A stretch of 64,000 nt of DNA, taken from a virus. Taxonomy: Duplodnaviria; Caudoviricetes. Of this stretch, positions 1-64,000 are shown piece by piece. A program made the position numbers and the translations under genes. The stretch covers positions 9,935 to 73,934 of IMG/VR virus record IMGVR_UViG_3300042885_000751; one strand, 5' to 3'. Position 1 is the first letter of the stretch; each line of letters begins with the position of its first letter. The notes below the pieces were generated by a model. The model ran no database searches. It had not been told where the DNA came from and was given only the letters and a program-made list of their open reading frames with translations.

Positions 1-1
1 T

Positions 2-205
2 ATAATTTACTCTTTTTATGATATAACTACTGATTCTGAAATTACAGGTGTAAAAAATACTTCACCATTATTAACTTTTGATGATAATGTAGCAGGATCA
101 TATACAATGTTTAGAAATCAATCTTTAACATTAACTTGTGTGGAAGTTTTAGGAGCAGGGTATGCTTGGAATGTAGAATTAGCAAATGGTAAAATGATTA
201 GTTAA
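2..205 (+). CDS. 3' end of a hypothetical (probably structural) protein, truncated by window start
   Basis: Frame 2 is open from base 2 to TAA at 203-205 (...TLTCVEVLGAGYAWNVELANGKMIS*), followed by a terminator. Confidence 0.7.
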   Translation: MIYSFYDITTDSEITGVKNTSPLLTFDDNVAGSYTMFRNQSLTLTCVEVLGAGYAWNVELANGKMIS

Positions 206-251
206 TTTAAAAATATGTCGCAGTTTGTTGGTTTCTGTGGCTAACAACGAG

Positions 252-288
252 ACCCCGGTATGTATTTTATTACCGGGGTTATTTTTTA
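252..288 (+). terminator. Rho-independent terminator
   Basis: ACCCCGGTA / TACCGGGGT 9-bp stem followed by TATTTTTT. Confidence 0.8.
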
Positions 289-306
289 TATATGAGTTAT
301 ATATAT

Positions 307-314
307 TATATTTG
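307..314 (+). promoter_or_regulatory. Candidate Bacteroidota-type -7 promoter element (TAnnTTTG)
   Basis: TATATTTG in the intergenic region 55 nt upstream of the ATG at 369. Confidence 0.4.
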
Positions 315-368
315 TTTAACTTGTAATTTTTATAAGTCTGAAAAATTTAGTATATTAATGTATAAGGT

Positions 369-959
369 ATGGAAAGTAAAATATTTAAGGGACCAGATGT
401 AAAAGGTAAAAGATTTAGACAAGATGTATATCATGTATTAAATAGACAATTCTATAAAGCATTTAAAGAAAAGTATCCTAAATATAAGGATGTAAGTACT
501 AAGGACCTATATAAAATATGTACAACATTCCATAACTTATTTTTTGAAACAGTAATTGAAACTAGGGATGGTGTAAAGTTACCAGAAAATTTAGGTAACA
601 TATTTATTGGTACATGTCAAACAAGTAAGTTTAGAAGAAACATTGATTTTGGCAAGTCAACAAAATATGGAGTAATAGTAACAAATACAAATTGGGATAC
701 AGATGGCAAGCTTGCTAAAATCTTTTATACTAATAATGCTACTAAGTATACTTTTAGTAATAGAGAGTGTTGGGCTTTTGCAGGATGTAGAAACTTTAAA
801 AGAAGTGTAGCTAAAACATATTCAGAAAATTGGCCTATGTATATACAGGTTGATCCAATGAAAAAAATACGTAAAATGTTTACTAAGTCTAGGCAAAAGG
901 ATTACGTTAAAAGTATTGAAAAAGAAAAGTTAAAAACATATAATGAATTTGATATATGA
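369..959 (+). CDS. IHF/HU-like DNA-binding protein of crAss-like phages
   Basis: Basic protein with HU-like helix then VKLPENLGNIFI strand; lies directly before tail ring genes as in crAss-like gene order. Confidence 0.6.
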   Translation: MESKIFKGPDVKGKRFRQDVYHVLNRQFYKAFKEKYPKYKDVSTKDLYKICTTFHNLFFETVIETRDGVKLPENLGNIFIGTCQTSKFRRNIDFGKSTKYGVIVTNTNWDTDGKLAKIFYTNNATKYTFSNRECWAFAGCRNFKRSVAKTYSENWPMYIQVDPMKKIRKMFTKSRQKDYVKSIEKEKLKTYNEFDI

Positions 960-1627
960 CAACAATTGGTGAAGCAATATCAAGAGTTAGGAATGCACTT
1001 AAAGCTGTAAAGGAGGATCCATTCTTAACTGATAGAACAATATATTTTGCAATATCAAAATATGGGAAATCTCTTTTAAAGAGAGAAGATAATCAGAATA
1101 GGTTAATGAAGATAAGCTCAATATTTTCTACTTTAACATTTGTTGAATTAATAGATGTAGATAAAGTAGAGGCAGGATGCTTTGGTATTACTTCTGGTTG
1201 TTATATAAAAAGAACTAAAGAAAGACTACCTAAGTTTTTTGATGGACTTAATGGGCCACTTATACGTACTGTATCTTCATTAGATACATCAGTAGAATTA
1301 TTCAGAACTGATCCAGGTACATATTCTTCTATGACTAAAGTAAATAGTTTCAGATATAATACTAGAAAATATTTCTGGTATTTAGATGGTTATTTATATA
1401 TGCCTAATGTTCCATGGGAAGCAATTAAAGTAGAAGGTATGTTTGAAGATACTATTACAGGATTTACATGTGATACATCTCAAGAATGTAGATTCAGAAA
1501 TGATGATCAATTAATGTTTCCAGATTACTTATTTGGTGAGATTGAACAATATGTATTAAAAGAATTAACTATGTCTATTAATGTACCTGCAAATGGTCCT
1601 GATGATAGTCAAAACTCATTAAGATAA
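956..1627 (+). CDS. Tail ring (tubular) protein
   Basis: 223 aa, coupled start/stop; N-terminal helix then beta region (YFWYLDGYLY); synteny upstream of muzzle. Confidence 0.55.
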   Translation: MTTIGEAISRVRNALKAVKEDPFLTDRTIYFAISKYGKSLLKREDNQNRLMKISSIFSTLTFVELIDVDKVEAGCFGITSGCYIKRTKERLPKFFDGLNGPLIRTVSSLDTSVELFRTDPGTYSSMTKVNSFRYNTRKYFWYLDGYLYMPNVPWEAIKVEGMFEDTITGFTCDTSQECRFRNDDQLMFPDYLFGEIEQYVLKELTMSINVPANGPDDSQNSLR

Positions 1628-2643
1628 TGGACTTTAACTATACTCTCAAATTCCGTACATTTGACCAATTACTGGAAGATGTTACTATTGACTTAAATAC
1701 ATATGCTCTTGAAAATTTAATTGAGCCTCAACAACTAATTAAAGTTGCAAAAAGAGTAACATATGATTTAGGTCTTAGAATCAATATGACCAAAGAAGCT
1801 ATATTAGAAGTAGAACATCATAAGATAAAATTACCTGATGATTTTTACACTATGAACTTTGGGTCAATATGTGGATCATTTAGACAAAATGTAGGTTATC
1901 AATCTGGAGGTACTACTACTATGGAAGTACCTTATACTGAAGTACCAAGTACAATAGATATATGTGCCCCTCCTACAGTTAATTGTAGCACTTGTAATGC
2001 TAATCCATGTAATCATACTGTTGCTTGTGCAAATAGTACATTTAATAATACTCCTATATTAGTTCCACAATATGATCCTAATAATCCATTTGGTAATACT
2101 TGTGTAAGACCAAGAGTATTTTCTAATTGTAAAGGTGAAGCATTTGAATTAATTCAAGTATTACCTACTGGAGAAACAAGAACATATGAATCACTTATTC
2201 CTTTGAGGTTTAGATCTTCAAGAGAAATAGAATGTGATTGCCCTAATCTTTATCTTAATGCACCTAATGAAGCATGGATTAAAGATGGTTTCTTACATAC
2301 TACATTTGATTGTGGTAAAGTATATATTAATTATCAAGGAACACTAGAAGATGATAATGGTAACTTATTAGTTCCAGATCATGATGAGATTAATGAGTAT
2401 TATGAATATGCTGTAAAGCAAAGAATATTTGAAAACTTATATCTTAATGGTGAAGATGTAGTACAGAAATTACAACTCATAGAACAAAGATTAAAAGCTG
2501 CAAGAAATTATGCTTTATCAATTGTTAATACACCTAACTTTGCAGAGATGAAAGGATTATGGATGGCTAACAGAAGAGCACAATATTCTAAATACTATGA
2601 CATGTTTAAAAGTTTTAACTATAACAGTATGCGGATATTATAA
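1627..2643 (+). CDS. Tail tubular/ring protein (P22 gp4-like) with Cys-rich insertion
   Basis: KIKLPDDFY and TFDCGKVYINY...DDNGNLLVPD segments typical of crAss-like tail tubular protein; adjacent to muzzle. Confidence 0.65.
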   Translation: MDFNYTLKFRTFDQLLEDVTIDLNTYALENLIEPQQLIKVAKRVTYDLGLRINMTKEAILEVEHHKIKLPDDFYTMNFGSICGSFRQNVGYQSGGTTTMEVPYTEVPSTIDICAPPTVNCSTCNANPCNHTVACANSTFNNTPILVPQYDPNNPFGNTCVRPRVFSNCKGEAFELIQVLPTGETRTYESLIPLRFRSSREIECDCPNLYLNAPNEAWIKDGFLHTTFDCGKVYINYQGTLEDDNGNLLVPDHDEINEYYEYAVKQRIFENLYLNGEDVVQKLQLIEQRLKAARNYALSIVNTPNFAEMKGLWMANRRAQYSKYYDMFKSFNYNSMRIL

Positions 2644-2655
2644 TATTATTATGTT

Positions 2656-5600
2656 ATGGCAAAGAAAAATATACAAGATACAGGTCAAAATAAAACAAAT
2701 ACCTTTATAAAGGGATTAAATAAAGATTCAGATCCTACATTTGTAAGTGAGGGCATGTGGACTCATGCGCGTAATGCAGTTAACAATACATTAGAAGGTA
2801 ATGTTGGTACATTATCAAATGAAACATCAAATGTATTTTGTGCAGAAGCAGGAGCAACTTTAGGTGGTAAAAAATATATTATAGGTGCAATACATTTATA
2901 TAGTGATAAATGGATTCTTTTTACTGTAGCACATCCATCATCAGGAGTTGGTGCAGCTACTGGACATGAAATAGGATTATTTGAAGAAGATACCTGTAGA
3001 TATAGAATTATTGTACAGGATACATGTTTAAATTTTGATAAACAATTTTTAATTACTGGTGCATCAAGAGAAAAAGAAGATTGCTCATGGTCTGTATATT
3101 TTGCTGATGGTAATAATCCTGATAGATATTTAAATGTTGGGGATGATGCTTTATGGCCATCTTCTGATTATATATGGATTGGTAATAATACATATGCAAA
3201 TGGATCAGGTGTAAATATTCAATGGCCAGGAGTTCAATGGGATCAAGAATGTAAAGATGAAAACGGTATAGTAGTTCCAGCTCCAGGTGGTTATATTCCT
3301 GTAGGATGTATTATATGTAAAGATTTAACAACATTAAATTGTGAAGCCTTAAGACTTGCAAGATTAATGAATACTCCAACTATTCAAGTTGAACCAGGTG
3401 TTGGTGGAGGTGTATTAAGAAATGGATCATACTTTGCAACTCTTGCGTATACTATTAAAGGTCAAAGAGTTACAGATTATTTTTCACCAAGTAATACTCA
3501 ACCAATTTGGAATGTTAATGATGTACAAGGATCTATTGATATATTAATTACAGCTGACTCAACACATTTTGATGAATTTGAATTAGTAGTAGTACAAATA
3601 ATTAATCAAGGAGCAGTAGCAAAAAGAATAGGTTTATATTCTACAAATACTTCTGTAGTACATTTAGATCAGATTAAAGATGATTTAATAACTATTCCAA
3701 TTGAATTTCTTCCTTTAAGAACTCCGGTGTATGAAACATCAGATCAAATTACTGAGGTTAATACATACTTATTAAGAATTGCACCAAGATCTAAATTTGA
3801 TTTTAACTATCAACCTTTAGCTAATCAAATAAGATCACAATGGGTATCAGTAGAGTATCCAGCAGATTATTATGTAAAAGGAGGAAGTAATACAAGTTAC
3901 TTAAGAGATGAAGTATATGCTTTCTTTATCAGATGGGTGTATAGTACTGGAGATAAATCTTCTTCATATCATATTCCTGGACGTGCTCCAACACAATACG
4001 GAGCAACCTTTGAAACAGATCCTGCAACAGGTATAGATGTTTTAGATACAACTGATAGAGTATTTGAAGTATATAATACAGCAACTTTAGGTGGCTTGCC
4101 TCCTGTAACAACATTACCTGATGGAGGCATAATTAAAGCTCAAGGTAGAATGGGATACTGGGAATCAACAGAAAAATATCCAGATAATAGAGATGATATA
4201 TGGAATGCATCATCACAATGTTGGTCAGGTACAACTGATCCTCAATTTGATTTATGTGCCAAACCAATAAGACATCATAAATTTCCTGATAACATTACTC
4301 AAGGTTCACTTTTAACTAATCATTATTCTCAAGGTGGTAATGGTATTAGATTAATGGGTGTAAACTTTACTAATATATTTTTACCAAAAGATAATGATGG
4401 TAATGATATACCAGGAATAGTAGGTTATGAAATACTAAGAGGATCTAGAGAAGGTAATAGAAGCATTATTGCTAAAGGTATGGTAAATAACATGCGCACC
4501 TATGACATTAAAGGTAACAGTGCTGGAAACAGAATTGGTTTATATCCTAATTATCCTTTTAATACTATTACACCACTTTCAAGTTTATTAGGTGGAAATG
4601 TTTCAGGTGTTAATGATCCATATATTAGATTGACAAATAGCAATGATCAAATTGTAGATCAAATAATACCAACTAATTTAATGACTTTTCATTCACCAGA
4701 TACTAATTTTAGAAATCCTTATTTATCTGTTACTGAATTAAAAATATATGGTAGTTTAAGAGGTACTTCAATACAGTATTTTCAAGAACCCAATAATCAT
4801 CCAAAATTTAAACTGTTAGCTGATATAGCAGTAGCTGCAGGGATATTAGCCGGTGTTATTGAAGTTGCATTACAACAAGGAGGTAAATGGACAATTAATG
4901 AAAATACAAGTACTCCAGGTACTGGTGCTGGAGATATTGTTGGAGCTGTATCACGTACAGCTGGAGGTATTTTTCAACCAATAAAAAGTGCTTATGATGC
5001 TACAGTTTCAGCTTATTTGACATCAGGTGGATTTTTACTTGATTCAGTTAATCCAATTGGTGATCCAATTTATCAACTTTTTAATATCCCATATCAAGCT
5101 GCTGCTGGAGTTGCTGCTGCTGCTGGAGCAATTAGTATTAATGGTAAAAGTTATACAAAAGATATACCTAAATATAAATACGCAGGTCCTTTTGGTATTG
5201 CTAATTTTATTCAACAATCATTTTTCTATTTTTCAGAAGGAGCAAATACAACAATTAGATTAATATATGCATTAATACCATATAGACAATATGCATTACA
5301 AGCTATTGCAGAAGGTTATTATAGTAGTTTTGCTGCACCAATTGCAGGTAATAGACAAAGATTTAATATTGAGGATAGTTTATATTTAAAAAATAATATT
5401 CAAAGTATTAAACCTTTTAGTGGGATTAGTTATATAATTAATAATCTTCAAAGACAGACAACTGTTACTTTAAGAACTACTAATAACTTAAATCAAAATT
5501 TTGGACCTGATTTTATTACAGATCCTTCTTCTCCTACAGGATTAGCTGATACTTCACTTGTAACATTAGGTACTGCTATACAAGCAGGTATAGGTTTACC

Positions 5601-7944
5601 AGTTAATATGACATCAGGTAAAACTAATGAATTTAATCTTAATATTGCAAGTCATTATGTTGGTATAAAAGTTAGATTAAAAAATCAATATGGTCAACTT
5701 GATTCTCTTAAACAAATACCTATTACACCAGCAGAACAAAAATTAAATTATAATAATCAAAACATACCAGTAGTATTTAGTAGTTTCTGGTGTACTATTA
5801 GTACTCCTTATGGTACTGCAGCTAAATTAGTTACTTTAGAAGTAATAACTCAAACCCCAGTATTATTTGGAGGAGATGTTTATGTAAATAGATATACTGA
5901 AAAGAATAACATGTTCTTTTTCTATGATTGGTTATATGGTCAACCTGATGGTTATGAATATAATTATATTTTAAAACATATGATTGCTGAACCAAGGTTC
6001 TGGGCTAATAGTGCAGAATATGATGTAGGTGATCTTACACCAGGTTCAATTGCAGATTTACTTGATCCACCTCCTGGAACAGGACTTTTACCAACAGGTT
6101 TTTATAATTTAGATTACTATGTAGGTGACTTACGTAAATATGATTATAATCAAGATCAACCAACAGGTTCTCCAGATAAATATCCTGGAATCTTTGGTGC
6201 TAAAGATTCATATTTTTATTTAGCTAATTCTTCAGTAAGAGATTTCTTTGTTGAGTCAGATGTAATAGTAGATTTTAGACAACCTGGTTTAGAAACTTGG
6301 CAAAAAAATTATGATGTAAATACATATACCAATTTACCAGAAATGTTTAATATGGACCCTAATACAATAACACTGGGTAACTATTATGCATATGACTATT
6401 CATTAAGTATATCTAAAGTATTTACACAATATTTTTCACAAGGTAATCTTCAATCAAGATATTATGATCCTAATGTATCTCAGTTATGTTATACTTACTA
6501 TCCTGATAGAGTAGTATATTCATTACCACAACAAAATGAATCATCAAAAGATTCATGGTTTGTATATTTAGTAAATAACTATAAAGAATTTAAAAATAGA
6601 ATTACTAGTATAAAACCTTATGCTAAGACTGGTATGTTTATTACATTCCAAAATGCTAGTCCATTAATGTATCAAGGTGTAGATACTCTTACAACTGAGT
6701 TGGGTACCAAACTTACTATAGGTGATGGTGGTTTATTTGCTAACCCTCCTCAGAATGTTACTATATCAGATGTACAGTATGAGTATGGTTCTTCTCAAAA
6801 TAAATTTGGTGTTATTGGAACTCCTGCTGGCATGTATTATATGTCTCAAAATCAAGGAAGAGTATTTTCATTTACTCAAAATTTAACAGAAATATCTCAA
6901 GCAGGTATGAAATGGTGGTTTAGTTTATTCTTACCATATAAACTTACTGAAGATTTTCCAGAATATCCACATACAGATAATCCTGTAGCAGGTATTGGTA
7001 CTCAAGCAGTATATGATAATTATAACGGTGTTATATATTTCTGTAAAAAAGATTATAAACTAAGACCTGAATATATAGGTAAAGTAGTATATGTTTCTTA
7101 TGGTGATTATTTCTTAGTAAATGGTTCAGCAAAAGTAGAATTAGGTAATCCACTTATATTTGAAAATGCTTCATGGACCACAAGTTTTGACCCTAAAAAT
7201 CAACATTGGATATCTTTCCATGACTGGCATCCAGATTTTGTATTACCAGCAAGACAATATTTTGCAACAACTAAAGGAGGTAAGGTATGGAAACATAATG
7301 CAGTATGTAACAGTTACTGTAATTTCTATGGTGTTCAACATCCATTTGAAGTTGAAATACCCCTTATTACGGGACAAACAGTTACCACTCTAAAATCTAT
7401 AGAGTATATACTTGAATGCTATAAGAATCATTCTAATAACTGTGTAGATCAATTCCATGTGTTAGATTATAATTTTGATAAAGCAGTAATATTTAATTCA
7501 GAACAAGTATCAGGATACTTAAATCTTAATATTTTTCCTAAGAATAATATTACTCTAGCTAATACATATCCAATTATTAATCCTACATCTATAGATATAT
7601 TATTCTCTAAAGAAGAAAATAAATATAGATTTAATCAATTCTGGGATATAACAAGAAATAGAGGTGAGTTTCCAGTTGGATCTAATTATCCTCCAACAGG
7701 ACCATTAGTTCCTGGTACTACAGTATTAGCAGGAAGTTATGATCAAGAATCAATATGGGTAACACAGTCTAATGGATATATAAAAACATTAACTCCAACA
7801 AATTTGAATTATAATAAAACAGAGCTACAAAGAAAAAAATTCAGAAATTATTTAAATTTTTTATATTTAAGCAGAACTGATTCAAAAGATGTTAATATGA
7901 TTATTAAATTGAGTAATAGTAAAAATCAAATATCACTAAGATAA
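2656..7944 (+). CDS. Tail stabilisation/muzzle protein (P22 gp10-like)
   Basis: 1762 aa beta-rich; N-terminal FIKGLNKD, SYLRDEVYAFFI, IRHHKFPD, SWTTSF...WISFHDWHP motifs; synteny. Confidence 0.75.
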   Translation: MAKKNIQDTGQNKTNTFIKGLNKDSDPTFVSEGMWTHARNAVNNTLEGNVGTLSNETSNVFCAEAGATLGGKKYIIGAIHLYSDKWILFTVAHPSSGVGAATGHEIGLFEEDTCRYRIIVQDTCLNFDKQFLITGASREKEDCSWSVYFADGNNPDRYLNVGDDALWPSSDYIWIGNNTYANGSGVNIQWPGVQWDQECKDENGIVVPAPGGYIPVGCIICKDLTTLNCEALRLARLMNTPTIQVEPGVGGGVLRNGSYFATLAYTIKGQRVTDYFSPSNTQPIWNVNDVQGSIDILITADSTHFDEFELVVVQIINQGAVAKRIGLYSTNTSVVHLDQIKDDLITIPIEFLPLRTPVYETSDQITEVNTYLLRIAPRSKFDFNYQPLANQIRSQWVSVEYPADYYVKGGSNTSYLRDEVYAFFIRWVYSTGDKSSSYHIPGRAPTQYGATFETDPATGIDVLDTTDRVFEVYNTATLGGLPPVTTLPDGGIIKAQGRMGYWESTEKYPDNRDDIWNASSQCWSGTTDPQFDLCAKPIRHHKFPDNITQGSLLTNHYSQGGNGIRLMGVNFTNIFLPKDNDGNDIPGIVGYEILRGSREGNRSIIAKGMVNNMRTYDIKGNSAGNRIGLYPNYPFNTITPLSSLLGGNVSGVNDPYIRLTNSNDQIVDQIIPTNLMTFHSPDTNFRNPYLSVTELKIYGSLRGTSIQYFQEPNNHPKFKLLADIAVAAGILAGVIEVALQQGGKWTINENTSTPGTGAGDIVGAVSRTAGGIFQPIKSAYDATVSAYLTSGGFLLDSVNPIGDPIYQLFNIPYQAAAGVAAAAGAISINGKSYTKDIPKYKYAGPFGIANFIQQSFFYFSEGANTTIRLIYALIPYRQYALQAIAEGYYSSFAAPIAGNRQRFNIEDSLYLKNNIQSIKPFSGISYIINNLQRQTTVTLRTTNNLNQNFGPDFITDPSSPTGLADTSLVTLGTAIQAGIGLPVNMTSGKTNEFNLNIASHYVGIKVRLKNQYGQLDSLKQIPITPAEQKLNYNNQNIPVVFSSFWCTISTPYGTAAKLVTLEVITQTPVLFGGDVYVNRYTEKNNMFFFYDWLYGQPDGYEYNYILKHMIAEPRFWANSAEYDVGDLTPGSIADLLDPPPGTGLLPTGFYNLDYYVGDLRKYDYNQDQPTGSPDKYPGIFGAKDSYFYLANSSVRDFFVESDVIVDFRQPGLETWQKNYDVNTYTNLPEMFNMDPNTITLGNYYAYDYSLSISKVFTQYFSQGNLQSRYYDPNVSQLCYTYYPDRVVYSLPQQNESSKDSWFVYLVNNYKEFKNRITSIKPYAKTGMFITFQNASPLMYQGVDTLTTELGTKLTIGDGGLFANPPQNVTISDVQYEYGSSQNKFGVIGTPAGMYYMSQNQGRVFSFTQNLTEISQAGMKWWFSLFLPYKLTEDFPEYPHTDNPVAGIGTQAVYDNYNGVIYFCKKDYKLRPEYIGKVVYVSYGDYFLVNGSAKVELGNPLIFENASWTTSFDPKNQHWISFHDWHPDFVLPARQYFATTKGGKVWKHNAVCNSYCNFYGVQHPFEVEIPLITGQTVTTLKSIEYILECYKNHSNNCVDQFHVLDYNFDKAVIFNSEQVSGYLNLNIFPKNNITLANTYPIINPTSIDILFSKEENKYRFNQFWDITRNRGEFPVGSNYPPTGPLVPGTTVLAGSYDQESIWVTQSNGYIKTLTPTNLNYNKTELQRKKFRNYLNFLYLSRTDSKDVNMIIKLSNSKNQISLR

Positions 7945-10649
7945 TGGGATTTAATAAAAAAGTATTATCTAAAGCTGTATCAGAATTAGATAAAGCAAAA
8001 GCACCAGCAAAGCCAAGAGATATAACTGTTGATCCTATGGGTTATTGGAATCCTGCTAATCAAGGTCAACCAGTAAGAATCCCTGGTAATGATATTACTA
8101 TGCAAGGTGTACCTTATCCTGTATGGGCTCAACCTAATGTAGGTCCTGGATCAATGATGCAGCCTAATCAAGATTATAACTTTCCTGGTGCATCTTATGT
8201 AGATGAAACACCTATGGCAAAAAAGGGTGGTACTCTTCAAAGCAAAAAGTATTCTAAGAGTATGTCTGCTACTAATAAACTCTTTGCTAAGAATAAGTTA
8301 TTCCAAAATAAAAAGAGTAAGATATTTGATCCTAATGCTGAGTTTAAAACAGGAGGTTCTAAACTTGGTACTATTAATCTTAATCCTAATCCATTAAGTC
8401 ACTATGAATTAAATTATGGTTTTAATTTACCTACTGAAGAAGATGGTGGAGAAGCTGATTATGAAGACCAAGATCTTACTGATGAAGAGATACAAGCATA
8501 TAGAGATGCAGGATATGAAATAGAAGAATTACCAGAAGCACAAGTAGGTGGTCCACAAAATACTGCAGGTCCAAGAGCAGAAGAAATATCTACTAATGTA
8601 GATGCTATGAATGCAATGATGAAAGCTAGAATGGCTACAGATGCTGCATTTGGAAATTCATCAGCTCAAAGAATGATTTCTCCTAATCCTAAAACTTATG
8701 ATTTTGGGAATGGAAATTTAGGTACACATTTTATGGCTTCCATGGGAAATCAAGCAGTACCATTGTTACAAGATAAAGGTGGTAATGAATTAGAATATAA
8801 TGAAAACCCTCCTCCAAGTAATGAAGATATGAATTTCAGAACTCCTGAAGAAGCTCAATATTTTGCGGAACACTATAAAGAAGTGGCACCAATGATGAAA
8901 GGATTTAAGAAGGGTGGTTATGTACAACATGAACTTGCTAAAGCACAAAAAGGTGAAGAAAAACAAGATCCTGATATTTCTTTAGAAGATTATTTAAAAC
9001 TATATGAAAACTCTTTAGCTTTAGAAAAAGGCATTACAAGTATGCCTAATTATAAATTAGAAAATACTGATACTAATGTAGATGATTATTTAAAACAATT
9101 AGAAACAGCAAGAAATAATTGGCTTGAATATGACACAGTTCATAATAAAAATAGAAAAGAAATACAAGACCGTTTAAATGATAAAAAATCTCCACCAACA
9201 GAAAAAAATAGGATAGCATTTGAAAAGATATTAAAAGAAAAATTACAACCTAGAGAAATTCAGGATTATTATACTGTTGTATCACCAAATAATTTTTATC
9301 AAAGAGATATCACAAATGCTTTTGTAAATAAAGAGTTTACACCTGCATATTATGATTCTAGAATAAAACCTTCTTCAAGAAATACTTATTATGGCTACCG
9401 TCCAGGACGAGATGGTACTGAGGAAACATTTGATAAAATTGAATTATATAAATATGATCCAGTTGAAGTTAAAAAACAAGCTTTATTAAAATATACTGAT
9501 TCTGAAGAAGCTTTTCAAAATGCTTTAAATAAATCTACAGGCAATGATATAACTCCATTAAAACGTATACAATATGCACAATCTGTGCAACCCAAACAAG
9601 AAATAATACCTGCTGTACCATATGTAAAACTTAAACATTATAGAGATTGGAATCCTACTGGTTATCATGGTGAAAATATAGAAATGCCAGAAGGATATAC
9701 TCAACAAGATGTTGAAAAAGAAATAAGAAAAAGGCAATCAGCAGAATATGATAAAAGAGCATTAGAGTATCAACAACAAGAAAAAGCTAAAATTACTAAA
9801 AGATTAAAACCAGTAGGTCTTACTGAAAATTTTAAAGAAGGTGGAACACTAGTTAAAGCACAGAATGGTAAAACAGTAAAACCATTATTAATATCAGATC
9901 CTAAAAAGTATGCTTATAGAAAAACTGCATATGATGACAGTTTAAAAATATATAATATTGATAAAAATGTAATAGATTTATCTAAAAAAAATGCAATTGG
10001 TAATTTACCAGATGATGTATATTTTAATAATGCAAAATTAATTATGAATTATCAGGATCAAATTAATAAAATAAAAAAAAATTCAAAAGTAAAACATAAT
10101 ATGGTAAAACTCCCTGGTAATCAAATTAAAGGGGATATTGCAAAAGGTTATAAAAAACCTGTAGAACCAGTAAACTATATACAATCATTACAACCAATAG
10201 ATAAAAAACCTGTAAAGCATATACCTCCCAAAAATGTTGTTATAAATAAACCTGCTCCTGCTGTACAAGAAAACAATATAGTAGGTACTTTAGTTCCAAG
10301 AATCATACAACAATTTGTAACACCAAATACTGAGTTACAACCTACTAATTTTCAAACAATACCTAAGAAACCACAAGGTCCAAGATACGGTACATTAGCT
10401 GGTGATGAGAATTTAAACTTACCTGAGAACTACACTCAACAACAAAGAGAAGCAGCTAGAAAAAAAAGAGATGCTGATGAGTTTACAAGAAAAACATTAG
10501 AGTATCAAGCTAAACAACGTGGTACAAAGGCACCTATAGCACAGATGTTTCAAAAAGGTGGTGATGTTGAATCTTGGGAAGATGAACTAGATGATGATGA
10601 AATTAAAGCCTTAGAAGCAGCAGGATATACTATAGAAAGAATTAAATAA
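7944..10649 (+). CDS. Virion cargo/ejection protein, low complexity
   Basis: 901 aa, no Cys, repeated xxxGG motifs; N-terminal IPGNDITMQGVPYPV...MMQPNQDYNFPG..VDETP domain; follows muzzle. Confidence 0.6.
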   Translation: MGFNKKVLSKAVSELDKAKAPAKPRDITVDPMGYWNPANQGQPVRIPGNDITMQGVPYPVWAQPNVGPGSMMQPNQDYNFPGASYVDETPMAKKGGTLQSKKYSKSMSATNKLFAKNKLFQNKKSKIFDPNAEFKTGGSKLGTINLNPNPLSHYELNYGFNLPTEEDGGEADYEDQDLTDEEIQAYRDAGYEIEELPEAQVGGPQNTAGPRAEEISTNVDAMNAMMKARMATDAAFGNSSAQRMISPNPKTYDFGNGNLGTHFMASMGNQAVPLLQDKGGNELEYNENPPPSNEDMNFRTPEEAQYFAEHYKEVAPMMKGFKKGGYVQHELAKAQKGEEKQDPDISLEDYLKLYENSLALEKGITSMPNYKLENTDTNVDDYLKQLETARNNWLEYDTVHNKNRKEIQDRLNDKKSPPTEKNRIAFEKILKEKLQPREIQDYYTVVSPNNFYQRDITNAFVNKEFTPAYYDSRIKPSSRNTYYGYRPGRDGTEETFDKIELYKYDPVEVKKQALLKYTDSEEAFQNALNKSTGNDITPLKRIQYAQSVQPKQEIIPAVPYVKLKHYRDWNPTGYHGENIEMPEGYTQQDVEKEIRKRQSAEYDKRALEYQQQEKAKITKRLKPVGLTENFKEGGTLVKAQNGKTVKPLLISDPKKYAYRKTAYDDSLKIYNIDKNVIDLSKKNAIGNLPDDVYFNNAKLIMNYQDQINKIKKNSKVKHNMVKLPGNQIKGDIAKGYKKPVEPVNYIQSLQPIDKKPVKHIPPKNVVINKPAPAVQENNIVGTLVPRIIQQFVTPNTELQPTNFQTIPKKPQGPRYGTLAGDENLNLPENYTQQQREAARKKRDADEFTRKTLEYQAKQRGTKAPIAQMFQKGGDVESWEDELDDDEIKALEAAGYTIERIK

Positions 10650-10709
10650 ACTTTTAATGTTTATTCAGTAAACCAAAAATTATTATATTTAATATATATT
10701 ACATGTTAT

Positions 10710-13232
10710 ATGAAAAAGAGAGTAAGAATATATAAAAAAGGAGGTCAGTCAAATGCACCTACTCAAGAACAAATATATAAACATATTGCTGATAGAATGT
10801 CTGCAGAAGATTATGACGGTGATGCTGATACTATTTTACAAGAATTAACACAAGTTGGTATAGATCCTCAGACTGCTGATAGTTACATTACTGAAGTAGG
10901 TGATTATCTTGAACAAAATAATTCTGCTCAATCTGCTGAACAAGAACAACTTAGTGCAGAAGAAGCACAAGCACAGGCTGAAGAAGAACAAGCAACAATT
11001 GAAGCACAAAATGCAGCAGAAGAAGAAGCAAGAAAAGCTCAATTATATGCAATGTATAATACTGATACAGAAGAAACTACTCAAGATGATAATGCAGATG
11101 AAGAAATCATTATGAGACAAGGTGGTTCTAAACCAAGTAAAAGAAGTTTTATTAATCAATATACTAAACTTGCTAAAAGACAACAAGGTGGAAACACACC
11201 TTCTCCAGGAGCAGATGATGTACTTGGTGGTAGAGAAGAACATGTAAGTAATTTCTTTAAAGGTATAGGTGAATCAGTTACTTCAGCACAACAAAAACAA
11301 GCAGCTGAAGAACAATATAATGCTATATACGGTAATCCACAAGTTGGTGCATATGCACAAGATGGTGGTATACAGCAAGAACAAATAGATACCGAAAGCC
11401 CGTTAGATCATTGGAGTAAACAAGGTGCTGCTACAAGACATATATTTTCTGATAATATGTATACTCAAAATGATGTTGCAGCATTAGAACAATATGGAGG
11501 TAATACAGGTCAAGGTCTATATAAATTTATAGGAGGAGGTGATAATGAATCAGCAGATGAACAATATCAAGATTCTGATTTAGATTATCAAAGATATGCT
11601 AAACGTGGCGGAACTTTAAATAAATATCAAGATAAAGGAGAAGTTAAACCTAATCTTTATAATCCTACCACAGGAGTTTTATATACACCTGAGGAACTTG
11701 CTGCTAACAAAACATTAGCAGATAAAGAACTAGCAGATAAAACTGCAACTCCTACAGATACTGAAGATTATAAAAAAAAGTATAATGAATTAATTAATCA
11801 AAATACTACTGATGCTCAAAAACAGCAACAAATGATGCAACAGTATATGATGCAACAGTACATGCAACAAATGGGTAATCAAGGTATGTTTAGATCTCCT
11901 ATTATTAGTAGAGGTGAACAATATAATAAAGCTGTTGGTTCTCCATACTATACTCAATCAGGTGAAAGATATACAGGACCAGATCTTGCCGGTAGATTAC
12001 CATCAAGTGTAAATGTAGATAAATATGGTATATTTGGTAGACCTAAAAAAATGACATATAACTATGGTGATAATGAAAATTCATCTTCTACTGTTCCTCC
12101 ATTAATTAAAATGCCAGAAAATGGAGAGTCAGAAGATGCACCATATAGAGGTAAAACTTTTGGTGAAAGATTAGGTAGAGGAATGGTGAATACAAAAATA
12201 CCAGGAATACAACAACTTGGAGCTAAACTAATACCCTCTAATTTTGATTATGATGGTTCTAATAACCTTACTGAATCTTCAAGAAATAGTCCATTAGTTA
12301 CTAGTAATGAACCTTATTATCCGCCTATGAGCCCAAGAGCTCAAAGAAGAGAAAATAGAGATGATAGACAGTTAAATAGATTTCTTGGTAATAATAATTT
12401 TACAAATTCAAATCCTGAATCTGAATTTATTAATACACCAGAAAATCAAAAACAAATTGATCAAGCAAAAAAAATTGAAGCATTAGCAGCTGGTAGTACA
12501 AATTCTAATTTATCAGATGATCAAAATGCATATCAAGATTTTTTAATTAGACATCAAGGACCAGCATATAAAGAATATGGTGGACCAATTGATTATACTC
12601 AATATGCTTATGGAGGAGATATATCTGTACCAGAATTATATAGAGCTCAAGTAGGTACTCAAGTAGCAGTTGATCCTAATGCTAATAATATGAGTTTTGC
12701 AAATCTTCAAGGATTTTTTGCTGGAACAGGTGCTGTAGATGCAGAGGGTAATACAGTTGATGCAACACTTCCTGAAAGTATGCAAGTTGATAATATTACA
12801 ATTGATCCTAATCAACCAAATAGAGCACCAATAACTGATACTCCAGAAGGTGTTTCTCAAAAGTTTAGAAATAAACAAGCTTGGGATATTGATAAAGCAG
12901 GAATTGGAGATTTAAGTTTATTAGCAGCTAATGCTTTTGCAAATACTGCTGATGAAGTTAGAGCTAATAGACAAGAGAATCAAATGTTAGAAAATATAAC
13001 ATCTGCTGAAACTAATTTTGGTATTAATAATACTTATGATCAAGGAGACTATGATCCTAACTCAGGTTTATTTAGGCCAAATAAAATGGGATTCAATGGT
13101 GTTTCAAAATATGGTGGAGGAGTTTATGCTATGGGTGGAAACACTGAAGATGAAAATGAAGATACTCAATACATGACTCAAGAAGAAATAGATGACTTCA
13201 TTGCTAATGGAGGTGAATTAGAATACTTATAA
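10710..13232 (+). CDS. Virion cargo/ejection protein, Q/E-rich
   Basis: 840 aa, no Cys, many xxxGG motifs, likely largely disordered. Confidence 0.55.
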   Translation: MKKRVRIYKKGGQSNAPTQEQIYKHIADRMSAEDYDGDADTILQELTQVGIDPQTADSYITEVGDYLEQNNSAQSAEQEQLSAEEAQAQAEEEQATIEAQNAAEEEARKAQLYAMYNTDTEETTQDDNADEEIIMRQGGSKPSKRSFINQYTKLAKRQQGGNTPSPGADDVLGGREEHVSNFFKGIGESVTSAQQKQAAEEQYNAIYGNPQVGAYAQDGGIQQEQIDTESPLDHWSKQGAATRHIFSDNMYTQNDVAALEQYGGNTGQGLYKFIGGGDNESADEQYQDSDLDYQRYAKRGGTLNKYQDKGEVKPNLYNPTTGVLYTPEELAANKTLADKELADKTATPTDTEDYKKKYNELINQNTTDAQKQQQMMQQYMMQQYMQQMGNQGMFRSPIISRGEQYNKAVGSPYYTQSGERYTGPDLAGRLPSSVNVDKYGIFGRPKKMTYNYGDNENSSSTVPPLIKMPENGESEDAPYRGKTFGERLGRGMVNTKIPGIQQLGAKLIPSNFDYDGSNNLTESSRNSPLVTSNEPYYPPMSPRAQRRENRDDRQLNRFLGNNNFTNSNPESEFINTPENQKQIDQAKKIEALAAGSTNSNLSDDQNAYQDFLIRHQGPAYKEYGGPIDYTQYAYGGDISVPELYRAQVGTQVAVDPNANNMSFANLQGFFAGTGAVDAEGNTVDATLPESMQVDNITIDPNQPNRAPITDTPEGVSQKFRNKQAWDIDKAGIGDLSLLAANAFANTADEVRANRQENQMLENITSAETNFGINNTYDQGDYDPNSGLFRPNKMGFNGVSKYGGGVYAMGGNTEDENEDTQYMTQEEIDDFIANGGELEYL

Positions 13233-13241
13233 TTTTATATT

Positions 13242-16214
13242 ATGTACTTTAAAGTAAAAATAACTAAGGGATTACCACAAGCAAAATCAGGAGGTTTTAC
13301 AGGTAACAATTTAAATAAACAAGTAATTAGTTTTGGTGGTGCTGATATGAATGCTGCATCAAGACATCTTGAAAATACTAGGTATCTAAAACAAGTACCA
13401 AGAGATGAAGCTAATCTAGAAGCTGAAAAAGGTGAGTCTGCATTTGGTGATATCAATGGAGATGGGTTTCCTGAACATATGCTTATTGGTGGAAAAAGAC
13501 ATAGTAATGGGGGAACTCCTTTAAATTTGCCTGATGGTACATTTATCTTTAGTGATACTGCATCTATGAAAATTAAAGATCCAAAAATACTTGCTAAATT
13601 TGGTAAAAAAACTGGTTCTTTTACTCCTGCTGAATTAGCTAAACCATATGATATTAATAAGTATAGAAAGATACTAGAAGATCCTAACTCAGATAAAGTA
13701 GATAAAAAGTCTGCTGAGTTAATGATTAAAAATATTAATATGAAACTTGGTGCATTAGCTCTTGCACAAGAAAGTAAAAAAGGATTCCCACAAGGTATAC
13801 CTGAAGTAGCTAAACCATATATGGAAGCAATGGGTATAAAAGAAGAAGACTTGATGCCACAAAAACCACAAGCAGAAGCACAGGTTAATAGTCAAGCAAT
13901 GCAAAACCCATATGAAAATCAAGGTATGGGTATGCAATCTCCTGAAGAAGAATCTGTAGAACAAGTTCAAGGTATGCAAAATTCTCAAGAAGAGTCTATG
14001 GAATCTCCAATGGGAAGATATGGCTTTCAAATGGGTAGAAGATTGAGAGTTGCTCAAGAAGGAATGCAACAAGGTCAACCTTCTCCTGAAGAAATGGCAA
14101 TGATGCAACAACAAGGAGCACCACAACAACAAGGTGGGGCTGATCCTCTTGCACAAATGGTACAACAAGTTCAACAAATGTTACAACAAGGTGTACAACC
14201 TGCAGATGTAGTAATGCAATTGTTACAAAAACAAGTTCCACCTCAAGCAATAATGCAAATACTTGTACAAGTAGGTATGCCTCAAGAAGAAGCACAGGCT
14301 ACTATTCAACAAGTAATGGAACAAGGACAACAAAATCCTCAAGAGGAAATGATGGAAGCTCCTATGGCTCAATATGGAATGAGTATGGGTGGTTATGACA
14401 TGCCGTTTCATGATACACAATATAGAAATGGTGGTTCAATAAATAGATTTCAAGGAGGTGGTTCAACATATAGTATTCCAAAAGATGCACTTGTAATTGA
14501 TAGAAGTAAATATAAAACTGATGCAGAATATGAAATAGGAAGAAATTTAGAATTTGCTAAAGCAGGTACTAAACCAGTTTATATATTATATCCAGATGGA
14601 AAATATAAAAAAGTAACACAAAAAACTAAAGCAAAAGATCCATATACAGGTACTGATTTAGGACCTACTTTTAATAACTCAGCTGATGCAGCAATACAGT
14701 TTAGAGAAATGGGTAAATCCATTAATACTCCTGAATTTACAAATTTACTTGCAGATTATACCCTTAAAGCTATTAAGGATGAGTCCAAATATATAGGTAA
14801 ATCTGGTAAACGTAGTAAAGCATTTGATGATTTTAGTAAAGAAAACTTTACTCCTGAGCAAATTAGAAATGCTTTTATGCAACATCAAAAAAGAAATATT
14901 GCATTACAAGCAAATGGTATACAAGCAAGATATTTTGAAGATGCACCAACTGGTAGATTATTAACTCCTGAACAAATTGTTTCTAAAAAAATAATGGATA
15001 AAGGTAAACCAGTAACATTAGCTCAAGCAAAAGAAGTTGTTAAAAAATATAAAGAAAATGACATTACTGATTTAAATAAAGCATTTATTAAAGTTGGGAT
15101 CCCATTGGAAAATACAGCATTAGAACAAGCTACTTTTCAAGGATTTACTGATGCATTAAAAAATAAAGCAAATTTAACACCTGAACAACAAAAAACATTA
15201 GAAAACTGGGGAGAATATGAATCAGGAGCAGCAGATGAAACCGGTCAATTAAATAATCAAATATCTCCTATTGATAGAGTATATACTAATACTACAGGTG
15301 AACAGTTATCTGAATATAATTTACCAACTGAATATGATTATACTGAAGATGATGTAGAACCAATAGACCGTACTGTTGATACAACAGAAGAAGAAACAAT
15401 ATATCCTCCAACAATGCCAGCTAAACCATGGGCACAAGATAAATTAAATAGACTTAATGCTGGATTAGATTATTTTAGTGCTGAAAAATATTTACCATGG
15501 GCAGCTAGTTATAATCCTGAAATGTTAGATCCTACTTTCTATGATCCTACTAGAGAATTAGCAGCACAATCTGAACAAGCAAATATAACTAATCAAGCAT
15601 TAGGACAATTTATGGGGGCACAAGATTTATCTTCTAGAGCAGCATCTATTCAAGGTCAAGGAGCTAAACAAGCAGCAGATACATTAGGAAGATATAATAA
15701 TCTTAATGTAGGTGTAGCAAATCAATTTGCTGGTAATAATGCACAAATAAGAAATGAAGCTCAAAGATATAATCAAGCACAAAATAAACAGTTATATGAT
15801 CAAAATGTAATTGCTAATCAACAATTTGATAATAGTAAACGTGCACTAAGACATAACTTAGGAGATGCAGAAAATACATTACTTACTAATATGTATAAAA
15901 CTGATGCATTAAATCAACAGTTTCCACAATATGCAATTGATCCTAGTACAGGTGGTAAAATGTATTTTACAAGACCAAAAGCTCCAAAACCTACTACATA
16001 TCAAGATGATTTAGATTATGCTGATAAAATACAAAATTCAAATTTAGATCCTAAATTAAAAGAAATATTATTAACTCAGCATTTAAAAAGTTCACGTGGT
16101 AATGTTGCTAACACAGATGCAGAATCAGTACTTGCACAATATCAAAAGAAAGGTGGTACTACTCAAATGGCATATGTAATGGGGTCTAATGTTTTTCCTT
16201 TTATGTTTACATAA
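13242..16214 (+). CDS. Virion cargo protein (crAss cargo C1-like)
   Basis: ANLEAEKGE...GKRHSNGG...FIFSD N-terminal domain, Q/M-rich linker, C-terminal N/Q-rich helical region; no Cys. Confidence 0.6.
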   Translation: MYFKVKITKGLPQAKSGGFTGNNLNKQVISFGGADMNAASRHLENTRYLKQVPRDEANLEAEKGESAFGDINGDGFPEHMLIGGKRHSNGGTPLNLPDGTFIFSDTASMKIKDPKILAKFGKKTGSFTPAELAKPYDINKYRKILEDPNSDKVDKKSAELMIKNINMKLGALALAQESKKGFPQGIPEVAKPYMEAMGIKEEDLMPQKPQAEAQVNSQAMQNPYENQGMGMQSPEEESVEQVQGMQNSQEESMESPMGRYGFQMGRRLRVAQEGMQQGQPSPEEMAMMQQQGAPQQQGGADPLAQMVQQVQQMLQQGVQPADVVMQLLQKQVPPQAIMQILVQVGMPQEEAQATIQQVMEQGQQNPQEEMMEAPMAQYGMSMGGYDMPFHDTQYRNGGSINRFQGGGSTYSIPKDALVIDRSKYKTDAEYEIGRNLEFAKAGTKPVYILYPDGKYKKVTQKTKAKDPYTGTDLGPTFNNSADAAIQFREMGKSINTPEFTNLLADYTLKAIKDESKYIGKSGKRSKAFDDFSKENFTPEQIRNAFMQHQKRNIALQANGIQARYFEDAPTGRLLTPEQIVSKKIMDKGKPVTLAQAKEVVKKYKENDITDLNKAFIKVGIPLENTALEQATFQGFTDALKNKANLTPEQQKTLENWGEYESGAADETGQLNNQISPIDRVYTNTTGEQLSEYNLPTEYDYTEDDVEPIDRTVDTTEEETIYPPTMPAKPWAQDKLNRLNAGLDYFSAEKYLPWAASYNPEMLDPTFYDPTRELAAQSEQANITNQALGQFMGAQDLSSRAASIQGQGAKQAADTLGRYNNLNVGVANQFAGNNAQIRNEAQRYNQAQNKQLYDQNVIANQQFDNSKRALRHNLGDAENTLLTNMYKTDALNQQFPQYAIDPSTGGKMYFTRPKAPKPTTYQDDLDYADKIQNSNLDPKLKEILLTQHLKSSRGNVANTDAESVLAQYQKKGGTTQMAYVMGSNVFPFMFT

Positions 16215-16279
16215 ACTTTATAGGTTTAGTAAACTTATAAAATTTTAATATATTTACAATATAGATTAATACTAATAAT

Positions 16280-19267
16280 ATGAGTACTTACATAAGTGGT
16301 GTCACTGATTTTATTCCTCAATTTCAACCTTTTCAACCTGATTTAAACTTTTATGCAAATGCATTGCAAACAAAGCAGAATCAGTATGATACAAACTATA
16401 AAGCATTAAATAATGTTTATGGTCAATATTTCTATGCAGATTTAACTCATGGGGATAATCTTAAAAAGAAAGATGAATTACTTAAAGCAATTGACTTTAA
16501 TTTAAAACGTGTCTCTGGTTTAGATTTATCATTAGAGCAAAATGTTGATCAAGCTACTCAAGTATTTAAACCATTTTATCAAGATAAATATCTTATGAGA
16601 GATATGGCTTGGACTAAAAATAAAAATAGTGAGAGAGAATATGGCCTTGGTTTAAAGAATAATAGAGATGAAAAACAAGGAAAGAAATATTGGGAAGAAG
16701 GTATAAGATTTTTAGATTATAAAACTGAAGAGTTTAAAAATGGATCACTTGAAGATACAATGAATATGGGAAATGCAACATATACTCCTTATGTCAATGT
16801 AATTGAAAAAGCTCAAAAAATTGCTAAAGATCAAGGTTTTCATGTTGAAAGTGTAGATACTAGTCCAGATGGTAAATGGATGATTACTACTACAAACGGT
16901 AAACAAATATTACCTCAATTAAAATATTTACTTGAAGCACAACTTGGATCTGATCCTGGTGTTATTGATGTATATAGAACTCAAGCATATGTAAATAGAA
17001 AAGATTATGCATATTCTAATGCAGCTCAATTTAATGGGGATAAGAATGCTGCTGAAATGAAATATCTTTCAGATAATTATACTATACTTAAGGCAGAAAA
17101 TGATGCAAGAAAAAAACAACTAGAAAAAAATAGCCAAGTATATGATAATAAAGCAAAACAAGTTACTCAAGCTATAGAAAGTGGATCATCTACCCCAGAT
17201 ACAGAATCATATCTTGAAAGAATAAGTCATGCAACTGCTGTTAATTCAGCTGTACTTGCAACTACTGATGCTACTGTGTCAGCTTTATCAACTAGTACTG
17301 GAACATTAACTACATCTACAGGATTCACAAATCCATATGGAGATATTGAATCTTTAAGAAATAAAATTGATAATGGAATGGCATCTAAATTGATGCAAAA
17401 AGATTTAAGTGAAGCAGCAGATATCTTTGTATCATTAAACGCTAAACAAAAAGTAGATGCAAATCCATTTGCTATTCAAGAAATAGCTCATAACTATAGA
17501 ATGCAAGAAACTGCATTAAGAAATCAAGGTACAATGCAAGCAGCATTGTTAAGAAATCAATCAGATAGAGAAATTGCTAATGATAAAGTTCTTTATGATA
17601 CTGGAGCTTATGTACCAGATCAAGAAAAATATGTAATGGGTCCTAATGGTGAACAAATGTTAAATCCAAATTTTAACAGACCTGTACTTATGGAAGGAGC
17701 AGATGAAATTTCTGTTGAAAAAGTTGGTTCTGGATCAACTGGAATAGTTAATGTTCAAGATGTTGTAAATAATCAATCAACTAAAGCTGCAAAAGATATA
17801 GTTGAACCATATATGAATAACATGTTTGCATCAATGTCAGAATTATGGGATAAAAATTTATTATCAGCTGAAGATAGAGATATGATTCTTGGTAAAGGAA
17901 GTAGTATTGTAGAATTTAATAAAAAATATCAAGAAAATCCTGCTGCATATATTAAAAGTATGGGAGCTCAAAAACTTAAATCAATTTCAGCTGCTTTTCA
18001 AAAATATTTAACAGATAATAATAATGTTGGTATTAATGATATTGATATAACAATAGATAAAATGTCAAAACTTAATACTAATGTAAATGATTATGTAAGA
18101 TATAAAGAAGATGTTACAGATTGGAAATTAAAAAGTGTTCCTCTTGTTAAAGAGCATGTAGCTAAAAATAATCCTGCTCTTAAAGACTATTTAAAAGATA
18201 TATTTGATAAAAATGGTAATTTAATTAGTGAAAATGCATTTAATAAAAAATATAATTTAGCATCTGCAAATAAAGAAGCTCTAAAAGGATATATACAATA
18301 TCAAACAACAAATCCTAAATCAAGTGGAATCATAACACAAAGTACAATAGATAGAGTTCAAGGATTTGATATATATAATAAAATTAAAGAAGCTGTTCAT
18401 GAAGCATATGGTTCTTCACAAGTAAATTCAAAAGTTCCATCAGGATTTAATCCATTAGGTGCTAATATTAAAGGAGCAGGATTAAGTGTTGAAAGAAATA
18501 TAATGAATGTACATGGTGGTGCTTATTTAACTACAAATGCTCAATATTGGAATCAAACTAAAAAAGATATAAGCAGTATGGATTTTGGTGATAGCAAATC
18601 AGTACAAACTTCATTTAGTGGACCAGTTTTAGGTGTTAATGGAACTAAAAATCAAACAGCTAAAGCATTACTTGATGCTTATATTGCACATGTTAATAAA
18701 AAAGAAAATAAAGCAACAGGGTTTAAAGTTGGTTCACAAATGATTGCAGCTGGAGATTACACAAAAGGTGCAATGATATTTTATCCAGATAAAGCATTTT
18801 TAAAAGAATATACAGGTGCAAAAGTAAAAAATGAAAATGATGAATGGGTTATGTCAAATTTAATAACTCCACAAGAAGAACAAGAAATTTTAAAAAATGG
18901 TATATCAGTTATATCTAATGTAAATAATTTTCAAAATGGACTTATGAAATCTTCTTATATGAGCCCTTTACAAGCGTCAATTGCATATAATAAAGAAAAA
19001 GGAGTTACTATAGTAGATGCAAAAGATAAAACAGGTTATAATACTTTGAATATTAGAGTTGATGAATTTAATACTGGAGATTATATATATACTCAAACTT
19101 ATTCAGTATATGATCCTAATACTAAAAGTTTAATAAAATCAAAACCATATACTGTTTCATCTGTTAATACTGGAAACAATGTTGATGCCGTAAGAGATAA
19201 TATGATGGTAAAATGGGATATGCAAAGAATTCAAAATAATGAATTATTTAATAATGTAAGTAGATAA
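16280..19267 (+). CDS. Large virion/ejection protein
   Basis: 995 aa, no Cys, located between cargo genes and RNAP-associated giants. Confidence 0.55.
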   Translation: MSTYISGVTDFIPQFQPFQPDLNFYANALQTKQNQYDTNYKALNNVYGQYFYADLTHGDNLKKKDELLKAIDFNLKRVSGLDLSLEQNVDQATQVFKPFYQDKYLMRDMAWTKNKNSEREYGLGLKNNRDEKQGKKYWEEGIRFLDYKTEEFKNGSLEDTMNMGNATYTPYVNVIEKAQKIAKDQGFHVESVDTSPDGKWMITTTNGKQILPQLKYLLEAQLGSDPGVIDVYRTQAYVNRKDYAYSNAAQFNGDKNAAEMKYLSDNYTILKAENDARKKQLEKNSQVYDNKAKQVTQAIESGSSTPDTESYLERISHATAVNSAVLATTDATVSALSTSTGTLTTSTGFTNPYGDIESLRNKIDNGMASKLMQKDLSEAADIFVSLNAKQKVDANPFAIQEIAHNYRMQETALRNQGTMQAALLRNQSDREIANDKVLYDTGAYVPDQEKYVMGPNGEQMLNPNFNRPVLMEGADEISVEKVGSGSTGIVNVQDVVNNQSTKAAKDIVEPYMNNMFASMSELWDKNLLSAEDRDMILGKGSSIVEFNKKYQENPAAYIKSMGAQKLKSISAAFQKYLTDNNNVGINDIDITIDKMSKLNTNVNDYVRYKEDVTDWKLKSVPLVKEHVAKNNPALKDYLKDIFDKNGNLISENAFNKKYNLASANKEALKGYIQYQTTNPKSSGIITQSTIDRVQGFDIYNKIKEAVHEAYGSSQVNSKVPSGFNPLGANIKGAGLSVERNIMNVHGGAYLTTNAQYWNQTKKDISSMDFGDSKSVQTSFSGPVLGVNGTKNQTAKALLDAYIAHVNKKENKATGFKVGSQMIAAGDYTKGAMIFYPDKAFLKEYTGAKVKNENDEWVMSNLITPQEEQEILKNGISVISNVNNFQNGLMKSSYMSPLQASIAYNKEKGVTIVDAKDKTGYNTLNIRVDEFNTGDYIYTQTYSVYDPNTKSLIKSKPYTVSSVNTGNNVDAVRDNMMVKWDMQRIQNNELFNNVSR

Positions 19268-22200
19268 TGGAAAATACTTTTAGCCCTTTAGATCCACTTG
19301 GACCAGAATTTGGTAAAGTTCAAGGACCTGCAATTAATGCACAAAGTTTATCTCCATTTGAAGGTGATGTATTAAAAGAAAATAAAATTGATTTTTTTCC
19401 TATTGCACATGATTTTAGTATTGCTGCACATCCTAAATATCCTGTACAAGATGTTGTAACTGGGCGTAGTCCAAATAGACCAGGTTATCAAAATCCAAAT
19501 AAAAATCTTACAGCACAACAACGTGCAGATGCATGGGCAGCTGATAGTGAGATGATGATCAGATCACATAATGATAAAAATACATATGCAAAAATGAATA
19601 TGTATAATGCTGGTCCATCTGGTAATTCATTTTATAAAAGATATGCAGCTTTTGGTGAGAAAAAATTTAATGAATTAGGTTTTTCTCCAATGAGAGATAA
19701 TGAAGCAATATATAATGCTAATACAACTTGGGGAGAAAGAGCATCAAGAATGATGAAAAATTCATTTTTACCTTTACTAGGTAGAGGATTTGTATCTGGT
19801 CCAAAGAGTTTATTTAAAATGATGCAAGGTGATTTTAGTTCTGATCTTGAAGATGCAAGAGCATATGAAGAAGCTGCAGCTATAGGTCAAGATACATCAG
19901 GAGGTTTTGGAGCATTCTTTACTAATACTTCAATGAGTTTTGCATATACTGCGGGTATTATTGGTGAAGCAATTGTTGAAGAAGTTGCAGGTGCTTTACT
20001 TGCTCCTGTTACTTTTGGTGGTTCTTTTTTTGCTGCTACTGCTAACAATTTAAGAAAAGTTGGTAAACTTGGTGATGCTGTTGATTTAGCTGTTGATGGA
20101 TATAGAGCTGTTAATACTACACTTAAAGAAGCAAATAGTATCAATGGTGCTAGAAAAATGTGGAAAGGAGCAGAAACTTTTGGCAATAATAAACTTGTTA
20201 AATTTTTAAATCCACTTGAAAATACATATAGTGCAGTTATGGGCATTGGTAAAAATGCAGATAACTTAACAGGTCTTGCAAGATTATCACGTGAAACTAG
20301 TAAAACAGCAGGTGGTTTATTCAGAGATGTAAGAAATATTAATATGGCATTATCAGAAGCCCGTCTAGAAGGTGGTATGAATGATAATAAAGTATATGAT
20401 GAATTATATGATGAATACTACAGAAAGAATGAAAGAGCTCCAAGTGATGAAGAGCAATATGAAATGACTAAAACTGCAAAAGCATCTGGTATAAATACAT
20501 TGATGTGGAATACTGCATTAATATTTGCATCAAATAAAATTGTACTTCCTAACTTAATGAAATCCGGTGCAGGTAAAAATGCAATTGGTAATAAGTTAGA
20601 TGATGTATTAACCATGAAAGATGGTAAAGTTGTACTTGAAAAAAAATTTGATGCAGGTAAAAAAATTGCAAAAGGTGAATTTACATATGTTGCTAATTCA
20701 TTTAAAAACTCACTTAAAGGATTTAAAGCTGCTCCAATTAGAACTACTGCTAAAGTAGCTGGAACATATCTAAAAGGTAATTTACTTGAAGGTGTTCAAG
20801 AAAACTTACAAGATGTTATATCAGTAGCTAATGAAGAATACTATATTAATTCATATAAGAATAAAGAATTAGGTGCTCACTTATATAATAAATCACAAAG
20901 TTCATTAATGCTAGATGGATTAAAAAATCAATTCTCATCACAGGGATTTGAAACATTTGCTTCAGGTGCATTAATGGGTTTATTTTCTGGTGGATTAAAC
21001 TTAATTAAAGGAGGTTTAGATGCAGGTTATAATAATATATTTAATAAAGAAGAATATAATACATATAAAGCAGAAAGAAAAACACATGGTGAAAATGTAG
21101 CAAAACAATTAACTGCATTGTATAATGACCCTAATGAATTCTTTGACCCAAAGTTATTTAATTATGGTAATCAAAATAATGTTGTAGCAAATACAGAAGA
21201 TGCAGATACTAAAGATAAAAAAGATGATTTGCGTGATGCATTCATGAGTCAAGTATGGACATCATTAAGTTCTAATACACTTAATTATTTTAAAGATCAT
21301 ATCTCTTCATTTAAAGATGTAACACCAGAAGAGTTTGAAGATGCATTTGGATTTGAAAAAGGTACTGGTATTGAAAGACAAGGTAAAATTGATACTATTA
21401 TATCTAAGATAGATGATGTTAAAAAAACATATGATTATGCAAGTGATAGATTTCCTAATCCAATTGACTTAAGTAAATATGATAAAGCTTTACCTGAATA
21501 TAGAGAAGCAGCATTACTTAGTAGAGCTTGGAATGAAGGGGTAAGGCAATATGTTTTTTCAAACCATAAATATATGGACAATGTTGATAGAATGGTAAGT
21601 ATTTCTGGTACCATTCTAGATAATCCATCTATGAAAAAGATGTCTCAAACAGACATGCAAATGATACTTCAACCTTCAAAAATAAATGATGAAGTACAAT
21701 TACTTAAATCAGAAATAGAAGGGCTTAGTCAATTAACTGATTCTAAGTCTAAAGCAGAATTATTAAAAAAACAAAATAAAGTAACAGCTTTAGAAGAATA
21801 TGCATCTGCACATAATATGCATGAAGCATACTATAACAGTTCTACAAGAGATCAGTTTATTAATGATTTATTTGAAGAAGTAAAAAAACAACAAGGTGTT
21901 GCAGAATTAACAGAAGATGATAAAAAACAAATACTTGAGATTCAAGAAAATGCAGTTGATAATGATTTAGAATTAGCATATAAAAACTTTTTAAAAGTTG
22001 CAAATGGCATTGATTCATCTTATATATTTGATACTGATGTTGATGAAAGTTTTAGTAAGCTTAAAGATCATTATAAAATAGATGAAGAAACAAAAGATCT
22101 TGTTAAACAAATTAATTTAATGCATGACCCAAAGTTTTTTATGGGTCAAGTTAATAAATCTAAAGTTTGGATGACTAATATGTACAATAATAGAAAAGAC

Positions 22201-24957
22201 TATTTTGTAGATATGGTTAATAAGCAAATTAATGGATTAGAAAATAATACATTCTTAAATGCATTAGCTGATAAAAATATATTCATGGATCTTGAAGAAT
22301 TTCAAAATTATATGGATAATAATGTTCCACCTAAAGAATTTCTTAATGATACTACAAAACAAGTAATAAAACCAGGTACTATTGAATATGCATTAATATT
22401 TGATATGCTACAAAAGAATAAAGAATTAAAAACTCAAGAGACATCAAAAGAAACATTTGAAGAAAAATTACAAACAGTACTTGATGGTTTAGATATAGCA
22501 GAACAAAAAGAAATTGATAAGCTAGAAAAAACTGAAGTTAAAACTAAAGTTAAAACAGTTAAGAGAGAGGGTATAAAAATTAAAGATGTTGCTATTGAAA
22601 TTGCACTTGGAGAATATGTAGATATAACAATTGAAAAAACAGATCAGGTATTAACATTATTTAGTTCTGCTGAAGGATTAAGAAATAATAATAAAGATGG
22701 TGACGTAATTAGCATTAAGGATATCAAGGATACATTCTCTGAATATACAATTTATAAACTTGAACTTAAACCAAATGCAGCAGAGGTTAAAGAAATAAAT
22801 AAAAAATATACAGATCTTAAGAAAGAAGCAATAGATAAATTTAAAGCTGAAAAAAGTAAAAATGAATTAAAACAATATTCAATATATACTGAGTTAAAAG
22901 ATTTCCCTAAAGACTTATACAAAGAGTTGCAGGCTGAATTTAATAAATCTGAAGAACTAGCAGCTGCATCTGATGAAGACTTATCTGATGAAGAGATATT
23001 AGATATGTTTAAAGCATTTATTGAAAAAGATGCTAATGCTAAAACTATTATAGATAATTATAATGGTAAAAATGCAGAAGAAGTAAAAAAAGAAGAATCT
23101 GGTGAAATAGAGGAATTTGATTTTCAATATAATAATAAAACTGAAAACACTTCTAAATTTGATAATGAGCAAATAAAAACTTTAAGTAGTCAATTTAAGA
23201 ATTTTAGAGATAGTGAAACTGATCCTGTAAAAAAAGAATATTATGCAAAGGTGGTTAATGATTTTAAAAAATTAATTGCTACACGTTTACTAAAAAGCTA
23301 TAAACCTGATATACAAGAGACAATAAGAATTATAAAAGAAAAGTTAACTGATCAACAAGGAAGAGCACAAAAAATAGGTCAACTGGGTTATTTAGTAAAT
23401 AATAAAATTCTTGAAAGAGTAACTAATTTTATACAAGGTTTAAAAAGTAATAAATATAAATACACAGGAAAACAAATAATAACTAATGCTTTTGATATTA
23501 CTATTAATAAAACTGGATTGAATAAAGAAAGCATTGATGCTTTCATGACTGAGATTGATGAAAAATTAATGCCAACTCCAACAAAAGATACAGGATATAC
23601 AAAAGATACTCTTGATGGTGTTGCATCCACTTCAAATAATTTAAGAAATTACTTAAATGATATACTTGAAAATAAAGAAACAAATGGTCTTAAGAGTAAA
23701 AAAGATCAGTTAGATGCAATACAAAAATATATATCTGATAATGCATATGAGTATACAAGAAAAGCTGGTGATTATTTAGATGAGCAATTAAAAAGTTTCT
23801 TTACTAAAGGAGAAAAACCAGAATTTAAAGAATCAGAAATTATTAGAGAAGCATTTGATGATATATTTGGACCTAAAGGTTTTTTAAAACCCATTAAACA
23901 AAAAATAGATTCAGGTGAGTTATATGTATTAGCAAAAAATCTTGTAGTATTTGATGAAGAAAGTGGTATTGCTGGTGAAATGGATTTACTGCTTATTGAT
24001 AAACAAGGTAAATTACACATAGTAGATTTTAAAACTGGTGAACAAAAAAAATGGAATGGCTTTGTTGAAGGAACAGATTCAGGTTTAAATAAAACTGAAG
24101 ACTATACTCTACAACAATATACTTATGCTAGATTATTAAAAAAGATGACAGGACTTGATGCTGAAATAAACATCATGCCTATTGAAATAAATATTAATAA
24201 ATATAGATATCAAATTGGAACTGTAAATGAACCTACTAATAAAAAGTTATTAGGTTTAGATAATTGGTATTTTCCATTAGATCCTAATTTTGCTGATGCT
24301 AAAACTAAAATAGATAAAGAAATTAGTATTACAGAACCTGTTATTACTGAGCCTGTTATTACAGAACCTGGTATTAAAGTAGCTACAGAAGTAAAATTAA
24401 GTGATGAAGATAAAACTAAACTAGGTAGACTTGGTTATAAATCTGAATTTTATAGACAGCTTTCTAAAGAAGACTTAACAAAAATACTTCAAGATAGTAT
24501 TCCAATTGAAGTGTTTACTAAAGAGCAAACAATAACTGAAGAAAAACAAGTTACAAAAGTATCTGAACTTACTTTTAAAAATGGTGATACTGTTATAGTT
24601 GAGAAAACAATACCTGGTAGAAAAAATGATCCTGATTTTGCTTCAGTAGGTGCAGTAATAACTGTTATAGAAACTACAGAAAAAGGTGTCAGATTTACAT
24701 ACATGGGACGCCAAAAAACATTATCTTTGTCTGAGTTAGATAAATATGTTACAACAAAAACTATTGAGAAAACTAAAGAAGCTGAAAAGGGTGATGAAGT
24801 TTTAGATGCAATAGATCAAGACTTAATTGCTGAGTCATTAAAAGTATTAAAAGATTTTATTTCTAGTGATACAAATATAAATAAAGCAAAAACAAATGCT
24901 AATGATAAAACATTAGTAGAGATTTATGATGAATTATTAAAATACTTAGATTGTTAA
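19267..24957 (+). CDS. Giant ejected protein with hydrophobic segments and C-terminal PD-(D/E)XK nuclease domain
   Basis: Gly/Ala hydrophobic stretches near N-terminus; GIAGEMDLLLID...IVDFKTG...YTLQQYTY nuclease motif; ends in Cys. Confidence 0.7.
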   Translation: MENTFSPLDPLGPEFGKVQGPAINAQSLSPFEGDVLKENKIDFFPIAHDFSIAAHPKYPVQDVVTGRSPNRPGYQNPNKNLTAQQRADAWAADSEMMIRSHNDKNTYAKMNMYNAGPSGNSFYKRYAAFGEKKFNELGFSPMRDNEAIYNANTTWGERASRMMKNSFLPLLGRGFVSGPKSLFKMMQGDFSSDLEDARAYEEAAAIGQDTSGGFGAFFTNTSMSFAYTAGIIGEAIVEEVAGALLAPVTFGGSFFAATANNLRKVGKLGDAVDLAVDGYRAVNTTLKEANSINGARKMWKGAETFGNNKLVKFLNPLENTYSAVMGIGKNADNLTGLARLSRETSKTAGGLFRDVRNINMALSEARLEGGMNDNKVYDELYDEYYRKNERAPSDEEQYEMTKTAKASGINTLMWNTALIFASNKIVLPNLMKSGAGKNAIGNKLDDVLTMKDGKVVLEKKFDAGKKIAKGEFTYVANSFKNSLKGFKAAPIRTTAKVAGTYLKGNLLEGVQENLQDVISVANEEYYINSYKNKELGAHLYNKSQSSLMLDGLKNQFSSQGFETFASGALMGLFSGGLNLIKGGLDAGYNNIFNKEEYNTYKAERKTHGENVAKQLTALYNDPNEFFDPKLFNYGNQNNVVANTEDADTKDKKDDLRDAFMSQVWTSLSSNTLNYFKDHISSFKDVTPEEFEDAFGFEKGTGIERQGKIDTIISKIDDVKKTYDYASDRFPNPIDLSKYDKALPEYREAALLSRAWNEGVRQYVFSNHKYMDNVDRMVSISGTILDNPSMKKMSQTDMQMILQPSKINDEVQLLKSEIEGLSQLTDSKSKAELLKKQNKVTALEEYASAHNMHEAYYNSSTRDQFINDLFEEVKKQQGVAELTEDDKKQILEIQENAVDNDLELAYKNFLKVANGIDSSYIFDTDVDESFSKLKDHYKIDEETKDLVKQINLMHDPKFFMGQVNKSKVWMTNMYNNRKDYFVDMVNKQINGLENNTFLNALADKNIFMDLEEFQNYMDNNVPPKEFLNDTTKQVIKPGTIEYALIFDMLQKNKELKTQETSKETFEEKLQTVLDGLDIAEQKEIDKLEKTEVKTKVKTVKREGIKIKDVAIEIALGEYVDITIEKTDQVLTLFSSAEGLRNNNKDGDVISIKDIKDTFSEYTIYKLELKPNAAEVKEINKKYTDLKKEAIDKFKAEKSKNELKQYSIYTELKDFPKDLYKELQAEFNKSEELAAASDEDLSDEEILDMFKAFIEKDANAKTIIDNYNGKNAEEVKKEESGEIEEFDFQYNNKTENTSKFDNEQIKTLSSQFKNFRDSETDPVKKEYYAKVVNDFKKLIATRLLKSYKPDIQETIRIIKEKLTDQQGRAQKIGQLGYLVNNKILERVTNFIQGLKSNKYKYTGKQIITNAFDITINKTGLNKESIDAFMTEIDEKLMPTPTKDTGYTKDTLDGVASTSNNLRNYLNDILENKETNGLKSKKDQLDAIQKYISDNAYEYTRKAGDYLDEQLKSFFTKGEKPEFKESEIIREAFDDIFGPKGFLKPIKQKIDSGELYVLAKNLVVFDEESGIAGEMDLLLIDKQGKLHIVDFKTGEQKKWNGFVEGTDSGLNKTEDYTLQQYTYARLLKKMTGLDAEINIMPIEININKYRYQIGTVNEPTNKKLLGLDNWYFPLDPNFADAKTKIDKEISITEPVITEPVITEPGIKVATEVKLSDEDKTKLGRLGYKSEFYRQLSKEDLTKILQDSIPIEVFTKEQTITEEKQVTKVSELTFKNGDTVIVEKTIPGRKNDPDFASVGAVITVIETTEKGVRFTYMGRQKTLSLSELDKYVTTKTIEKTKEAEKGDEVLDAIDQDLIAESLKVLKDFISSDTNINKAKTNANDKTLVEIYDELLKYLDC
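24328..24371 (+). repeat. 15-nt in-frame tandem repeat x3 (ITEPV)
   Basis: ATTACAGAACCTGTT ATTACTGAGCCTGTT ATTACAGAACCTGG encodes ITEPVITEPVITEPG. Confidence 0.85.
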
Positions 24958-24961
24958 TATT

Positions 24962-27900
24962 ATGGTAAACTGTTCATTATCACCAACACAAGTTGAAAAT
25001 TTATATAAGTTAATATATAAACAAATGCTTAATTCTTTAGAGGATAATTCTTTTAATCAAGAAGCATTTATGACTGACCTATTTGAAAAAATAGAACAAA
25101 AAGCAGATATTAATACAGCATCTACTTTTTTACAAGTTGTACCTGTTTTAATGAAAGAGGCACTTGAACAAGATGAATTAGGAAATGTTAATTTTGATTT
25201 AAATATTAATAGGGAATTAATAAATAACTTTAAAAATACAGAAAACGGATTATTTAAAACATTAAAATATTTTAAACCTGAAGCTACTTTAGCAGATTTA
25301 GAAATCAGTATGGAAATAGAAAAAGGTATAATAAATACTCCTGAATCAGATCAAGGTGATGAATTAACTGATATACTTAATGATCCATTTAGATGGCAAG
25401 CAGATGATGCTTTAACTTCTACAATGCAAGAACTTTCTACTAGAAAACCTGATGAAAAAGACACTGGAGCTAAAGAAAAAAAAGATCCTAATAAAGAAAG
25501 AATATATAGAGCAATAAGAAAGATTAAAGAAAAAGGTGTAAGAAAAGAAGGTGGACCTGAATTAATTTATCAAGGTAAAGTATTAAAATTAAAAACAGTA
25601 AAATTATTAAGTCTTAATGCTAAAAATTTACTTGATAAAACTACTGTTGCATTTGTAATAAAAAGTAATTCAATAGTAGATCAAGGTACTAGTCTAGAAG
25701 ATGTAACTCCTGCTAAAGATATAATTGCATTAGTAGTAACTGATGAAAATGGTGTAGAATTATTTTTTGATGAAAATGGAAACATATCTACTAAAGAAGA
25801 AGGTGGTCAAATTGTATATCAATTTTTAAGAGATGTAAGAACTGAAAAAGATTCTAATAAATTAAGAGTTACAGACATATATGGTTTAGAAGATAGAATT
25901 CTTTCACCTGCAGAATTAATTGAAAAAGATGCTCATAATAGTAAAATGAGTATGGAGTCATATAAAAAATGGTTAATTGACCAGGGTACTACATATGAAG
26001 AATTACTTGTTGCAGTAGATAATAAACAACAAGAAAGCTTTAAAGAATTACAAAATTTAAGAGATGATGCACGTGCAGATAAACCTAAATTATTAAACAT
26101 AACAGATATTAGTGCTGGTATTACTGATGTTTTCTTTTCTGAAACAAGTACAACATTAGATGACTTTCTTACTAGTAGTAAAAAAACATTTGAAGATTTA
26201 GATCTTCAAATTAATCCAGATAAATTTACTGCTCAAGTATATGTAAATGATACTTATTATACAATTGATAGACCTAATTTACCTGAAGAATACATAAATC
26301 AAATTGCTGCTGTATTAGTAAATCCTAAATTAACTAATGAACAGAAAAATAATTTTTATTTACAGTTTACTAATAATAATATTAATAGAGATAAAAGAAA
26401 ATTACTTGTATTTTATGATTCAGTAACAAAAGAATTAACAGCTAAATATAGAACTAAGTCTTCTGAAAGTGCTCAATTATTTGATTTATCAGCTTCTGGT
26501 GCTGAAAAAATTATAATTGACAGTTTATTGTATGAAAGTACATATGTTAAAACTAATGGTGAAACAGAAATTTATGCTACTACCATGGGTTATAATAAAG
26601 ATTTACTTATAAGTAAAGGTGTCAGTAAATTTTATACATATGACCGTACTACTGATAAACTTATAGCTAAGTCATATAAAGATTTTCTTAATGGATTAGA
26701 CTTAAAAGTTTTAAAACCAGATACTGAAAAAAATGATAAAGATAAAGCAGTAAATAATCCATATTTTCAATTTAGAATTGATAAAGATTTTATTGCTGAA
26801 ACAGAAGAAGTTAAAGAAGCAACAACATCTACTCCTGTAGATAAAATTAAAGAAACTAAAGATAACCTTGTTGCTAAATTAAAAGTTAATAAAGATTTAT
26901 CTGGTACTATATACAGTGGTAAAGCACTTACAGATGCTACATTTGAAATGATGATAGATGGTGTACGTGTAGAAGGTAGATATGAGGATGGTAAACCAAT
27001 TGCAGGTATAAAAATTGGTGATCCGGTAACATTTATAGTTAATGATGTATCTCCTACTATAACTGATGTGATATCAATATATAAAGGAGATAAAAAAATA
27101 GGTCAAGTAAGTCAAACTGATTTTACCTTAAAACCAAAAACTCCTAAAGCAACTGTTACTCCACAACAAAAAGCAGCTGAAAAAGATAAACCACTTACTA
27201 ATCCAGATAAAGTTGGTCAAGCTGATGATACAACTGGTATAAGTGATGCATTTGATTTAAATAGATCTGCTAAATTACCTAATAATGTTACTCAAGAAGA
27301 AATTACTGCTGCTCAAGAATGGTGGGATAATTCTCCATTATCTAAACTTATTAAACTTGAGCACATGGCTAACATTGTTAACTCTGATGTTTATGCAAGA
27401 TTTATTATAGCAGGTAAAAGATTAGAGGATACTAAAATACAATTAGATACTGCTACTGGTAGTTCTGCTGTAGATTTATACCATGAAGCTTGGCATGCAT
27501 TTTCTCAATTATATTTAACTAAGGATCAAAAAACTAAGTTATATGCTGAGACAAGAAAAAGATTAAATAACTATGATCTTTCTCCAATTGAAGTAGAAGA
27601 AATTATTGCTGAAGACTTTAGAGATTATGCTAAAAATCCTCAAACTATAAAAGATGGGCCAACAAGAAATAGTTTATTCAGAAAAATCTGGAATTTCATT
27701 AAAGCATTATTTGGTAAACAAAATACTAAAGATGAGTTATTTGAGAAATTATTTTTTGCAAGTAAAAACCCTAAGCTTTTAAACAAATATACTCCACTTG
27801 TTGATAACCATATGTTCAACACTCTTAATAGAGCAAGAGGTATAGTCAACACTGAAACAAAAGAACTTGTTTTAAATTATCAAGATAGTCTTAAGGTATC

Positions 27901-30900
27901 AAATCAAATTGATTCTGCTTTATCACAGATTATTGATGAAGTGTATAATGATAGACTTAATAAAAATATTAATAAAGTTAAAGATCTAGCAGGAAATATA
28001 GTAACAGTAAATAAAACTGGAACTATTCAGATATTAACTATTGATAAAAATAAAAAAGAAGCTTATGCTAGAATTGAATTAAGATTTAATAAAAGACTTG
28101 ATAAATTCAAAACAGAACTAGAAACTACTCCTCAAGAAGATTTTAATAAAAGAAGTTTATTAAATAATAAAATAAGAATAATAGAAGAAGCACTTGCTAA
28201 TTGGGATAATGTATTAGAGTTTCATAAAGAACACAGTACATTTGATTTAATTAAACAAAAGTACATTGAAATAAATGAAGAAGAAACTGAAATAGATGAA
28301 GATAAAACTGGTACAGAAGTTGTTGAAGAATCTGAAGCAGTATCTAAAAGTGAAGTAGGTGAAAAATCATTATTACAATTAGCTGAAAAAGAAACTCTTT
28401 ACATTCTAAAAAGTCTATTTAAAATAGTTGATGGTAAACAAGTAGAAGGGCCATTAGGTTTTCCAGAATTAGTTGACTTTAGTAAAATATGGAATACAGT
28501 TACTAAAGTAATTGGAGGTGAAAAGAATCCAGTTAAAATGTATCTTAAACTTCAAGAAGCTATACCTTTTTATCCAGAATTAGCACAACTTGTAAATAAT
28601 AAATTCCCAGATCCAAGAAATATTAAAACATTACAAGAATTTAATATCAAAGCAGCATTTTGGCAAGATTTTAAAAAACCTTTAATAAGATATGTTCAAT
28701 TAACAGTTGATACAGATAAAGAAACAGGTAATTATAAATCTGAAGTAACTGATGCTTCAATTGAATTTAAAAATATTATAAATAGTTTTAAGAGTGCATT
28801 TAATTCATCTGCAGAAACTAAATATATCAGTAAAAATGAAAATAATAAATCAGCATTAAAACTTGATACACTAATTAAAGCTTTTCCTACTACTGCATCT
28901 ATTGCTTTACCTGCACAACAGATTGAATTTGTTAATGCATTAGGAATTGGTTTACAAGATTTAAAAAGTATTAAAGATGAATTAGGTTCTAAAGACTATA
29001 GTATTTTTTATATATATCAAATTGCAAAAGCAGTTGATACATTAAATAAAGATTCTAAACTTAGTAATAATGAGCAAAAAGAATTTATTAAAAAATTCAT
29101 AGATAATCCTATTGATGCATTATATGGTAAAATACCTGCAGGTATATATAAAACTACTACAAGTGAAAAAGCTGTAATACAAAACTTAGCAAAATTACAA
29201 AGTAAATATGGTAATAATTATGCAAGTTTTAGTGTATTAAATGCAGAGAAAAAACTTGTAAATGAATTTACAGAAGATAGTAGTGTTACTATGATAGTAG
29301 ATGCTATTAACAATGTTAAAAATGGTAGAGATTTATGGATGAATAAAGGATATAACTATATGAGTTACCTTAATCCATTGATAAACGGTTTTACTGAGCA
29401 ATCACAATTACTTAAAAGTATATTTGAGGTTGAAGAAAATACATGGGCAAGAAGAGGAGATGCTAAGTTAGATCTTGTAATGGTGTCTGGTACTCAAATA
29501 GTAAATCTTGATGGTGCTAATACTACTTCTCTTGATGTACATAGTAAATATATTCAAGAATTAAACATGATGTTAAAATCAGGTTTCCAAGAATTTATGA
29601 GACATGCTTCTAAGTCATCATCATTTGGTATGAAGTCTAATAAGTTAAACTTATATGTTGACATTGAAAAATTTAAACCAGGAGGAGATGCTAATCAATA
29701 CGCTGTTGATAATATATTTTTAGGTTATATCCAAGCTGAGTTACTTAGAATACAAAAAATAAGAGGAAATAAAGAAGAGTATAAAAAATATGTAGGTTAT
29801 AATAGAGAAATTAAATCTGCAGATGGTAAAACTGTTCTTGGAATGGCTGGTGAGTTCTTTACTGCATTTGATAATATATTAACTAAAGATACTAAAGAAG
29901 AGATAATTGAAAAAGTAAAAGATGGTAAATTACTTGATTATTTAGAGTCAGACCCTAAATTAAAAGAAGATATAACTGAGCAAGTAAGTGCATATTTTGA
30001 AAGACAGTCTGCTGATAACAAGAAAGATTTTCAAAAATCTAAATGGATTGACCCAGCATTAACAAATAAATTAAAAGTTTATGAATTATCAACAGATGAT
30101 GAAGAAACTACGCTTATTAAAGCACATACAATGAATGCATGGATTCATAATTTTGAGACTGCTAGTTTAATATATGGTGATATTGTACAGTATAATCATG
30201 CTAAACAAGAATTACATAAAAGAAATCCAGGTTCTACTTCAGGTGGTAGAGGATTCATGGATGATCTTTATACTCAAAACTTTTTAAATAGTGACTTAAT
30301 TAAAGGTACATCATATGGTGCTAAACTTGCAACTATGGATGAATTTGGTAGTGATTATGCTCCATTTAGTTACAGTAACACTTATAATACTGCTATTATG
30401 CAGGAAGTTAAAAGAAGTTCAGTATATGTTAAAAATATTGAAAAAGGTCTAAGAGAAGATTATAAAAACAGAGGATTATCTCAAGCAGAAATTGATAAAA
30501 GACTTCTTAAAGAATTAAAACCATATAAAGATATGGAAGAGGGTGATGGTCAAGGTTATATAACTATTGATGCATACCGTCTATTAAGACTTGCTGAAAA
30601 GAATTGGTCATCTGAACAAGAAGATTTATTCCAAAAAGTAATTAGTGGTAAAGAAGTTAGTACTGAAGATATAACACAAATCTTTCCTGTATATAAATTA
30701 CAACACTTTGGCCATTTAGCTAATACACCATTACCGGTTAATGCAATGCATAAATTTGCATTGATGCCATTAATTCCATCACTTATTGTTGGTTCTGATT
30801 TAGAGTCATTACATCACCAAATGATGAAAGGTAATATACAATATGCTACATTCCAAACTGGTTCTAAAGTAGGTAGTGTAACATCTCAATTAAATAAAGA

Positions 30901-33900
30901 TGGTAAAGCAGTAGCAGATCAGATATATGATGATAATGGTGCTCAAAAAACATTAAAATCAGATATTGCTTTTACTCCAAATACAATATACTTAGCATAT
31001 CTTAAAAATGTTACAGCTGTTCCAATTAAATTAAAAGGTAAAACAGTATTCTCTACTCAGTTAAGAAAACTTATTATTGAAGGTTTATATGAGAATGGTA
31101 AATTAGTTAATCAAGAATATGCACCATTTGTTAAAGCTTATGAAGATGCTGTAAATGGTTATACTGAAATACTAAAAACTGAATTATTAAATGAAATTGG
31201 TTATGAATATAAAGATGGTAAATATGTTAGTGGTAATATAACTAAATTCATGGATGTAGTTCAAAGAGAACTTACTAGAAAAGATTTACCAGAACATTTA
31301 ATTGACTATATTCAAGTTGGTTCTAATAATGTTTTAACAAAAGATTTATCATTACATATGCTTTCAGGAGACATTGAAAAAATGATAACATCACTTGTTG
31401 AAAAAAGAATCATAAAACAAAAAGTAAAAGGTGAAGCATTAGTACAGGTTGCTAGTTCTTTAACTAATGGATTATGGGATTCAGGTTTTAAATTTGAAAA
31501 AGCTCAAACTGCAGAAATAGAAAAATACTTAGGTACTAATAACTTACCTTTCTATAATCCAGGTGAAAATGGTAATACATCTGCAATGAAAGTTGCTATT
31601 GCATTACAAGGTGATTTTAAAAATCTTTTAAAACTGAAAGATCTTGATGGTGTAGAAATAGGTACAAGAGAAAGATTAAATGTATTAATTAAAAATGATG
31701 AGTGGTTAAATAAAGGCAATAACCGGAAATCTGTTACTTTATCAGCTGTAAGGATCCCTGTACAAGGAATGAACTCTATGGAGTTTATGGAAGTATATGA
31801 ATTTTTAGATCCAGCTGCAGGTTCTATTATTATTCCTCCATCAGAAATTGTTGCTAAATCAGGAGCAGATTATGATGTTGATAAGCTTACTACATTCATG
31901 CCTAATATAGATGAAAATGGTAATTATGTAACATCTAATATATCTGAGGAAACATTAAAAAAATTAATTGCAAATGCAGAATCTAAAGGTGATAAAGCTG
32001 AAGTAGTTAAATTAATTGCATTACAGAAAAAAGCAATTGAAAATAGATTAATTGATTCTATCAGAGGTATATTACAACTACCTGATAATTATGCTACATT
32101 AGTAAGACCAAATGAAACTTACTTAATGAAAGATATTGCAGATGAGTTAGTAGACTCTTCACCTGAATATGGAAGATATAAAACTATTAGTCCAACAAAT
32201 ACATTAGAGGTAGGTTATAATCTAGCTAAACATGATTATAATATGACAGGGAAAGATGTATTAGGTATTATTGCTCTTGAAAATGCATTACATCCATTGT
32301 ATACAGCATTAGGTGCTGCTTTACCAAAAACATATTATGGTTCAGTTAAAAATAAAAGGACTAAAAAATATGAAGATGATAAAAGTATAATCTATGATAT
32401 GAGATTATTACTTGATCATAATAAAACTGAAGATGGAAGAATTTCTTTATCAGGTATTAATAGTGTAGATGGCCAAGATAAAATAGCAGATTTATTTTCA
32501 CATTTAATGAATGGTTCTGTGGATGTTGAGAAAGATGCATGGATTTTCTTTATTCAAGCTAATAAAGAACTTATACCAATGTTGTTGAATTTACTTAAAG
32601 CTGGTGTCCCAAAAAGACAAGCAGTTTATTTTATATCTCAACCATTAGTAAAAGAATATGCAAATCAACAAAGACTATATGCTAGTACATATGCAAATCT
32701 TACTGGTAAAGAAACATTACCTGATGAAAATGCAAAATATAATGCTCTTCAAGCTACATTAAAACAAACTGATATTAGTCAAGCTATTTTTAAAGCAAAT
32801 GAAAATAGATTAAATAATACATTAGATAATCTTAATCCTAATACTATTATAAAAGTAAAACCAAAAAATAATAAAGATTCATTTGAAATTACTGTTAAAG
32901 AATTTAAAAAATTTATTACTGAAGGTGAGATTAAATTAGACTATACTGATGCATTACTTGATATTAAAGGTAATGTAATATTTAAAAGTATAATTGCAGA
33001 TCCTAATAATGCGTTTTATCACCCAATGTCTACTCCAAACTATAAAGATGTTGTACTTGCAGCAACTGAAGGTATGGATAAGTTTACTACAGCTGATTTA
33101 AAAGAGACAATGGAAAGTAATGATACTACAAGTCCAAAAGCTATTGCAATGTTCTTACATTACCTAGAATATGAAAGGCAAATAAAAGATATGGCTGATC
33201 TTAAAAGACAGTCAAATCCTGATACTGCTACTTCTAAAACTATACAGGAGATCATGCAAAGAAAAATTGGTTTAGATATTTTATCTAGGTCATCTAAAAT
33301 AGATCAAGATTTAGTAAGAAAATTAAGAGAAGAGTCTATATTAGGATCTTTCTTTGATAATGTTATTACTCAAGATTTAGTAGAACCTTTATTTCCATTA
33401 ACAGATGATAAAAGAGTATCTGATTATTTACTTAATTATATTAATAATAATAACATTCCACTTAAATTTGGTGAAGGAGCAGATGGCATAACTAATTTTA
33501 TCACATCATTTAAACAAGCAATGGTAAATTATATTTATCAAAACAGATTAAATGAGATAATAACTACTAAAGAGTCATTCCCAGGTGTACCAGAATTATT
33601 TAATTCTTTAAATCACCAAGCATATGTGACTAGATTTATGAGTATGATAAGTGAAAATACTCACTTAAAAGAATTGTATTCAGTACTAGAACAGATTACT
33701 GATGTACCGGTAAATATATTTGATTCTAAAACTAAGCAAATTAAAGGTCAGATATCTGTATTAACATTAAACAATAAACCTGTAGTAAAAGGAGCACTAT
33801 CTGATAGTTATCATCAAAACTTAATTGATCTTGCTGATGAAAATGTTATTAAAGTAAAAGATCCAGTTAAGAATAAAAAAATATCAGACATGTTTAAGAT

Positions 33901-34879
33901 ATTACCTCTTATATCTGTTTTACAGAATGGAGTAGGTAACACTAAATATGGTCTTAGTTATGTTCTTCCTGATACTACATACTTTGAAATAGTAGAACCA
34001 GCATCTAGAGAATTTATTTCTAATAAGATGAATACATCTACTTTTGATAAAATTGCAGCTATGATGATTGCTAATGACCCTAATGTAAATAATTACATTG
34101 ATGGTTCAATTATATTTAAACCTACTACTCAACCATCTACTCAACAACAAGCTCCAGTAGGTAAAGTTTTTGATTATAATTATAAAATACCTTATGAAAA
34201 ACTTAAAGCAGTCATACCGGCTAGTAAATTTAATTCATTATTTATTAAAATTGAGGATTTACTAAATAATTATAGAATTAGTAAAGATGTACTTGATACT
34301 GTTCTTACTAAAAGCTCAGATAAAATGAAAGGTTTAATATTACTTATAGAAAAGCGATTTAGAAATGAAAATCTTATATATGGTACACCTGAATTTGATT
34401 TAAATATATGGGAAGAAAATAGAAATTACCTTTCAACTCTACTACATGCTGAACTTAAAAAGATTTATCCAAATTTACCTGCACTTGAAAAAATACAAAC
34501 AGTTGCAAAAAGACAAGCTTCAGTAACTGAAGAAGAACCAGATGGACAAACTGGAGAAGGCACAACTGAAAATCCAGTACCAGAAGAAAGAAATATAATA
34601 GTAAATCAATATACTTTCACAATTAAACCAGATGGTAAAATATATTATGGTAACGGTAAAGAATTAACTGAACAAACTATTAAAAATAAAGTGTATATTA
34701 GAAAAGAATTACAAGATGGTACATTAAGAGTGTCTACCTTTGATAAAAAAAATTATTATGTGCTTTCAGATAATAGAATAATTGATTCTGGAAAAACTGT
34801 AGGTGATGAATCTGTATTAAATTCTTTAACTAAAGAAAGAATATTAGAAGCAGCTTCACTTTATAAAAAATCTTGTTAA
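24962..34879 (+). CDS. Virion-packaged DNA-dependent RNA polymerase (crAss/phi14:2 gp66 type) with zincin domain
   Basis: 3305 aa; RIPVQGMNSM and KSGADYDVDKL (DxDxD, 31868-31882) two-barrel catalytic motifs; HEAWH...EEIIAEDF zincin motif at 27482-27496. Confidence 0.88.
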   Translation: MVNCSLSPTQVENLYKLIYKQMLNSLEDNSFNQEAFMTDLFEKIEQKADINTASTFLQVVPVLMKEALEQDELGNVNFDLNINRELINNFKNTENGLFKTLKYFKPEATLADLEISMEIEKGIINTPESDQGDELTDILNDPFRWQADDALTSTMQELSTRKPDEKDTGAKEKKDPNKERIYRAIRKIKEKGVRKEGGPELIYQGKVLKLKTVKLLSLNAKNLLDKTTVAFVIKSNSIVDQGTSLEDVTPAKDIIALVVTDENGVELFFDENGNISTKEEGGQIVYQFLRDVRTEKDSNKLRVTDIYGLEDRILSPAELIEKDAHNSKMSMESYKKWLIDQGTTYEELLVAVDNKQQESFKELQNLRDDARADKPKLLNITDISAGITDVFFSETSTTLDDFLTSSKKTFEDLDLQINPDKFTAQVYVNDTYYTIDRPNLPEEYINQIAAVLVNPKLTNEQKNNFYLQFTNNNINRDKRKLLVFYDSVTKELTAKYRTKSSESAQLFDLSASGAEKIIIDSLLYESTYVKTNGETEIYATTMGYNKDLLISKGVSKFYTYDRTTDKLIAKSYKDFLNGLDLKVLKPDTEKNDKDKAVNNPYFQFRIDKDFIAETEEVKEATTSTPVDKIKETKDNLVAKLKVNKDLSGTIYSGKALTDATFEMMIDGVRVEGRYEDGKPIAGIKIGDPVTFIVNDVSPTITDVISIYKGDKKIGQVSQTDFTLKPKTPKATVTPQQKAAEKDKPLTNPDKVGQADDTTGISDAFDLNRSAKLPNNVTQEEITAAQEWWDNSPLSKLIKLEHMANIVNSDVYARFIIAGKRLEDTKIQLDTATGSSAVDLYHEAWHAFSQLYLTKDQKTKLYAETRKRLNNYDLSPIEVEEIIAEDFRDYAKNPQTIKDGPTRNSLFRKIWNFIKALFGKQNTKDELFEKLFFASKNPKLLNKYTPLVDNHMFNTLNRARGIVNTETKELVLNYQDSLKVSNQIDSALSQIIDEVYNDRLNKNINKVKDLAGNIVTVNKTGTIQILTIDKNKKEAYARIELRFNKRLDKFKTELETTPQEDFNKRSLLNNKIRIIEEALANWDNVLEFHKEHSTFDLIKQKYIEINEEETEIDEDKTGTEVVEESEAVSKSEVGEKSLLQLAEKETLYILKSLFKIVDGKQVEGPLGFPELVDFSKIWNTVTKVIGGEKNPVKMYLKLQEAIPFYPELAQLVNNKFPDPRNIKTLQEFNIKAAFWQDFKKPLIRYVQLTVDTDKETGNYKSEVTDASIEFKNIINSFKSAFNSSAETKYISKNENNKSALKLDTLIKAFPTTASIALPAQQIEFVNALGIGLQDLKSIKDELGSKDYSIFYIYQIAKAVDTLNKDSKLSNNEQKEFIKKFIDNPIDALYGKIPAGIYKTTTSEKAVIQNLAKLQSKYGNNYASFSVLNAEKKLVNEFTEDSSVTMIVDAINNVKNGRDLWMNKGYNYMSYLNPLINGFTEQSQLLKSIFEVEENTWARRGDAKLDLVMVSGTQIVNLDGANTTSLDVHSKYIQELNMMLKSGFQEFMRHASKSSSFGMKSNKLNLYVDIEKFKPGGDANQYAVDNIFLGYIQAELLRIQKIRGNKEEYKKYVGYNREIKSADGKTVLGMAGEFFTAFDNILTKDTKEEIIEKVKDGKLLDYLESDPKLKEDITEQVSAYFERQSADNKKDFQKSKWIDPALTNKLKVYELSTDDEETTLIKAHTMNAWIHNFETASLIYGDIVQYNHAKQELHKRNPGSTSGGRGFMDDLYTQNFLNSDLIKGTSYGAKLATMDEFGSDYAPFSYSNTYNTAIMQEVKRSSVYVKNIEKGLREDYKNRGLSQAEIDKRLLKELKPYKDMEEGDGQGYITIDAYRLLRLAEKNWSSEQEDLFQKVISGKEVSTEDITQIFPVYKLQHFGHLANTPLPVNAMHKFALMPLIPSLIVGSDLESLHHQMMKGNIQYATFQTGSKVGSVTSQLNKDGKAVADQIYDDNGAQKTLKSDIAFTPNTIYLAYLKNVTAVPIKLKGKTVFSTQLRKLIIEGLYENGKLVNQEYAPFVKAYEDAVNGYTEILKTELLNEIGYEYKDGKYVSGNITKFMDVVQRELTRKDLPEHLIDYIQVGSNNVLTKDLSLHMLSGDIEKMITSLVEKRIIKQKVKGEALVQVASSLTNGLWDSGFKFEKAQTAEIEKYLGTNNLPFYNPGENGNTSAMKVAIALQGDFKNLLKLKDLDGVEIGTRERLNVLIKNDEWLNKGNNRKSVTLSAVRIPVQGMNSMEFMEVYEFLDPAAGSIIIPPSEIVAKSGADYDVDKLTTFMPNIDENGNYVTSNISEETLKKLIANAESKGDKAEVVKLIALQKKAIENRLIDSIRGILQLPDNYATLVRPNETYLMKDIADELVDSSPEYGRYKTISPTNTLEVGYNLAKHDYNMTGKDVLGIIALENALHPLYTALGAALPKTYYGSVKNKRTKKYEDDKSIIYDMRLLLDHNKTEDGRISLSGINSVDGQDKIADLFSHLMNGSVDVEKDAWIFFIQANKELIPMLLNLLKAGVPKRQAVYFISQPLVKEYANQQRLYASTYANLTGKETLPDENAKYNALQATLKQTDISQAIFKANENRLNNTLDNLNPNTIIKVKPKNNKDSFEITVKEFKKFITEGEIKLDYTDALLDIKGNVIFKSIIADPNNAFYHPMSTPNYKDVVLAATEGMDKFTTADLKETMESNDTTSPKAIAMFLHYLEYERQIKDMADLKRQSNPDTATSKTIQEIMQRKIGLDILSRSSKIDQDLVRKLREESILGSFFDNVITQDLVEPLFPLTDDKRVSDYLLNYINNNNIPLKFGEGADGITNFITSFKQAMVNYIYQNRLNEIITTKESFPGVPELFNSLNHQAYVTRFMSMISENTHLKELYSVLEQITDVPVNIFDSKTKQIKGQISVLTLNNKPVVKGALSDSYHQNLIDLADENVIKVKDPVKNKKISDMFKILPLISVLQNGVGNTKYGLSYVLPDTTYFEIVEPASREFISNKMNTSTFDKIAAMMIANDPNVNNYIDGSIIFKPTTQPSTQQQAPVGKVFDYNYKIPYEKLKAVIPASKFNSLFIKIEDLLNNYRISKDVLDTVLTKSSDKMKGLILLIEKRFRNENLIYGTPEFDLNIWEENRNYLSTLLHAELKKIYPNLPALEKIQTVAKRQASVTEEEPDGQTGEGTTENPVPEERNIIVNQYTFTIKPDGKIYYGNGKELTEQTIKNKVYIRKELQDGTLRVSTFDKKNYYVLSDNRIIDSGKTVGDESVLNSLTKERILEAASLYKKSC

Positions 34880-34889
34880 TAATAATATT

Positions 34890-35648
34890 ATGGCTTGTAA
34901 ACTACAAATTAAAGAAGATTTAAATAAAGAAATTGATAAAAAACTAGGTGGGTATAGAGATACTACACATAGTGACTTTAATGCTGAAAGAATCTTAAAA
35001 GATATTAATAATGAATATCCTAAACTAGCTAGTAAAAGTGTTTTTGATAAAGATATAGTTGTAATAAACATTTCTGAAAAAGTTCTTGATAGTATTGTTG
35101 ATGAAAAATATAATGCTCAATTACAAATAGAAGAAGAGTTAGCAATGATGTCTGGTGAAGTAGATTTTGATGAAAGAGATATTAGTTTTTATAATGGTGA
35201 TGAAGCTTTATTTGATCAGGAAAATAGAGAAGAAGCAGAAATAGAAGTAGATGAAGAATACATAGAAGAATACCCTATTCAAACTGAATATAAAAAAGAA
35301 TTTGAGAAGACTGGTAAAAAACCAAAATCAGTTATAATTGGTGGTTCAAAAGCTATTTTAAATAATAATGATACATATGATATAACAGATTTATCAGGTA
35401 AAATAGTATTATTAAAAAATATTGACCTAGATACTATGGAATTAGTAGAAGAACCAGTATCTTTAAAACCATATAATCAAAAAGCATTTAATTCTTTTGT
35501 AAATGATACTATGTTAAATCTATTTACAGAAGAACAACTTGCTTATAAAGGTATTGACATTAATGATATATTTGATGAATTAGAAGTAATTACTACTGAA
35601 TCTGAGTTAGTCAAAATAATGGTTAAAGTACTTAAAAATTTGTGTTAA
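34890..35648 (+). CDS. Acidic hypothetical virion protein with Cys at both termini
   Basis: 252 aa ORF; begins MAC, ends NLC. Confidence 0.6.
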   Translation: MACKLQIKEDLNKEIDKKLGGYRDTTHSDFNAERILKDINNEYPKLASKSVFDKDIVVINISEKVLDSIVDEKYNAQLQIEEELAMMSGEVDFDERDISFYNGDEALFDQENREEAEIEVDEEYIEEYPIQTEYKKEFEKTGKKPKSVIIGGSKAILNNNDTYDITDLSGKIVLLKNIDLDTMELVEEPVSLKPYNQKAFNSFVNDTMLNLFTEEQLAYKGIDINDIFDELEVITTESELVKIMVKVLKNLC

Positions 35649-35666
35649 TTAAAAATTCTAAACAAT

Positions 35667-38600
35667 ATGTATTGCCCAATTAAAACCAGCAAAGAATATG
35701 TAAAAATACTTAACTCAGTAAATGGAAATGATACTAGAGCTGAAGAAGAATGGATTAAACAAGGTTTTGCTAATAATAAAGATTTAAATTATATACCTGA
35801 TGAATTAACTGATAATGCTGAAGTAAAAAAAGATGATATATCTACTATGGTGGATAGTATTTGGGGATATTTAGAAAAACAATTAAAAATACTTCAAGGT
35901 CAAAAATTAATTAATCAAGAAGAAAAAGAAGAAAGACAAAAAAAATTAATTGAAGAATTTAGACATCTTGAAGGTATTAATTCTATTAACATGTTTGTTA
36001 AAGACAGTTATGAAAAAGCTTTAGAAATTGAAAAATTAATGAAAGCTATCATTAATAAAAAAGATGATGGCACAGATGATTTTAAAAAAAATCAAATTGC
36101 TGAACTTACTAAGTTAAATAATTTTGCTAGTGGTTATAGTATTCTTGATGAAATTTCTAAAGCTGATATATATAGTTTTTTTACTGCAAAAGAAGGAGAA
36201 GAACAAGTCTCTGAAGAAACTGGTAAAACTATAAGAGAAATGTTAACAGATGCAATCTCAATAAAAAAAGCAGTTAAAGAACAATATATAAGACAGGGTA
36301 TACCATTAATGGCCTCATTTTTACTTAATTATAAAAATTTAAATTTAGATGAAGCAATTGATAATGAAGTAAATGCATTAATAAAAAAATTAGAAGCTGA
36401 AAAAACATCTGCAAATGCTAATGATAAAAAAATTAAACAGATAACAGATAGAATTACTAAATATAGATCTTTTACACAGACTCAAGAGTCAATGGAAGAT
36501 TTATTAAAATTTGCTGCTAAAGATGAAGGTTCAATGGAATTTTGGTTTGGACCATTAATAACTAATGCAGATGCTTCATTAGGTTTATTTGCAAGAGCAG
36601 TTAAAACAGAATTTGAAAGTGCAAGACAATTGGATATAGATATAGCAAAACTTGCAGGTAAAGCATTTACAAAATATAAAGATAGTCAAGCAGAAAGCAG
36701 AGACAATCCAGCTAAGTTTAATGAAGGTTTATATGAAGTATTATCATCTTATAGTACAGATAAGAATGGTGAACCTGTTATTACTAAAAAAATGGCTTTT
36801 GTACAAAAATACCGTATGAGTGATTATAATAAAGAGTTAAATAAAATATATACTAATCCAATTAAAGGTACTGATCTTTCACCTGCTCAATTAAGAGCAA
36901 AATCTGATTATGAAGCTAATAAAACTACTATAATAAGAGACTGGTATGCTGAGAATGCACAAAAGAAAAGTGATGCAGAAATTGATAAAATTCTTGCTGA
37001 AAAAAATAAATTACTAAATTCTGGTGCTTGGAATCAAAAAGATTATGATAAATGGCATAAATCTGTTTTAAAAATCTTAGATAATGGTACTAAGATTTAT
37101 ATGAAAGAATTTAGTGAGCCAGCTGATAAATATCTTAATAAAAAATGGGAAGCTTTGTATGATAAAAATGATAAACCTAAAAATGCTAAAGGGGAATACC
37201 ATTCATTTTTATTAAATCTATATCTTGATGCTCAAGAAAAAGTACCAGATACTCAAAAAATGGGTTATGTTTTACCATCAATACATAAACGTACTATAGA
37301 AAGAAGTAGTATTAAAAGTGTTATAAAAGATAAATTTGAAGATGCAACAACTATAAGAGGAGATGAACCTGAATTTGGTGTTTCAGATTTATCTAATGAA
37401 AGTGCAAAGTTTATACCCGTATACTATACTCAAGATATGGATGCTGATGAAGTAAGTTTAGATTTAATAAGATCTGTAGAACTTTATTCTCAAATGGCAA
37501 ATAAATATGAATCAGTAAATAATATCTCAGCAGAAACATCAATGTTTAAAGCCATTATAGGAGATAGAGAAGTTGCTGTAACTACTTCTAAAGATGTTAA
37601 AGTATTAGATGCACTTGCAAATAAACTTGGTATTAAATCTACTATTAAAAAACAAGGTGAAGCAAATTCTAAAAAACATGTAGATGCATTTATAAATATG
37701 CAATTATATAATGAAATGCAAAAAGCTGAAGTAATTGGAAGTTATTCTATGGGTAAATTAACAAATCTTGCTTTAAGTTATTCTGCTATAACAAGTATTG
37801 CTGCAGATTTACTTAAAGGTGTTGCAAATAATTTACAAGGTAATATCCAATTAATTATTGAAGCTAACTCATCTGAATTTTTCAGTAGAAAAGATTTAAG
37901 AAAAGGTAAATTGTATTATGCAAAAAATGTAACCTCATTTCTTTCTGATTTTGGTAAACCAACACCTGATTCATTAGTAGGTAATCTTGTAAATCATTAT
38001 GACCCAATGCAAGGTAACTATAAAGATCAGTATGGTAAAAATGTTTCAGGTAGTGTATTTGCTAAGTTAATGAGAACAGATACACTATTCTTTAATCAGC
38101 ATTTTGGTGAGCATGAGATACAAGTATCTGCAATGTTTGCATTAATGGAAGCAACTAAAGTAACTGATACTAATACTGGAGAAACAATTTCTCTTTTAGA
38201 TGCATATACTAAATACGGCATTAAAGAACTTGATAAAAATACAGATTTCAATAATACAAAGAAACTTGACTTACAAAATAGAATACATGCAATAAGTAAA
38301 AAATTACATGGTGTCTATAATGATTTTGATAAAGGTACTGCACAAAGATATTCAGTAGGTAGATTAGCTATCATGTATAGAAAACATCTTATACCTGGTT
38401 ATAAAAGAAGATATGGTAAACTTCAAGTAGATCAAGAACTTGGTGCTGTAACTGAAGGTTACTATATAACTTTTTATAATACAATGTTAAAAGATTTGGC
38501 TAAGCTGAAACTTAATATGATGCAGAACTGGTCAACATATACACCTTTTGAAAAAGCACAAATCAAAAGAGTAATGGCTGAAACAGTAATCATATTTGGA

Positions 38601-38981
38601 ACAACTGCTTTTATAATGTTATTAATGCATGCTTTTGGTGATGATGATGATGAGAAAAAAGGATATGTATACAATTTTATGTTGTATGAATTATCTAGAA
38701 TGCAATCTGAAACTGCATCATATATATCTCCTCAAGATGCTTATCGTACTGTTAAATCTCCATCAGCTATGGTTAGTACAATAGAAAGAATGACAAAATT
38801 TGTTGATCAATTTTTATTTACATGGAGTCCTGAAAAATTAAGTTATCAAAGAAAAGAAGGTGTATGGAATAAAGGTGATAATAAATCTTGGGCATACTTT
38901 CTTAAACTAATGGGTTTCTCTGGATATAATTTTAATCCAGAAGCAGCAGTTAAATCATTTAAAGCTACACTATTAAAATAA
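35667..38981 (+). CDS. Large ejected/RNAP-associated protein with C-terminal hydrophobic helix
   Basis: 1104 aa; LHGVYN...GRLAIMYRKHL motif and ETVIIFGTTAFIMLLMHAF segment typical of the last giant crAss virion protein. Confidence 0.65.
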   Translation: MYCPIKTSKEYVKILNSVNGNDTRAEEEWIKQGFANNKDLNYIPDELTDNAEVKKDDISTMVDSIWGYLEKQLKILQGQKLINQEEKEERQKKLIEEFRHLEGINSINMFVKDSYEKALEIEKLMKAIINKKDDGTDDFKKNQIAELTKLNNFASGYSILDEISKADIYSFFTAKEGEEQVSEETGKTIREMLTDAISIKKAVKEQYIRQGIPLMASFLLNYKNLNLDEAIDNEVNALIKKLEAEKTSANANDKKIKQITDRITKYRSFTQTQESMEDLLKFAAKDEGSMEFWFGPLITNADASLGLFARAVKTEFESARQLDIDIAKLAGKAFTKYKDSQAESRDNPAKFNEGLYEVLSSYSTDKNGEPVITKKMAFVQKYRMSDYNKELNKIYTNPIKGTDLSPAQLRAKSDYEANKTTIIRDWYAENAQKKSDAEIDKILAEKNKLLNSGAWNQKDYDKWHKSVLKILDNGTKIYMKEFSEPADKYLNKKWEALYDKNDKPKNAKGEYHSFLLNLYLDAQEKVPDTQKMGYVLPSIHKRTIERSSIKSVIKDKFEDATTIRGDEPEFGVSDLSNESAKFIPVYYTQDMDADEVSLDLIRSVELYSQMANKYESVNNISAETSMFKAIIGDREVAVTTSKDVKVLDALANKLGIKSTIKKQGEANSKKHVDAFINMQLYNEMQKAEVIGSYSMGKLTNLALSYSAITSIAADLLKGVANNLQGNIQLIIEANSSEFFSRKDLRKGKLYYAKNVTSFLSDFGKPTPDSLVGNLVNHYDPMQGNYKDQYGKNVSGSVFAKLMRTDTLFFNQHFGEHEIQVSAMFALMEATKVTDTNTGETISLLDAYTKYGIKELDKNTDFNNTKKLDLQNRIHAISKKLHGVYNDFDKGTAQRYSVGRLAIMYRKHLIPGYKRRYGKLQVDQELGAVTEGYYITFYNTMLKDLAKLKLNMMQNWSTYTPFEKAQIKRVMAETVIIFGTTAFIMLLMHAFGDDDDEKKGYVYNFMLYELSRMQSETASYISPQDAYRTVKSPSAMVSTIERMTKFVDQFLFTWSPEKLSYQRKEGVWNKGDNKSWAYFLKLMGFSGYNFNPEAAVKSFKATLLK

Positions 38982-38986
38982 ACACA

Positions 38987-39121
38987 ATGACAGGTAAAAC
39001 AACAGGAAGCGCAAGTGCTTCAGTAAAAGTATCAAGACCAGGTGTACACTCTAAGAATGGTACATCTAAGCTTAAGAAATCAAAGCTCTATAAGAAAGGT
39101 TATCGGGGGCAAGGCAAGTAG
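38987..39121 (+). CDS. Small basic protein (44 aa), not in ORF track
   Basis: MTGKTTGSASASVKVSRPGVHSKNGTSKLKKSKLYKKGYRGQGK; ATG 5 nt after upstream stop, terminator directly after TAG. Confidence 0.75.
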   Translation: MTGKTTGSASASVKVSRPGVHSKNGTSKLKKSKLYKKGYRGQGK

Positions 39122-39122
39122 G

Positions 39123-39160
39123 AAAAAAAAAGGAGAGAACCGTTATGGCTCTCTCCTTTA
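39123..39160. terminator. Probably bidirectional terminator at the strand convergence
   Basis: A-run + GGAGAG...CTCTCC + TTT between converging gene blocks. Confidence 0.75.
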
Positions 39161-39195
39161 AGTTTAAATCTTTATTATTTAAATATATCAAGTTT

Positions 39196-39224
39196 AAAAA
39201 AGGAGATACATTGCTGTACCTCCT
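39196..39224 (-). terminator. Rho-independent terminator of the replication block
   Basis: Minus strand AGGAGGTACA-GCAA-TGTATCTCCT followed by TTTTT. Confidence 0.7.
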
Positions 39225-39268
39225 AATTGATATATTTGTTTAACTATACTCCCTTGGAGCAAGTGCTT

Positions 39269-40531
39269 TTATAGGAAGAACTCTCCTCCTAATGTGTCAT
39301 CATCAGTATCATCTAGATTAAAATCAAAATTAAAATCATCATCTTCTAGTATACCTTTTGCTATAACTTTAATTTCTCTTTTATCTAACTTTTCTTGTAG
39401 TTGTATAAGTTCCTCAGCTTCAGCAGGTTTAACCTCTTCTACTTCAAGTGTTTCTTCAAGTGCTATTTTCTCAGCATTTGGTATTCTTATTAGAATATCA
39501 TCTAAAGATAATCTTTCTGGTTCAACTAATTCAGGTTCACCTTCTATTGCAGCTACTCTAGCATTATACTCTTCATCAGACTCAATGTGAATCTCAATAT
39601 CATCAACTATAGGTGCTTCAAAAGTATTACCTGCTGGATCTTCATAGAATAGAACATCTCTTTCAGCTTCTTCCCTTTCTTCAACAACTTGTAATAACTC
39701 AGCATCTACTTCAGCTTTTTCAATCTCAGTAAGAATGTTTAACTGATTCTCAGGTTGACCATAGTTTAACTCTAATGGATCTACAGAAACTAATTCTGCA
39801 TCTTCAACAAAGTTAATTAAATCAAATTCAAATGCAATAAACCAGTGAAATTTTCTCTGGTCATCCATCCAGTCTCTTGGATGTGATTTCTTCAATGCAT
39901 AAGTAACATGATTATAAAATGCCCACAATGAATTTATCTCACAGTTGTAGTCATAACCTGGTTTATCCATTTGTTGTTTTACAATAGATATCTGCTCATT
40001 AGTAAGAAGTTCATACTCTGCGTATAATACACCCAATAATTCAGCTTGTTTTCTTTCAGTAATAGTAATTTTCTTCATTGTATCTTTATCAGCTACAATT
40101 CTGTCAAAGTATACATCTGCATTACTAATTTGCTCAATGATTGCTTTAACAGTTTCAGTGTCTGCAGTTCCAAGATGTTTTCTTCCATATGAACCCATAT
40201 CTCCGGCTACTACACCATTCATGCATATAAACACATAACCACCCATTGCACATTTAAATCTCATTAGTTTATTATAACTATTAGACCATGCAAACATTAA
40301 TCCTATCTCAGGATCTTTATCATAATTAATATAATATATACCTTGAGCAATAGAGCCATCAGAATTAGATCTGTATGTTTCTTTTTCTACAGTGAAACCA
40401 TGGAGAGTTAATTGCTCCATAGTATGATTAATAATAAATTCATGTGAGATAACAGTATATGACTCTGCATGATTTGGTAATGCTACACTAGTTAAATATT
40501 CTTTTGTGCAGTCTTTAGTTCTTATTGCCAT
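39269..40531 (-). CDS. DUF932/DUF945-like protein with long acidic tail
   Basis: YTVISH...NSYNK...GGYVFICMNG...SLWAFYNHVTYALK pattern; C-terminal ~170 aa very D/E-rich. Confidence 0.6.
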   Translation of the reverse strand: MAIRTKDCTKEYLTSVALPNHAESYTVISHEFIINHTMEQLTLHGFTVEKETYRSNSDGSIAQGIYYINYDKDPEIGLMFAWSNSYNKLMRFKCAMGGYVFICMNGVVAGDMGSYGRKHLGTADTETVKAIIEQISNADVYFDRIVADKDTMKKITITERKQAELLGVLYAEYELLTNEQISIVKQQMDKPGYDYNCEINSLWAFYNHVTYALKKSHPRDWMDDQRKFHWFIAFEFDLINFVEDAELVSVDPLELNYGQPENQLNILTEIEKAEVDAELLQVVEEREEAERDVLFYEDPAGNTFEAPIVDDIEIHIESDEEYNARVAAIEGEPELVEPERLSLDDILIRIPNAEKIALEETLEVEEVKPAEAEELIQLQEKLDKREIKVIAKGILEDDDFNFDFNLDDTDDDTLGGEFFL

Positions 40532-40532
40532 T

Positions 40533-42533
40533 TTAAAATAATTTTAATTGATTACTATTTGGTGCTAACTGGTTAATTTCTTTATTGATTTTTTGTAAAT
40601 AGAATTGCTTATTGATTAAATATTCATCAAAAGGTTTTTCTACATAGTTAATGAATACAGTTTGCATCCACTTACCACTTTCAACTTGTATCTTTCTACC
40701 ATCAGTTTTATTTGTCTTAATAATTTTAGACCCTTTCTCAGATATATAATATCTAATAGTCTGCTGTAGTTTTGTAGCTGAATACTCAGAGTTTTCTATT
40801 TTCTCTTCAATAAATTCCCAGTCACCTTTGATCTTAACTCCTCCACAATAATCATACACATTAGTCTGAGTAAGTAAAAAAGCTTCAGGTTTAATACCGT
40901 GTACAAAATGATAATATATTGCTCTTGGTATAATTAAAAAACTTTTATTCTTATGTAAGGCAAGATTATTAAACTCAAATCTACCTTTACACTTAGTTGC
41001 AGCATAATAGAACTTATCACCTTCTTCTTTAAAAAGATAATGCGGGTTCTCTTGCTTTACTTCATTATATTTATCTATGTCTACAGGTTTGTAATCATGT
41101 ATTGCTATATAGTTATTTACATCTCCAAGAATCATTTTACTATAAGTATCATGTTCTAATTGAAGATTAGTTATCTTTTCCCATCTATTGCAAATCTCTA
41201 GATATTTATCTTGATATTCTCTAGGTATAATAGTTTCTAGACCATCAGTATTTTGCATTAAAGGATATGCATCAGGAATCTCCTCACATATCATCTCATA
41301 TAGCATGCATAAACTTAACTGGCCATTAATTGTAATTTGCATAGTAAACTCTGGGTCATACAGAAAACTATTAGCATCATTACTTAATCCATAAGTTGAA
41401 TTAAGAATAATCTTATATACATAATTCCTTACATCTTTTTTACTTATCTTTTTTCTTTCATTAAAGAACCATTCATATAACTCACAAAACTCTGCTTTTG
41501 GTAAATGTGCAGGAGACCAACCATTTCTGATTGCTAAGTTAGGATAATATGATACTACGTCACTTGTCATAATAATAACATCTTTATCAGACTCATATAT
41601 ACCACTTTTCCTTGCACCGTGAATACCACCTAAACCAAAATCAGTTTTAACACCTTTATAATTCAGACTATATTTAAATCCTCCTTTTGTGTTTTCTGGA
41701 TATACAATTATTTCATTAAATCTTGTTAATAGTTTTTGAAAAGTTGCAGTTTTAAATTCAGTATAATCAAGTATTATATCTTTTACTGTAATACTTTCTC
41801 TTTTAGTTCTTAATTGTCTTAAGTCATATTTTTTAATACCGGTACTCTCACTCAAGAAATGTAAAAATAACTCTTTACTAATTCTTGGCTCAGATGCACT
41901 GAATAAAGGAATGTTATACTCCTCAGTTAATGTCTTCCGTAAAGCAATTTGACTTTTACTAAGCATCATTATACGCTTAGTTGACTTTACATCATTCCAA
42001 CAATAACCAATTATCTCATCAATCTGATCAAATGTGGTCACTTTGGTAGTATGGTGTATAGGCATATCCTGTATGCTTTCCCAATCCATACTATACTGAA
42101 TCCACTTTAGTGAGCTTCTTTTAGCTGGATTATCCCAATGATTTAACTTAAAGACATCTACTTGCTTTATGCTCATTGTCTTTTCATAAAAATCTAGAAA
42201 TTCTCCACTACTTTGTTTATTGATTACATGCTGTGCTTTATCATATATCCAGTTAGCAATTTCACTACCTGACATATAGGATAGACTTTCAGCATTCTGA
42301 ATTATATATTCAGTTATCTGACCATCAAATCCTAATCCATTATAAGATACATGCCATTCATCATGTAATATATTTCTTTTAATAAATTGAATATAATCAT
42401 CAAAATCATTTTGTAAATCATGTACAACAAATACATGTCTTTCATCTGATTTTATGCTTTCAAAGCATCCTATGAAACAGTCAATCATAGTTTCATAATC
42501 CATTACCCAGTGGGTCTTAGCTGTTTCTCCCAT
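40533..42533 (-). CDS. polB: DNA polymerase family B
   Basis: Exo I DYET; motif A SDVVSYYPN; motif B KIILNSTYG; motif C NTDG. Confidence 0.9.
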   Translation of the reverse strand: MGETAKTHWVMDYETMIDCFIGCFESIKSDERHVFVVHDLQNDFDDYIQFIKRNILHDEWHVSYNGLGFDGQITEYIIQNAESLSYMSGSEIANWIYDKAQHVINKQSSGEFLDFYEKTMSIKQVDVFKLNHWDNPAKRSSLKWIQYSMDWESIQDMPIHHTTKVTTFDQIDEIIGYCWNDVKSTKRIMMLSKSQIALRKTLTEEYNIPLFSASEPRISKELFLHFLSESTGIKKYDLRQLRTKRESITVKDIILDYTEFKTATFQKLLTRFNEIIVYPENTKGGFKYSLNYKGVKTDFGLGGIHGARKSGIYESDKDVIIMTSDVVSYYPNLAIRNGWSPAHLPKAEFCELYEWFFNERKKISKKDVRNYVYKIILNSTYGLSNDANSFLYDPEFTMQITINGQLSLCMLYEMICEEIPDAYPLMQNTDGLETIIPREYQDKYLEICNRWEKITNLQLEHDTYSKMILGDVNNYIAIHDYKPVDIDKYNEVKQENPHYLFKEEGDKFYYAATKCKGRFEFNNLALHKNKSFLIIPRAIYYHFVHGIKPEAFLLTQTNVYDYCGGVKIKGDWEFIEEKIENSEYSATKLQQTIRYYISEKGSKIIKTNKTDGRKIQVESGKWMQTVFINYVEKPFDEYLINKQFYLQKINKEINQLAPNSNQLKLF

Positions 42534-42572
42534 AATCCATATTCAGTTAAGCTGTTTCCCCCTATTTAGTTA

Positions 42573-42605
42573 AAAACACAGAGCATCAGTAATGACACTC
42601 TGTGA
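42573..42605 (-). terminator. Terminator-like hairpin upstream of the polymerase gene
   Basis: Minus strand CACAGAG...CTCTGTG followed by TTTTT. Confidence 0.55.
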
Positions 42606-42614
42606 ATTATTTAA

Positions 42615-43001
42615 TTATTTTGCAGGTTGTACTGCTTTAGCTAATGTAGTCTGAAAGTCAAACTCTTTAGCATTAATACCTATATAGTTAATTAGATTTT
42701 TAATATCTAACTTGTTATCTAAGTAGTACTCTTGAAATGTTTCACTTGACACTCTTTCTTCTTTTACATTTCTACCATTAGGTCTCAATGCTTTAGTAGC
42801 AGTAGGGTCTCCATTTTCATCTAGTTTTGGTAACATGTGTAATGTAGTTTTAGTTACTTTACCTATGATAACAAATAATCCTGATGTCAAATCATAGATA
42901 CACTCTACATAAGGTGAATCATTAGATACTGGGATCATTCTGAATGTACTATGGCCATTCCATTCTGAACTAATTAATGTCATTGTGTTTTCTCCTGTCA
43001 T
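42615..43001 (-). CDS. Hypothetical protein
   Basis: 128-aa ORF in the tightly packed replication operon. Confidence 0.7.
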   Translation of the reverse strand: MTGENTMTLISSEWNGHSTFRMIPVSNDSPYVECIYDLTSGLFVIIGKVTKTTLHMLPKLDENGDPTATKALRPNGRNVKEERVSSETFQEYYLDNKLDIKNLINYIGINAKEFDFQTTLAKAVQPAK

Positions 43002-43006
43002 AATTT

Positions 43007-43576
43007 TTATTTTAAATCTTTATTTAATTTTTGTAACTCTTCTACATTTACTATTAATATTTCTTTTTCCATGTCTGGTATAGTACATAATTCTCCTACA
43101 CTTCTTAATGTCTCTTCTGGGATATCAAGTAACTCAGAATAAATATTAAAATACTTTTCAGGAAATAAAAAACTATCCATATACATGAAATTGCTTCCAT
43201 TCTTATCAAAATGGTCTCTTATTTTGCGCTTAACTGTGGGATTCATCTTACTATATCTACCATTGATTAAATGCATCCAATCATCTTTCATATCAGAAAA
43301 ATCAAATGTATATAATACCTCAGTATCATTTAGTTTAATATAATCACTTAGTCTATTATGTTTTAACAGTACATTTTTCTCAAAATTAAGATAATCTTGA
43401 TCTTTTCTTTCATGAAAAATTGCTACTAGTTTCATATCCTCAGGTTTTACATAATCATTCCAGCCAAAATAAGTTTGAACTGGAGTGACACTTGAACCTT
43501 TTTTAATTCCCAAGAGTGGATATACAAATATCTTGGACTTTTGAAAGTAATTCTTATAAAGCGCACTAATACTCAT
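43007..43576 (-). CDS. Hypothetical protein
   Basis: 189-aa ORF, 5-nt spacing to both neighbours. Confidence 0.7.
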   Translation of the reverse strand: MSISALYKNYFQKSKIFVYPLLGIKKGSSVTPVQTYFGWNDYVKPEDMKLVAIFHERKDQDYLNFEKNVLLKHNRLSDYIKLNDTEVLYTFDFSDMKDDWMHLINGRYSKMNPTVKRKIRDHFDKNGSNFMYMDSFLFPEKYFNIYSELLDIPEETLRSVGELCTIPDMEKEILIVNVEELQKLNKDLK

Positions 43577-43581
43577 AATTG

Positions 43582-44589
43582 TTATAATTTTACATTACCG
43601 GTTGCTAATTGATATGGAAGAGTAAAATCCTTATTAGTATAATGATAGTCTACAACTGTCAATATTTCTCTAAAGTTTTCTTCCCACACCTTTAATGTTT
43701 CTGTTGATACTTGAAAAGGATAAATTAAATTAGCTTTATCAATCACAATAAAAGTAATAACAATTTTCCATTCAGGCATATCAGGTAAACCCTTAAGATA
43801 TTTACCCAAACTCAATTGTTTATACATGACGGCCTGTATCCAATATTTGTAATATTGCACTGAGTCTGGAAAATCCTGAATAGGCTTACCAGTTGTTTTT
43901 AAGTCATTAATGAATAAAGTCTTAGTATTATAGTCCATGACTACATTATCTAAGATACCTTTAAAACCAAATTTATATTTACTTGATTTTATCTGTACAC
44001 CTTCTTCATTAAAGATTTTAATATTCTCATCTATATCACCATTAAGTTGCATCAACTCACTCACAATTGGATGCTTTCTTAATAACTCTACAGATTCTTT
44101 TGCTGTGTCTAATGTGATTTGATCCACAATAGTTTTACCTTGCTTTACTTTTAAAAATTCAAAGTATTGCATATTTTGTTCAGTTGCCATTTTTGCAATT
44201 CTACCTTCATCATTTTTTAATGATTGGTGCAAGTTAATACCTGCAAGTACATTAATTATTGAATCAGGGAAATCAGTTAATGTTAAATCAGTATCAGGTT
44301 GTGATTGATAAACCTTAAAGACTTCATCTACTAATAACCTGTTGTTATCTTTTGGAAGATTACTAGGTATTACTATAAACTCTTTATCAAAATTCTTTGG
44401 TTCAAGTAATAAACAATGTACTACTTTCCCTGCTACTAAATGAGCATCAACCATATCTTCTCTTTGATTTAAGATATAGTGTCTATAAAAAGCTGCTGGT
44501 GAATACAACAGCTTATTAATACTTGAGTAACTAAAATAAAAGTCACTGTTATAAAATTGATTTAATTCTTCATTATAAGAGATAGTCAT
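43582..44589 (-). CDS. PD-(D/E)XK exonuclease (RecE/DUF3799-like)
   Basis: FSYSSI, GKVVHCLLLE, KGILDNV...INDLKTT, YWIQAVMY motifs. Confidence 0.8.
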   Translation of the reverse strand: MTISYNEELNQFYNSDFYFSYSSINKLLYSPAAFYRHYILNQREDMVDAHLVAGKVVHCLLLEPKNFDKEFIVIPSNLPKDNNRLLVDEVFKVYQSQPDTDLTLTDFPDSIINVLAGINLHQSLKNDEGRIAKMATEQNMQYFEFLKVKQGKTIVDQITLDTAKESVELLRKHPIVSELMQLNGDIDENIKIFNEEGVQIKSSKYKFGFKGILDNVVMDYNTKTLFINDLKTTGKPIQDFPDSVQYYKYWIQAVMYKQLSLGKYLKGLPDMPEWKIVITFIVIDKANLIYPFQVSTETLKVWEENFREILTVVDYHYTNKDFTLPYQLATGNVKL

Positions 44590-45826
44590 CAGTGTTTGTT
44601 TTTAATTCTAGATTCACATTATCAAAGTCAATTAAGATTTTATTTATTTTTTCAGGTTCTGTTGCAATAGATGCAACAACTGCTTCTTCTTCTAAATCAG
44701 GTAATTCAATTTCTGGGGATGATGCAATAAAGTCTTCTTGCACTACAAAAGTATAATTAAAATCCATAACTTCAAGATATTCAGTACATAAAGTAATAGT
44801 TTTTACTCTAAAAAACATAGAATCACCTCCTCTAGTTATATCATCCCCGTGTAGCTTTAGCACTATATCAATATTTTCTTTAGTTAATTGCTTATGCTTT
44901 TTCAGTTTATTCATAACATCATCAATATTCATTCTAAAATATGAATTTGGTAATGTCATTAAAGATAATAATGATTTAAAATTTACATGCCCTTTACTTC
45001 TACATTGTTGCATTTTATCAGAGTATGAATAAAATAGTAAACTAAGATACAACACACTATCTTCAAAATTTGAATTAGCCATAATTTCCATAGCCATTGT
45101 GTGATTATCATTATCAGAACTTTTAAACATTTCACATAAGCTGTCATACATATCAGAATCAATACCTAATGCTTCATTTCCATTAAGATGTTTTAGTAAT
45201 TCTGATTCATCATATACTGGTAAAGCTGAATTATTTATTTCATGATAAGCACTAAGATATTCATCTAGTATATAATCATATCTTATAGAAGAATAACTAG
45301 TACCAGATGTTAATCTAAATGGAATATTTCCATTTTGAAGAAAACCTCTTGTATTATAAGAAATTGCAATTAATTCTTCAGTATAAAATTCTAATGCATC
45401 ATCTACTTTTTCATTATAATAAGTATCACCTGAATCTAAAGCTACGTAATCTTGAAAATATTGTTTAAAATCAACAGTATTAACAGTATATGTCCATCCA
45501 TGAGTAGTATATTTAGAATTACTATTTTCTGAAACAAACATTGCTGTTGCATCTGCTAAATTAGTAGTAGATTTAATTTTGTAATCCTTTGTAAGATTTT
45601 TAAGTTTTACTCTTGGAATATTAACTCCTTTTGCAAAAAATAATTTATCATTTAATACAGGTGTATAACCTGTTGATATTGTATTGAATATTTTATTATT
45701 ATTCACATTATCAAAATCACATAATTTAATATCTACTTCAAATTTAAAAGCTAACTTGCTCATATCATAAGAATCATACCAATCAGTATCTACAAGACTC
45801 ATGTCTATAAATAATATTTCTTTCAT
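44573..45826 (-). CDS. Hypothetical protein sharing a helical domain with 49339..49746
   Basis: 417-aa ORF; LCEMFKSSDNDNHTMAMEIMANSN segment. Confidence 0.7.
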   Translation of the reverse strand: MKEILFIDMSLVDTDWYDSYDMSKLAFKFEVDIKLCDFDNVNNNKIFNTISTGYTPVLNDKLFFAKGVNIPRVKLKNLTKDYKIKSTTNLADATAMFVSENSNSKYTTHGWTYTVNTVDFKQYFQDYVALDSGDTYYNEKVDDALEFYTEELIAISYNTRGFLQNGNIPFRLTSGTSYSSIRYDYILDEYLSAYHEINNSALPVYDESELLKHLNGNEALGIDSDMYDSLCEMFKSSDNDNHTMAMEIMANSNFEDSVLYLSLLFYSYSDKMQQCRSKGHVNFKSLLSLMTLPNSYFRMNIDDVMNKLKKHKQLTKENIDIVLKLHGDDITRGGDSMFFRVKTITLCTEYLEVMDFNYTFVVQEDFIASSPEIELPDLEEEAVVASIATEPEKINKILIDFDNVNLELKTNTDDYLL

Positions 45827-45839
45827 ATATTTTAATTTT

Positions 45840-45865
45840 AAAAAAAGCGGCTTTTACACCGCTTT
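45840..45865 (-). terminator. Rho-independent terminator after the MoxR gene
   Basis: AAAGCGG...CCGCTTT stem followed by a T-run on the minus strand. Confidence 0.7.
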
Positions 45866-45922
45866 ATATTTGTTTTAATTGTGTTTATGCTCCTTTTTAT
45901 GGGAAACAGTTTTATGCTTTTA

Positions 45923-46675
45923 CTATTTTACAGCCATCTTTACTACTTGTGGATTCATCATTAGCTTAGAAAACTTAGGTTTATTTCCTGCTAGTAACTC
46001 TTTCACTAAATAGTATTTAAGATCATTAGTAAATGCGTCACAGTCTGTAGTAAGTTTTACTAATCTGTTTATCATAGCATCACTTATAGAATGATTAGCT
46101 GCATGTGTCAATGAATAATTTATAAGTCTTGTAGTAATAATACTACTGATATCAGCTCTAAATTCATCTCCAGTACCTATTGCTCCATTTAATGCTCCAA
46201 CTACATATGCTTCATTTACATTAGTCATAATATCAGCTGGAGATATAATTTTATCCATCTTATTATTAATAAACATAGTGAACATACTAGAAAATTCAGG
46301 TCCTACTGAACCTTCTCCAATCATTTGAATTAACGGCAACTGCTCTTCAAACTTTTCAATAGAACTAATAGCATTAAAGAAAGTAGTAATAGCTCTTGGA
46401 TTAACTTTTTGAGTTACTACTTCTGGATTCATCAACATAAAATTAATACATCTACCATCAATTCCTACTTGTTCAGCCCACTTAGCCCATACATTAATAT
46501 CAAATTTAATTTCAACTGAGATAAATCTAGTCTTTTGAGCTACATCTAATGCAGTTACATTATAATCTCCATTGTCTGGATTTGAAGTTAATATTATGTG
46601 CCAGTTCTTTGGTAACTTCCAAGAAATATATTCTTGCTGATCAATCAATTCCATTGTTGCTTGCATAAAGCGGTG
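45923..46675 (-). CDS. MoxR-like AAA+ ATPase, exon 2
   Basis: HRFMQATMELID...LTSNP...DVAQKTRF (sensor I, Arg finger), NPRA; continues exon 1 in frame after splicing. Confidence 0.85.
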   Translation of the reverse strand, partial: HRFMQATMELIDQQEYISWKLPKNWHIILTSNPDNGDYNVTALDVAQKTRFISVEIKFDINVWAKWAEQVGIDGRCINFMLMNPEVVTQKVNPRAITTFFNAISSIEKFEEQLPLIQMIGEGSVGPEFSSMFTMFINNKMDKIISPADIMTNVNEAYVVGALNGAIGTGDEFRADISSIITTRLINYSLTHAANHSISDAMINRLVKLTTDCDAFTNDLKYYLVKELLAGNKPKFSKLMMNPQVVKMAVK

Positions 46676-47722
46676 CATTATGTTATCTCATAGGCTCTTT
46701 ATCCTATGATTCTGTAGTTTCTTTTAGATTATATCTACAGTTCAGACTATATCATCACATATTTCTATGTGTTCTGCGCTCTTGGTATTTTACTGCCTGT
46801 TCTAGGCTCCATATACTAGTCGTTGCACCTTCCTTACATCCCTGTAAGGCTTGGCTCAGGATTGTCCATCTCTGGAGTTTCCCTGAGTTCACAGAATTTA
46901 TTGCGGACCAGCCACTTTATGCTTTTTTCCATCTATAACCACCTGCTGTTAAGTCTTTAGATATTGCTCTATTAATATTAGAGATACTAAGTTCTTTACT
47001 TGCTTGTTTTATAGACTCCCATTTTTTGATAAAAATATTATCAGTAGTATATTGTAATACTGGTTCTAATCTATATTCTTTCAATCTATATAACATATTA
47101 ATGTTATAAGTAAAAGACCATATAAATCCTCCTGCAGAAGATGTATTACCTTTACAAACTGCTTTTATACCATTAATACTTTTAGCATTAATAGATTTAG
47201 CAGCAGCTGTAAGAGATTCAAAACTTTCTAAATACTCACCTTTATCAAGTGAATACATATGTACTGCTTTAAGATTATGAGGTTTTAAACCATTTGCATA
47301 AGCTTTTTTCTTAGCATCACTTATCCTTTGTTTACATATATCATCTCTCACTAATGTTTGTGGATCTAGTATATGATTTATATAAGGAATAATTGTGTTA
47401 ATATAATAAGCTTCTCTTTCAATTAAAATATCATCAGTGCATTCCTCTACAACATTAAAGTAAATTTCATTTTTACCATATTTATTATATAAGTTTTGCA
47501 TTGTTCTATTATGATGCTTTAAATTTTCAAGAGACCACAAATGATGTTTTAACCTGTGACCAATATTACAAGAGCTACCAATGTACTCTTTATCATTAAT
47601 TTTAATTTTATAGATTCCTACACACTTTAATGCTATCTTAAGTGTTTGCATGTTTAATTTTTCCATATCATAAAGATAATCAAATTATTCACACTAACAC
47701 AATTAGACTGCATATTTTGTTA
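46676..47722 (-). ncRNA. Group I self-splicing intron (1047 nt)
   Basis: 5' splice site after U (GCGGAT|TAA) with P1 partner GTCT giving a U.G pair; core GAACTCAGGGAA, AATCCTGAGCCAAGC, GTGCAACGACTA, GATATAGTCT; ends in G (ATAATG|CAC); splicing restores DDYTRAD-HRFMQ. Confidence 0.88.
46917..47666 (-). CDS. Intron-encoded GIY-YIG homing endonuclease with two NUMOD1-like repeats
   Basis: GIYKIKINDKEYIGSS...R..H; repeats VHMYSLDKGEYLESFESLTAAAK and VLQYTTDNIFIKKWESIKQASK. Confidence 0.9.
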   Translation of the reverse strand: MEKLNMQTLKIALKCVGIYKIKINDKEYIGSSCNIGHRLKHHLWSLENLKHHNRTMQNLYNKYGKNEIYFNVVEECTDDILIEREAYYINTIIPYINHILDPQTLVRDDICKQRISDAKKKAYANGLKPHNLKAVHMYSLDKGEYLESFESLTAAAKSINAKSINGIKAVCKGNTSSAGGFIWSFTYNINMLYRLKEYRLEPVLQYTTDNIFIKKWESIKQASKELSISNINRAISKDLTAGGYRWKKA

Positions 47723-48145
47723 ATCCGCACGTGTATAATCATCTAAAATCAAGAAACCACCTTCACCTTTACCTTGAATCCACTCTGGAGCAGCATGAGA
47801 CATTCTACTATTACTAGTAGGTTTATATTTATTCTTAATGTAAGTTTCCATTAAAGATTCTTGGACCCATTTAGTAAAACCATCTTCTCTAACCATTTCA
47901 AATTCTTTGAATGGAAAACCAATTAAATCACCTAACTCTTCTATCTGAGAAAGATTTAATTTAATAATATCCATACCCATTTCAGTTGCTAATTGCTTAA
48001 CAGCTGAAGTCTTACCAAGACCAGCGTCACCTTCTACATTTATTGCAACAGGCACTTTACCTTCAGCTTGGATATATTGATTATTACCAACTATGTGTTT
48101 TAAAAACCCTTTTAACTCATCTACATTTAATTGAACTTGACTCAT
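47723..48145 (-). CDS. MoxR-like AAA+ ATPase, exon 1
   Basis: Walker A GDAGLGKT, DLIGFP, Walker B FLILDD; ends at the intron boundary. Confidence 0.85.
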
Positions 48146-48158
48146 CTTTTTTAATTTT

Positions 48159-49349
48159 TTAAATTTCTAACTTAATAACTTTTCCCGGTAAATCTGTATT
48201 CATACCAGATTGCTCAGACAGCACCCACAATATAGGAGCTTTTGGCTTTACACTTGTACAGCATTCACCGTCAGTAAAATACACTAAGCTAGTATACTTT
48301 CTTATATTTTCATTATAATATTCAAGGACGGGATCAAATTCTGTCCCACCTCTTCCATATATCTCAATTTCATTTTTACCTTTATAAGGCTCTATGCTTT
48401 TGATAGCAGTATCACATTGTACTATGGTAATATCAACACCTTGTTTATAGATGTGTAATATCTCATTCATAAACTCATGTAATTCTTGATCACATACGGA
48501 TCCTGAAGTATCAATAGCCAACAACATATGTTGTTTCATTTTAATTTTAAGACCGGGATTCTCAGAATATCTTCTATTCTCTTTTCTCCTTATCTTTTTA
48601 GTATACACTTTTGATGACACACCAGTAAATCTTCTGATATATCCTTTCCAATCAAATTTAGCAGGCTTGATTTCTTCCATTTCAAGTAAACCCTCAATTT
48701 CTCCAGGGATATTACCTCTTTTCTTTTCAGTCATTTCCTTAGCATCATTGAGAATCTTATTTAATTGTTTCTCAATTAGCTTTTGCTCAGCTTCAGTCAT
48801 GTCTTCAAAATCAGCCCAAGTAGGATGATCACTGGCCATTTCATCTCCAGCATCCATTTGATCAGCTAACTTATCAAAATTATCATCACCACTTGTGCCA
48901 CTTTTGTCTTTATCTTCTTTAGCCTGTTGTAGTTTATCATAATAATATCTACAACCTGCTTTTCTATCAAGATTTAAATCAGGATAATCATCTATATTAA
49001 TACCACCTTCTGGTAGTAATTCATCTAAGATATACTGATTAATCTCCATATCCATAGCAATATTAGCTAATCTCTTATCACTAAACTTAAAATACATAGT
49101 AAGATGACCAAAAGCTATATGAAGTAATTCATGCTTAAGTAAACCTAATCTATGATCTTCAGATAAACTTGTCCAGAAATCTTCATTAATTGTAAGTTGA
49201 TAATTAATATTATTTTTACTTACACCAGCAGTAGGAACTATTTTATTATTCCATACTTTATTTAACATGATTAAAAAGAACCCATAATAGGGCTCCTTTA
49301 ACATCAAGTCTTTACTGGTTTTTGCTAAACTATCTTCTCTATTTTTCAT
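48159..49349 (-). CDS. VWA-domain protein with N-terminal metallopeptidase (DUF2201-like), MoxR partner
   Basis: HELLH zincin motif; MIDAS DTSGS, GRGGT, YFTDG. Confidence 0.85.
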   Translation of the reverse strand: MKNREDSLAKTSKDLMLKEPYYGFFLIMLNKVWNNKIVPTAGVSKNNINYQLTINEDFWTSLSEDHRLGLLKHELLHIAFGHLTMYFKFSDKRLANIAMDMEINQYILDELLPEGGINIDDYPDLNLDRKAGCRYYYDKLQQAKEDKDKSGTSGDDNFDKLADQMDAGDEMASDHPTWADFEDMTEAEQKLIEKQLNKILNDAKEMTEKKRGNIPGEIEGLLEMEEIKPAKFDWKGYIRRFTGVSSKVYTKKIRRKENRRYSENPGLKIKMKQHMLLAIDTSGSVCDQELHEFMNEILHIYKQGVDITIVQCDTAIKSIEPYKGKNEIEIYGRGGTEFDPVLEYYNENIRKYTSLVYFTDGECCTSVKPKAPILWVLSEQSGMNTDLPGKVIKLEI

Positions 49350-49746
49350 TTTTCAATGTTATTGAGTAATTTAATTTATTAATTGGATAACCCCAGTTTG
49401 ACATTGCAGTTTTTAATTCTTCAACATGAATTTTTAAATAGTAATCCATAATTTCAGGTTCTACTGCTGCAGTAATTAAGGTATTAACAATTTGTGCTGC
49501 ACTTAACTTATACTCACTTTGAATACCTAATTCACTGATTTTTTCAAAAGCATTAGGTATATTTTCACGCCAATAACTTTCAGTTTTTAAACTCATACCA
49601 TAAAATATGATTAACCATCCTTCAGATGCATCAATATCACAATTATTTAGTATTTCATTTGCAACAACATGATTCTCTTTATCAGGAGAATTATACATTT
49701 CATATATACTTTCAACACTCTCTCTATTCAGTACTACTTTTTCCAT
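49339..49746 (-). CDS. Hypothetical protein, paralogous domain to 44573..45826
   Basis: IYEMYNSPDKENHVVANEILNNCD segment. Confidence 0.7.
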   Translation of the reverse strand: MEKVVLNRESVESIYEMYNSPDKENHVVANEILNNCDIDASEGWLIIFYGMSLKTESYWRENIPNAFEKISELGIQSEYKLSAAQIVNTLITAAVEPEIMDYYLKIHVEELKTAMSNWGYPINKLNYSITLKNEK

Positions 49747-49758
49747 TAGTTTTCTGTT

Positions 49759-50154
49759 TTAATATAATTTACCTGTTTCTTTTTCATACTTCATTTGCCA
49801 TTCAGATGCTTTTGCTAAATCATATTGGTGACGATAAAAATCTGTTGCAAGTAATAAAAGTGATTCTTGATATACTTCTTTTGCTACATACATTTTAGGC
49901 CAACTTACTAGTATGCTTTCTAAATTTTTTTTAACATCATGACTTTCATTAATCCATTTTTCATATATGCCGTAATGACCATGAAAATCTACAGGAAAAG
50001 TCATAATAAAACCATAAGCATCTTTATTATAATTTGTGTTTTCTTTTACAAAAATTGGTACTTCATCAAGAGGTTTTTGCCAACCTAATTCTGTCATTAT
50101 AACATCAATCTTAGGTGTAGCATATACTTTTTGTGTAAATGCATTTTCTTCCAT
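49759..50154 (-). CDS. Hypothetical protein
   Basis: 131-aa ORF with coupled start. Confidence 0.65.
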   Translation of the reverse strand: MEENAFTQKVYATPKIDVIMTELGWQKPLDEVPIFVKENTNYNKDAYGFIMTFPVDFHGHYGIYEKWINESHDVKKNLESILVSWPKMYVAKEVYQESLLLLATDFYRHQYDLAKASEWQMKYEKETGKLY

Positions 50155-50291
50155 TAGTCTTTAATTTTAGTTTTTATTTTATTAATCCATTCAGGAAAAG
50201 CCATAAACCAAAGAGCATACAAACCCATGCATGTTAAAAGTAATAAACTGATTCCTAGTATAACCAATACTATTATTCCAATAATCTTCAT
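50154..50291 (-). CDS. Small membrane protein (45 aa), not in ORF track
   Basis: MKIIGIIVLVILGISLLLLTCMGLYALWFMAFPEWINKIKTKIKD; TAATG-coupled at both ends. Confidence 0.7.
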   Translation of the reverse strand: MKIIGIIVLVILGISLLLLTCMGLYALWFMAFPEWINKIKTKIKD

Positions 50292-50638
50292 TAGTCTTCA
50301 ATTTTTAAAGTTTTTATTGCCCATTCTTTAGGTTTACCTGATGATATCATATCAACCCATTCTTTAGCAGTAGGAATATAGTTATTACAATCCTCTTTTA
50401 CATGTTGTTCTCCAACATATCTTGTATATACAGTTTTACCATCTGAATTTATAAATGATGCTCCAAATACTTTTTCACATTCAAATATACCTTCACTGTG
50501 GTGACGGAACATTCTGTGTTTACTATGACCTATCCAAGCTTTAGTTTCATCAAACCAGTTGTGAATTGCCTCATAATCAGATATTTGTCCTCCAAATTTC
50601 TTTACTGAGCTTTTACAATGTTGTAAGGGGTGTGCCAT
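50291..50638 (-). CDS. His-rich protein (DUF6915-like)
   Basis: MAHPLQH..SSVKKFGG...IHNWFD...HRMFRHHSEG...EQHVKED pattern. Confidence 0.7.
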   Translation of the reverse strand: MAHPLQHCKSSVKKFGGQISDYEAIHNWFDETKAWIGHSKHRMFRHHSEGIFECEKVFGASFINSDGKTVYTRYVGEQHVKEDCNNYIPTAKEWVDMISSGKPKEWAIKTLKIED

Positions 50639-51224
50639 TTTTTGTGTTATTATAGACAGTTTCTATCCATTTTAGAAAATCTGCTAAGGGTAAATCACTT
50701 TTTGCTCTATTGCAGATTTTACAACAACTGACAGTGTTATCAAGAGTGTATCCTTTTTGAGAGTTTACTCTGTCAATACCATTATACATTACAGGTATAC
50801 CGGCTCTAACAGCTTTTGTAGTAGAATTTAATATCTGATAAACAGCAAAAGGTTCTACTTTACAGTAAATACAGTTCTTACTAAGAAGCTTTTTAAACTC
50901 ATCAAATGTCAAGTCAAAAGATAAACCTCTTTCTCGAGCATGTTTTTTATAAGAGTAAAGTAATGCATTATAGCTAGTGTCTTTATTCCGTTTACCTATA
51001 AGCTTATTTGTTCTGCAGGGAGTTTTTCCACAACAAATTGAATTACCATTTCTGATATTAGTCAGTTGTACTTTTAAAAGTTTTTTACATCTGCATTGCA
51101 CAAGCACTAGTCTTTTGTTTCCGGTACTAACACCTGCTTCACCTTGATAAGTAAAGAAAGTTGCTTTTTCTGTTGATGTGTAGATAACCTGTCCAGGTTC
51201 ATAATTTAGTTTATATTTTTCCAT
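50613..51224 (-). CDS. Free-standing HNH-type homing endonuclease
   Basis: QCRC...IRNGNSICCG N-terminal module; CIYC...NGIDRVNSQKGYTLDNTVSCCKICNRAK nuclease core. Confidence 0.85.
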   Translation of the reverse strand: MEKYKLNYEPGQVIYTSTEKATFFTYQGEAGVSTGNKRLVLVQCRCKKLLKVQLTNIRNGNSICCGKTPCRTNKLIGKRNKDTSYNALLYSYKKHARERGLSFDLTFDEFKKLLSKNCIYCKVEPFAVYQILNSTTKAVRAGIPVMYNGIDRVNSQKGYTLDNTVSCCKICNRAKSDLPLADFLKWIETVYNNTKNGTPLTTL

Positions 51225-51342
51225 AAGATTTAGTATTGTACATTACAAATATACAATAATAAATCTTATAATGTATGTAATCTTCCCATGTTCCTCCCCA
51301 CCTTTTTGCAGCAGATTTGGCATGCATTATTGGATGACTCAT
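51211..51342 (-). pseudogene. Orphaned 5' fragment of the DUF6915-like gene
   Basis: MSHPIMHAKSAAKRWGGTWEDY aligns with MAHPLQHCKSSVKKFGGQISDY of 50291..50638, then runs into unrelated sequence and stops after 43 aa. Confidence 0.8.
51223..51269 (-). promoter_or_regulatory. Hairpin over the HNH start codon with overlapping TAnnTTTG promoter element
   Basis: 18-bp inverted repeat with 1 mismatch (51223-51240 / 51252-51269); TATATTTG on the minus strand at 51246-51253. Confidence 0.65.
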
Positions 51343-51343
51343 T

Positions 51344-51748
51344 TTATTTAATGTATTTTTTAATAAGTTCTATTATACATGTTTCTTCAGCTATTTTTCT
51401 ATTAGAATAGGAAAAACTTTTTATTACATTTTCTTCATCAAAAGAAATAGTAAATCCAAATTCTGTTTTTCCAACTTGTTGTATTGAAATTAACCAATCT
51501 GTTTTTTCATCAAACCAATTAAATACAAAAGGTCTAAGTGCCGCAACACAAGATTTTTCAGTTGTATTTTCTAACTTGTCAATAATTTCATTTGTTATGT
51601 ATCTTGAATACCAGCCAACATGAGCATCTTTAATATACAACATAAGGCTCATTCCATCATAGCCTAAATCTTTTAATTGTTTTGAAAACTCATAATCAAG
51701 ATATCCAGTATCAATTTCCATTTTTTCTATTTCTTGTTTTTTATTCAT
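51344..51748 (-). CDS. Hypothetical phage protein
   Basis: 134-aa ORF; YEFSKQLKDLGYD...VFNWF pattern, coupled. Confidence 0.7.
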   Translation of the reverse strand: MNKKQEIEKMEIDTGYLDYEFSKQLKDLGYDGMSLMLYIKDAHVGWYSRYITNEIIDKLENTTEKSCVAALRPFVFNWFDEKTDWLISIQQVGKTEFGFTISFDEENVIKSFSYSNRKIAEETCIIELIKKYIK

Positions 51749-52140
51749 TATTTCTTATTTTTATCTTTTAAATTACCTTCATGATGATAATCTTCATACT
51801 CAGTTACTCTGACACTATTATTAATTGTATATGTACCAAGTTCTACATCAATATAAACATAACCACGACCACCTTCATCATTCCACCAGTCTTCTATATC
51901 ATCTAATAACATCTCTTGACAGTAATCTTCAATTAAAGTACTTAATCCACTATCAATATCATTTAATAAGTATTCTTGATCCCAATTTTCTAAATCATAA
52001 TAACCTATATCTGGATCTTGAGTAGCATGAACATATTCAATTGCTCCACTATCTCCAGCACCTTCATAATGTACTACAACTTTTTTAATACCATGATTAA
52101 CTAAGCCAAACATTATTTTTTCTAGTCTATTTTCATCCAT
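51748..52140 (-). CDS. Acidic protein (DUF6878-like)
   Basis: VHYEGAGDSGAIE and DWWNDEGGRG motifs. Confidence 0.65.
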   Translation of the reverse strand: MDENRLEKIMFGLVNHGIKKVVVHYEGAGDSGAIEYVHATQDPDIGYYDLENWDQEYLLNDIDSGLSTLIEDYCQEMLLDDIEDWWNDEGGRGYVYIDVELGTYTINNSVRVTEYEDYHHEGNLKDKNKK

Positions 52141-52149
52141 AACTTTTTA

Positions 52150-52569
52150 TTATTTAAACTTATAAAATTTACCTAATATATTACCGTTTAAATATCTATC
52201 AGACTCAAGTACTCCTAATACAAATTGATGTTTAGTTTCCTGGTATGATAATTCTAATTTAGTAGTACATATCATTAGTATATCTCTTTTAATTTTTACA
52301 TTATCTTTGTGTGCTTTTTTCAGTACTTCATTGCTACTGTAATAATTTTGATAAGTAGCTTTTCTTACTCTTTTATATGTCTTCAATCTCTTATCAGTTG
52401 GCATAGCCTTCTTACTCAGTTTTGTTTTAATATCTGCATAAAAATTCTTTTTACCAATATAACTAATTGATTTTCCATCTATTATTGCAGTCATATTATA
52501 AATAAAACCTATTGCATTTTCAGGAATCATATCTTCGGTAAAAATTTTACCTTTATATATCCAACTCAT
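52150..52569 (-). CDS. Small GIY-YIG family nuclease (T4 EndoII/Seg-like)
   Basis: GFIYNMT...YIGKK, YYSS, E..HQF, YLNGNI. Confidence 0.7.
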   Translation of the reverse strand: MSWIYKGKIFTEDMIPENAIGFIYNMTAIIDGKSISYIGKKNFYADIKTKLSKKAMPTDKRLKTYKRVRKATYQNYYSSNEVLKKAHKDNVKIKRDILMICTTKLELSYQETKHQFVLGVLESDRYLNGNILGKFYKFK

Positions 52570-52580
52570 AATTTTAAAAT

Positions 52581-52814
52581 TTAAGCATCACCTTGTGGTA
52601 TAATACTGCTACGTTCTTGTATAAATTTACCTGAGAATACCTCAGTTAATGTTTCTTTTACATTGATACCACCTTCTCTTTCAATAGTCTCTATCAATAA
52701 TACTACTGCATGTATAAGATGTGCAGGAGTAACTCCACTTATCTTTAAATTTGTAGTAAACTTTTCTGGTGCCTCTTTATCAAACTCATAATTTATTTTA
52801 ATCTTACCTTTCAT
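52581..52814 (-). CDS. Hypothetical protein
   Basis: 77-aa ORF overlapping the primase stop. Confidence 0.6.
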   Translation of the reverse strand: MKGKIKINYEFDKEAPEKFTTNLKISGVTPAHLIHAVVLLIETIEREGGINVKETLTEVFSGKFIQERSSIIPQGDA

Positions 52815-53790
52815 ATAATGTTTTATTAAGTAATAATAATACTTCTTCTTTTACTTTTTCAATACCGTGCACTTTAATAGCATCTGACACATCTTTCTCC
52901 ATATCAAGAATAATAAAATCAAGATTATATCTTTCTTTATATTTTTTCATAGAATTAATACCTGCTTCATCATTATCAAATAGTACACATATCTTTTTAT
53001 ATTTTTCTTTAAGTTTATTTATGCTCTGCTCTTTAATCATAGTGTTTTCACTATCCGGAGCAATACACTCTATATCCTTAAAGCCAAGCTTATTAAAAGC
53101 CATTATATCTTTCAATGAAGAAGTAATAACTAAATAATCTACTGTAAGTGATAGTTGTTGTGATCCTTGTATATGATTAGCTAACTTTAAGAATTTTTTA
53201 TTCATATTCTTAGGCTGATAAATCTTATACAATGTACCATCTTTTTTAAAATAGCCATACAGATTTAAGCCTGTAATAATAATTTCAGATGTAGTACCAT
53301 TAAGTTCAAGTCTGGTCATCTTATAATATTCTAATGCAGATACATTATATGCTTCTAGCATTTTAGAACCAATATGATATTGTCCCCAGTATTTCTGATC
53401 AAAGTTGGACCAATGCCTAATAGTATAATCAGTTACTTTATAATTTTCATAAGTTTTAATTTCAGGAGCTTTATAAGGTTTATGATCATCTAAGTATTTA
53501 ACATAGTCATTAACTATTTTATAAGAAACTTCTCCTCTATCTTTAATACCAAATATATATTGTACTAAAGCTATAGAATCTCCCTGATAACCTGATGAAA
53601 AATCTTTAAACTTATATGTCATTGTTGCAGCATCCATATAAATAATCATTGATGGAGTCTTTTCAGTTTTAAATACAGATTTAATCTTTATCTGCTGTCC
53701 GTCTAATTGTTCAGTAAGATTTAAATAATTCTCAAAGATCCAGATTGTTGGTACATCTTGGAATCTAATCACATTTTTAGTTGAAATCAT
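52804..53790 (-). CDS. dnaG: DNA primase (TOPRIM)
   Basis: EKTPSM...FKDFSSG N-terminal domain; ITSSLKD, LFDNDEAG, KDVSD. Confidence 0.8.
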   Translation of the reverse strand: MISTKNVIRFQDVPTIWIFENYLNLTEQLDGQQIKIKSVFKTEKTPSMIIYMDAATMTYKFKDFSSGYQGDSIALVQYIFGIKDRGEVSYKIVNDYVKYLDDHKPYKAPEIKTYENYKVTDYTIRHWSNFDQKYWGQYHIGSKMLEAYNVSALEYYKMTRLELNGTTSEIIITGLNLYGYFKKDGTLYKIYQPKNMNKKFLKLANHIQGSQQLSLTVDYLVITSSLKDIMAFNKLGFKDIECIAPDSENTMIKEQSINKLKEKYKKICVLFDNDEAGINSMKKYKERYNLDFIILDMEKDVSDAIKVHGIEKVKEEVLLLLNKTLYER

Positions 53791-53807
53791 ATCTTTTAAC
53801 TTTAATT

Positions 53808-53838
53808 AAAAAGGGAGCCCATTTCCTGACTCCCTTTT
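53808..53838 (-). terminator. Terminator after the SSB-like gene
   Basis: AAAAGGGAG...CTCCCTTTT stem. Confidence 0.7.
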
Positions 53839-53847
53839 AAACTATTG

Positions 53848-54528
53848 TTAGTCTAAATCAAAGTCTGAGCCAACCTTAGTTGATACCTCAAAATCATCTT
53901 CACCAAAAGTTTCTACTTTCTTAGCTTCTAATTTTTTAAGATGTAGAGCTTCAGAATATAGTAACTGTTTACCAGATCCAAGTTTAGCATATGCAAAACC
54001 ATCTCTAGAAGATTTTGGCAAATATAAGTCATAATTTGTATAACCCGTTTTACCTTCATATTCTTTTCCTGCAATACAGAAATCTAAATACTTATCTTGA
54101 TAAGGTGCTGTTTTATCAAATGCAGTGATGAACTCTTCAATTGTATTATGCTTATTATCTTGAGCATCAAACCAATCTACTATGTCTAATGTAGTACATA
54201 ATGATTTAATAAATACTAATATACTATTATCTCTAGAGATTTGTACACCTGATTTAGTTACTCCATCTGCAAATGCATATTGACCAGATTTTACTCTACC
54301 AATTTGACCTTTGTAATGACCAGCATCTGGATTTTCTTTATCCAACATGAATCCTTCAAATCCTTCAAGAGGTTCAGTCTCAACATTAAGTACTAAACTT
54401 ATACCACCTGGGATAAATTTAAAATCTTCACCTACTAAACTATTAAGTTTTAATTTGTGATTACCTGGAGTAATTGTTTTAGGTATTCCACTTCCACCTG
54501 TTCCTACATCTTTTGTTCCAATTGCCAT
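53848..54528 (-). CDS. Putative single-stranded DNA-binding protein
   Basis: Between Sak4-like ATPase and primase; beta-rich, acidic C-terminal tail ending DFDLD. Confidence 0.5.
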   Translation of the reverse strand: MAIGTKDVGTGGSGIPKTITPGNHKLKLNSLVGEDFKFIPGGISLVLNVETEPLEGFEGFMLDKENPDAGHYKGQIGRVKSGQYAFADGVTKSGVQISRDNSILVFIKSLCTTLDIVDWFDAQDNKHNTIEEFITAFDKTAPYQDKYLDFCIAGKEYEGKTGYTNYDLYLPKSSRDGFAYAKLGSGKQLLYSEALHLKKLEAKKVETFGEDDFEVSTKVGSDFDLD

Positions 54529-54547
54529 TTTTCTTATTTTTTATTTA

Positions 54548-55276
54548 TTATTTATATATCTCATCCCAGTGAGTAACTATTTCTCCTTTGTCATTAGCTT
54601 CACTAATAACTATTTCTGCATTTCTTAAATGCTCAGGTCTTGCACCACAAGTTGTTTCTTCATTAGTTTTAAATGATAAGAATACTTGATTACCTTTTCT
54701 GAACATATAACCAATTGCATCAGCATTTGCACAGATTAGAGACTTGATCTTACCAGTTAAATCTATATTAGCAGACATAACCATTTCACCTTTATCATCT
54801 ACTTGCTTATCTTTGATATGTCCAGATAGAATAATATGGTCAGCTAAAGTATCTACATAGTTTAAAACATCAAAAAATGCTTCTCTCACATATAAATAAC
54901 CAGCTCCATTTGGTAAAGTAATTACATTATCTCCATCAAAGTTTTTACCCATACTAGTGGCTTTATACTTTTTGACAGCTAATGGCATTACCATTTCTTC
55001 TAATGCAGTTACAGTATCAATAGTAATAAACTTATAAGGTTTACCAGCTTCAACTACTTGTTTACCAATTGCTAGCAACTCTTTAAGATTACCTGCTTTA
55101 ACCTTTAATGCATCTACATAATCAGTCCCATTTTCCAAATCAATAATTAAATTATCTTCTAAACCAGCAAATGCAGTAGTTTTACCTGTCTTTGGTTTAG
55201 AATAAATAATTAATCTTTTTGGATTGACTCTTGTTGCACTCACTTTCTTAGTGGGCAATACTAATCCTTCACTCAT
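54548..55276 (-). CDS. Sak4-like / AAA_24 ATPase
   Basis: YSKPKTGKTT Walker A, IIDLENG, ITIDTVT, SGH, ADAIGY. Confidence 0.8.
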   Translation of the reverse strand: MSEGLVLPTKKVSATRVNPKRLIIYSKPKTGKTTAFAGLEDNLIIDLENGTDYVDALKVKAGNLKELLAIGKQVVEAGKPYKFITIDTVTALEEMVMPLAVKKYKATSMGKNFDGDNVITLPNGAGYLYVREAFFDVLNYVDTLADHIILSGHIKDKQVDDKGEMVMSANIDLTGKIKSLICANADAIGYMFRKGNQVFLSFKTNEETTCGARPEHLRNAEIVISEANDKGEIVTHWDEIYK

Positions 55277-55280
55277 ACTT

Positions 55281-55835
55281 TCATTTTATTAAATCATTTA
55301 ACCATTTTTTATTACTTACTGGCTTCTTTAATAGAATGGCAGCTAGATCTCTTACAGTTAAACTGCTTAAAGGAGCATCTAAATCTGAATCCATTAAATC
55401 ATCAAAATCAGGAAATAACCCTTGCGTTTCAGTATTCTTAGTTTCAGTTTTAGTTTCAGGTTTAATTTTTATCAGTTCAGATACAGGAATTAGATACCTT
55501 ACATGCCCATTTGCATTAGCATCTGTAGTTTCATACTCCTCATCATAAAATGAATTATAACTCCATTTATACAGTGTTCTTGTTGGGTCTTCAGAATCTA
55601 GTGCAATACTTACGTATTCAGTATAGATGTCTTCTCCTTTTGATAATTCACTCTTAAAGAATCCCATATATAAATCATCTTTACCATATGGTCTATAAGC
55701 ACATTTAGGAATATATAGTGGACTACTTATACCTAATGCATCAAATACTTTTTGATGGTGTTTTACCAGCTCTTCAGTTTTTTCTTTTCTGTTAAAACCA
55801 GCATTATTACTGGTGTCTTTTGTTGTTAATGCCAT
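55281..55835 (-). CDS. Hypothetical replication-region protein
   Basis: 184 aa; C-terminal LTVRDLAAILLKKPVSNKKWLNDLI module. Confidence 0.7.
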   Translation of the reverse strand: MALTTKDTSNNAGFNRKEKTEELVKHHQKVFDALGISSPLYIPKCAYRPYGKDDLYMGFFKSELSKGEDIYTEYVSIALDSEDPTRTLYKWSYNSFYDEEYETTDANANGHVRYLIPVSELIKIKPETKTETKNTETQGLFPDFDDLMDSDLDAPLSSLTVRDLAAILLKKPVSNKKWLNDLIK

Positions 55836-55842
55836 ATATTAA

Positions 55843-56847
55843 TTATTTGGTTCCAATTCTTTTTTCTTGTTGAGCTGGAGTATTCATTTCTGCTATACTC
55901 ATTTTCTCAAATTCAGCTTTAAAGAAACTTAATCTAGTATCACCATTTCTACATTTAAGAAAGTGTAATACCATTACCCTATCATTTTCAATTATATATC
56001 TATCAGGACCATAGAATCTGATCTTCTGTTTAGCTGGTCTATTAATACCAATTACAGTATCTGCATGTTGTAATAAAGCATCAGCACCAAATATATCTGA
56101 TTCTAATACATAATTACCATACTTTCCATCTTCTGATCTCTCAGGATTATCTATATTTCTGTTTAATTGACTTAATATAATGAATGCTATCGGGTAAACT
56201 CTTTTAAGATTTGTTAATGCTTCACCAAGGTTATTTAAAGTTTCATTCTTATCTCTTTCAGTTTGTGCTTTTTTTACAAGTAAGGAATGGTCAAGAGAAA
56301 TTAAAGTCTTTTTATATTTTCTTATACCTTCTTCATCTACTTCAGAATAATGTGACATATACTCATGTATAGTTCTGATAAATTCATCTACTGTACATGG
56401 TTTTTCTACTATATCAATGGGATACTTAATCTTTTGCTTAGCATAATCATAGCATTTCTGTAAATCTTCATTTGATAATTGACCATCTGCACTACATAAA
56501 TACTTGTATGACTTACCAATAATACTTGAATATTCTCTAATTGCAGATGACCTAGCTAACATCTCAAATTGAAACTGTAATACTCTAAAGTCTTCTGCAG
56601 GATTAAGAATAAAAGATTCTCTTATAATCTGCTCAACTATTAAAGTCTTTCCTGAAGCAGGTCTTCCTCCAATTACAGTCATAGTATTCCATTCAATACC
56701 ATCAGTCATTGCATCATTAAACTTAGGCCATGGTGTTCTAAGACTTTTAATCTCACCTACCATTCTGCCTTTTAAATAATGTAATGATTCTTGAAAACCT
56801 TCTTTTTGACTAACCCATTTAGAATTAGTAGTTTGCTTAAGTGCCAT
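55843..56847 (-). CDS. dnaB: DnaB-like replicative helicase
   Basis: GGRPASGKT, FQFEM, LDH, LSQLNR, SDIFGADALLQHAD, KCRNG; ATG at 56847 preferred over TTG at 56853. Confidence 0.9.
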   Translation of the reverse strand: MALKQTTNSKWVSQKEGFQESLHYLKGRMVGEIKSLRTPWPKFNDAMTDGIEWNTMTVIGGRPASGKTLIVEQIIRESFILNPAEDFRVLQFQFEMLARSSAIREYSSIIGKSYKYLCSADGQLSNEDLQKCYDYAKQKIKYPIDIVEKPCTVDEFIRTIHEYMSHYSEVDEEGIRKYKKTLISLDHSLLVKKAQTERDKNETLNNLGEALTNLKRVYPIAFIILSQLNRNIDNPERSEDGKYGNYVLESDIFGADALLQHADTVIGINRPAKQKIRFYGPDRYIIENDRVMVLHFLKCRNGDTRLSFFKAEFEKMSIAEMNTPAQQEKRIGTK

Positions 56848-56856
56848 ATACAATAA

Positions 56857-57033
56857 TTAAATAATTTTTACTTTTACTCTATTATATGTAGTATGTAATA
56901 CACTAATTAATACCTCAATTAATATAAACGGGATTATATTAATCTCAATAATAAATGTATTAGTAACTAAATATCCTAATAGAACTCCTACTATGGCACA
57001 AAACCCTAGTATTAATCTGGATGATTTATACAT
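56857..57033 (-). CDS. Small two-helix membrane protein (58 aa), not in ORF track
   Basis: MYKSSRLILGFCAIVGVLLGYLVTNTFIIEINIIPFILIEVLISVLHTTYNRVKVKII; TAATG-coupled to the upstream gene. Confidence 0.7.
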   Translation of the reverse strand: MYKSSRLILGFCAIVGVLLGYLVTNTFIIEINIIPFILIEVLISVLHTTYNRVKVKII

Positions 57034-57623
57034 TATACTACCCTTTCTTTAAAATGTGTTTGTGATGGATCATCTGACCCATTTAATAACATATCACAAT
57101 AATTTGCTAATTCAGAATCATAAGTTTTATCTGAGCCTTGCTTTCTAATAAAGTATTGAGATGTTCTCATATACTTATATCCTGTTGCTTCATACTCATC
57201 AACATATGTCTTTGTAGCATTAATTACTGTTTCCCATGTATAAGTATGTGATTCAAAGAACCATCTAAAGTTATTCTCTAAATTCTTTTTATCTGACCTT
57301 GCATATTTACCACTTGGTAGCTTAAATTTAGGAAAAATATCTAAATAAACATCAATATTTTCCATAAAATTATCACCCATCAATGTTGCACTTGTTTTCT
57401 TTTTGCTATTCTTGAAATAAGACTCTAGTTCTTGTAAAAGAATAATTGCCTTACCTGCTAGTTTCATATCAGCTTCTAACCAGTCTGTTGACTGTAAGCG
57501 TTTTACCTCTAATGCATCATTGATAAAATCATTAGTTTTAATTTTATGCTTAATACAATAGAGTATATACAATTGATTTGGACTCAACTGTTTCTTTATT
57601 AATAAATTAAAAATTTCATCCAT
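57033..57623 (-). CDS. Putative replication initiator/helicase loader-like protein
   Basis: N-terminal winged-helix-like region; VINATKTYV...YMRTSQYFI; just upstream of helicase. Confidence 0.45.
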   Translation of the reverse strand: MDEIFNLLIKKQLSPNQLYILYCIKHKIKTNDFINDALEVKRLQSTDWLEADMKLAGKAIILLQELESYFKNSKKKTSATLMGDNFMENIDVYLDIFPKFKLPSGKYARSDKKNLENNFRWFFESHTYTWETVINATKTYVDEYEATGYKYMRTSQYFIRKQGSDKTYDSELANYCDMLLNGSDDPSQTHFKERVV

Positions 57624-57624
57624 A

Positions 57625-58338
57625 TTACCATTTTATATCAAAATTATAATTCTTTTTTGTAATCTCAGAAGTTTTTCTAAATACATCATCACAGGGCCAT
57701 TTCTTTTTACCTAAAGATATAGCATTCATAGGATGAGTTAAAATAAATAAAGGATCTTTTTCAGATAAGTAATCAATTAACTGTTCTGAAGTTCTTCCTA
57801 TCAAAATATAACATAATCCAGGATTGTAGATTTTAAGGTAATCTAATAAATATGCCATCATTGGTCTCCATAATTTCACATGTGAATTTGGTTTGCCTAT
57901 TGTAGTAGTAAGGGCACTATTTAACATTAGAATACCTTGGTTACTCCATCTCTTTAAGTCTTTGTCAGTAGAAATGCTCTCAGACTCATATACAGTATCA
58001 TTAACAGCTTGTAATAAATATTCCAATGCTGGTAATGGTTTCTTTTCAAAAGCACATGAGAAGGCAAGTCCATCAGATTGCTCAATCCCATTATAAGGAT
58101 CTTGTCCAATAAGCACTACCTTGAGTTCATCATATGGACATTCTTCAAATGCTCTAAACACATACTTCATAAATGGAGTGAACCGTCTATCTTCCTGTGA
58201 ATCTTTTATCAATGTCAATAAAATAGTATCAAACTCACTACTAAATATAAATCCTCTGAGAACTCTTGCCCATCCTGATTCAATTAGTTTTGTATTTAAT
58301 TTCTCTTTTATTTCATTTATGTTTATATTTGTTGTCAT
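57625..58338 (-). CDS. ung: Uracil-DNA glycosylase, family 1
   Basis: VVLIGQDPY, GLAFS, WSNQGILMLNSALT, SH..LW, THP motifs. Confidence 0.92.
   Translation of the reverse strand: MTTNININEIKEKLNTKLIESGWARVLRGFIFSSEFDTILLTLIKDSQEDRRFTPFMKYVFRAFEECPYDELKVVLIGQDPYNGIEQSDGLAFSCAFEKKPLPALEYLLQAVNDTVYESESISTDKDLKRWSNQGILMLNSALTTTIGKPNSHVKLWRPMMAYLLDYLKIYNPGLCYILIGRTSEQLIDYLSEKDPLFILTHPMNAISLGKKKWPCDDVFRKTSEITKKNYNFDIKW
58324..58331 (+). promoter_or_regulatory. Candidate TAnnTTTG promoter for the lone + strand gene
   Basis: TATATTTG 28 nt upstream of ATG 58359, inside the first codons of ung on the opposite strand. Confidence 0.5.
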
Positions 58339-58358
58339 ACTAATTAAAATTTTAAGCC

Positions 58359-58679
58359 ATGGCTATAAAAGTAAAAGAATTAAAAGATGATGCTCAAATC
58401 AGTGTCCCAGTAAACAAAGCATATTACTTCATGTTGAAGAATAACTTGTTTTATTTATACAATCAAATTCAATTGGCTGGTCCAGAAGCTTCTGAAAAGT
58501 CATTTGAAACTATTAAAGAAGCAGATTACTCAAAGATGTCTCAAGTTGAGCAATCTTTTTATACTGTTACTTTAATGATAGCTGAAATTGAGAGACTTGC
58601 TTTAGAGCAAAATCTTTTTGATGAGAAAGAGGTACTTGAACCTACAGATGAAGGTTATGTTGAGCCTACGCTAGATTAA
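58359..58679 (+). CDS. Acidic hypothetical protein oriented against the surrounding block
   Basis: 106-aa ORF with normal composition filling the gap between ung and 58666..59052. Confidence 0.75.
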   Translation: MAIKVKELKDDAQISVPVNKAYYFMLKNNLFYLYNQIQLAGPEASEKSFETIKEADYSKMSQVEQSFYTVTLMIAEIERLALEQNLFDEKEVLEPTDEGYVEPTLD

Positions 58680-59052
58680 TATTGTATTCCGCTCCTATTT
58701 CTATACATGCTTGAACAGCTTGGGATAGCTCATCACTTGAACACTCAGCAAATGATTTGCACATCTCAAGCTTTTTACCTTCATCATTTACATCAAAGCA
58801 TAATCCTGCTTGTGTTTTAACAAGCTTTTTCATTTCATCAAATGTATATCCTGATTCTTTTGCCATTTCTCTAATACATACGTGTATTTTTGAGATTTGT
58901 GCATAAGATCCAGCTTTACCTTGAATACTAATAAACATTTCCAATTCTTCACCTTCTTCTACTAATTTTACAAATTCAGCATAAGCTAAACTTTCTTTTT
59001 CAGTTCTGTAGGTAAGTTTTCCGTTTTTCTTAATAAATTTTGCACTAAACAT
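58666..59052 (-). CDS. NinB/YbcN-like protein
   Basis: SYAQISKIHVCIREMAKESGYTFDEMKKLVK...KSFAECSSDELSQAVQ pattern. Confidence 0.55.
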   Translation of the reverse strand: MFSAKFIKKNGKLTYRTEKESLAYAEFVKLVEEGEELEMFISIQGKAGSYAQISKIHVCIREMAKESGYTFDEMKKLVKTQAGLCFDVNDEGKKLEMCKSFAECSSDELSQAVQACIEIGAEYNINLA

Positions 59053-59070
59053 GTTGGTTTGTTTTAAAGG

Positions 59071-59328
59071 TTATAATGGTATTTTACTCCATTTCTTAAA
59101 TAAGTCAATAATTAATATTACATCTTCAATGTCTGTCATAGCAACACCCCAAGAGTGTTCATATACTTTCCACTGATTATTATTTATCTCATCACTTTCA
59201 TTTGATACTAGTATTACATCAGAGTTTATTTCATATGAGTAATAGTAATAATCATTTTTGTCACCGGATTCTTCTTTAGTAACAATTACTTTATCAAATC
59301 CTGCTTCAGTTAATTCTTGCTGTTTCAT
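59071..59328 (-). CDS. Hypothetical protein
   Basis: 85-aa ORF, coupled. Confidence 0.65.
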   Translation of the reverse strand: MKQQELTEAGFDKVIVTKEESGDKNDYYYYSYEINSDVILVSNESDEINNNQWKVYEHSWGVAMTDIEDVILIIDLFKKWSKIPL

Positions 59329-59528
59329 TTTTGTAATTTTTTTTCTATTAACTTATCAATATAATCTTCAGCCTCCATTGCTGTAGAGAATAGTATAATA
59401 AATCCTTGTGAATCTCTACTATATCTCCAAAAGCCAAAAAAGCCTTCTTTAGTTTGTACAAAATACCCACCATATGAGTATTGTGATTTTAATATTTTAT
59501 ATTTTGTCTTCATATTACTACTGACCAA
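59325..59528 (-). CDS. Hypothetical protein
   Basis: 67-aa ORF (start may be the internal MKTKY). Confidence 0.6.
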   Translation of the reverse strand: MVSSNMKTKYKILKSQYSYGGYFVQTKEGFFGFWRYSRDSQGFIILFSTAMEAEDYIDKLIEKKLQK

Positions 59529-59529
59529 G

Positions 59530-59751
59530 TTAATAATTAATTGTTTGTGTGTAAAATCCTGTGCTTGCTTTTTTTTCTATGTATTCTCTGTGTAATTTTC
59601 TATGATTATGTTTTTTAATTATCATAGAATTATTTACAGGTGATCTTTTTATTATTTTTGCTTTTCTCAACTTACTTGTTTTATTTATCACCTTATAATT
59701 TAACCATTTAAGCATTAATACAACTCCATATAAATCTTCCATATCAGTCAC
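59530..59751 (-). CDS. Hypothetical basic protein
   Basis: 73-aa ORF. Confidence 0.5.
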   Translation of the reverse strand: MTDMEDLYGVVLMLKWLNYKVINKTSKLRKAKIIKRSPVNNSMIIKKHNHRKLHREYIEKKASTGFYTQTINY

Positions 59752-59820
59752 TATTTTTAATTTGATAATAAATAATACATACTACTACAATTACTATTAA
59801 CAATAAAACCATCATAATAT

Positions 59821-60048
59821 TTATTTTTTAATCAACTTTGCCATATAATCATTAAGAACTACCATAAAAGGTGTGTAATCAAGATTATAAAAAGCATCAG
59901 TTGTGTTTTTCCAACCTAAATGCATAAAACATTTATCTAAAGCAGCTTCATCAAAAGTAATACTTTTTTTTATTATATTTTTTTTAACTACTTGATTATG
60001 CATTTTTACAGTATTTCTTCTCTCATTCCATTCTTCCTGTAAACCCAT
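59821..60048 (-). CDS. Hypothetical protein
   Basis: 75-aa ORF. Confidence 0.6.
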   Translation of the reverse strand: MGLQEEWNERRNTVKMHNQVVKKNIIKKSITFDEAALDKCFMHLGWKNTTDAFYNLDYTPFMVVLNDYMAKLIKK

Positions 60049-60058
60049 ATTATTTACT

Positions 60059-60253
60059 TTAACGGTTTTTTCTCTGTTCTATATAATCAATAATAAATCC
60101 TGTAGCAACTATTAAATTCATGCCACATGATGCAACAACTTCTATAATATCTTCATAAACATTTACCATAAGATGTAAATGCCCAACTGTCCAGAATGGA
60201 ATAGCCAAATTTTGACTAATCCACACTGTAAGATATTTTAAAAAATGCTTCAT
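60059..60253 (-). CDS. Small membrane protein
   Basis: MKHFLKYLTVWISQNLAIPFW...; ATG at 60253 lies 4 nt after the upstream stop, so the longer track start is unlikely. Confidence 0.65.
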   Translation of the reverse strand: MKHFLKYLTVWISQNLAIPFWTVGHLHLMVNVYEDIIEVVASCGMNLIVATGFIIDYIEQRKNR

Positions 60254-60257
60254 TTTT

Positions 60258-60608
60258 TTAAATTGACCTAACCGCACGCACATAGTTTGTGAAGTTCTTA
60301 TTGTAGTAGTAGGCATTCCCATAGTTGAAGAGGAAGGACCACGCGAGGCCGTAGTTGGTCCCCGTACTACTCCAATAGCTGTCAGTAGTAATTACTTTAT
60401 GATTATACATAATAAAGCATTCTTCAATAGTTGGTAATCTCCAATCATCTCCTAATTCTTTAACTGCTTTTACAGCATCTTCCCAATTCATTTTACCTAA
60501 TTCTTCAGGATGTACTTCAAATTTATAATGTTGTTCTACAATAATTGATTCTAGTTCTTTATCTTTTTCTTTAGGAACATATACTATTCCATCTATTATT
60601 ACTTCCAT
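60258..60608 (-). CDS. DUF1566/C-type-lectin-fold protein, likely DGR target
   Basis: MNWEDA...WRLPTIEE...YWSST...AW...YVRAVR signature. Confidence 0.85.
   Translation of the reverse strand: MEVIIDGIVYVPKEKDKELESIIVEQHYKFEVHPEELGKMNWEDAVKAVKELGDDWRLPTIEECFIMYNHKVITTDSYWSSTGTNYGLAWSFLFNYGNAYYYNKNFTNYVRAVRSI
60262..60383 (-). repeat. DGR variable-repeat-like segment
   Basis: Abruptly GC-richer; run of NNC/NNT codons (ACC AAC TAC GGC CTC...TCC TTC CTC TTC AAC...TAC TAC TAC AAT) ending in GTGCGTGCGGTTAGG. Confidence 0.75.
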
Positions 60609-60610
60609 AA

Positions 60611-60892
60611 CTATTTCTTTTTAAATTCTACATAACACTCAACTCTATCTGTATGATTTCCTCCCATTCTATCTGAGAAATAGATTACATTTAATGTTTT
60701 ACATTTCCAGCAATATACTAATCCTGTCCAAGGTATAGATTTCAATGTTTCTTGATTAACTTGATCTTTACAACTATAACAACCTTTATTTTGTGTAGTA
60801 TCAATATCTAAAGTTTTATCAAGTTTAAAATGAGGTTCAATATCTTTTGCGGGATCAATTGTAAATTTTGCTTCAAATTCTTGTATAGTCAT
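60611..60892 (-). CDS. Zn-finger-like hypothetical protein
   Basis: CYSC...CWKC pairs. Confidence 0.65.
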   Translation of the reverse strand: MTIQEFEAKFTIDPAKDIEPHFKLDKTLDIDTTQNKGCYSCKDQVNQETLKSIPWTGLVYCWKCKTLNVIYFSDRMGGNHTDRVECYVEFKKK

Positions 60893-60894
60893 AA

Positions 60895-61065
60895 CTATTT
60901 CTTTTCAGATTCATCAATTGCCATATTAGCAAATACAATATGTAATGTAACATCATCATCACATTTCTCACATCTGTAATTAGCTCTTGATCTTATGTAC
61001 CAACCTGCATTACAGCATAGTGTTTTGATATCACTGATCTCCAGTTTCTTCTCTTTCTTCTTCAT
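60895..61065 (-). CDS. Small Zn-ribbon protein (56 aa), not in ORF track
   Basis: MKKKEKKLEISDIKTLCCNAGWYIRSRANYRCEKCDDDVTLHIVFANMAIDESEKK. Confidence 0.6.
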   Translation of the reverse strand: MKKKEKKLEISDIKTLCCNAGWYIRSRANYRCEKCDDDVTLHIVFANMAIDESEKK

Positions 61066-61174
61066 ATTCTCTTTTTTTAGCTATATAATCTCCAATTTCA
61101 ATATCTAGTGGAATGTCATCCACATGTCCGTACTGATTAATTAAATCAATATATATTTGTTTTACTCTTCCCAT
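61031..61174 (-). CDS. Small hypothetical protein (47 aa), not in ORF track
   Basis: MGRVKQIYIDLINQYGHVDDIPLDIEIGDYIAKKREYEEEREETGDQ fills the gap. Confidence 0.55.
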   Translation of the reverse strand: MGRVKQIYIDLINQYGHVDDIPLDIEIGDYIAKKREYEEEREETGDQ

Positions 61175-61617
61175 AATTTTAATACTGATAAGATTAATTG
61201 TTTAGCAGCTACTTCAGGTTTATCAATCTTTTTAAATTGCATATATCTTGAAAAACTTGCTAACTGATTATGTGTTAATGTTATTGATACCGTTGATGCA
61301 GTAGTATTATATTCTCTTTTTTTTACATCAAAATCATTAAATTCAGCTGGATACAGCTTTATAAATTCATTAACATTTTTCAAAAACAACGGATCCTTAA
61401 TCTTATACATATTATATGCTGCTCTTTTAGCATAATTTACTGTACTTGTTGAAGTTAAGTTAGTATAAGTAAAGATTTCTTTTTCTTTTACATTAAAAGT
61501 ATAATGTAAAATAGCTATTAAATAGTTTCTCCTATCTATAACATAAGGCTCTTTTGTTTTTGGTTCACTCTTAATTTTTAATAATTCTTTTACTATATCA
61601 TCTTTAGTGTACTCCAT
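61162..61617 (-). CDS. Putative DNA-binding protein (DnaA C-terminal-like HTH)
   Basis: YVIDRRNYLIAILH...EI...STVNYA resembles DnaA domain IV. Confidence 0.45.
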   Translation of the reverse strand: MEYTKDDIVKELLKIKSEPKTKEPYVIDRRNYLIAILHYTFNVKEKEIFTYTNLTSTSTVNYAKRAAYNMYKIKDPLFLKNVNEFIKLYPAEFNDFDVKKREYNTTASTVSITLTHNQLASFSRYMQFKKIDKPEVAAKQLILSVLKLWEE

Positions 61618-61622
61618 AATAT

Positions 61623-61796
61623 TTAAATAAAAAATGGAAACAAAAATCCTTTAATCTCAGCTACTATAGGACCTACAAATACAGTACTTAAGAACCCGTG
61701 ATTTTGAGACCATAAATACCAAAAATGCATGCTAAATAACTGAGTACAAAATATATATATAAATAAGCTTGTAGCAAATACATTTTCTTTTTCCAT
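61623..61796 (-). CDS. Small membrane protein
   Basis: MEKENVFATSLFIYIF...; ATG directly after the upstream TAG. Confidence 0.6.
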   Translation of the reverse strand: MEKENVFATSLFIYIFCTQLFSMHFWYLWSQNHGFLSTVFVGPIVAEIKGFLFPFFI

Positions 61797-61797
61797 A

Positions 61798-62490
61798 CTA
61801 TTTCTTTTTAAATTGTTCTTCAAAATCTACAAACCAGTCAATTAAAGCTACACCTTTTTTTATTTCAGGTATTTCAAAATTTGGACATACATCAGAGTTT
61901 TCATCATACCAATTAATTATATCAATTAGTGTTTTCATATCTTCCTCAGTATACATTCTATCAGCTTGCCATAAAGCACCATTAATAAATGAATGTCTAT
62001 CTGATGGGATACAGTTTATGTAATGTCTTTCAGCAGCTTCTTCTAATGTTTCTTGTTTAGGTTCTTCTTGTGGTATAGTGATTTTGTAATATAAATCCCA
62101 TTCTCCTTTAGTTTCCCAACTTTCTATTCTAACAAACTCACAAGAACTATTCTTCACATACCACTCCAAGAACTCATCATCTATTGCTTGTACACCATCA
62201 GCAATTAGCTTTTTGTCTGTTGTTAGGATGATTTTTTTAAATACAATACCATATTTTCCATTATCAGAAATTACTTGTTCAGTTACTCTACCAATTTGTG
62301 TATTAAATAATGAAGTTCCAATAGTATGACACCAATCACCAACTTTTATATCTTCATCAGAAGTGATGTAGATGTGTTGACCTGTTACATAAAATGTACT
62401 TCTTCTAGTGTAACATAATTCTTTTCCTTTATCAGCATAAAAGAGATTACTTTCTCCTTCTGTTGGTAATATGTGTATATTTTTTTCCAT
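61798..62490 (-). CDS. Modular hypothetical phage protein
   Basis: HIYITSDEDIKVGDW...KKIILTTD..LIADGVQAIDDEFLEW, ETLEEAAE, MYTEEDM, EQFKKK segments. Confidence 0.7.
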   Translation of the reverse strand: MEKNIHILPTEGESNLFYADKGKELCYTRRSTFYVTGQHIYITSDEDIKVGDWCHTIGTSLFNTQIGRVTEQVISDNGKYGIVFKKIILTTDKKLIADGVQAIDDEFLEWYVKNSSCEFVRIESWETKGEWDLYYKITIPQEEPKQETLEEAAERHYINCIPSDRHSFINGALWQADRMYTEEDMKTLIDIINWYDENSDVCPNFEIPEIKKGVALIDWFVDFEEQFKKK

Positions 62491-62501
62491 AATTATTTAA
62501 G

Positions 62502-62765
62502 TTAAACTAATGCAAAATCTTCTTCAAGAACCTCTTCTGCTTTCTTAGTCTTGCTTGTACTTACTACAGCAAATCTATTAGCATTATAATATTCATAAGG
62601 AAAACATCCATTAAGGTTTATTTCTTCTAACTCATATCCATATGTGTTAGCTTGAATACCCATATTTATTACTCTGACCACTGTGTAGAATTGATCTTCT
62701 ACTAGCCATTGACTTAAAGGAATCTTATTGGGTTTATTTTTTGAATTAATGCATTTGACTTTCAC
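62502..62765 (-). CDS. Hypothetical protein (small beta domain)
   Basis: MKVKCIN...YTV...GYELEE...YNANRF. Confidence 0.65.
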   Translation of the reverse strand: MKVKCINSKNKPNKIPLSQWLVEDQFYTVVRVINMGIQANTYGYELEEINLNGCFPYEYYNANRFAVVSTSKTKKAEEVLEEDFALV

Positions 62766-62994
62766 CTATCTCTACATTTAATTCTAGATCAGATAATTGG
62801 TTATATATATTAAAGATGTCATCAAAGCCACCGGATTTAATATCATATGAACCTATATTATCTACTATTACAGCACACTGTTCTGCTTGATCAGGTGTAT
62901 GTTTACATACTTTAATGAGACAAGCTATGATATATAAAAAATCATGGTGATCATCATTGTATAATGTTATTTTATGTGTCTTTTCCAAAACCAT
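62746..62994 (-). CDS. clpS: ClpS-like N-degron adaptor
   Basis: HKITLYNDDHHDFLYIIACLIKVCKHTPDQAEQCAVIVDNIG matches the ClpS core. Confidence 0.8.
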   Translation of the reverse strand: MVLEKTHKITLYNDDHHDFLYIIACLIKVCKHTPDQAEQCAVIVDNIGSYDIKSGGFDDIFNIYNQLSDLELNVEIGESQMH

Positions 62995-63010
62995 GTTTAT
63001 ATATATTAAT

Positions 63011-63523
63011 TTACAAATTATTTTCCTTAGTTCCTACTATTATTGTGTTTCCTACTTTATTCATGGACTCAACAATATCAGTAAAACCTTTACCATATGG
63101 ATCTACATAGTCTGTGTAAGACTTAAAGTAACCTTTACCAGTTAATGTTTCTATATTCTTAATTAATAAACTCATTCTTGATTTATTATCAAATTCAAGT
63201 TGGATTAAATCCCATCTTGCTGATGCAATTTTAGCTAAAAATAAGTTTAATCTAGTATTAAATTCATCTTTTATGTGAATTTTATGACTATAATCATCAA
63301 AAATTTGTATTAGGGTCATTAAAGCATTAGCATCAGTATTACCAAATACATTCATTGGTTCTTTAATATACTCTTCAGACCATTCATGCCATTCAGATAC
63401 ATCTTTCTTTAATGCATACTTAAACTTTTTATTCTTTTTCATTTCATCAATATCATAAAGAGCACTAGATATTTTTACCAGTGCTCTTATAAATTTGACA
63501 TTGTCTTCATCATATTCTGCCAT
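63011..63523 (-). CDS. Hypothetical helical protein
   Basis: 170-aa ORF. Confidence 0.7.
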   Translation of the reverse strand: MAEYDEDNVKFIRALVKISSALYDIDEMKKNKKFKYALKKDVSEWHEWSEEYIKEPMNVFGNTDANALMTLIQIFDDYSHKIHIKDEFNTRLNLFLAKIASARWDLIQLEFDNKSRMSLLIKNIETLTGKGYFKSYTDYVDPYGKGFTDIVESMNKVGNTIIVGTKENNL

Positions 63524-63525
63524 AA

Positions 63526-63612
63526 TTAGTGATGTATTATATCATAAAGCATTAAGCTTGCAATTATATACCCAATTATGAATGCCGCTAATGCTACAAG
63601 TACTTTTTTCAT
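63526..63612 (-). CDS. Very small membrane peptide (28 aa), not in ORF track
   Basis: MKKVLVALAAFIIGYIIASLMLYDIIHH; ATGA-coupled to the upstream gene. Confidence 0.5.
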   Translation of the reverse strand: MKKVLVALAAFIIGYIIASLMLYDIIHH

Positions 63613-63815
63613 ATATCTATATAAATTAAAAATGATATTTTACGTTTAAGACTAGGATAAGTCTTGATTAAATAAGTTGTTAACTCATCATCCTTATCTT
63701 CTTTACTATAGTGAAACTCAGCATATGAATACTTAATTTTAGGTATTAAAGAATGTTCTCTTAATTTTACTGGGATAGAAGATAAATCTATCACTGTTCT
63801 TGTTATTTTATACAT
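63609..63815 (-). CDS. Hypothetical protein
   Basis: 68-aa ORF. Confidence 0.6.
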   Translation of the reverse strand: MYKITRTVIDLSSIPVKLREHSLIPKIKYSYAEFHYSKEDKDDELTTYLIKTYPSLKRKISFLIYIDI

Positions 63816-64000
63816 ATTAAATTTTTTTTAAAATTAAGCATCCGTTTGAGTCAAGCTTTGGTAAGCCCATATTAGTTTTGATACCGTCTCTGTTTTACTC
63901 TCATCTCTAAAAAAGCATTTGCTACAACTAATAAGACTAAAATTATAAATACATTCATTATTCATTTTCAATATTTAATTCAGCAAAATAGTCATCCCAT

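What the first reader, a model, noticed from the sequence alone, without database searches (positions are those of the whole stretch)
19267..38981. Head-to-tail terminal cysteines on four consecutive giant ejected proteins: candidate disulfide daisy chain for the virion RNA polymerase
Seen by reading the translations: the 1896-, 3305-, 252- and 1104-aa proteins (6557 aa in total) contain only six Cys, all at facing termini of neighbouring genes. These are ...KYLDC* (24952) / MVNC (24971), ...YKKSC* (34874) / MAC (34896) and ...LKNLC* (35643) / MYC (35673). The first protein has only a C-terminal Cys, the last only an N-terminal one, and the middle two have both, exactly the pattern of a linear chain. 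The four upstream cargo proteins have no Cys, while ring and muzzle proteins have many. Established: crAss-like phages eject the RNAP and other large proteins through the tail, apparently unfolded, across an oxidising periplasm. Inference: C-to-N disulfides (or shared metal sites) link the proteins in gene order into one thread that sets stoichiometry and ejection order and is released by cytoplasmic reduction. I do not know of a description of this.
Basis: partly seen in the sequence, partly recalled or inferred. Interest (0 to 1): 0.92.

Follow-up and report, generated by a model that had tools for sequence, protein, structure and literature searches.

The report
Terminal cysteine pairs chain crAss-phage RNAP proteins
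In this crAss-like phage and its relatives, the giant virion RNA-polymerase proteins contain almost no cysteine except one at each end that faces the next protein, which suggests that reducible head-to-tail links join them into one thread for injection into the host.

Summary
Window proteins of 1896, 3305, 252 and 1104 aa hold six Cys, at residue 3-4 or at the last residue. The four proteins upstream (3726 aa) hold none. Other window proteins average 1.23% Cys.

It is a conserved rule, not a local oddity. In 70 non-redundant loci (69 IMG/VR, plus the window), 132 of 154 adjacent junctions pair a C-terminal Cys with an N-terminal Cys, 20 have neither, and 2 are discordant around one inserted ORF. 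All 14 reference phages examined show it. In five Steigviridae the first gene lies on the opposite strand, which rules out a gene-junction DNA signal.

Cys pairs follow protein boundaries. They are absent where modules are fused and present where extra proteins occur, with at least 9 state changes on the RNAP tree. Eight fused proteins of 3953-5388 aa have no Cys at all. A co-fold places the last about 65 residues of protein 1 against residues 3-24 of the RNAP (score 0.73, best control 0.00).

Best reading (about 0.6): head-to-tail disulfides rebuild a split polyprotein as one thread, released by reduction in the cytoplasm. The chemistry is untested. Seven answered full-text searches found no description.

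The parts
19267..24957 (+). Chain member 1 (A, 1896 aa), a crAss001 gp47-like cargo protein. Its only Cys is the last residue (codon 24952-24954).
   Evidence: blastp to crAss001 gp47 gives E 5e-9. The C-terminal domain is conserved to the very end in relatives. The C-terminal Cys is the only invariant column of 56 aligned tails.
24962..34879 (+). Chain member 2 (B, 3305 aa), the virion RNA polymerase. Cys4 (codon 24971-24973) and Cys3305, the last residue (codon 34874-34876), are its only Cys.
   Evidence: The core is homologous to phi14:2 g066 (E 7e-27) and, through profile A1, to PDB 6VR4 (E 2.4e-251). Cys4 is one of 3 columns conserved at 90% or more in 56 aligned heads.
31868..31882 (+). 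Catalytic DxDxD motif of the RNAP (DYDVD, aa 2303-2307).
   Evidence: Invariant D496/D498/D500 of alignment A1.
34890..35648 (+). Chain member 3 (C, 252 aa), a small link protein with Cys3 (codon 34896-34898) and Cys252, the last residue (codon 35643-35645).
   Evidence: Its last ~120 aa are homologous to the C-terminus of the 4116-aa RNAP of L010 (E 7e-13), where it is fused and the junction Cys pair is absent.
35667..38981 (+). Chain member 4 (D, 1104 aa), homologue of crAss001 gp49 and phi14:2 g065 (the RNAP-associated subunit). Its only Cys is Cys3 (codon 35673-35675), and it has no C-terminal Cys.
   Evidence: Of its 150 best homologue representatives, 116 have a Cys in the first 10 residues and 0 have one in the last 10.
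7944..19267 (+). Four Cys-free proteins (901, 840, 990, 995 aa) upstream of the chain. They are presumed cargo or ejection proteins that are not part of the chain.
   Evidence: 0 Cys in 3726 aa. No PHROGs family matched. The cargo role is inferred from position, as for crAss001 gp45 and gp46.

Best explanation
The four proteins are the virion-packaged RNA-polymerase module of a crAss-like phage: a gp47-like protein, the RNAP, a small link protein and a gp49-like protein. Like other ejected phage proteins they are purged of cysteine. The exception is one Cys within about 8 residues of each end that meets a neighbouring chain member. The C-terminal helices of one protein dock on the N-terminal helix of the next. 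I infer that the two terminal thiols then form an intermolecular disulfide once the virion is outside the reducing cytoplasm. The result is a linear A-B-C-D concatemer with the same topology as the single giant polyprotein that some relatives encode. Because each Cys sits next to a terminus, the joint is little wider than two strands. The chain could therefore pass through the tail as one thread in fixed order and at 1:1 stoichiometry. It would come apart when host thiol reductases reduce it. Shown here: the pattern, its conservation, its co-variation with protein boundaries, and a predicted terminus-to-terminus interface. Inferred: the disulfide itself, when it forms, threading, and release by reduction.
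For: 1. The pattern in the window is exact and far from chance.

2. Conservation in IMG/VR loci. The RNAP-core profile confirmed 496 stretches, of which the tool kept the best 80. Together with the window these reduce to 70 clusters at 90% core identity. Among 154 adjacent same-strand junctions, 132 have both Cys, 20 have neither, and 2 are discordant. Both discordant junctions flank one inserted 182-aa ORF in L069. Fisher p = 6.9e-23. In these loci 203 chain proteins (443,524 aa) hold 267 terminal and 28 internal Cys. N-terminal positions run from 3 to 7 and C-terminal positions from -1 to -10.

3. All 14 reference phages examined show it: 6 Steigviridae, 3 Intestiviridae, 4 Suoliviridae and the Leptolyngbya cyanophage Lbo-JY46. 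In 5 Steigviridae the first gene is on the opposite strand.

4. Cys pairs follow protein boundaries. Every extra middle protein has both Cys. These are the proteins of 165-782 aa in L009, L040, L044, L050, L054, L063, L068, L082, L085, L087 and the window. The L010 RNAP (4116 aa) carries the window's 252-aa module fused at its C-terminus and has only 2 Cys. RNAPs with a long N-terminal extension lack the N-terminal Cys, and their upstream neighbour has 0 Cys (L069, L079, L088, cr1_1, cr109_1, cr56_1). The fewest state changes on the RNAP tree are 7 for the middle protein and 2 for the N-terminal state.

5. Of the 150 best representatives of D homologues, 116 have an N-terminal Cys and 0 have a C-terminal Cys. 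Twelve are fused giants of 3953-5388 aa carrying the RNAP motif and lacking the N-terminal Cys, and 8 of those 12 have no Cys at all.

6. The C-terminal Cys is the only invariant column in 56 A tails that average 14% column identity.

7. Co-fold of the A tail (300 aa) with the B head (400 aa): ipSAE 0.73, best of 3 controls 0.00. That mark was reached by 58 of 80 solved complexes and 2 of 110 mismatched pairs. These counts hold only roughly because my own alignments were used. The runs agree in at least 46% of contacts, and partner pLDDT is at least 67. The interface includes chain 1 residues 297-300 and chain 2 residues 3-17, so both Cys lie in it, and the contact list reads as antiparallel helices. 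Neither segment matches any PDB sequence.

8. Disulfides do occur in crAss001 virions, in the tail and the gp57 dimer (Bayfield 2023, PMC10172136, passages read).
Against: No tool here can show a disulfide. The co-fold returns no S-S distance. By extrapolating its register, the C-terminal Cys lies about one helical turn from Cys4 rather than on it.

Gut crAss-like phages live in an anoxic habitat and assemble in a reducing cytoplasm, so it is open when oxidation would occur.

Several gut lineages do carry internal Cys. Examples are 7 in p-crAssphage gp44, 9 in IAS gp056 and 8 in the cr116_1 RNAP, so being free of internal Cys is not universal.

Five D-like representatives that look full-length (P0021, P0062, P0109, P0135, P0148) have no Cys at all.

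Fusion of A to B in L069, L079 and L088 is inferred from size and motif position only. BLAST found no A-like sequence in their N-terminal parts.

The 2x2 table counts related sequences, so its p-value overstates independence. The count of changes on the tree is the fairer measure.

Bayfield 2023 analysed reduced and non-reduced virions by mass spectrometry but reports no such link in the passages I read. Its supplements were not seen.
Confidence: 0.6

Rival explanations
1. The termini dock head to tail as predicted, but the two Cys do not form a disulfide. They share a metal ion, or another thiol chemistry stabilises an otherwise non-covalent joint.
For: The co-fold supports docking whatever the chemistry. 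Acidic residues often sit beside the C-terminal Cys, as in endings such as ...DLDC...LEICE and ...TSDC. Anoxic habitats disfavour disulfides.
Against: One Cys per terminus gives only two thiol ligands, and no conserved His or second Cys accompanies it. Disulfides are documented elsewhere in crAss001 virions. A covalent link best explains why the pair disappears exactly where a peptide bond replaces it.
Confidence: 0.15
2. The Cys pair differently. Middle proteins close on themselves (own N-terminus to own C-terminus) or form homodimers, and the first protein's C-terminal Cys pairs with the last protein's N-terminal Cys. There is then no linear chain.
For: Counts alone allow it, because each middle protein has exactly one Cys at each end, and the first and last have one each.
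Against: Under this model each fusion or fission removes or adds two Cys that would not be partners, so the remaining ones must re-pair every time. Under the chain model each event adds or removes one partner pair. The co-fold puts the A tail on the B head. Two-member systems (p-crAssphage, cr3_1, Suoliviridae, Lbo-JY46) can only pair the C-terminus of the first with the N-terminus of the second.
Confidence: 0.07
3. Each terminal Cys acts on its own, not with a neighbour. It might be an attachment point to the portal, tail or DNA, a redox switch of the RNAP, or a processing signal.
For: Ring, hub and muzzle proteins are Cys-rich and disulfide-bonded in crAss001 and Cys-rich in the window, so partners would exist.
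Against: This does not explain three things: why presence and absence are strictly paired across junctions (132 both, 20 neither, 2 discordant), why the first N-terminus and the last C-terminus never carry a Cys (0 of 150 D representatives; none of the complete A proteins), and why fully fused giants need none.
Confidence: 0.07
4. Artefact: chance, mis-called starts, or a nucleotide signal at gene junctions (for example TGT next to stop and start codons for translational coupling).
For: In the window all three junctions are short, with 4-18 nt between genes.
Against: The chance probabilities are 2.4e-46 and 1.4e-14. The pattern holds where the partner genes are on opposite strands and not adjacent (5 Steigviridae). 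The Cys offsets vary from 3 to 7 and from -1 to -10, which does not fit a fixed DNA motif.
Confidence: 0.01

Closest known systems
crAss-like virion RNAP module (phi14:2 g067/g066/g065; crAss001 gp47/gp50/gp49)
   Same: Homologous proteins: a two-barrel RNAP with a DxDxD motif, a gp49-like subunit and a gp47-like protein. They are virion proteins by mass spectrometry (annotation; Bayfield 2023 passages). Fused polyprotein forms are noted in the Drobysheva 2020 preprint (passage).
   Different: None of the texts I could read mentions the terminal Cys. 'Cysteine' occurs 0 times in Bayfield 2023 and in the Drobysheva preprint. The window phage also has an extra 252-aa link protein and a much larger RNAP (3305 aa).
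Cysteine suppression in ejected proteins of N4-like phages (Schitoviridae gp50/gp51/gp52; DEV gp71-73)
   Same: A giant virion RNAP and its companions are almost free of Cys. This is explained as an adaptation to passage through the periplasm (PMC11445570, passages read). The fully fused crAss-type giants with 0 Cys behave the same way.
   Different: N4-type proteins have no conserved Cys at all. Here one Cys is kept at each terminus that faces a partner, and it is the most conserved residue of the region.
Interchain disulfide of two-chain AB toxins (recalled from general knowledge, not from a call)
   Same: The principle is shared: a single reducible disulfide holds two polypeptides together during membrane translocation and is cut in the reducing cytosol.
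   Different: There is no homology. There, one proteolytically nicked chain carries one bond. Here there are separate gene products, up to four or five of them, joined end to end.
Structural disulfides of the crAss001 tail and gp57 dimer
   Same: Intermolecular disulfides exist in virions of this phage order (PMC10172136).
   Different: Those bonds rigidify the static tail and capsid. The proposed ones would join mobile cargo in a linear order.

Membership tests
Crassvirales virion RNAP module | Large protein with a two-barrel RNAP core and a DxDxD catalytic motif | tested here: met
   DYDVD at aa 2303. Invariant D496/D498/D500 in alignment A1. Profile A1 hits PDB 6VR4 (phi14:2 RNAP) with E 2.4e-251.
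Crassvirales virion RNAP module | gp49/g065-like subunit encoded next to the RNAP | tested here: met
   The 1104-aa protein matches crAss001 gp49 (E 4e-53) and phi14:2 g065 (E 1.5e-41). tblastn found 91 phage records, nearly all crAss-like.
Crassvirales virion RNAP module | gp47/g067-like large protein | tested here: met
   The 1896-aa protein matches crAss001 gp47 with E 5e-9. jackhmmer recovers gp47 and DAC15 protein 61. The similarity is weak and covers only part of the protein.
Crassvirales virion RNAP module | Proteins are packaged in the virion and ejected | not testable with these tools
   Known for phi14:2 (mass-spectrometry annotation) and crAss001. For the window phage it is inferred by homology.
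Cys-suppressed phage ejection proteins (N4/DEV type) | Cys frequency far below the phage proteome | tested here: met
   6 Cys in 10283 aa against 1.23% elsewhere in the window. Internal Cys are 0.006% in 203 chain proteins.
Cys-suppressed phage ejection proteins (N4/DEV type) | No conserved Cys at all | tested here: not met
   The terminal Cys are the most conserved columns of their regions.
Disulfide-linked hetero-oligomer | A demonstrated S-S bond between the named residues | not testable with these tools
   There is only indirect support: paired presence and absence and a predicted interface containing both Cys.
Split intein / protein trans-splicing | Intein (Hint) domain halves flanking the junction | tested here: not met
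   Pfam finds no Hint or intein domain in any of the four proteins. The Cys lie 0-10 residues from the termini, which leaves no room for intein halves.
Bacterial lipoprotein (lipobox Cys) | A signal peptide with a hydrophobic stretch before the Cys | tested here: not met
   The Cys is at residue 3-7, so only 2-6 residues precede it.

The most novel reading that the evidence does not exclude
Crassvirales, and at least one cyanophage, use a reducible covalent 'pseudo-polyprotein'. Whenever evolution cuts the giant ejected RNAP polyprotein into separate genes, a Cys appears on each side of the cut, and a disulfide restores the continuity of the thread. The whole RNAP module of more than 6000 aa then leaves the capsid as one linear molecule in fixed order. 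The host's thiol reductases act as the switch that dismantles it and releases or activates the polymerase. This would be a new way of delivering multi-subunit machines across a cell envelope.
Probability: 0.45. Interest if true: 0.93.

Novelty: new variant of a known kind. Interest (0 to 1): 0.87.

Why it matters
[quoted passage not shown] Bayfield 2023 and the 2026 N4 paper both call the arrangement of the cargo proteins an open question.

A simple sequence rule that holds across 3 ICTV families examined (Steigviridae, Intestiviridae, Suoliviridae), an environmental clade and one cyanophage gives that question a concrete, cheap test. A non-reducing gel and disulfide mass spectrometry could be run on phi14:2 or crAss001, both of which are cultured.

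The rule makes several predictions:
- which proteins are neighbours in the capsid
- the order and polarity of the chain
- why gene fission and fusion are so free in this module
- that infection may depend on host thioredoxin-type reduction

It is also useful for annotation. Terminal Cys mark true starts (crAss002 gp33, P0130), expose introns and assembly errors (cr116_1, IAS), and identify chain members that have no detectable homology.

Tried and rejected
1. I tested whether the 252-aa protein is the split-off N-terminus of gp49/g065. The length offset fits, and the first 8 residues resemble the g065 N-terminus at 6 of 8 positions. Otherwise BLASTP shows nothing, and profile-profile comparison gives probability 0.1%. 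The idea is rejected. The module is instead homologous to the C-terminal end of larger RNAPs.

2. I looked for sequence proof that L069, L079 and L088 are A+B fusions. BLAST found none. Only size and motif position support the fusion.

3. PHROGs and Pfam gave no family for the chain proteins. The only hits were a sub-threshold PD-(D/E)XK match in the 1896-aa protein and a sub-threshold DEK_C match.

4. I scanned 10 small window ORFs for a phage thioredoxin or oxidoreductase. Pfam found none.

5. Three apparent exceptions were checked and explained.
- The IAS gp055/gp056 boundary lies in a run of N.
- In cr116_1 a group I intron with a LAGLIDADG ORF separates the 'RNAP' and the next ORF. The Rfam RF00028 hits have E 8e-7 and 4e-6 and fall below the gathering score.
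- In crAss002 gp33 an internal Met gives Cys3.

6. Literature. I read passages of four texts (PMC10172136, PMC11445570, PMC13434306 and bioRxiv 10.1101/2020.03.07.982082). None mentions terminal Cys or a link between the RNAP proteins. The published Nature version of Drobysheva et al. (PMC12127119) is not held. Supplements are closed, and the extended data of Bayfield 2023 (reduced versus non-reduced mass spectrometry) could bear on the claim.

Rows dropped before counts:
- 11 of 81 loci were dropped as redundant at 90% core identity.
- ORFs under 150 aa and all minus-strand ORFs of the IMG/VR loci were ignored.
- Junctions with a gap over 300 nt or an overlap over 60 nt were skipped.
- Only the best 80 of 496 confirmed IMG/VR stretches and the best 150 of 2594 library hits were seen.

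Full report
THE OBSERVATION

The plus strand of the window carries a run of very large ORFs. Translating them and counting cysteines gives these Cys positions:
- 1896 aa: Cys1896, the last residue
- 3305 aa: Cys4 and Cys3305, the last residue
- 252 aa: Cys3 and Cys252, the last residue
- 1104 aa: Cys3

The junction DNA confirms every codon coordinate in the finding. The four ORFs just upstream (7944-19267, 3726 aa) have no Cys at all. The structural ORFs before them have 4 to 17.

The 33 other window proteins hold 114 Cys in 9242 aa, or 1.23%. At that rate, six or fewer Cys in the 10283 aa of the eight proteins has probability 2.4e-46. Six randomly placed Cys all falling within four residues of a terminus has probability 1.4e-14.

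WHAT THE PROTEINS ARE

PHROGs and Pfam give no family for these proteins. Homology searches do identify them:
- tblastn of the 1104-aa protein finds 91 phage records, nearly all crAss-like, at about 25% identity. The hits are annotated 'RNA-polymerase subunit' (crAss001 gp49, phi14:2 g065).
- Local blastp maps the 3305-aa protein onto the virion RNAP (phi14:2 g066 at E 7e-27, and crAss001 gp50).
- The same search maps the 1896-aa protein weakly onto crAss001 gp47 (E 5e-9).
- An alignment of RNAP cores from seven phages keeps the DxDxD aspartates invariant, and its profile hits PDB 6VR4 at E 2.4e-251.

The block is therefore the virion RNAP module of a divergent crAss-like phage. The window's replication genes lie on the other strand. 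Its DNA polymerase matches other phages at only about 34% identity.

IS THE CYS PATTERN CONSERVED?

Reference phages. I fetched 14 phage records and read the annotated proteins. The pattern is in all 14.
- phi14:2: g067 (1797 aa) has its only Cys as the last residue. g066 (2180 aa) has Cys at 3 and 2179 only. g065 (1421 aa) has Cys3 only.
- crAss001: gp47 has Cys2339 of 2341. gp50 has Cys at 5, 1334 and 2404 of 2412. gp49 has Cys5.
- DAC15, IAS, cr128_1 and cr116_1 follow the same scheme.
- In these Steigviridae the gp47-like gene is on the opposite strand from the RNAP gene. A nucleotide signal at a gene junction therefore cannot be the cause.
- In Intestiviridae (p-crAssphage, crAss002, cr3_1) the RNAP and the gp49-like part are one protein of 4070-4245 aa. 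It has an N-terminal Cys and no C-terminal Cys. The upstream protein ends in Cys.
- In Suoliviridae (cr1_1, cr109_1, cr118_1, cr56_1) one protein of 4300-4900 aa has no N-terminal Cys, and its upstream neighbour, where it was fetched (cr1_1, cr109_1, cr56_1), has none. It ends in Cys, and the next protein starts M-x(1-4)-C-P-N.
- The Leptolyngbya cyanophage Lbo-JY46 has a 1552-aa protein whose only Cys is the last residue, followed by a 2748-aa protein whose only Cys is residue 4.

Three apparent exceptions dissolved on inspection:
- The IAS gp055/gp056 boundary sits in a run of N.
- The cr116_1 'RNAP stop' lies inside a group I intron that carries a LAGLIDADG ORF.
- crAss002 gp33 has an internal Met that gives Cys3.

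IMG/VR loci. I scanned IMG/VR with the RNAP-core profile, which selects on nothing related to Cys. The scan confirmed 496 stretches, and the tool kept the best 80, at 28-77% identity to the window core. A script listed all plus-strand ORFs of 150 aa or more with their Cys.

After collapsing to 70 clusters at 90% core identity, 154 adjacent junctions could be scored. 132 had a Cys in the last 10 residues of the upstream protein and in the first 10 of the downstream one. 20 had neither. 2 were discordant, and both flank a single inserted 182-aa ORF in L069.

The 203 chain proteins total 443,524 residues. They hold 267 terminal and only 28 internal Cys (0.006%). The N-terminal Cys is at residue 3-7, and the C-terminal Cys is at -1 to -10, mostly -1 to -3.

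In an alignment of 56 A-protein tails that share 14% mean column identity, the C-terminal Cys is the only invariant column. In the matching 56 RNAP heads, Cys4 is one of three columns conserved at 90% or more.

Wider library. A phmmer search of the 1.84-billion-protein library with the 1104-aa protein gave 2594 hits. I saw the best 150, and they break down as follows:
- 116 have a Cys in the first 10 residues, and none has one in the last 10.
- 14 are N-terminally truncated fragments.
- 12 are giants of 3953-5388 aa that contain the RNAP motif and lack the N-terminal Cys. 8 of these 12 contain no Cys at all.
- 8 others lack the N-terminal Cys. Two of them are also giants, one has an internal Met that would give M-S-C, and five have no Cys.

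DO THE CYS FOLLOW PROTEIN BOUNDARIES?

This is the key test, and the answer is yes. Every additional protein inserted in the chain carries both an N-terminal and a C-terminal Cys. These are proteins of 165-782 aa between the RNAP and the last member, in L009, L040, L044, L050, L054, L063, L068, L082, L085, L087 and the window, plus an extra upstream split in L087.

The reverse also holds. The 4116-aa RNAP of L010 ends with a ~120-aa module homologous to the C-terminal half of the window's 252-aa protein (E 7e-13). It has only two Cys, at residue 5 and at the last residue. The boundary and its Cys pair are both absent.

RNAPs whose catalytic motif lies about 1600-2000 residues further from the N-terminus than in sister loci (L069, L079, L088) lack the N-terminal Cys, and their upstream neighbour has none. 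On a FastTree tree of the 70 RNAP cores, the middle-protein state needs at least 7 changes and the N-terminal state at least 2. The association is therefore not one inherited accident.

The first chain member never has an N-terminal Cys, and the last never has a C-terminal one. The chain is linear, not circular.

DO THE TERMINI MEET?

The results:
- The score is 0.73, and the best of 3 controls is 0.00.
- That mark was reached by 58 of 80 solved complexes and 2 of 110 mismatched pairs. These counts hold only roughly because my own alignments were used.
- The runs agree in at least 46% of contacts, and partner pLDDT is at least 67.
- The confident interface is made of chain 1 residues 236-300, including 297-300, and chain 2 residues 3-24 plus some later helices.
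- The best pairs (294 with 10-17, 290 with 13-20, 287 with 17-21) read as antiparallel helices. That is the geometry of a helical hairpin whose loop has been cut, with a Cys at each cut end.

Neither segment has a relative among solved structures by sequence, so a pass from memory is unlikely. The model supports binding but does not show it, and it gives no S-S distance.

MECHANISM

Shown:
- the pattern and its strong purifying conservation
- its strict pairing across junctions
- its gain and loss together with protein boundaries
- a predicted terminus-to-terminus interface

Established elsewhere:
- These proteins are in the virion and are thought to be ejected partly unfolded through a narrow tail (Bayfield 2023, passages).
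- Disulfides exist in crAss001 virions (same source).
- Ejected proteins of N4-like phages are purged of Cys, and this is explained by passage through the periplasm (PMC11445570).
- Some crAss-like phages encode the three proteins as one polyprotein (Drobysheva preprint).

Inferred: the paired Cys form head-to-tail disulfides after release from the reducing cytoplasm, which recreates the polyprotein topology. Because the Cys are next to the termini, the joint stays thread-like. The chain fixes stoichiometry and order, and host thiol reductases release the parts. I put this at about 0.6.

The main rival keeps the docking but replaces the disulfide with a metal or other thiol contact (0.15). Alternative pairings, such as self-closure or homodimers, are less parsimonious because every fusion or fission would force re-pairing (0.07). 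Independent roles for each Cys do not explain the pairing (0.07). An artefact is excluded (0.01).

WHAT COUNTS AGAINST THE READING

- No chemistry was tested.
- Gut phages live without oxygen.
- Several gut lineages tolerate internal Cys.
- Five apparently complete gp49-like representatives have no Cys.
- The A+B fusion calls rest on size alone.
- My idea that the 252-aa protein is a split-off gp49 N-terminus failed.

NOVELTY

Cys depletion of ejected proteins is known. The module itself is known. What seems to be new is the rule that one Cys is kept at each partner-facing terminus, together with its implication of a covalent daisy chain.

Seven answered full-text searches and passages of the four most relevant texts found no mention of it. 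The word 'cysteine' does not occur in Bayfield 2023 or in the Drobysheva preprint. The journal version of Drobysheva et al. and all supplements could not be read.

I class the finding as a new variant of a known kind of system, with high interest because it is general, unexpected and testable in a day on cultured phages.

Noticed in passing
L093 (cr116_1, MT774389.1) 12716-13558: A group I intron with a LAGLIDADG-type ORF (annotated gp_24129) interrupts the RNAP-block gene. The Rfam RF00028 hits have E 8e-7 and 4e-6, below the gathering score. The annotated 'RNAP' (gp_24128) and gp_24130 are therefore probably one spliced protein.
   Followed up: partly
L008 (IAS virus, NC_049978.1) about 10225-10260: The annotated boundary between gp055 ('molybdenum carrier') and gp056 (RNAP) lies in a run of ambiguous bases. 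The two are probably one protein of about 3000 aa.
   Followed up: partly
L006 (crAss002, NC_055828.1) 9054-9155: The annotated start of gp33 puts the Cys at residue 35. An internal Met at residue 33 gives M-S-C, as in p-crAssphage and cr3_1, so the start is probably mis-called. Library protein P0130 shows the same thing (Cys22 after an internal Met).
   Followed up: partly
P0041, P0058, P0114, P0105, P0019, P0049, P0070, P0077, P0087 (library proteins): These are single proteins of 3953-5388 aa that contain the RNAP motif and the gp49-like part. Eight have no cysteine at all: P0019, P0041, P0049, P0058, P0070, P0077, P0105 and P0114. P0087 also has none.
   Followed up: partly
L091 (Leptolyngbya phage Lbo-JY46, PP438436.1) 8810-21716 and 2713-4737: A cyanophage outside the named Crassvirales has the same C-terminal/N-terminal Cys pair (proteins XAI97382 and XAI97381). 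I found no DxDxD RNAP motif in the block. Protein XAI97385 has a lone Cys5 with no visible partner.
   Followed up: partly
window 23914-24147 (aa 1550-1627 of the 1896-aa protein): There is a sub-threshold PD-(D/E)XK nuclease match (E 3.8e-4, 20.9 bits against a cut-off of 22). The surrounding region recurs in different chain members in other phages: crAss001 gp47, IAS gp057, the last protein of L079, and the RNAPs of L056 and L064. This suggests that domains move between chain members.
   Followed up: partly
L005 22965-23243 and 23963-24232; L090 8010-8255: p-crAssphage and cr128_1 are annotated with thioredoxin-like genes a few kb from the RNAP block. No such gene was found among 10 small window ORFs. 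The relevance to making or breaking the proposed disulfides is unknown.
   Followed up: no
window 52150-52569 (-), 50291-50638 (-), 60258-60608 (-): A SegE-like GIY-YIG endonuclease ORF (Pfam E 3.8e-20), a DUF6915 protein (E 1e-39) and an Lcl_C-domain protein (E 1.4e-11) lie in the replication-side gene block.
   Followed up: no
L069 15375-15923; L050 15844-16452: Small ORFs with several internal Cys (182 aa with 3 Cys; 202 aa with 4 Cys) sit between chain members. The first breaks the adjacency of an otherwise matched Cys pair and looks like an inserted gene.
   Followed up: no
L094 (cr109_1) and L096 (cr56_1), RNAP-block genes: The annotated proteins contain 7-70 in-frame stops under table 11, which means stop-codon recoding in these Suoliviridae. 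The terminal Cys pair is still present.
   Followed up: no
window 27482-27496 (aa 841-845 of the 3305-aa RNAP): A single HExxH-type motif (HEAWH) lies in the long N-terminal part of the RNAP. I did not check it for a zincin fold.
   Followed up: no
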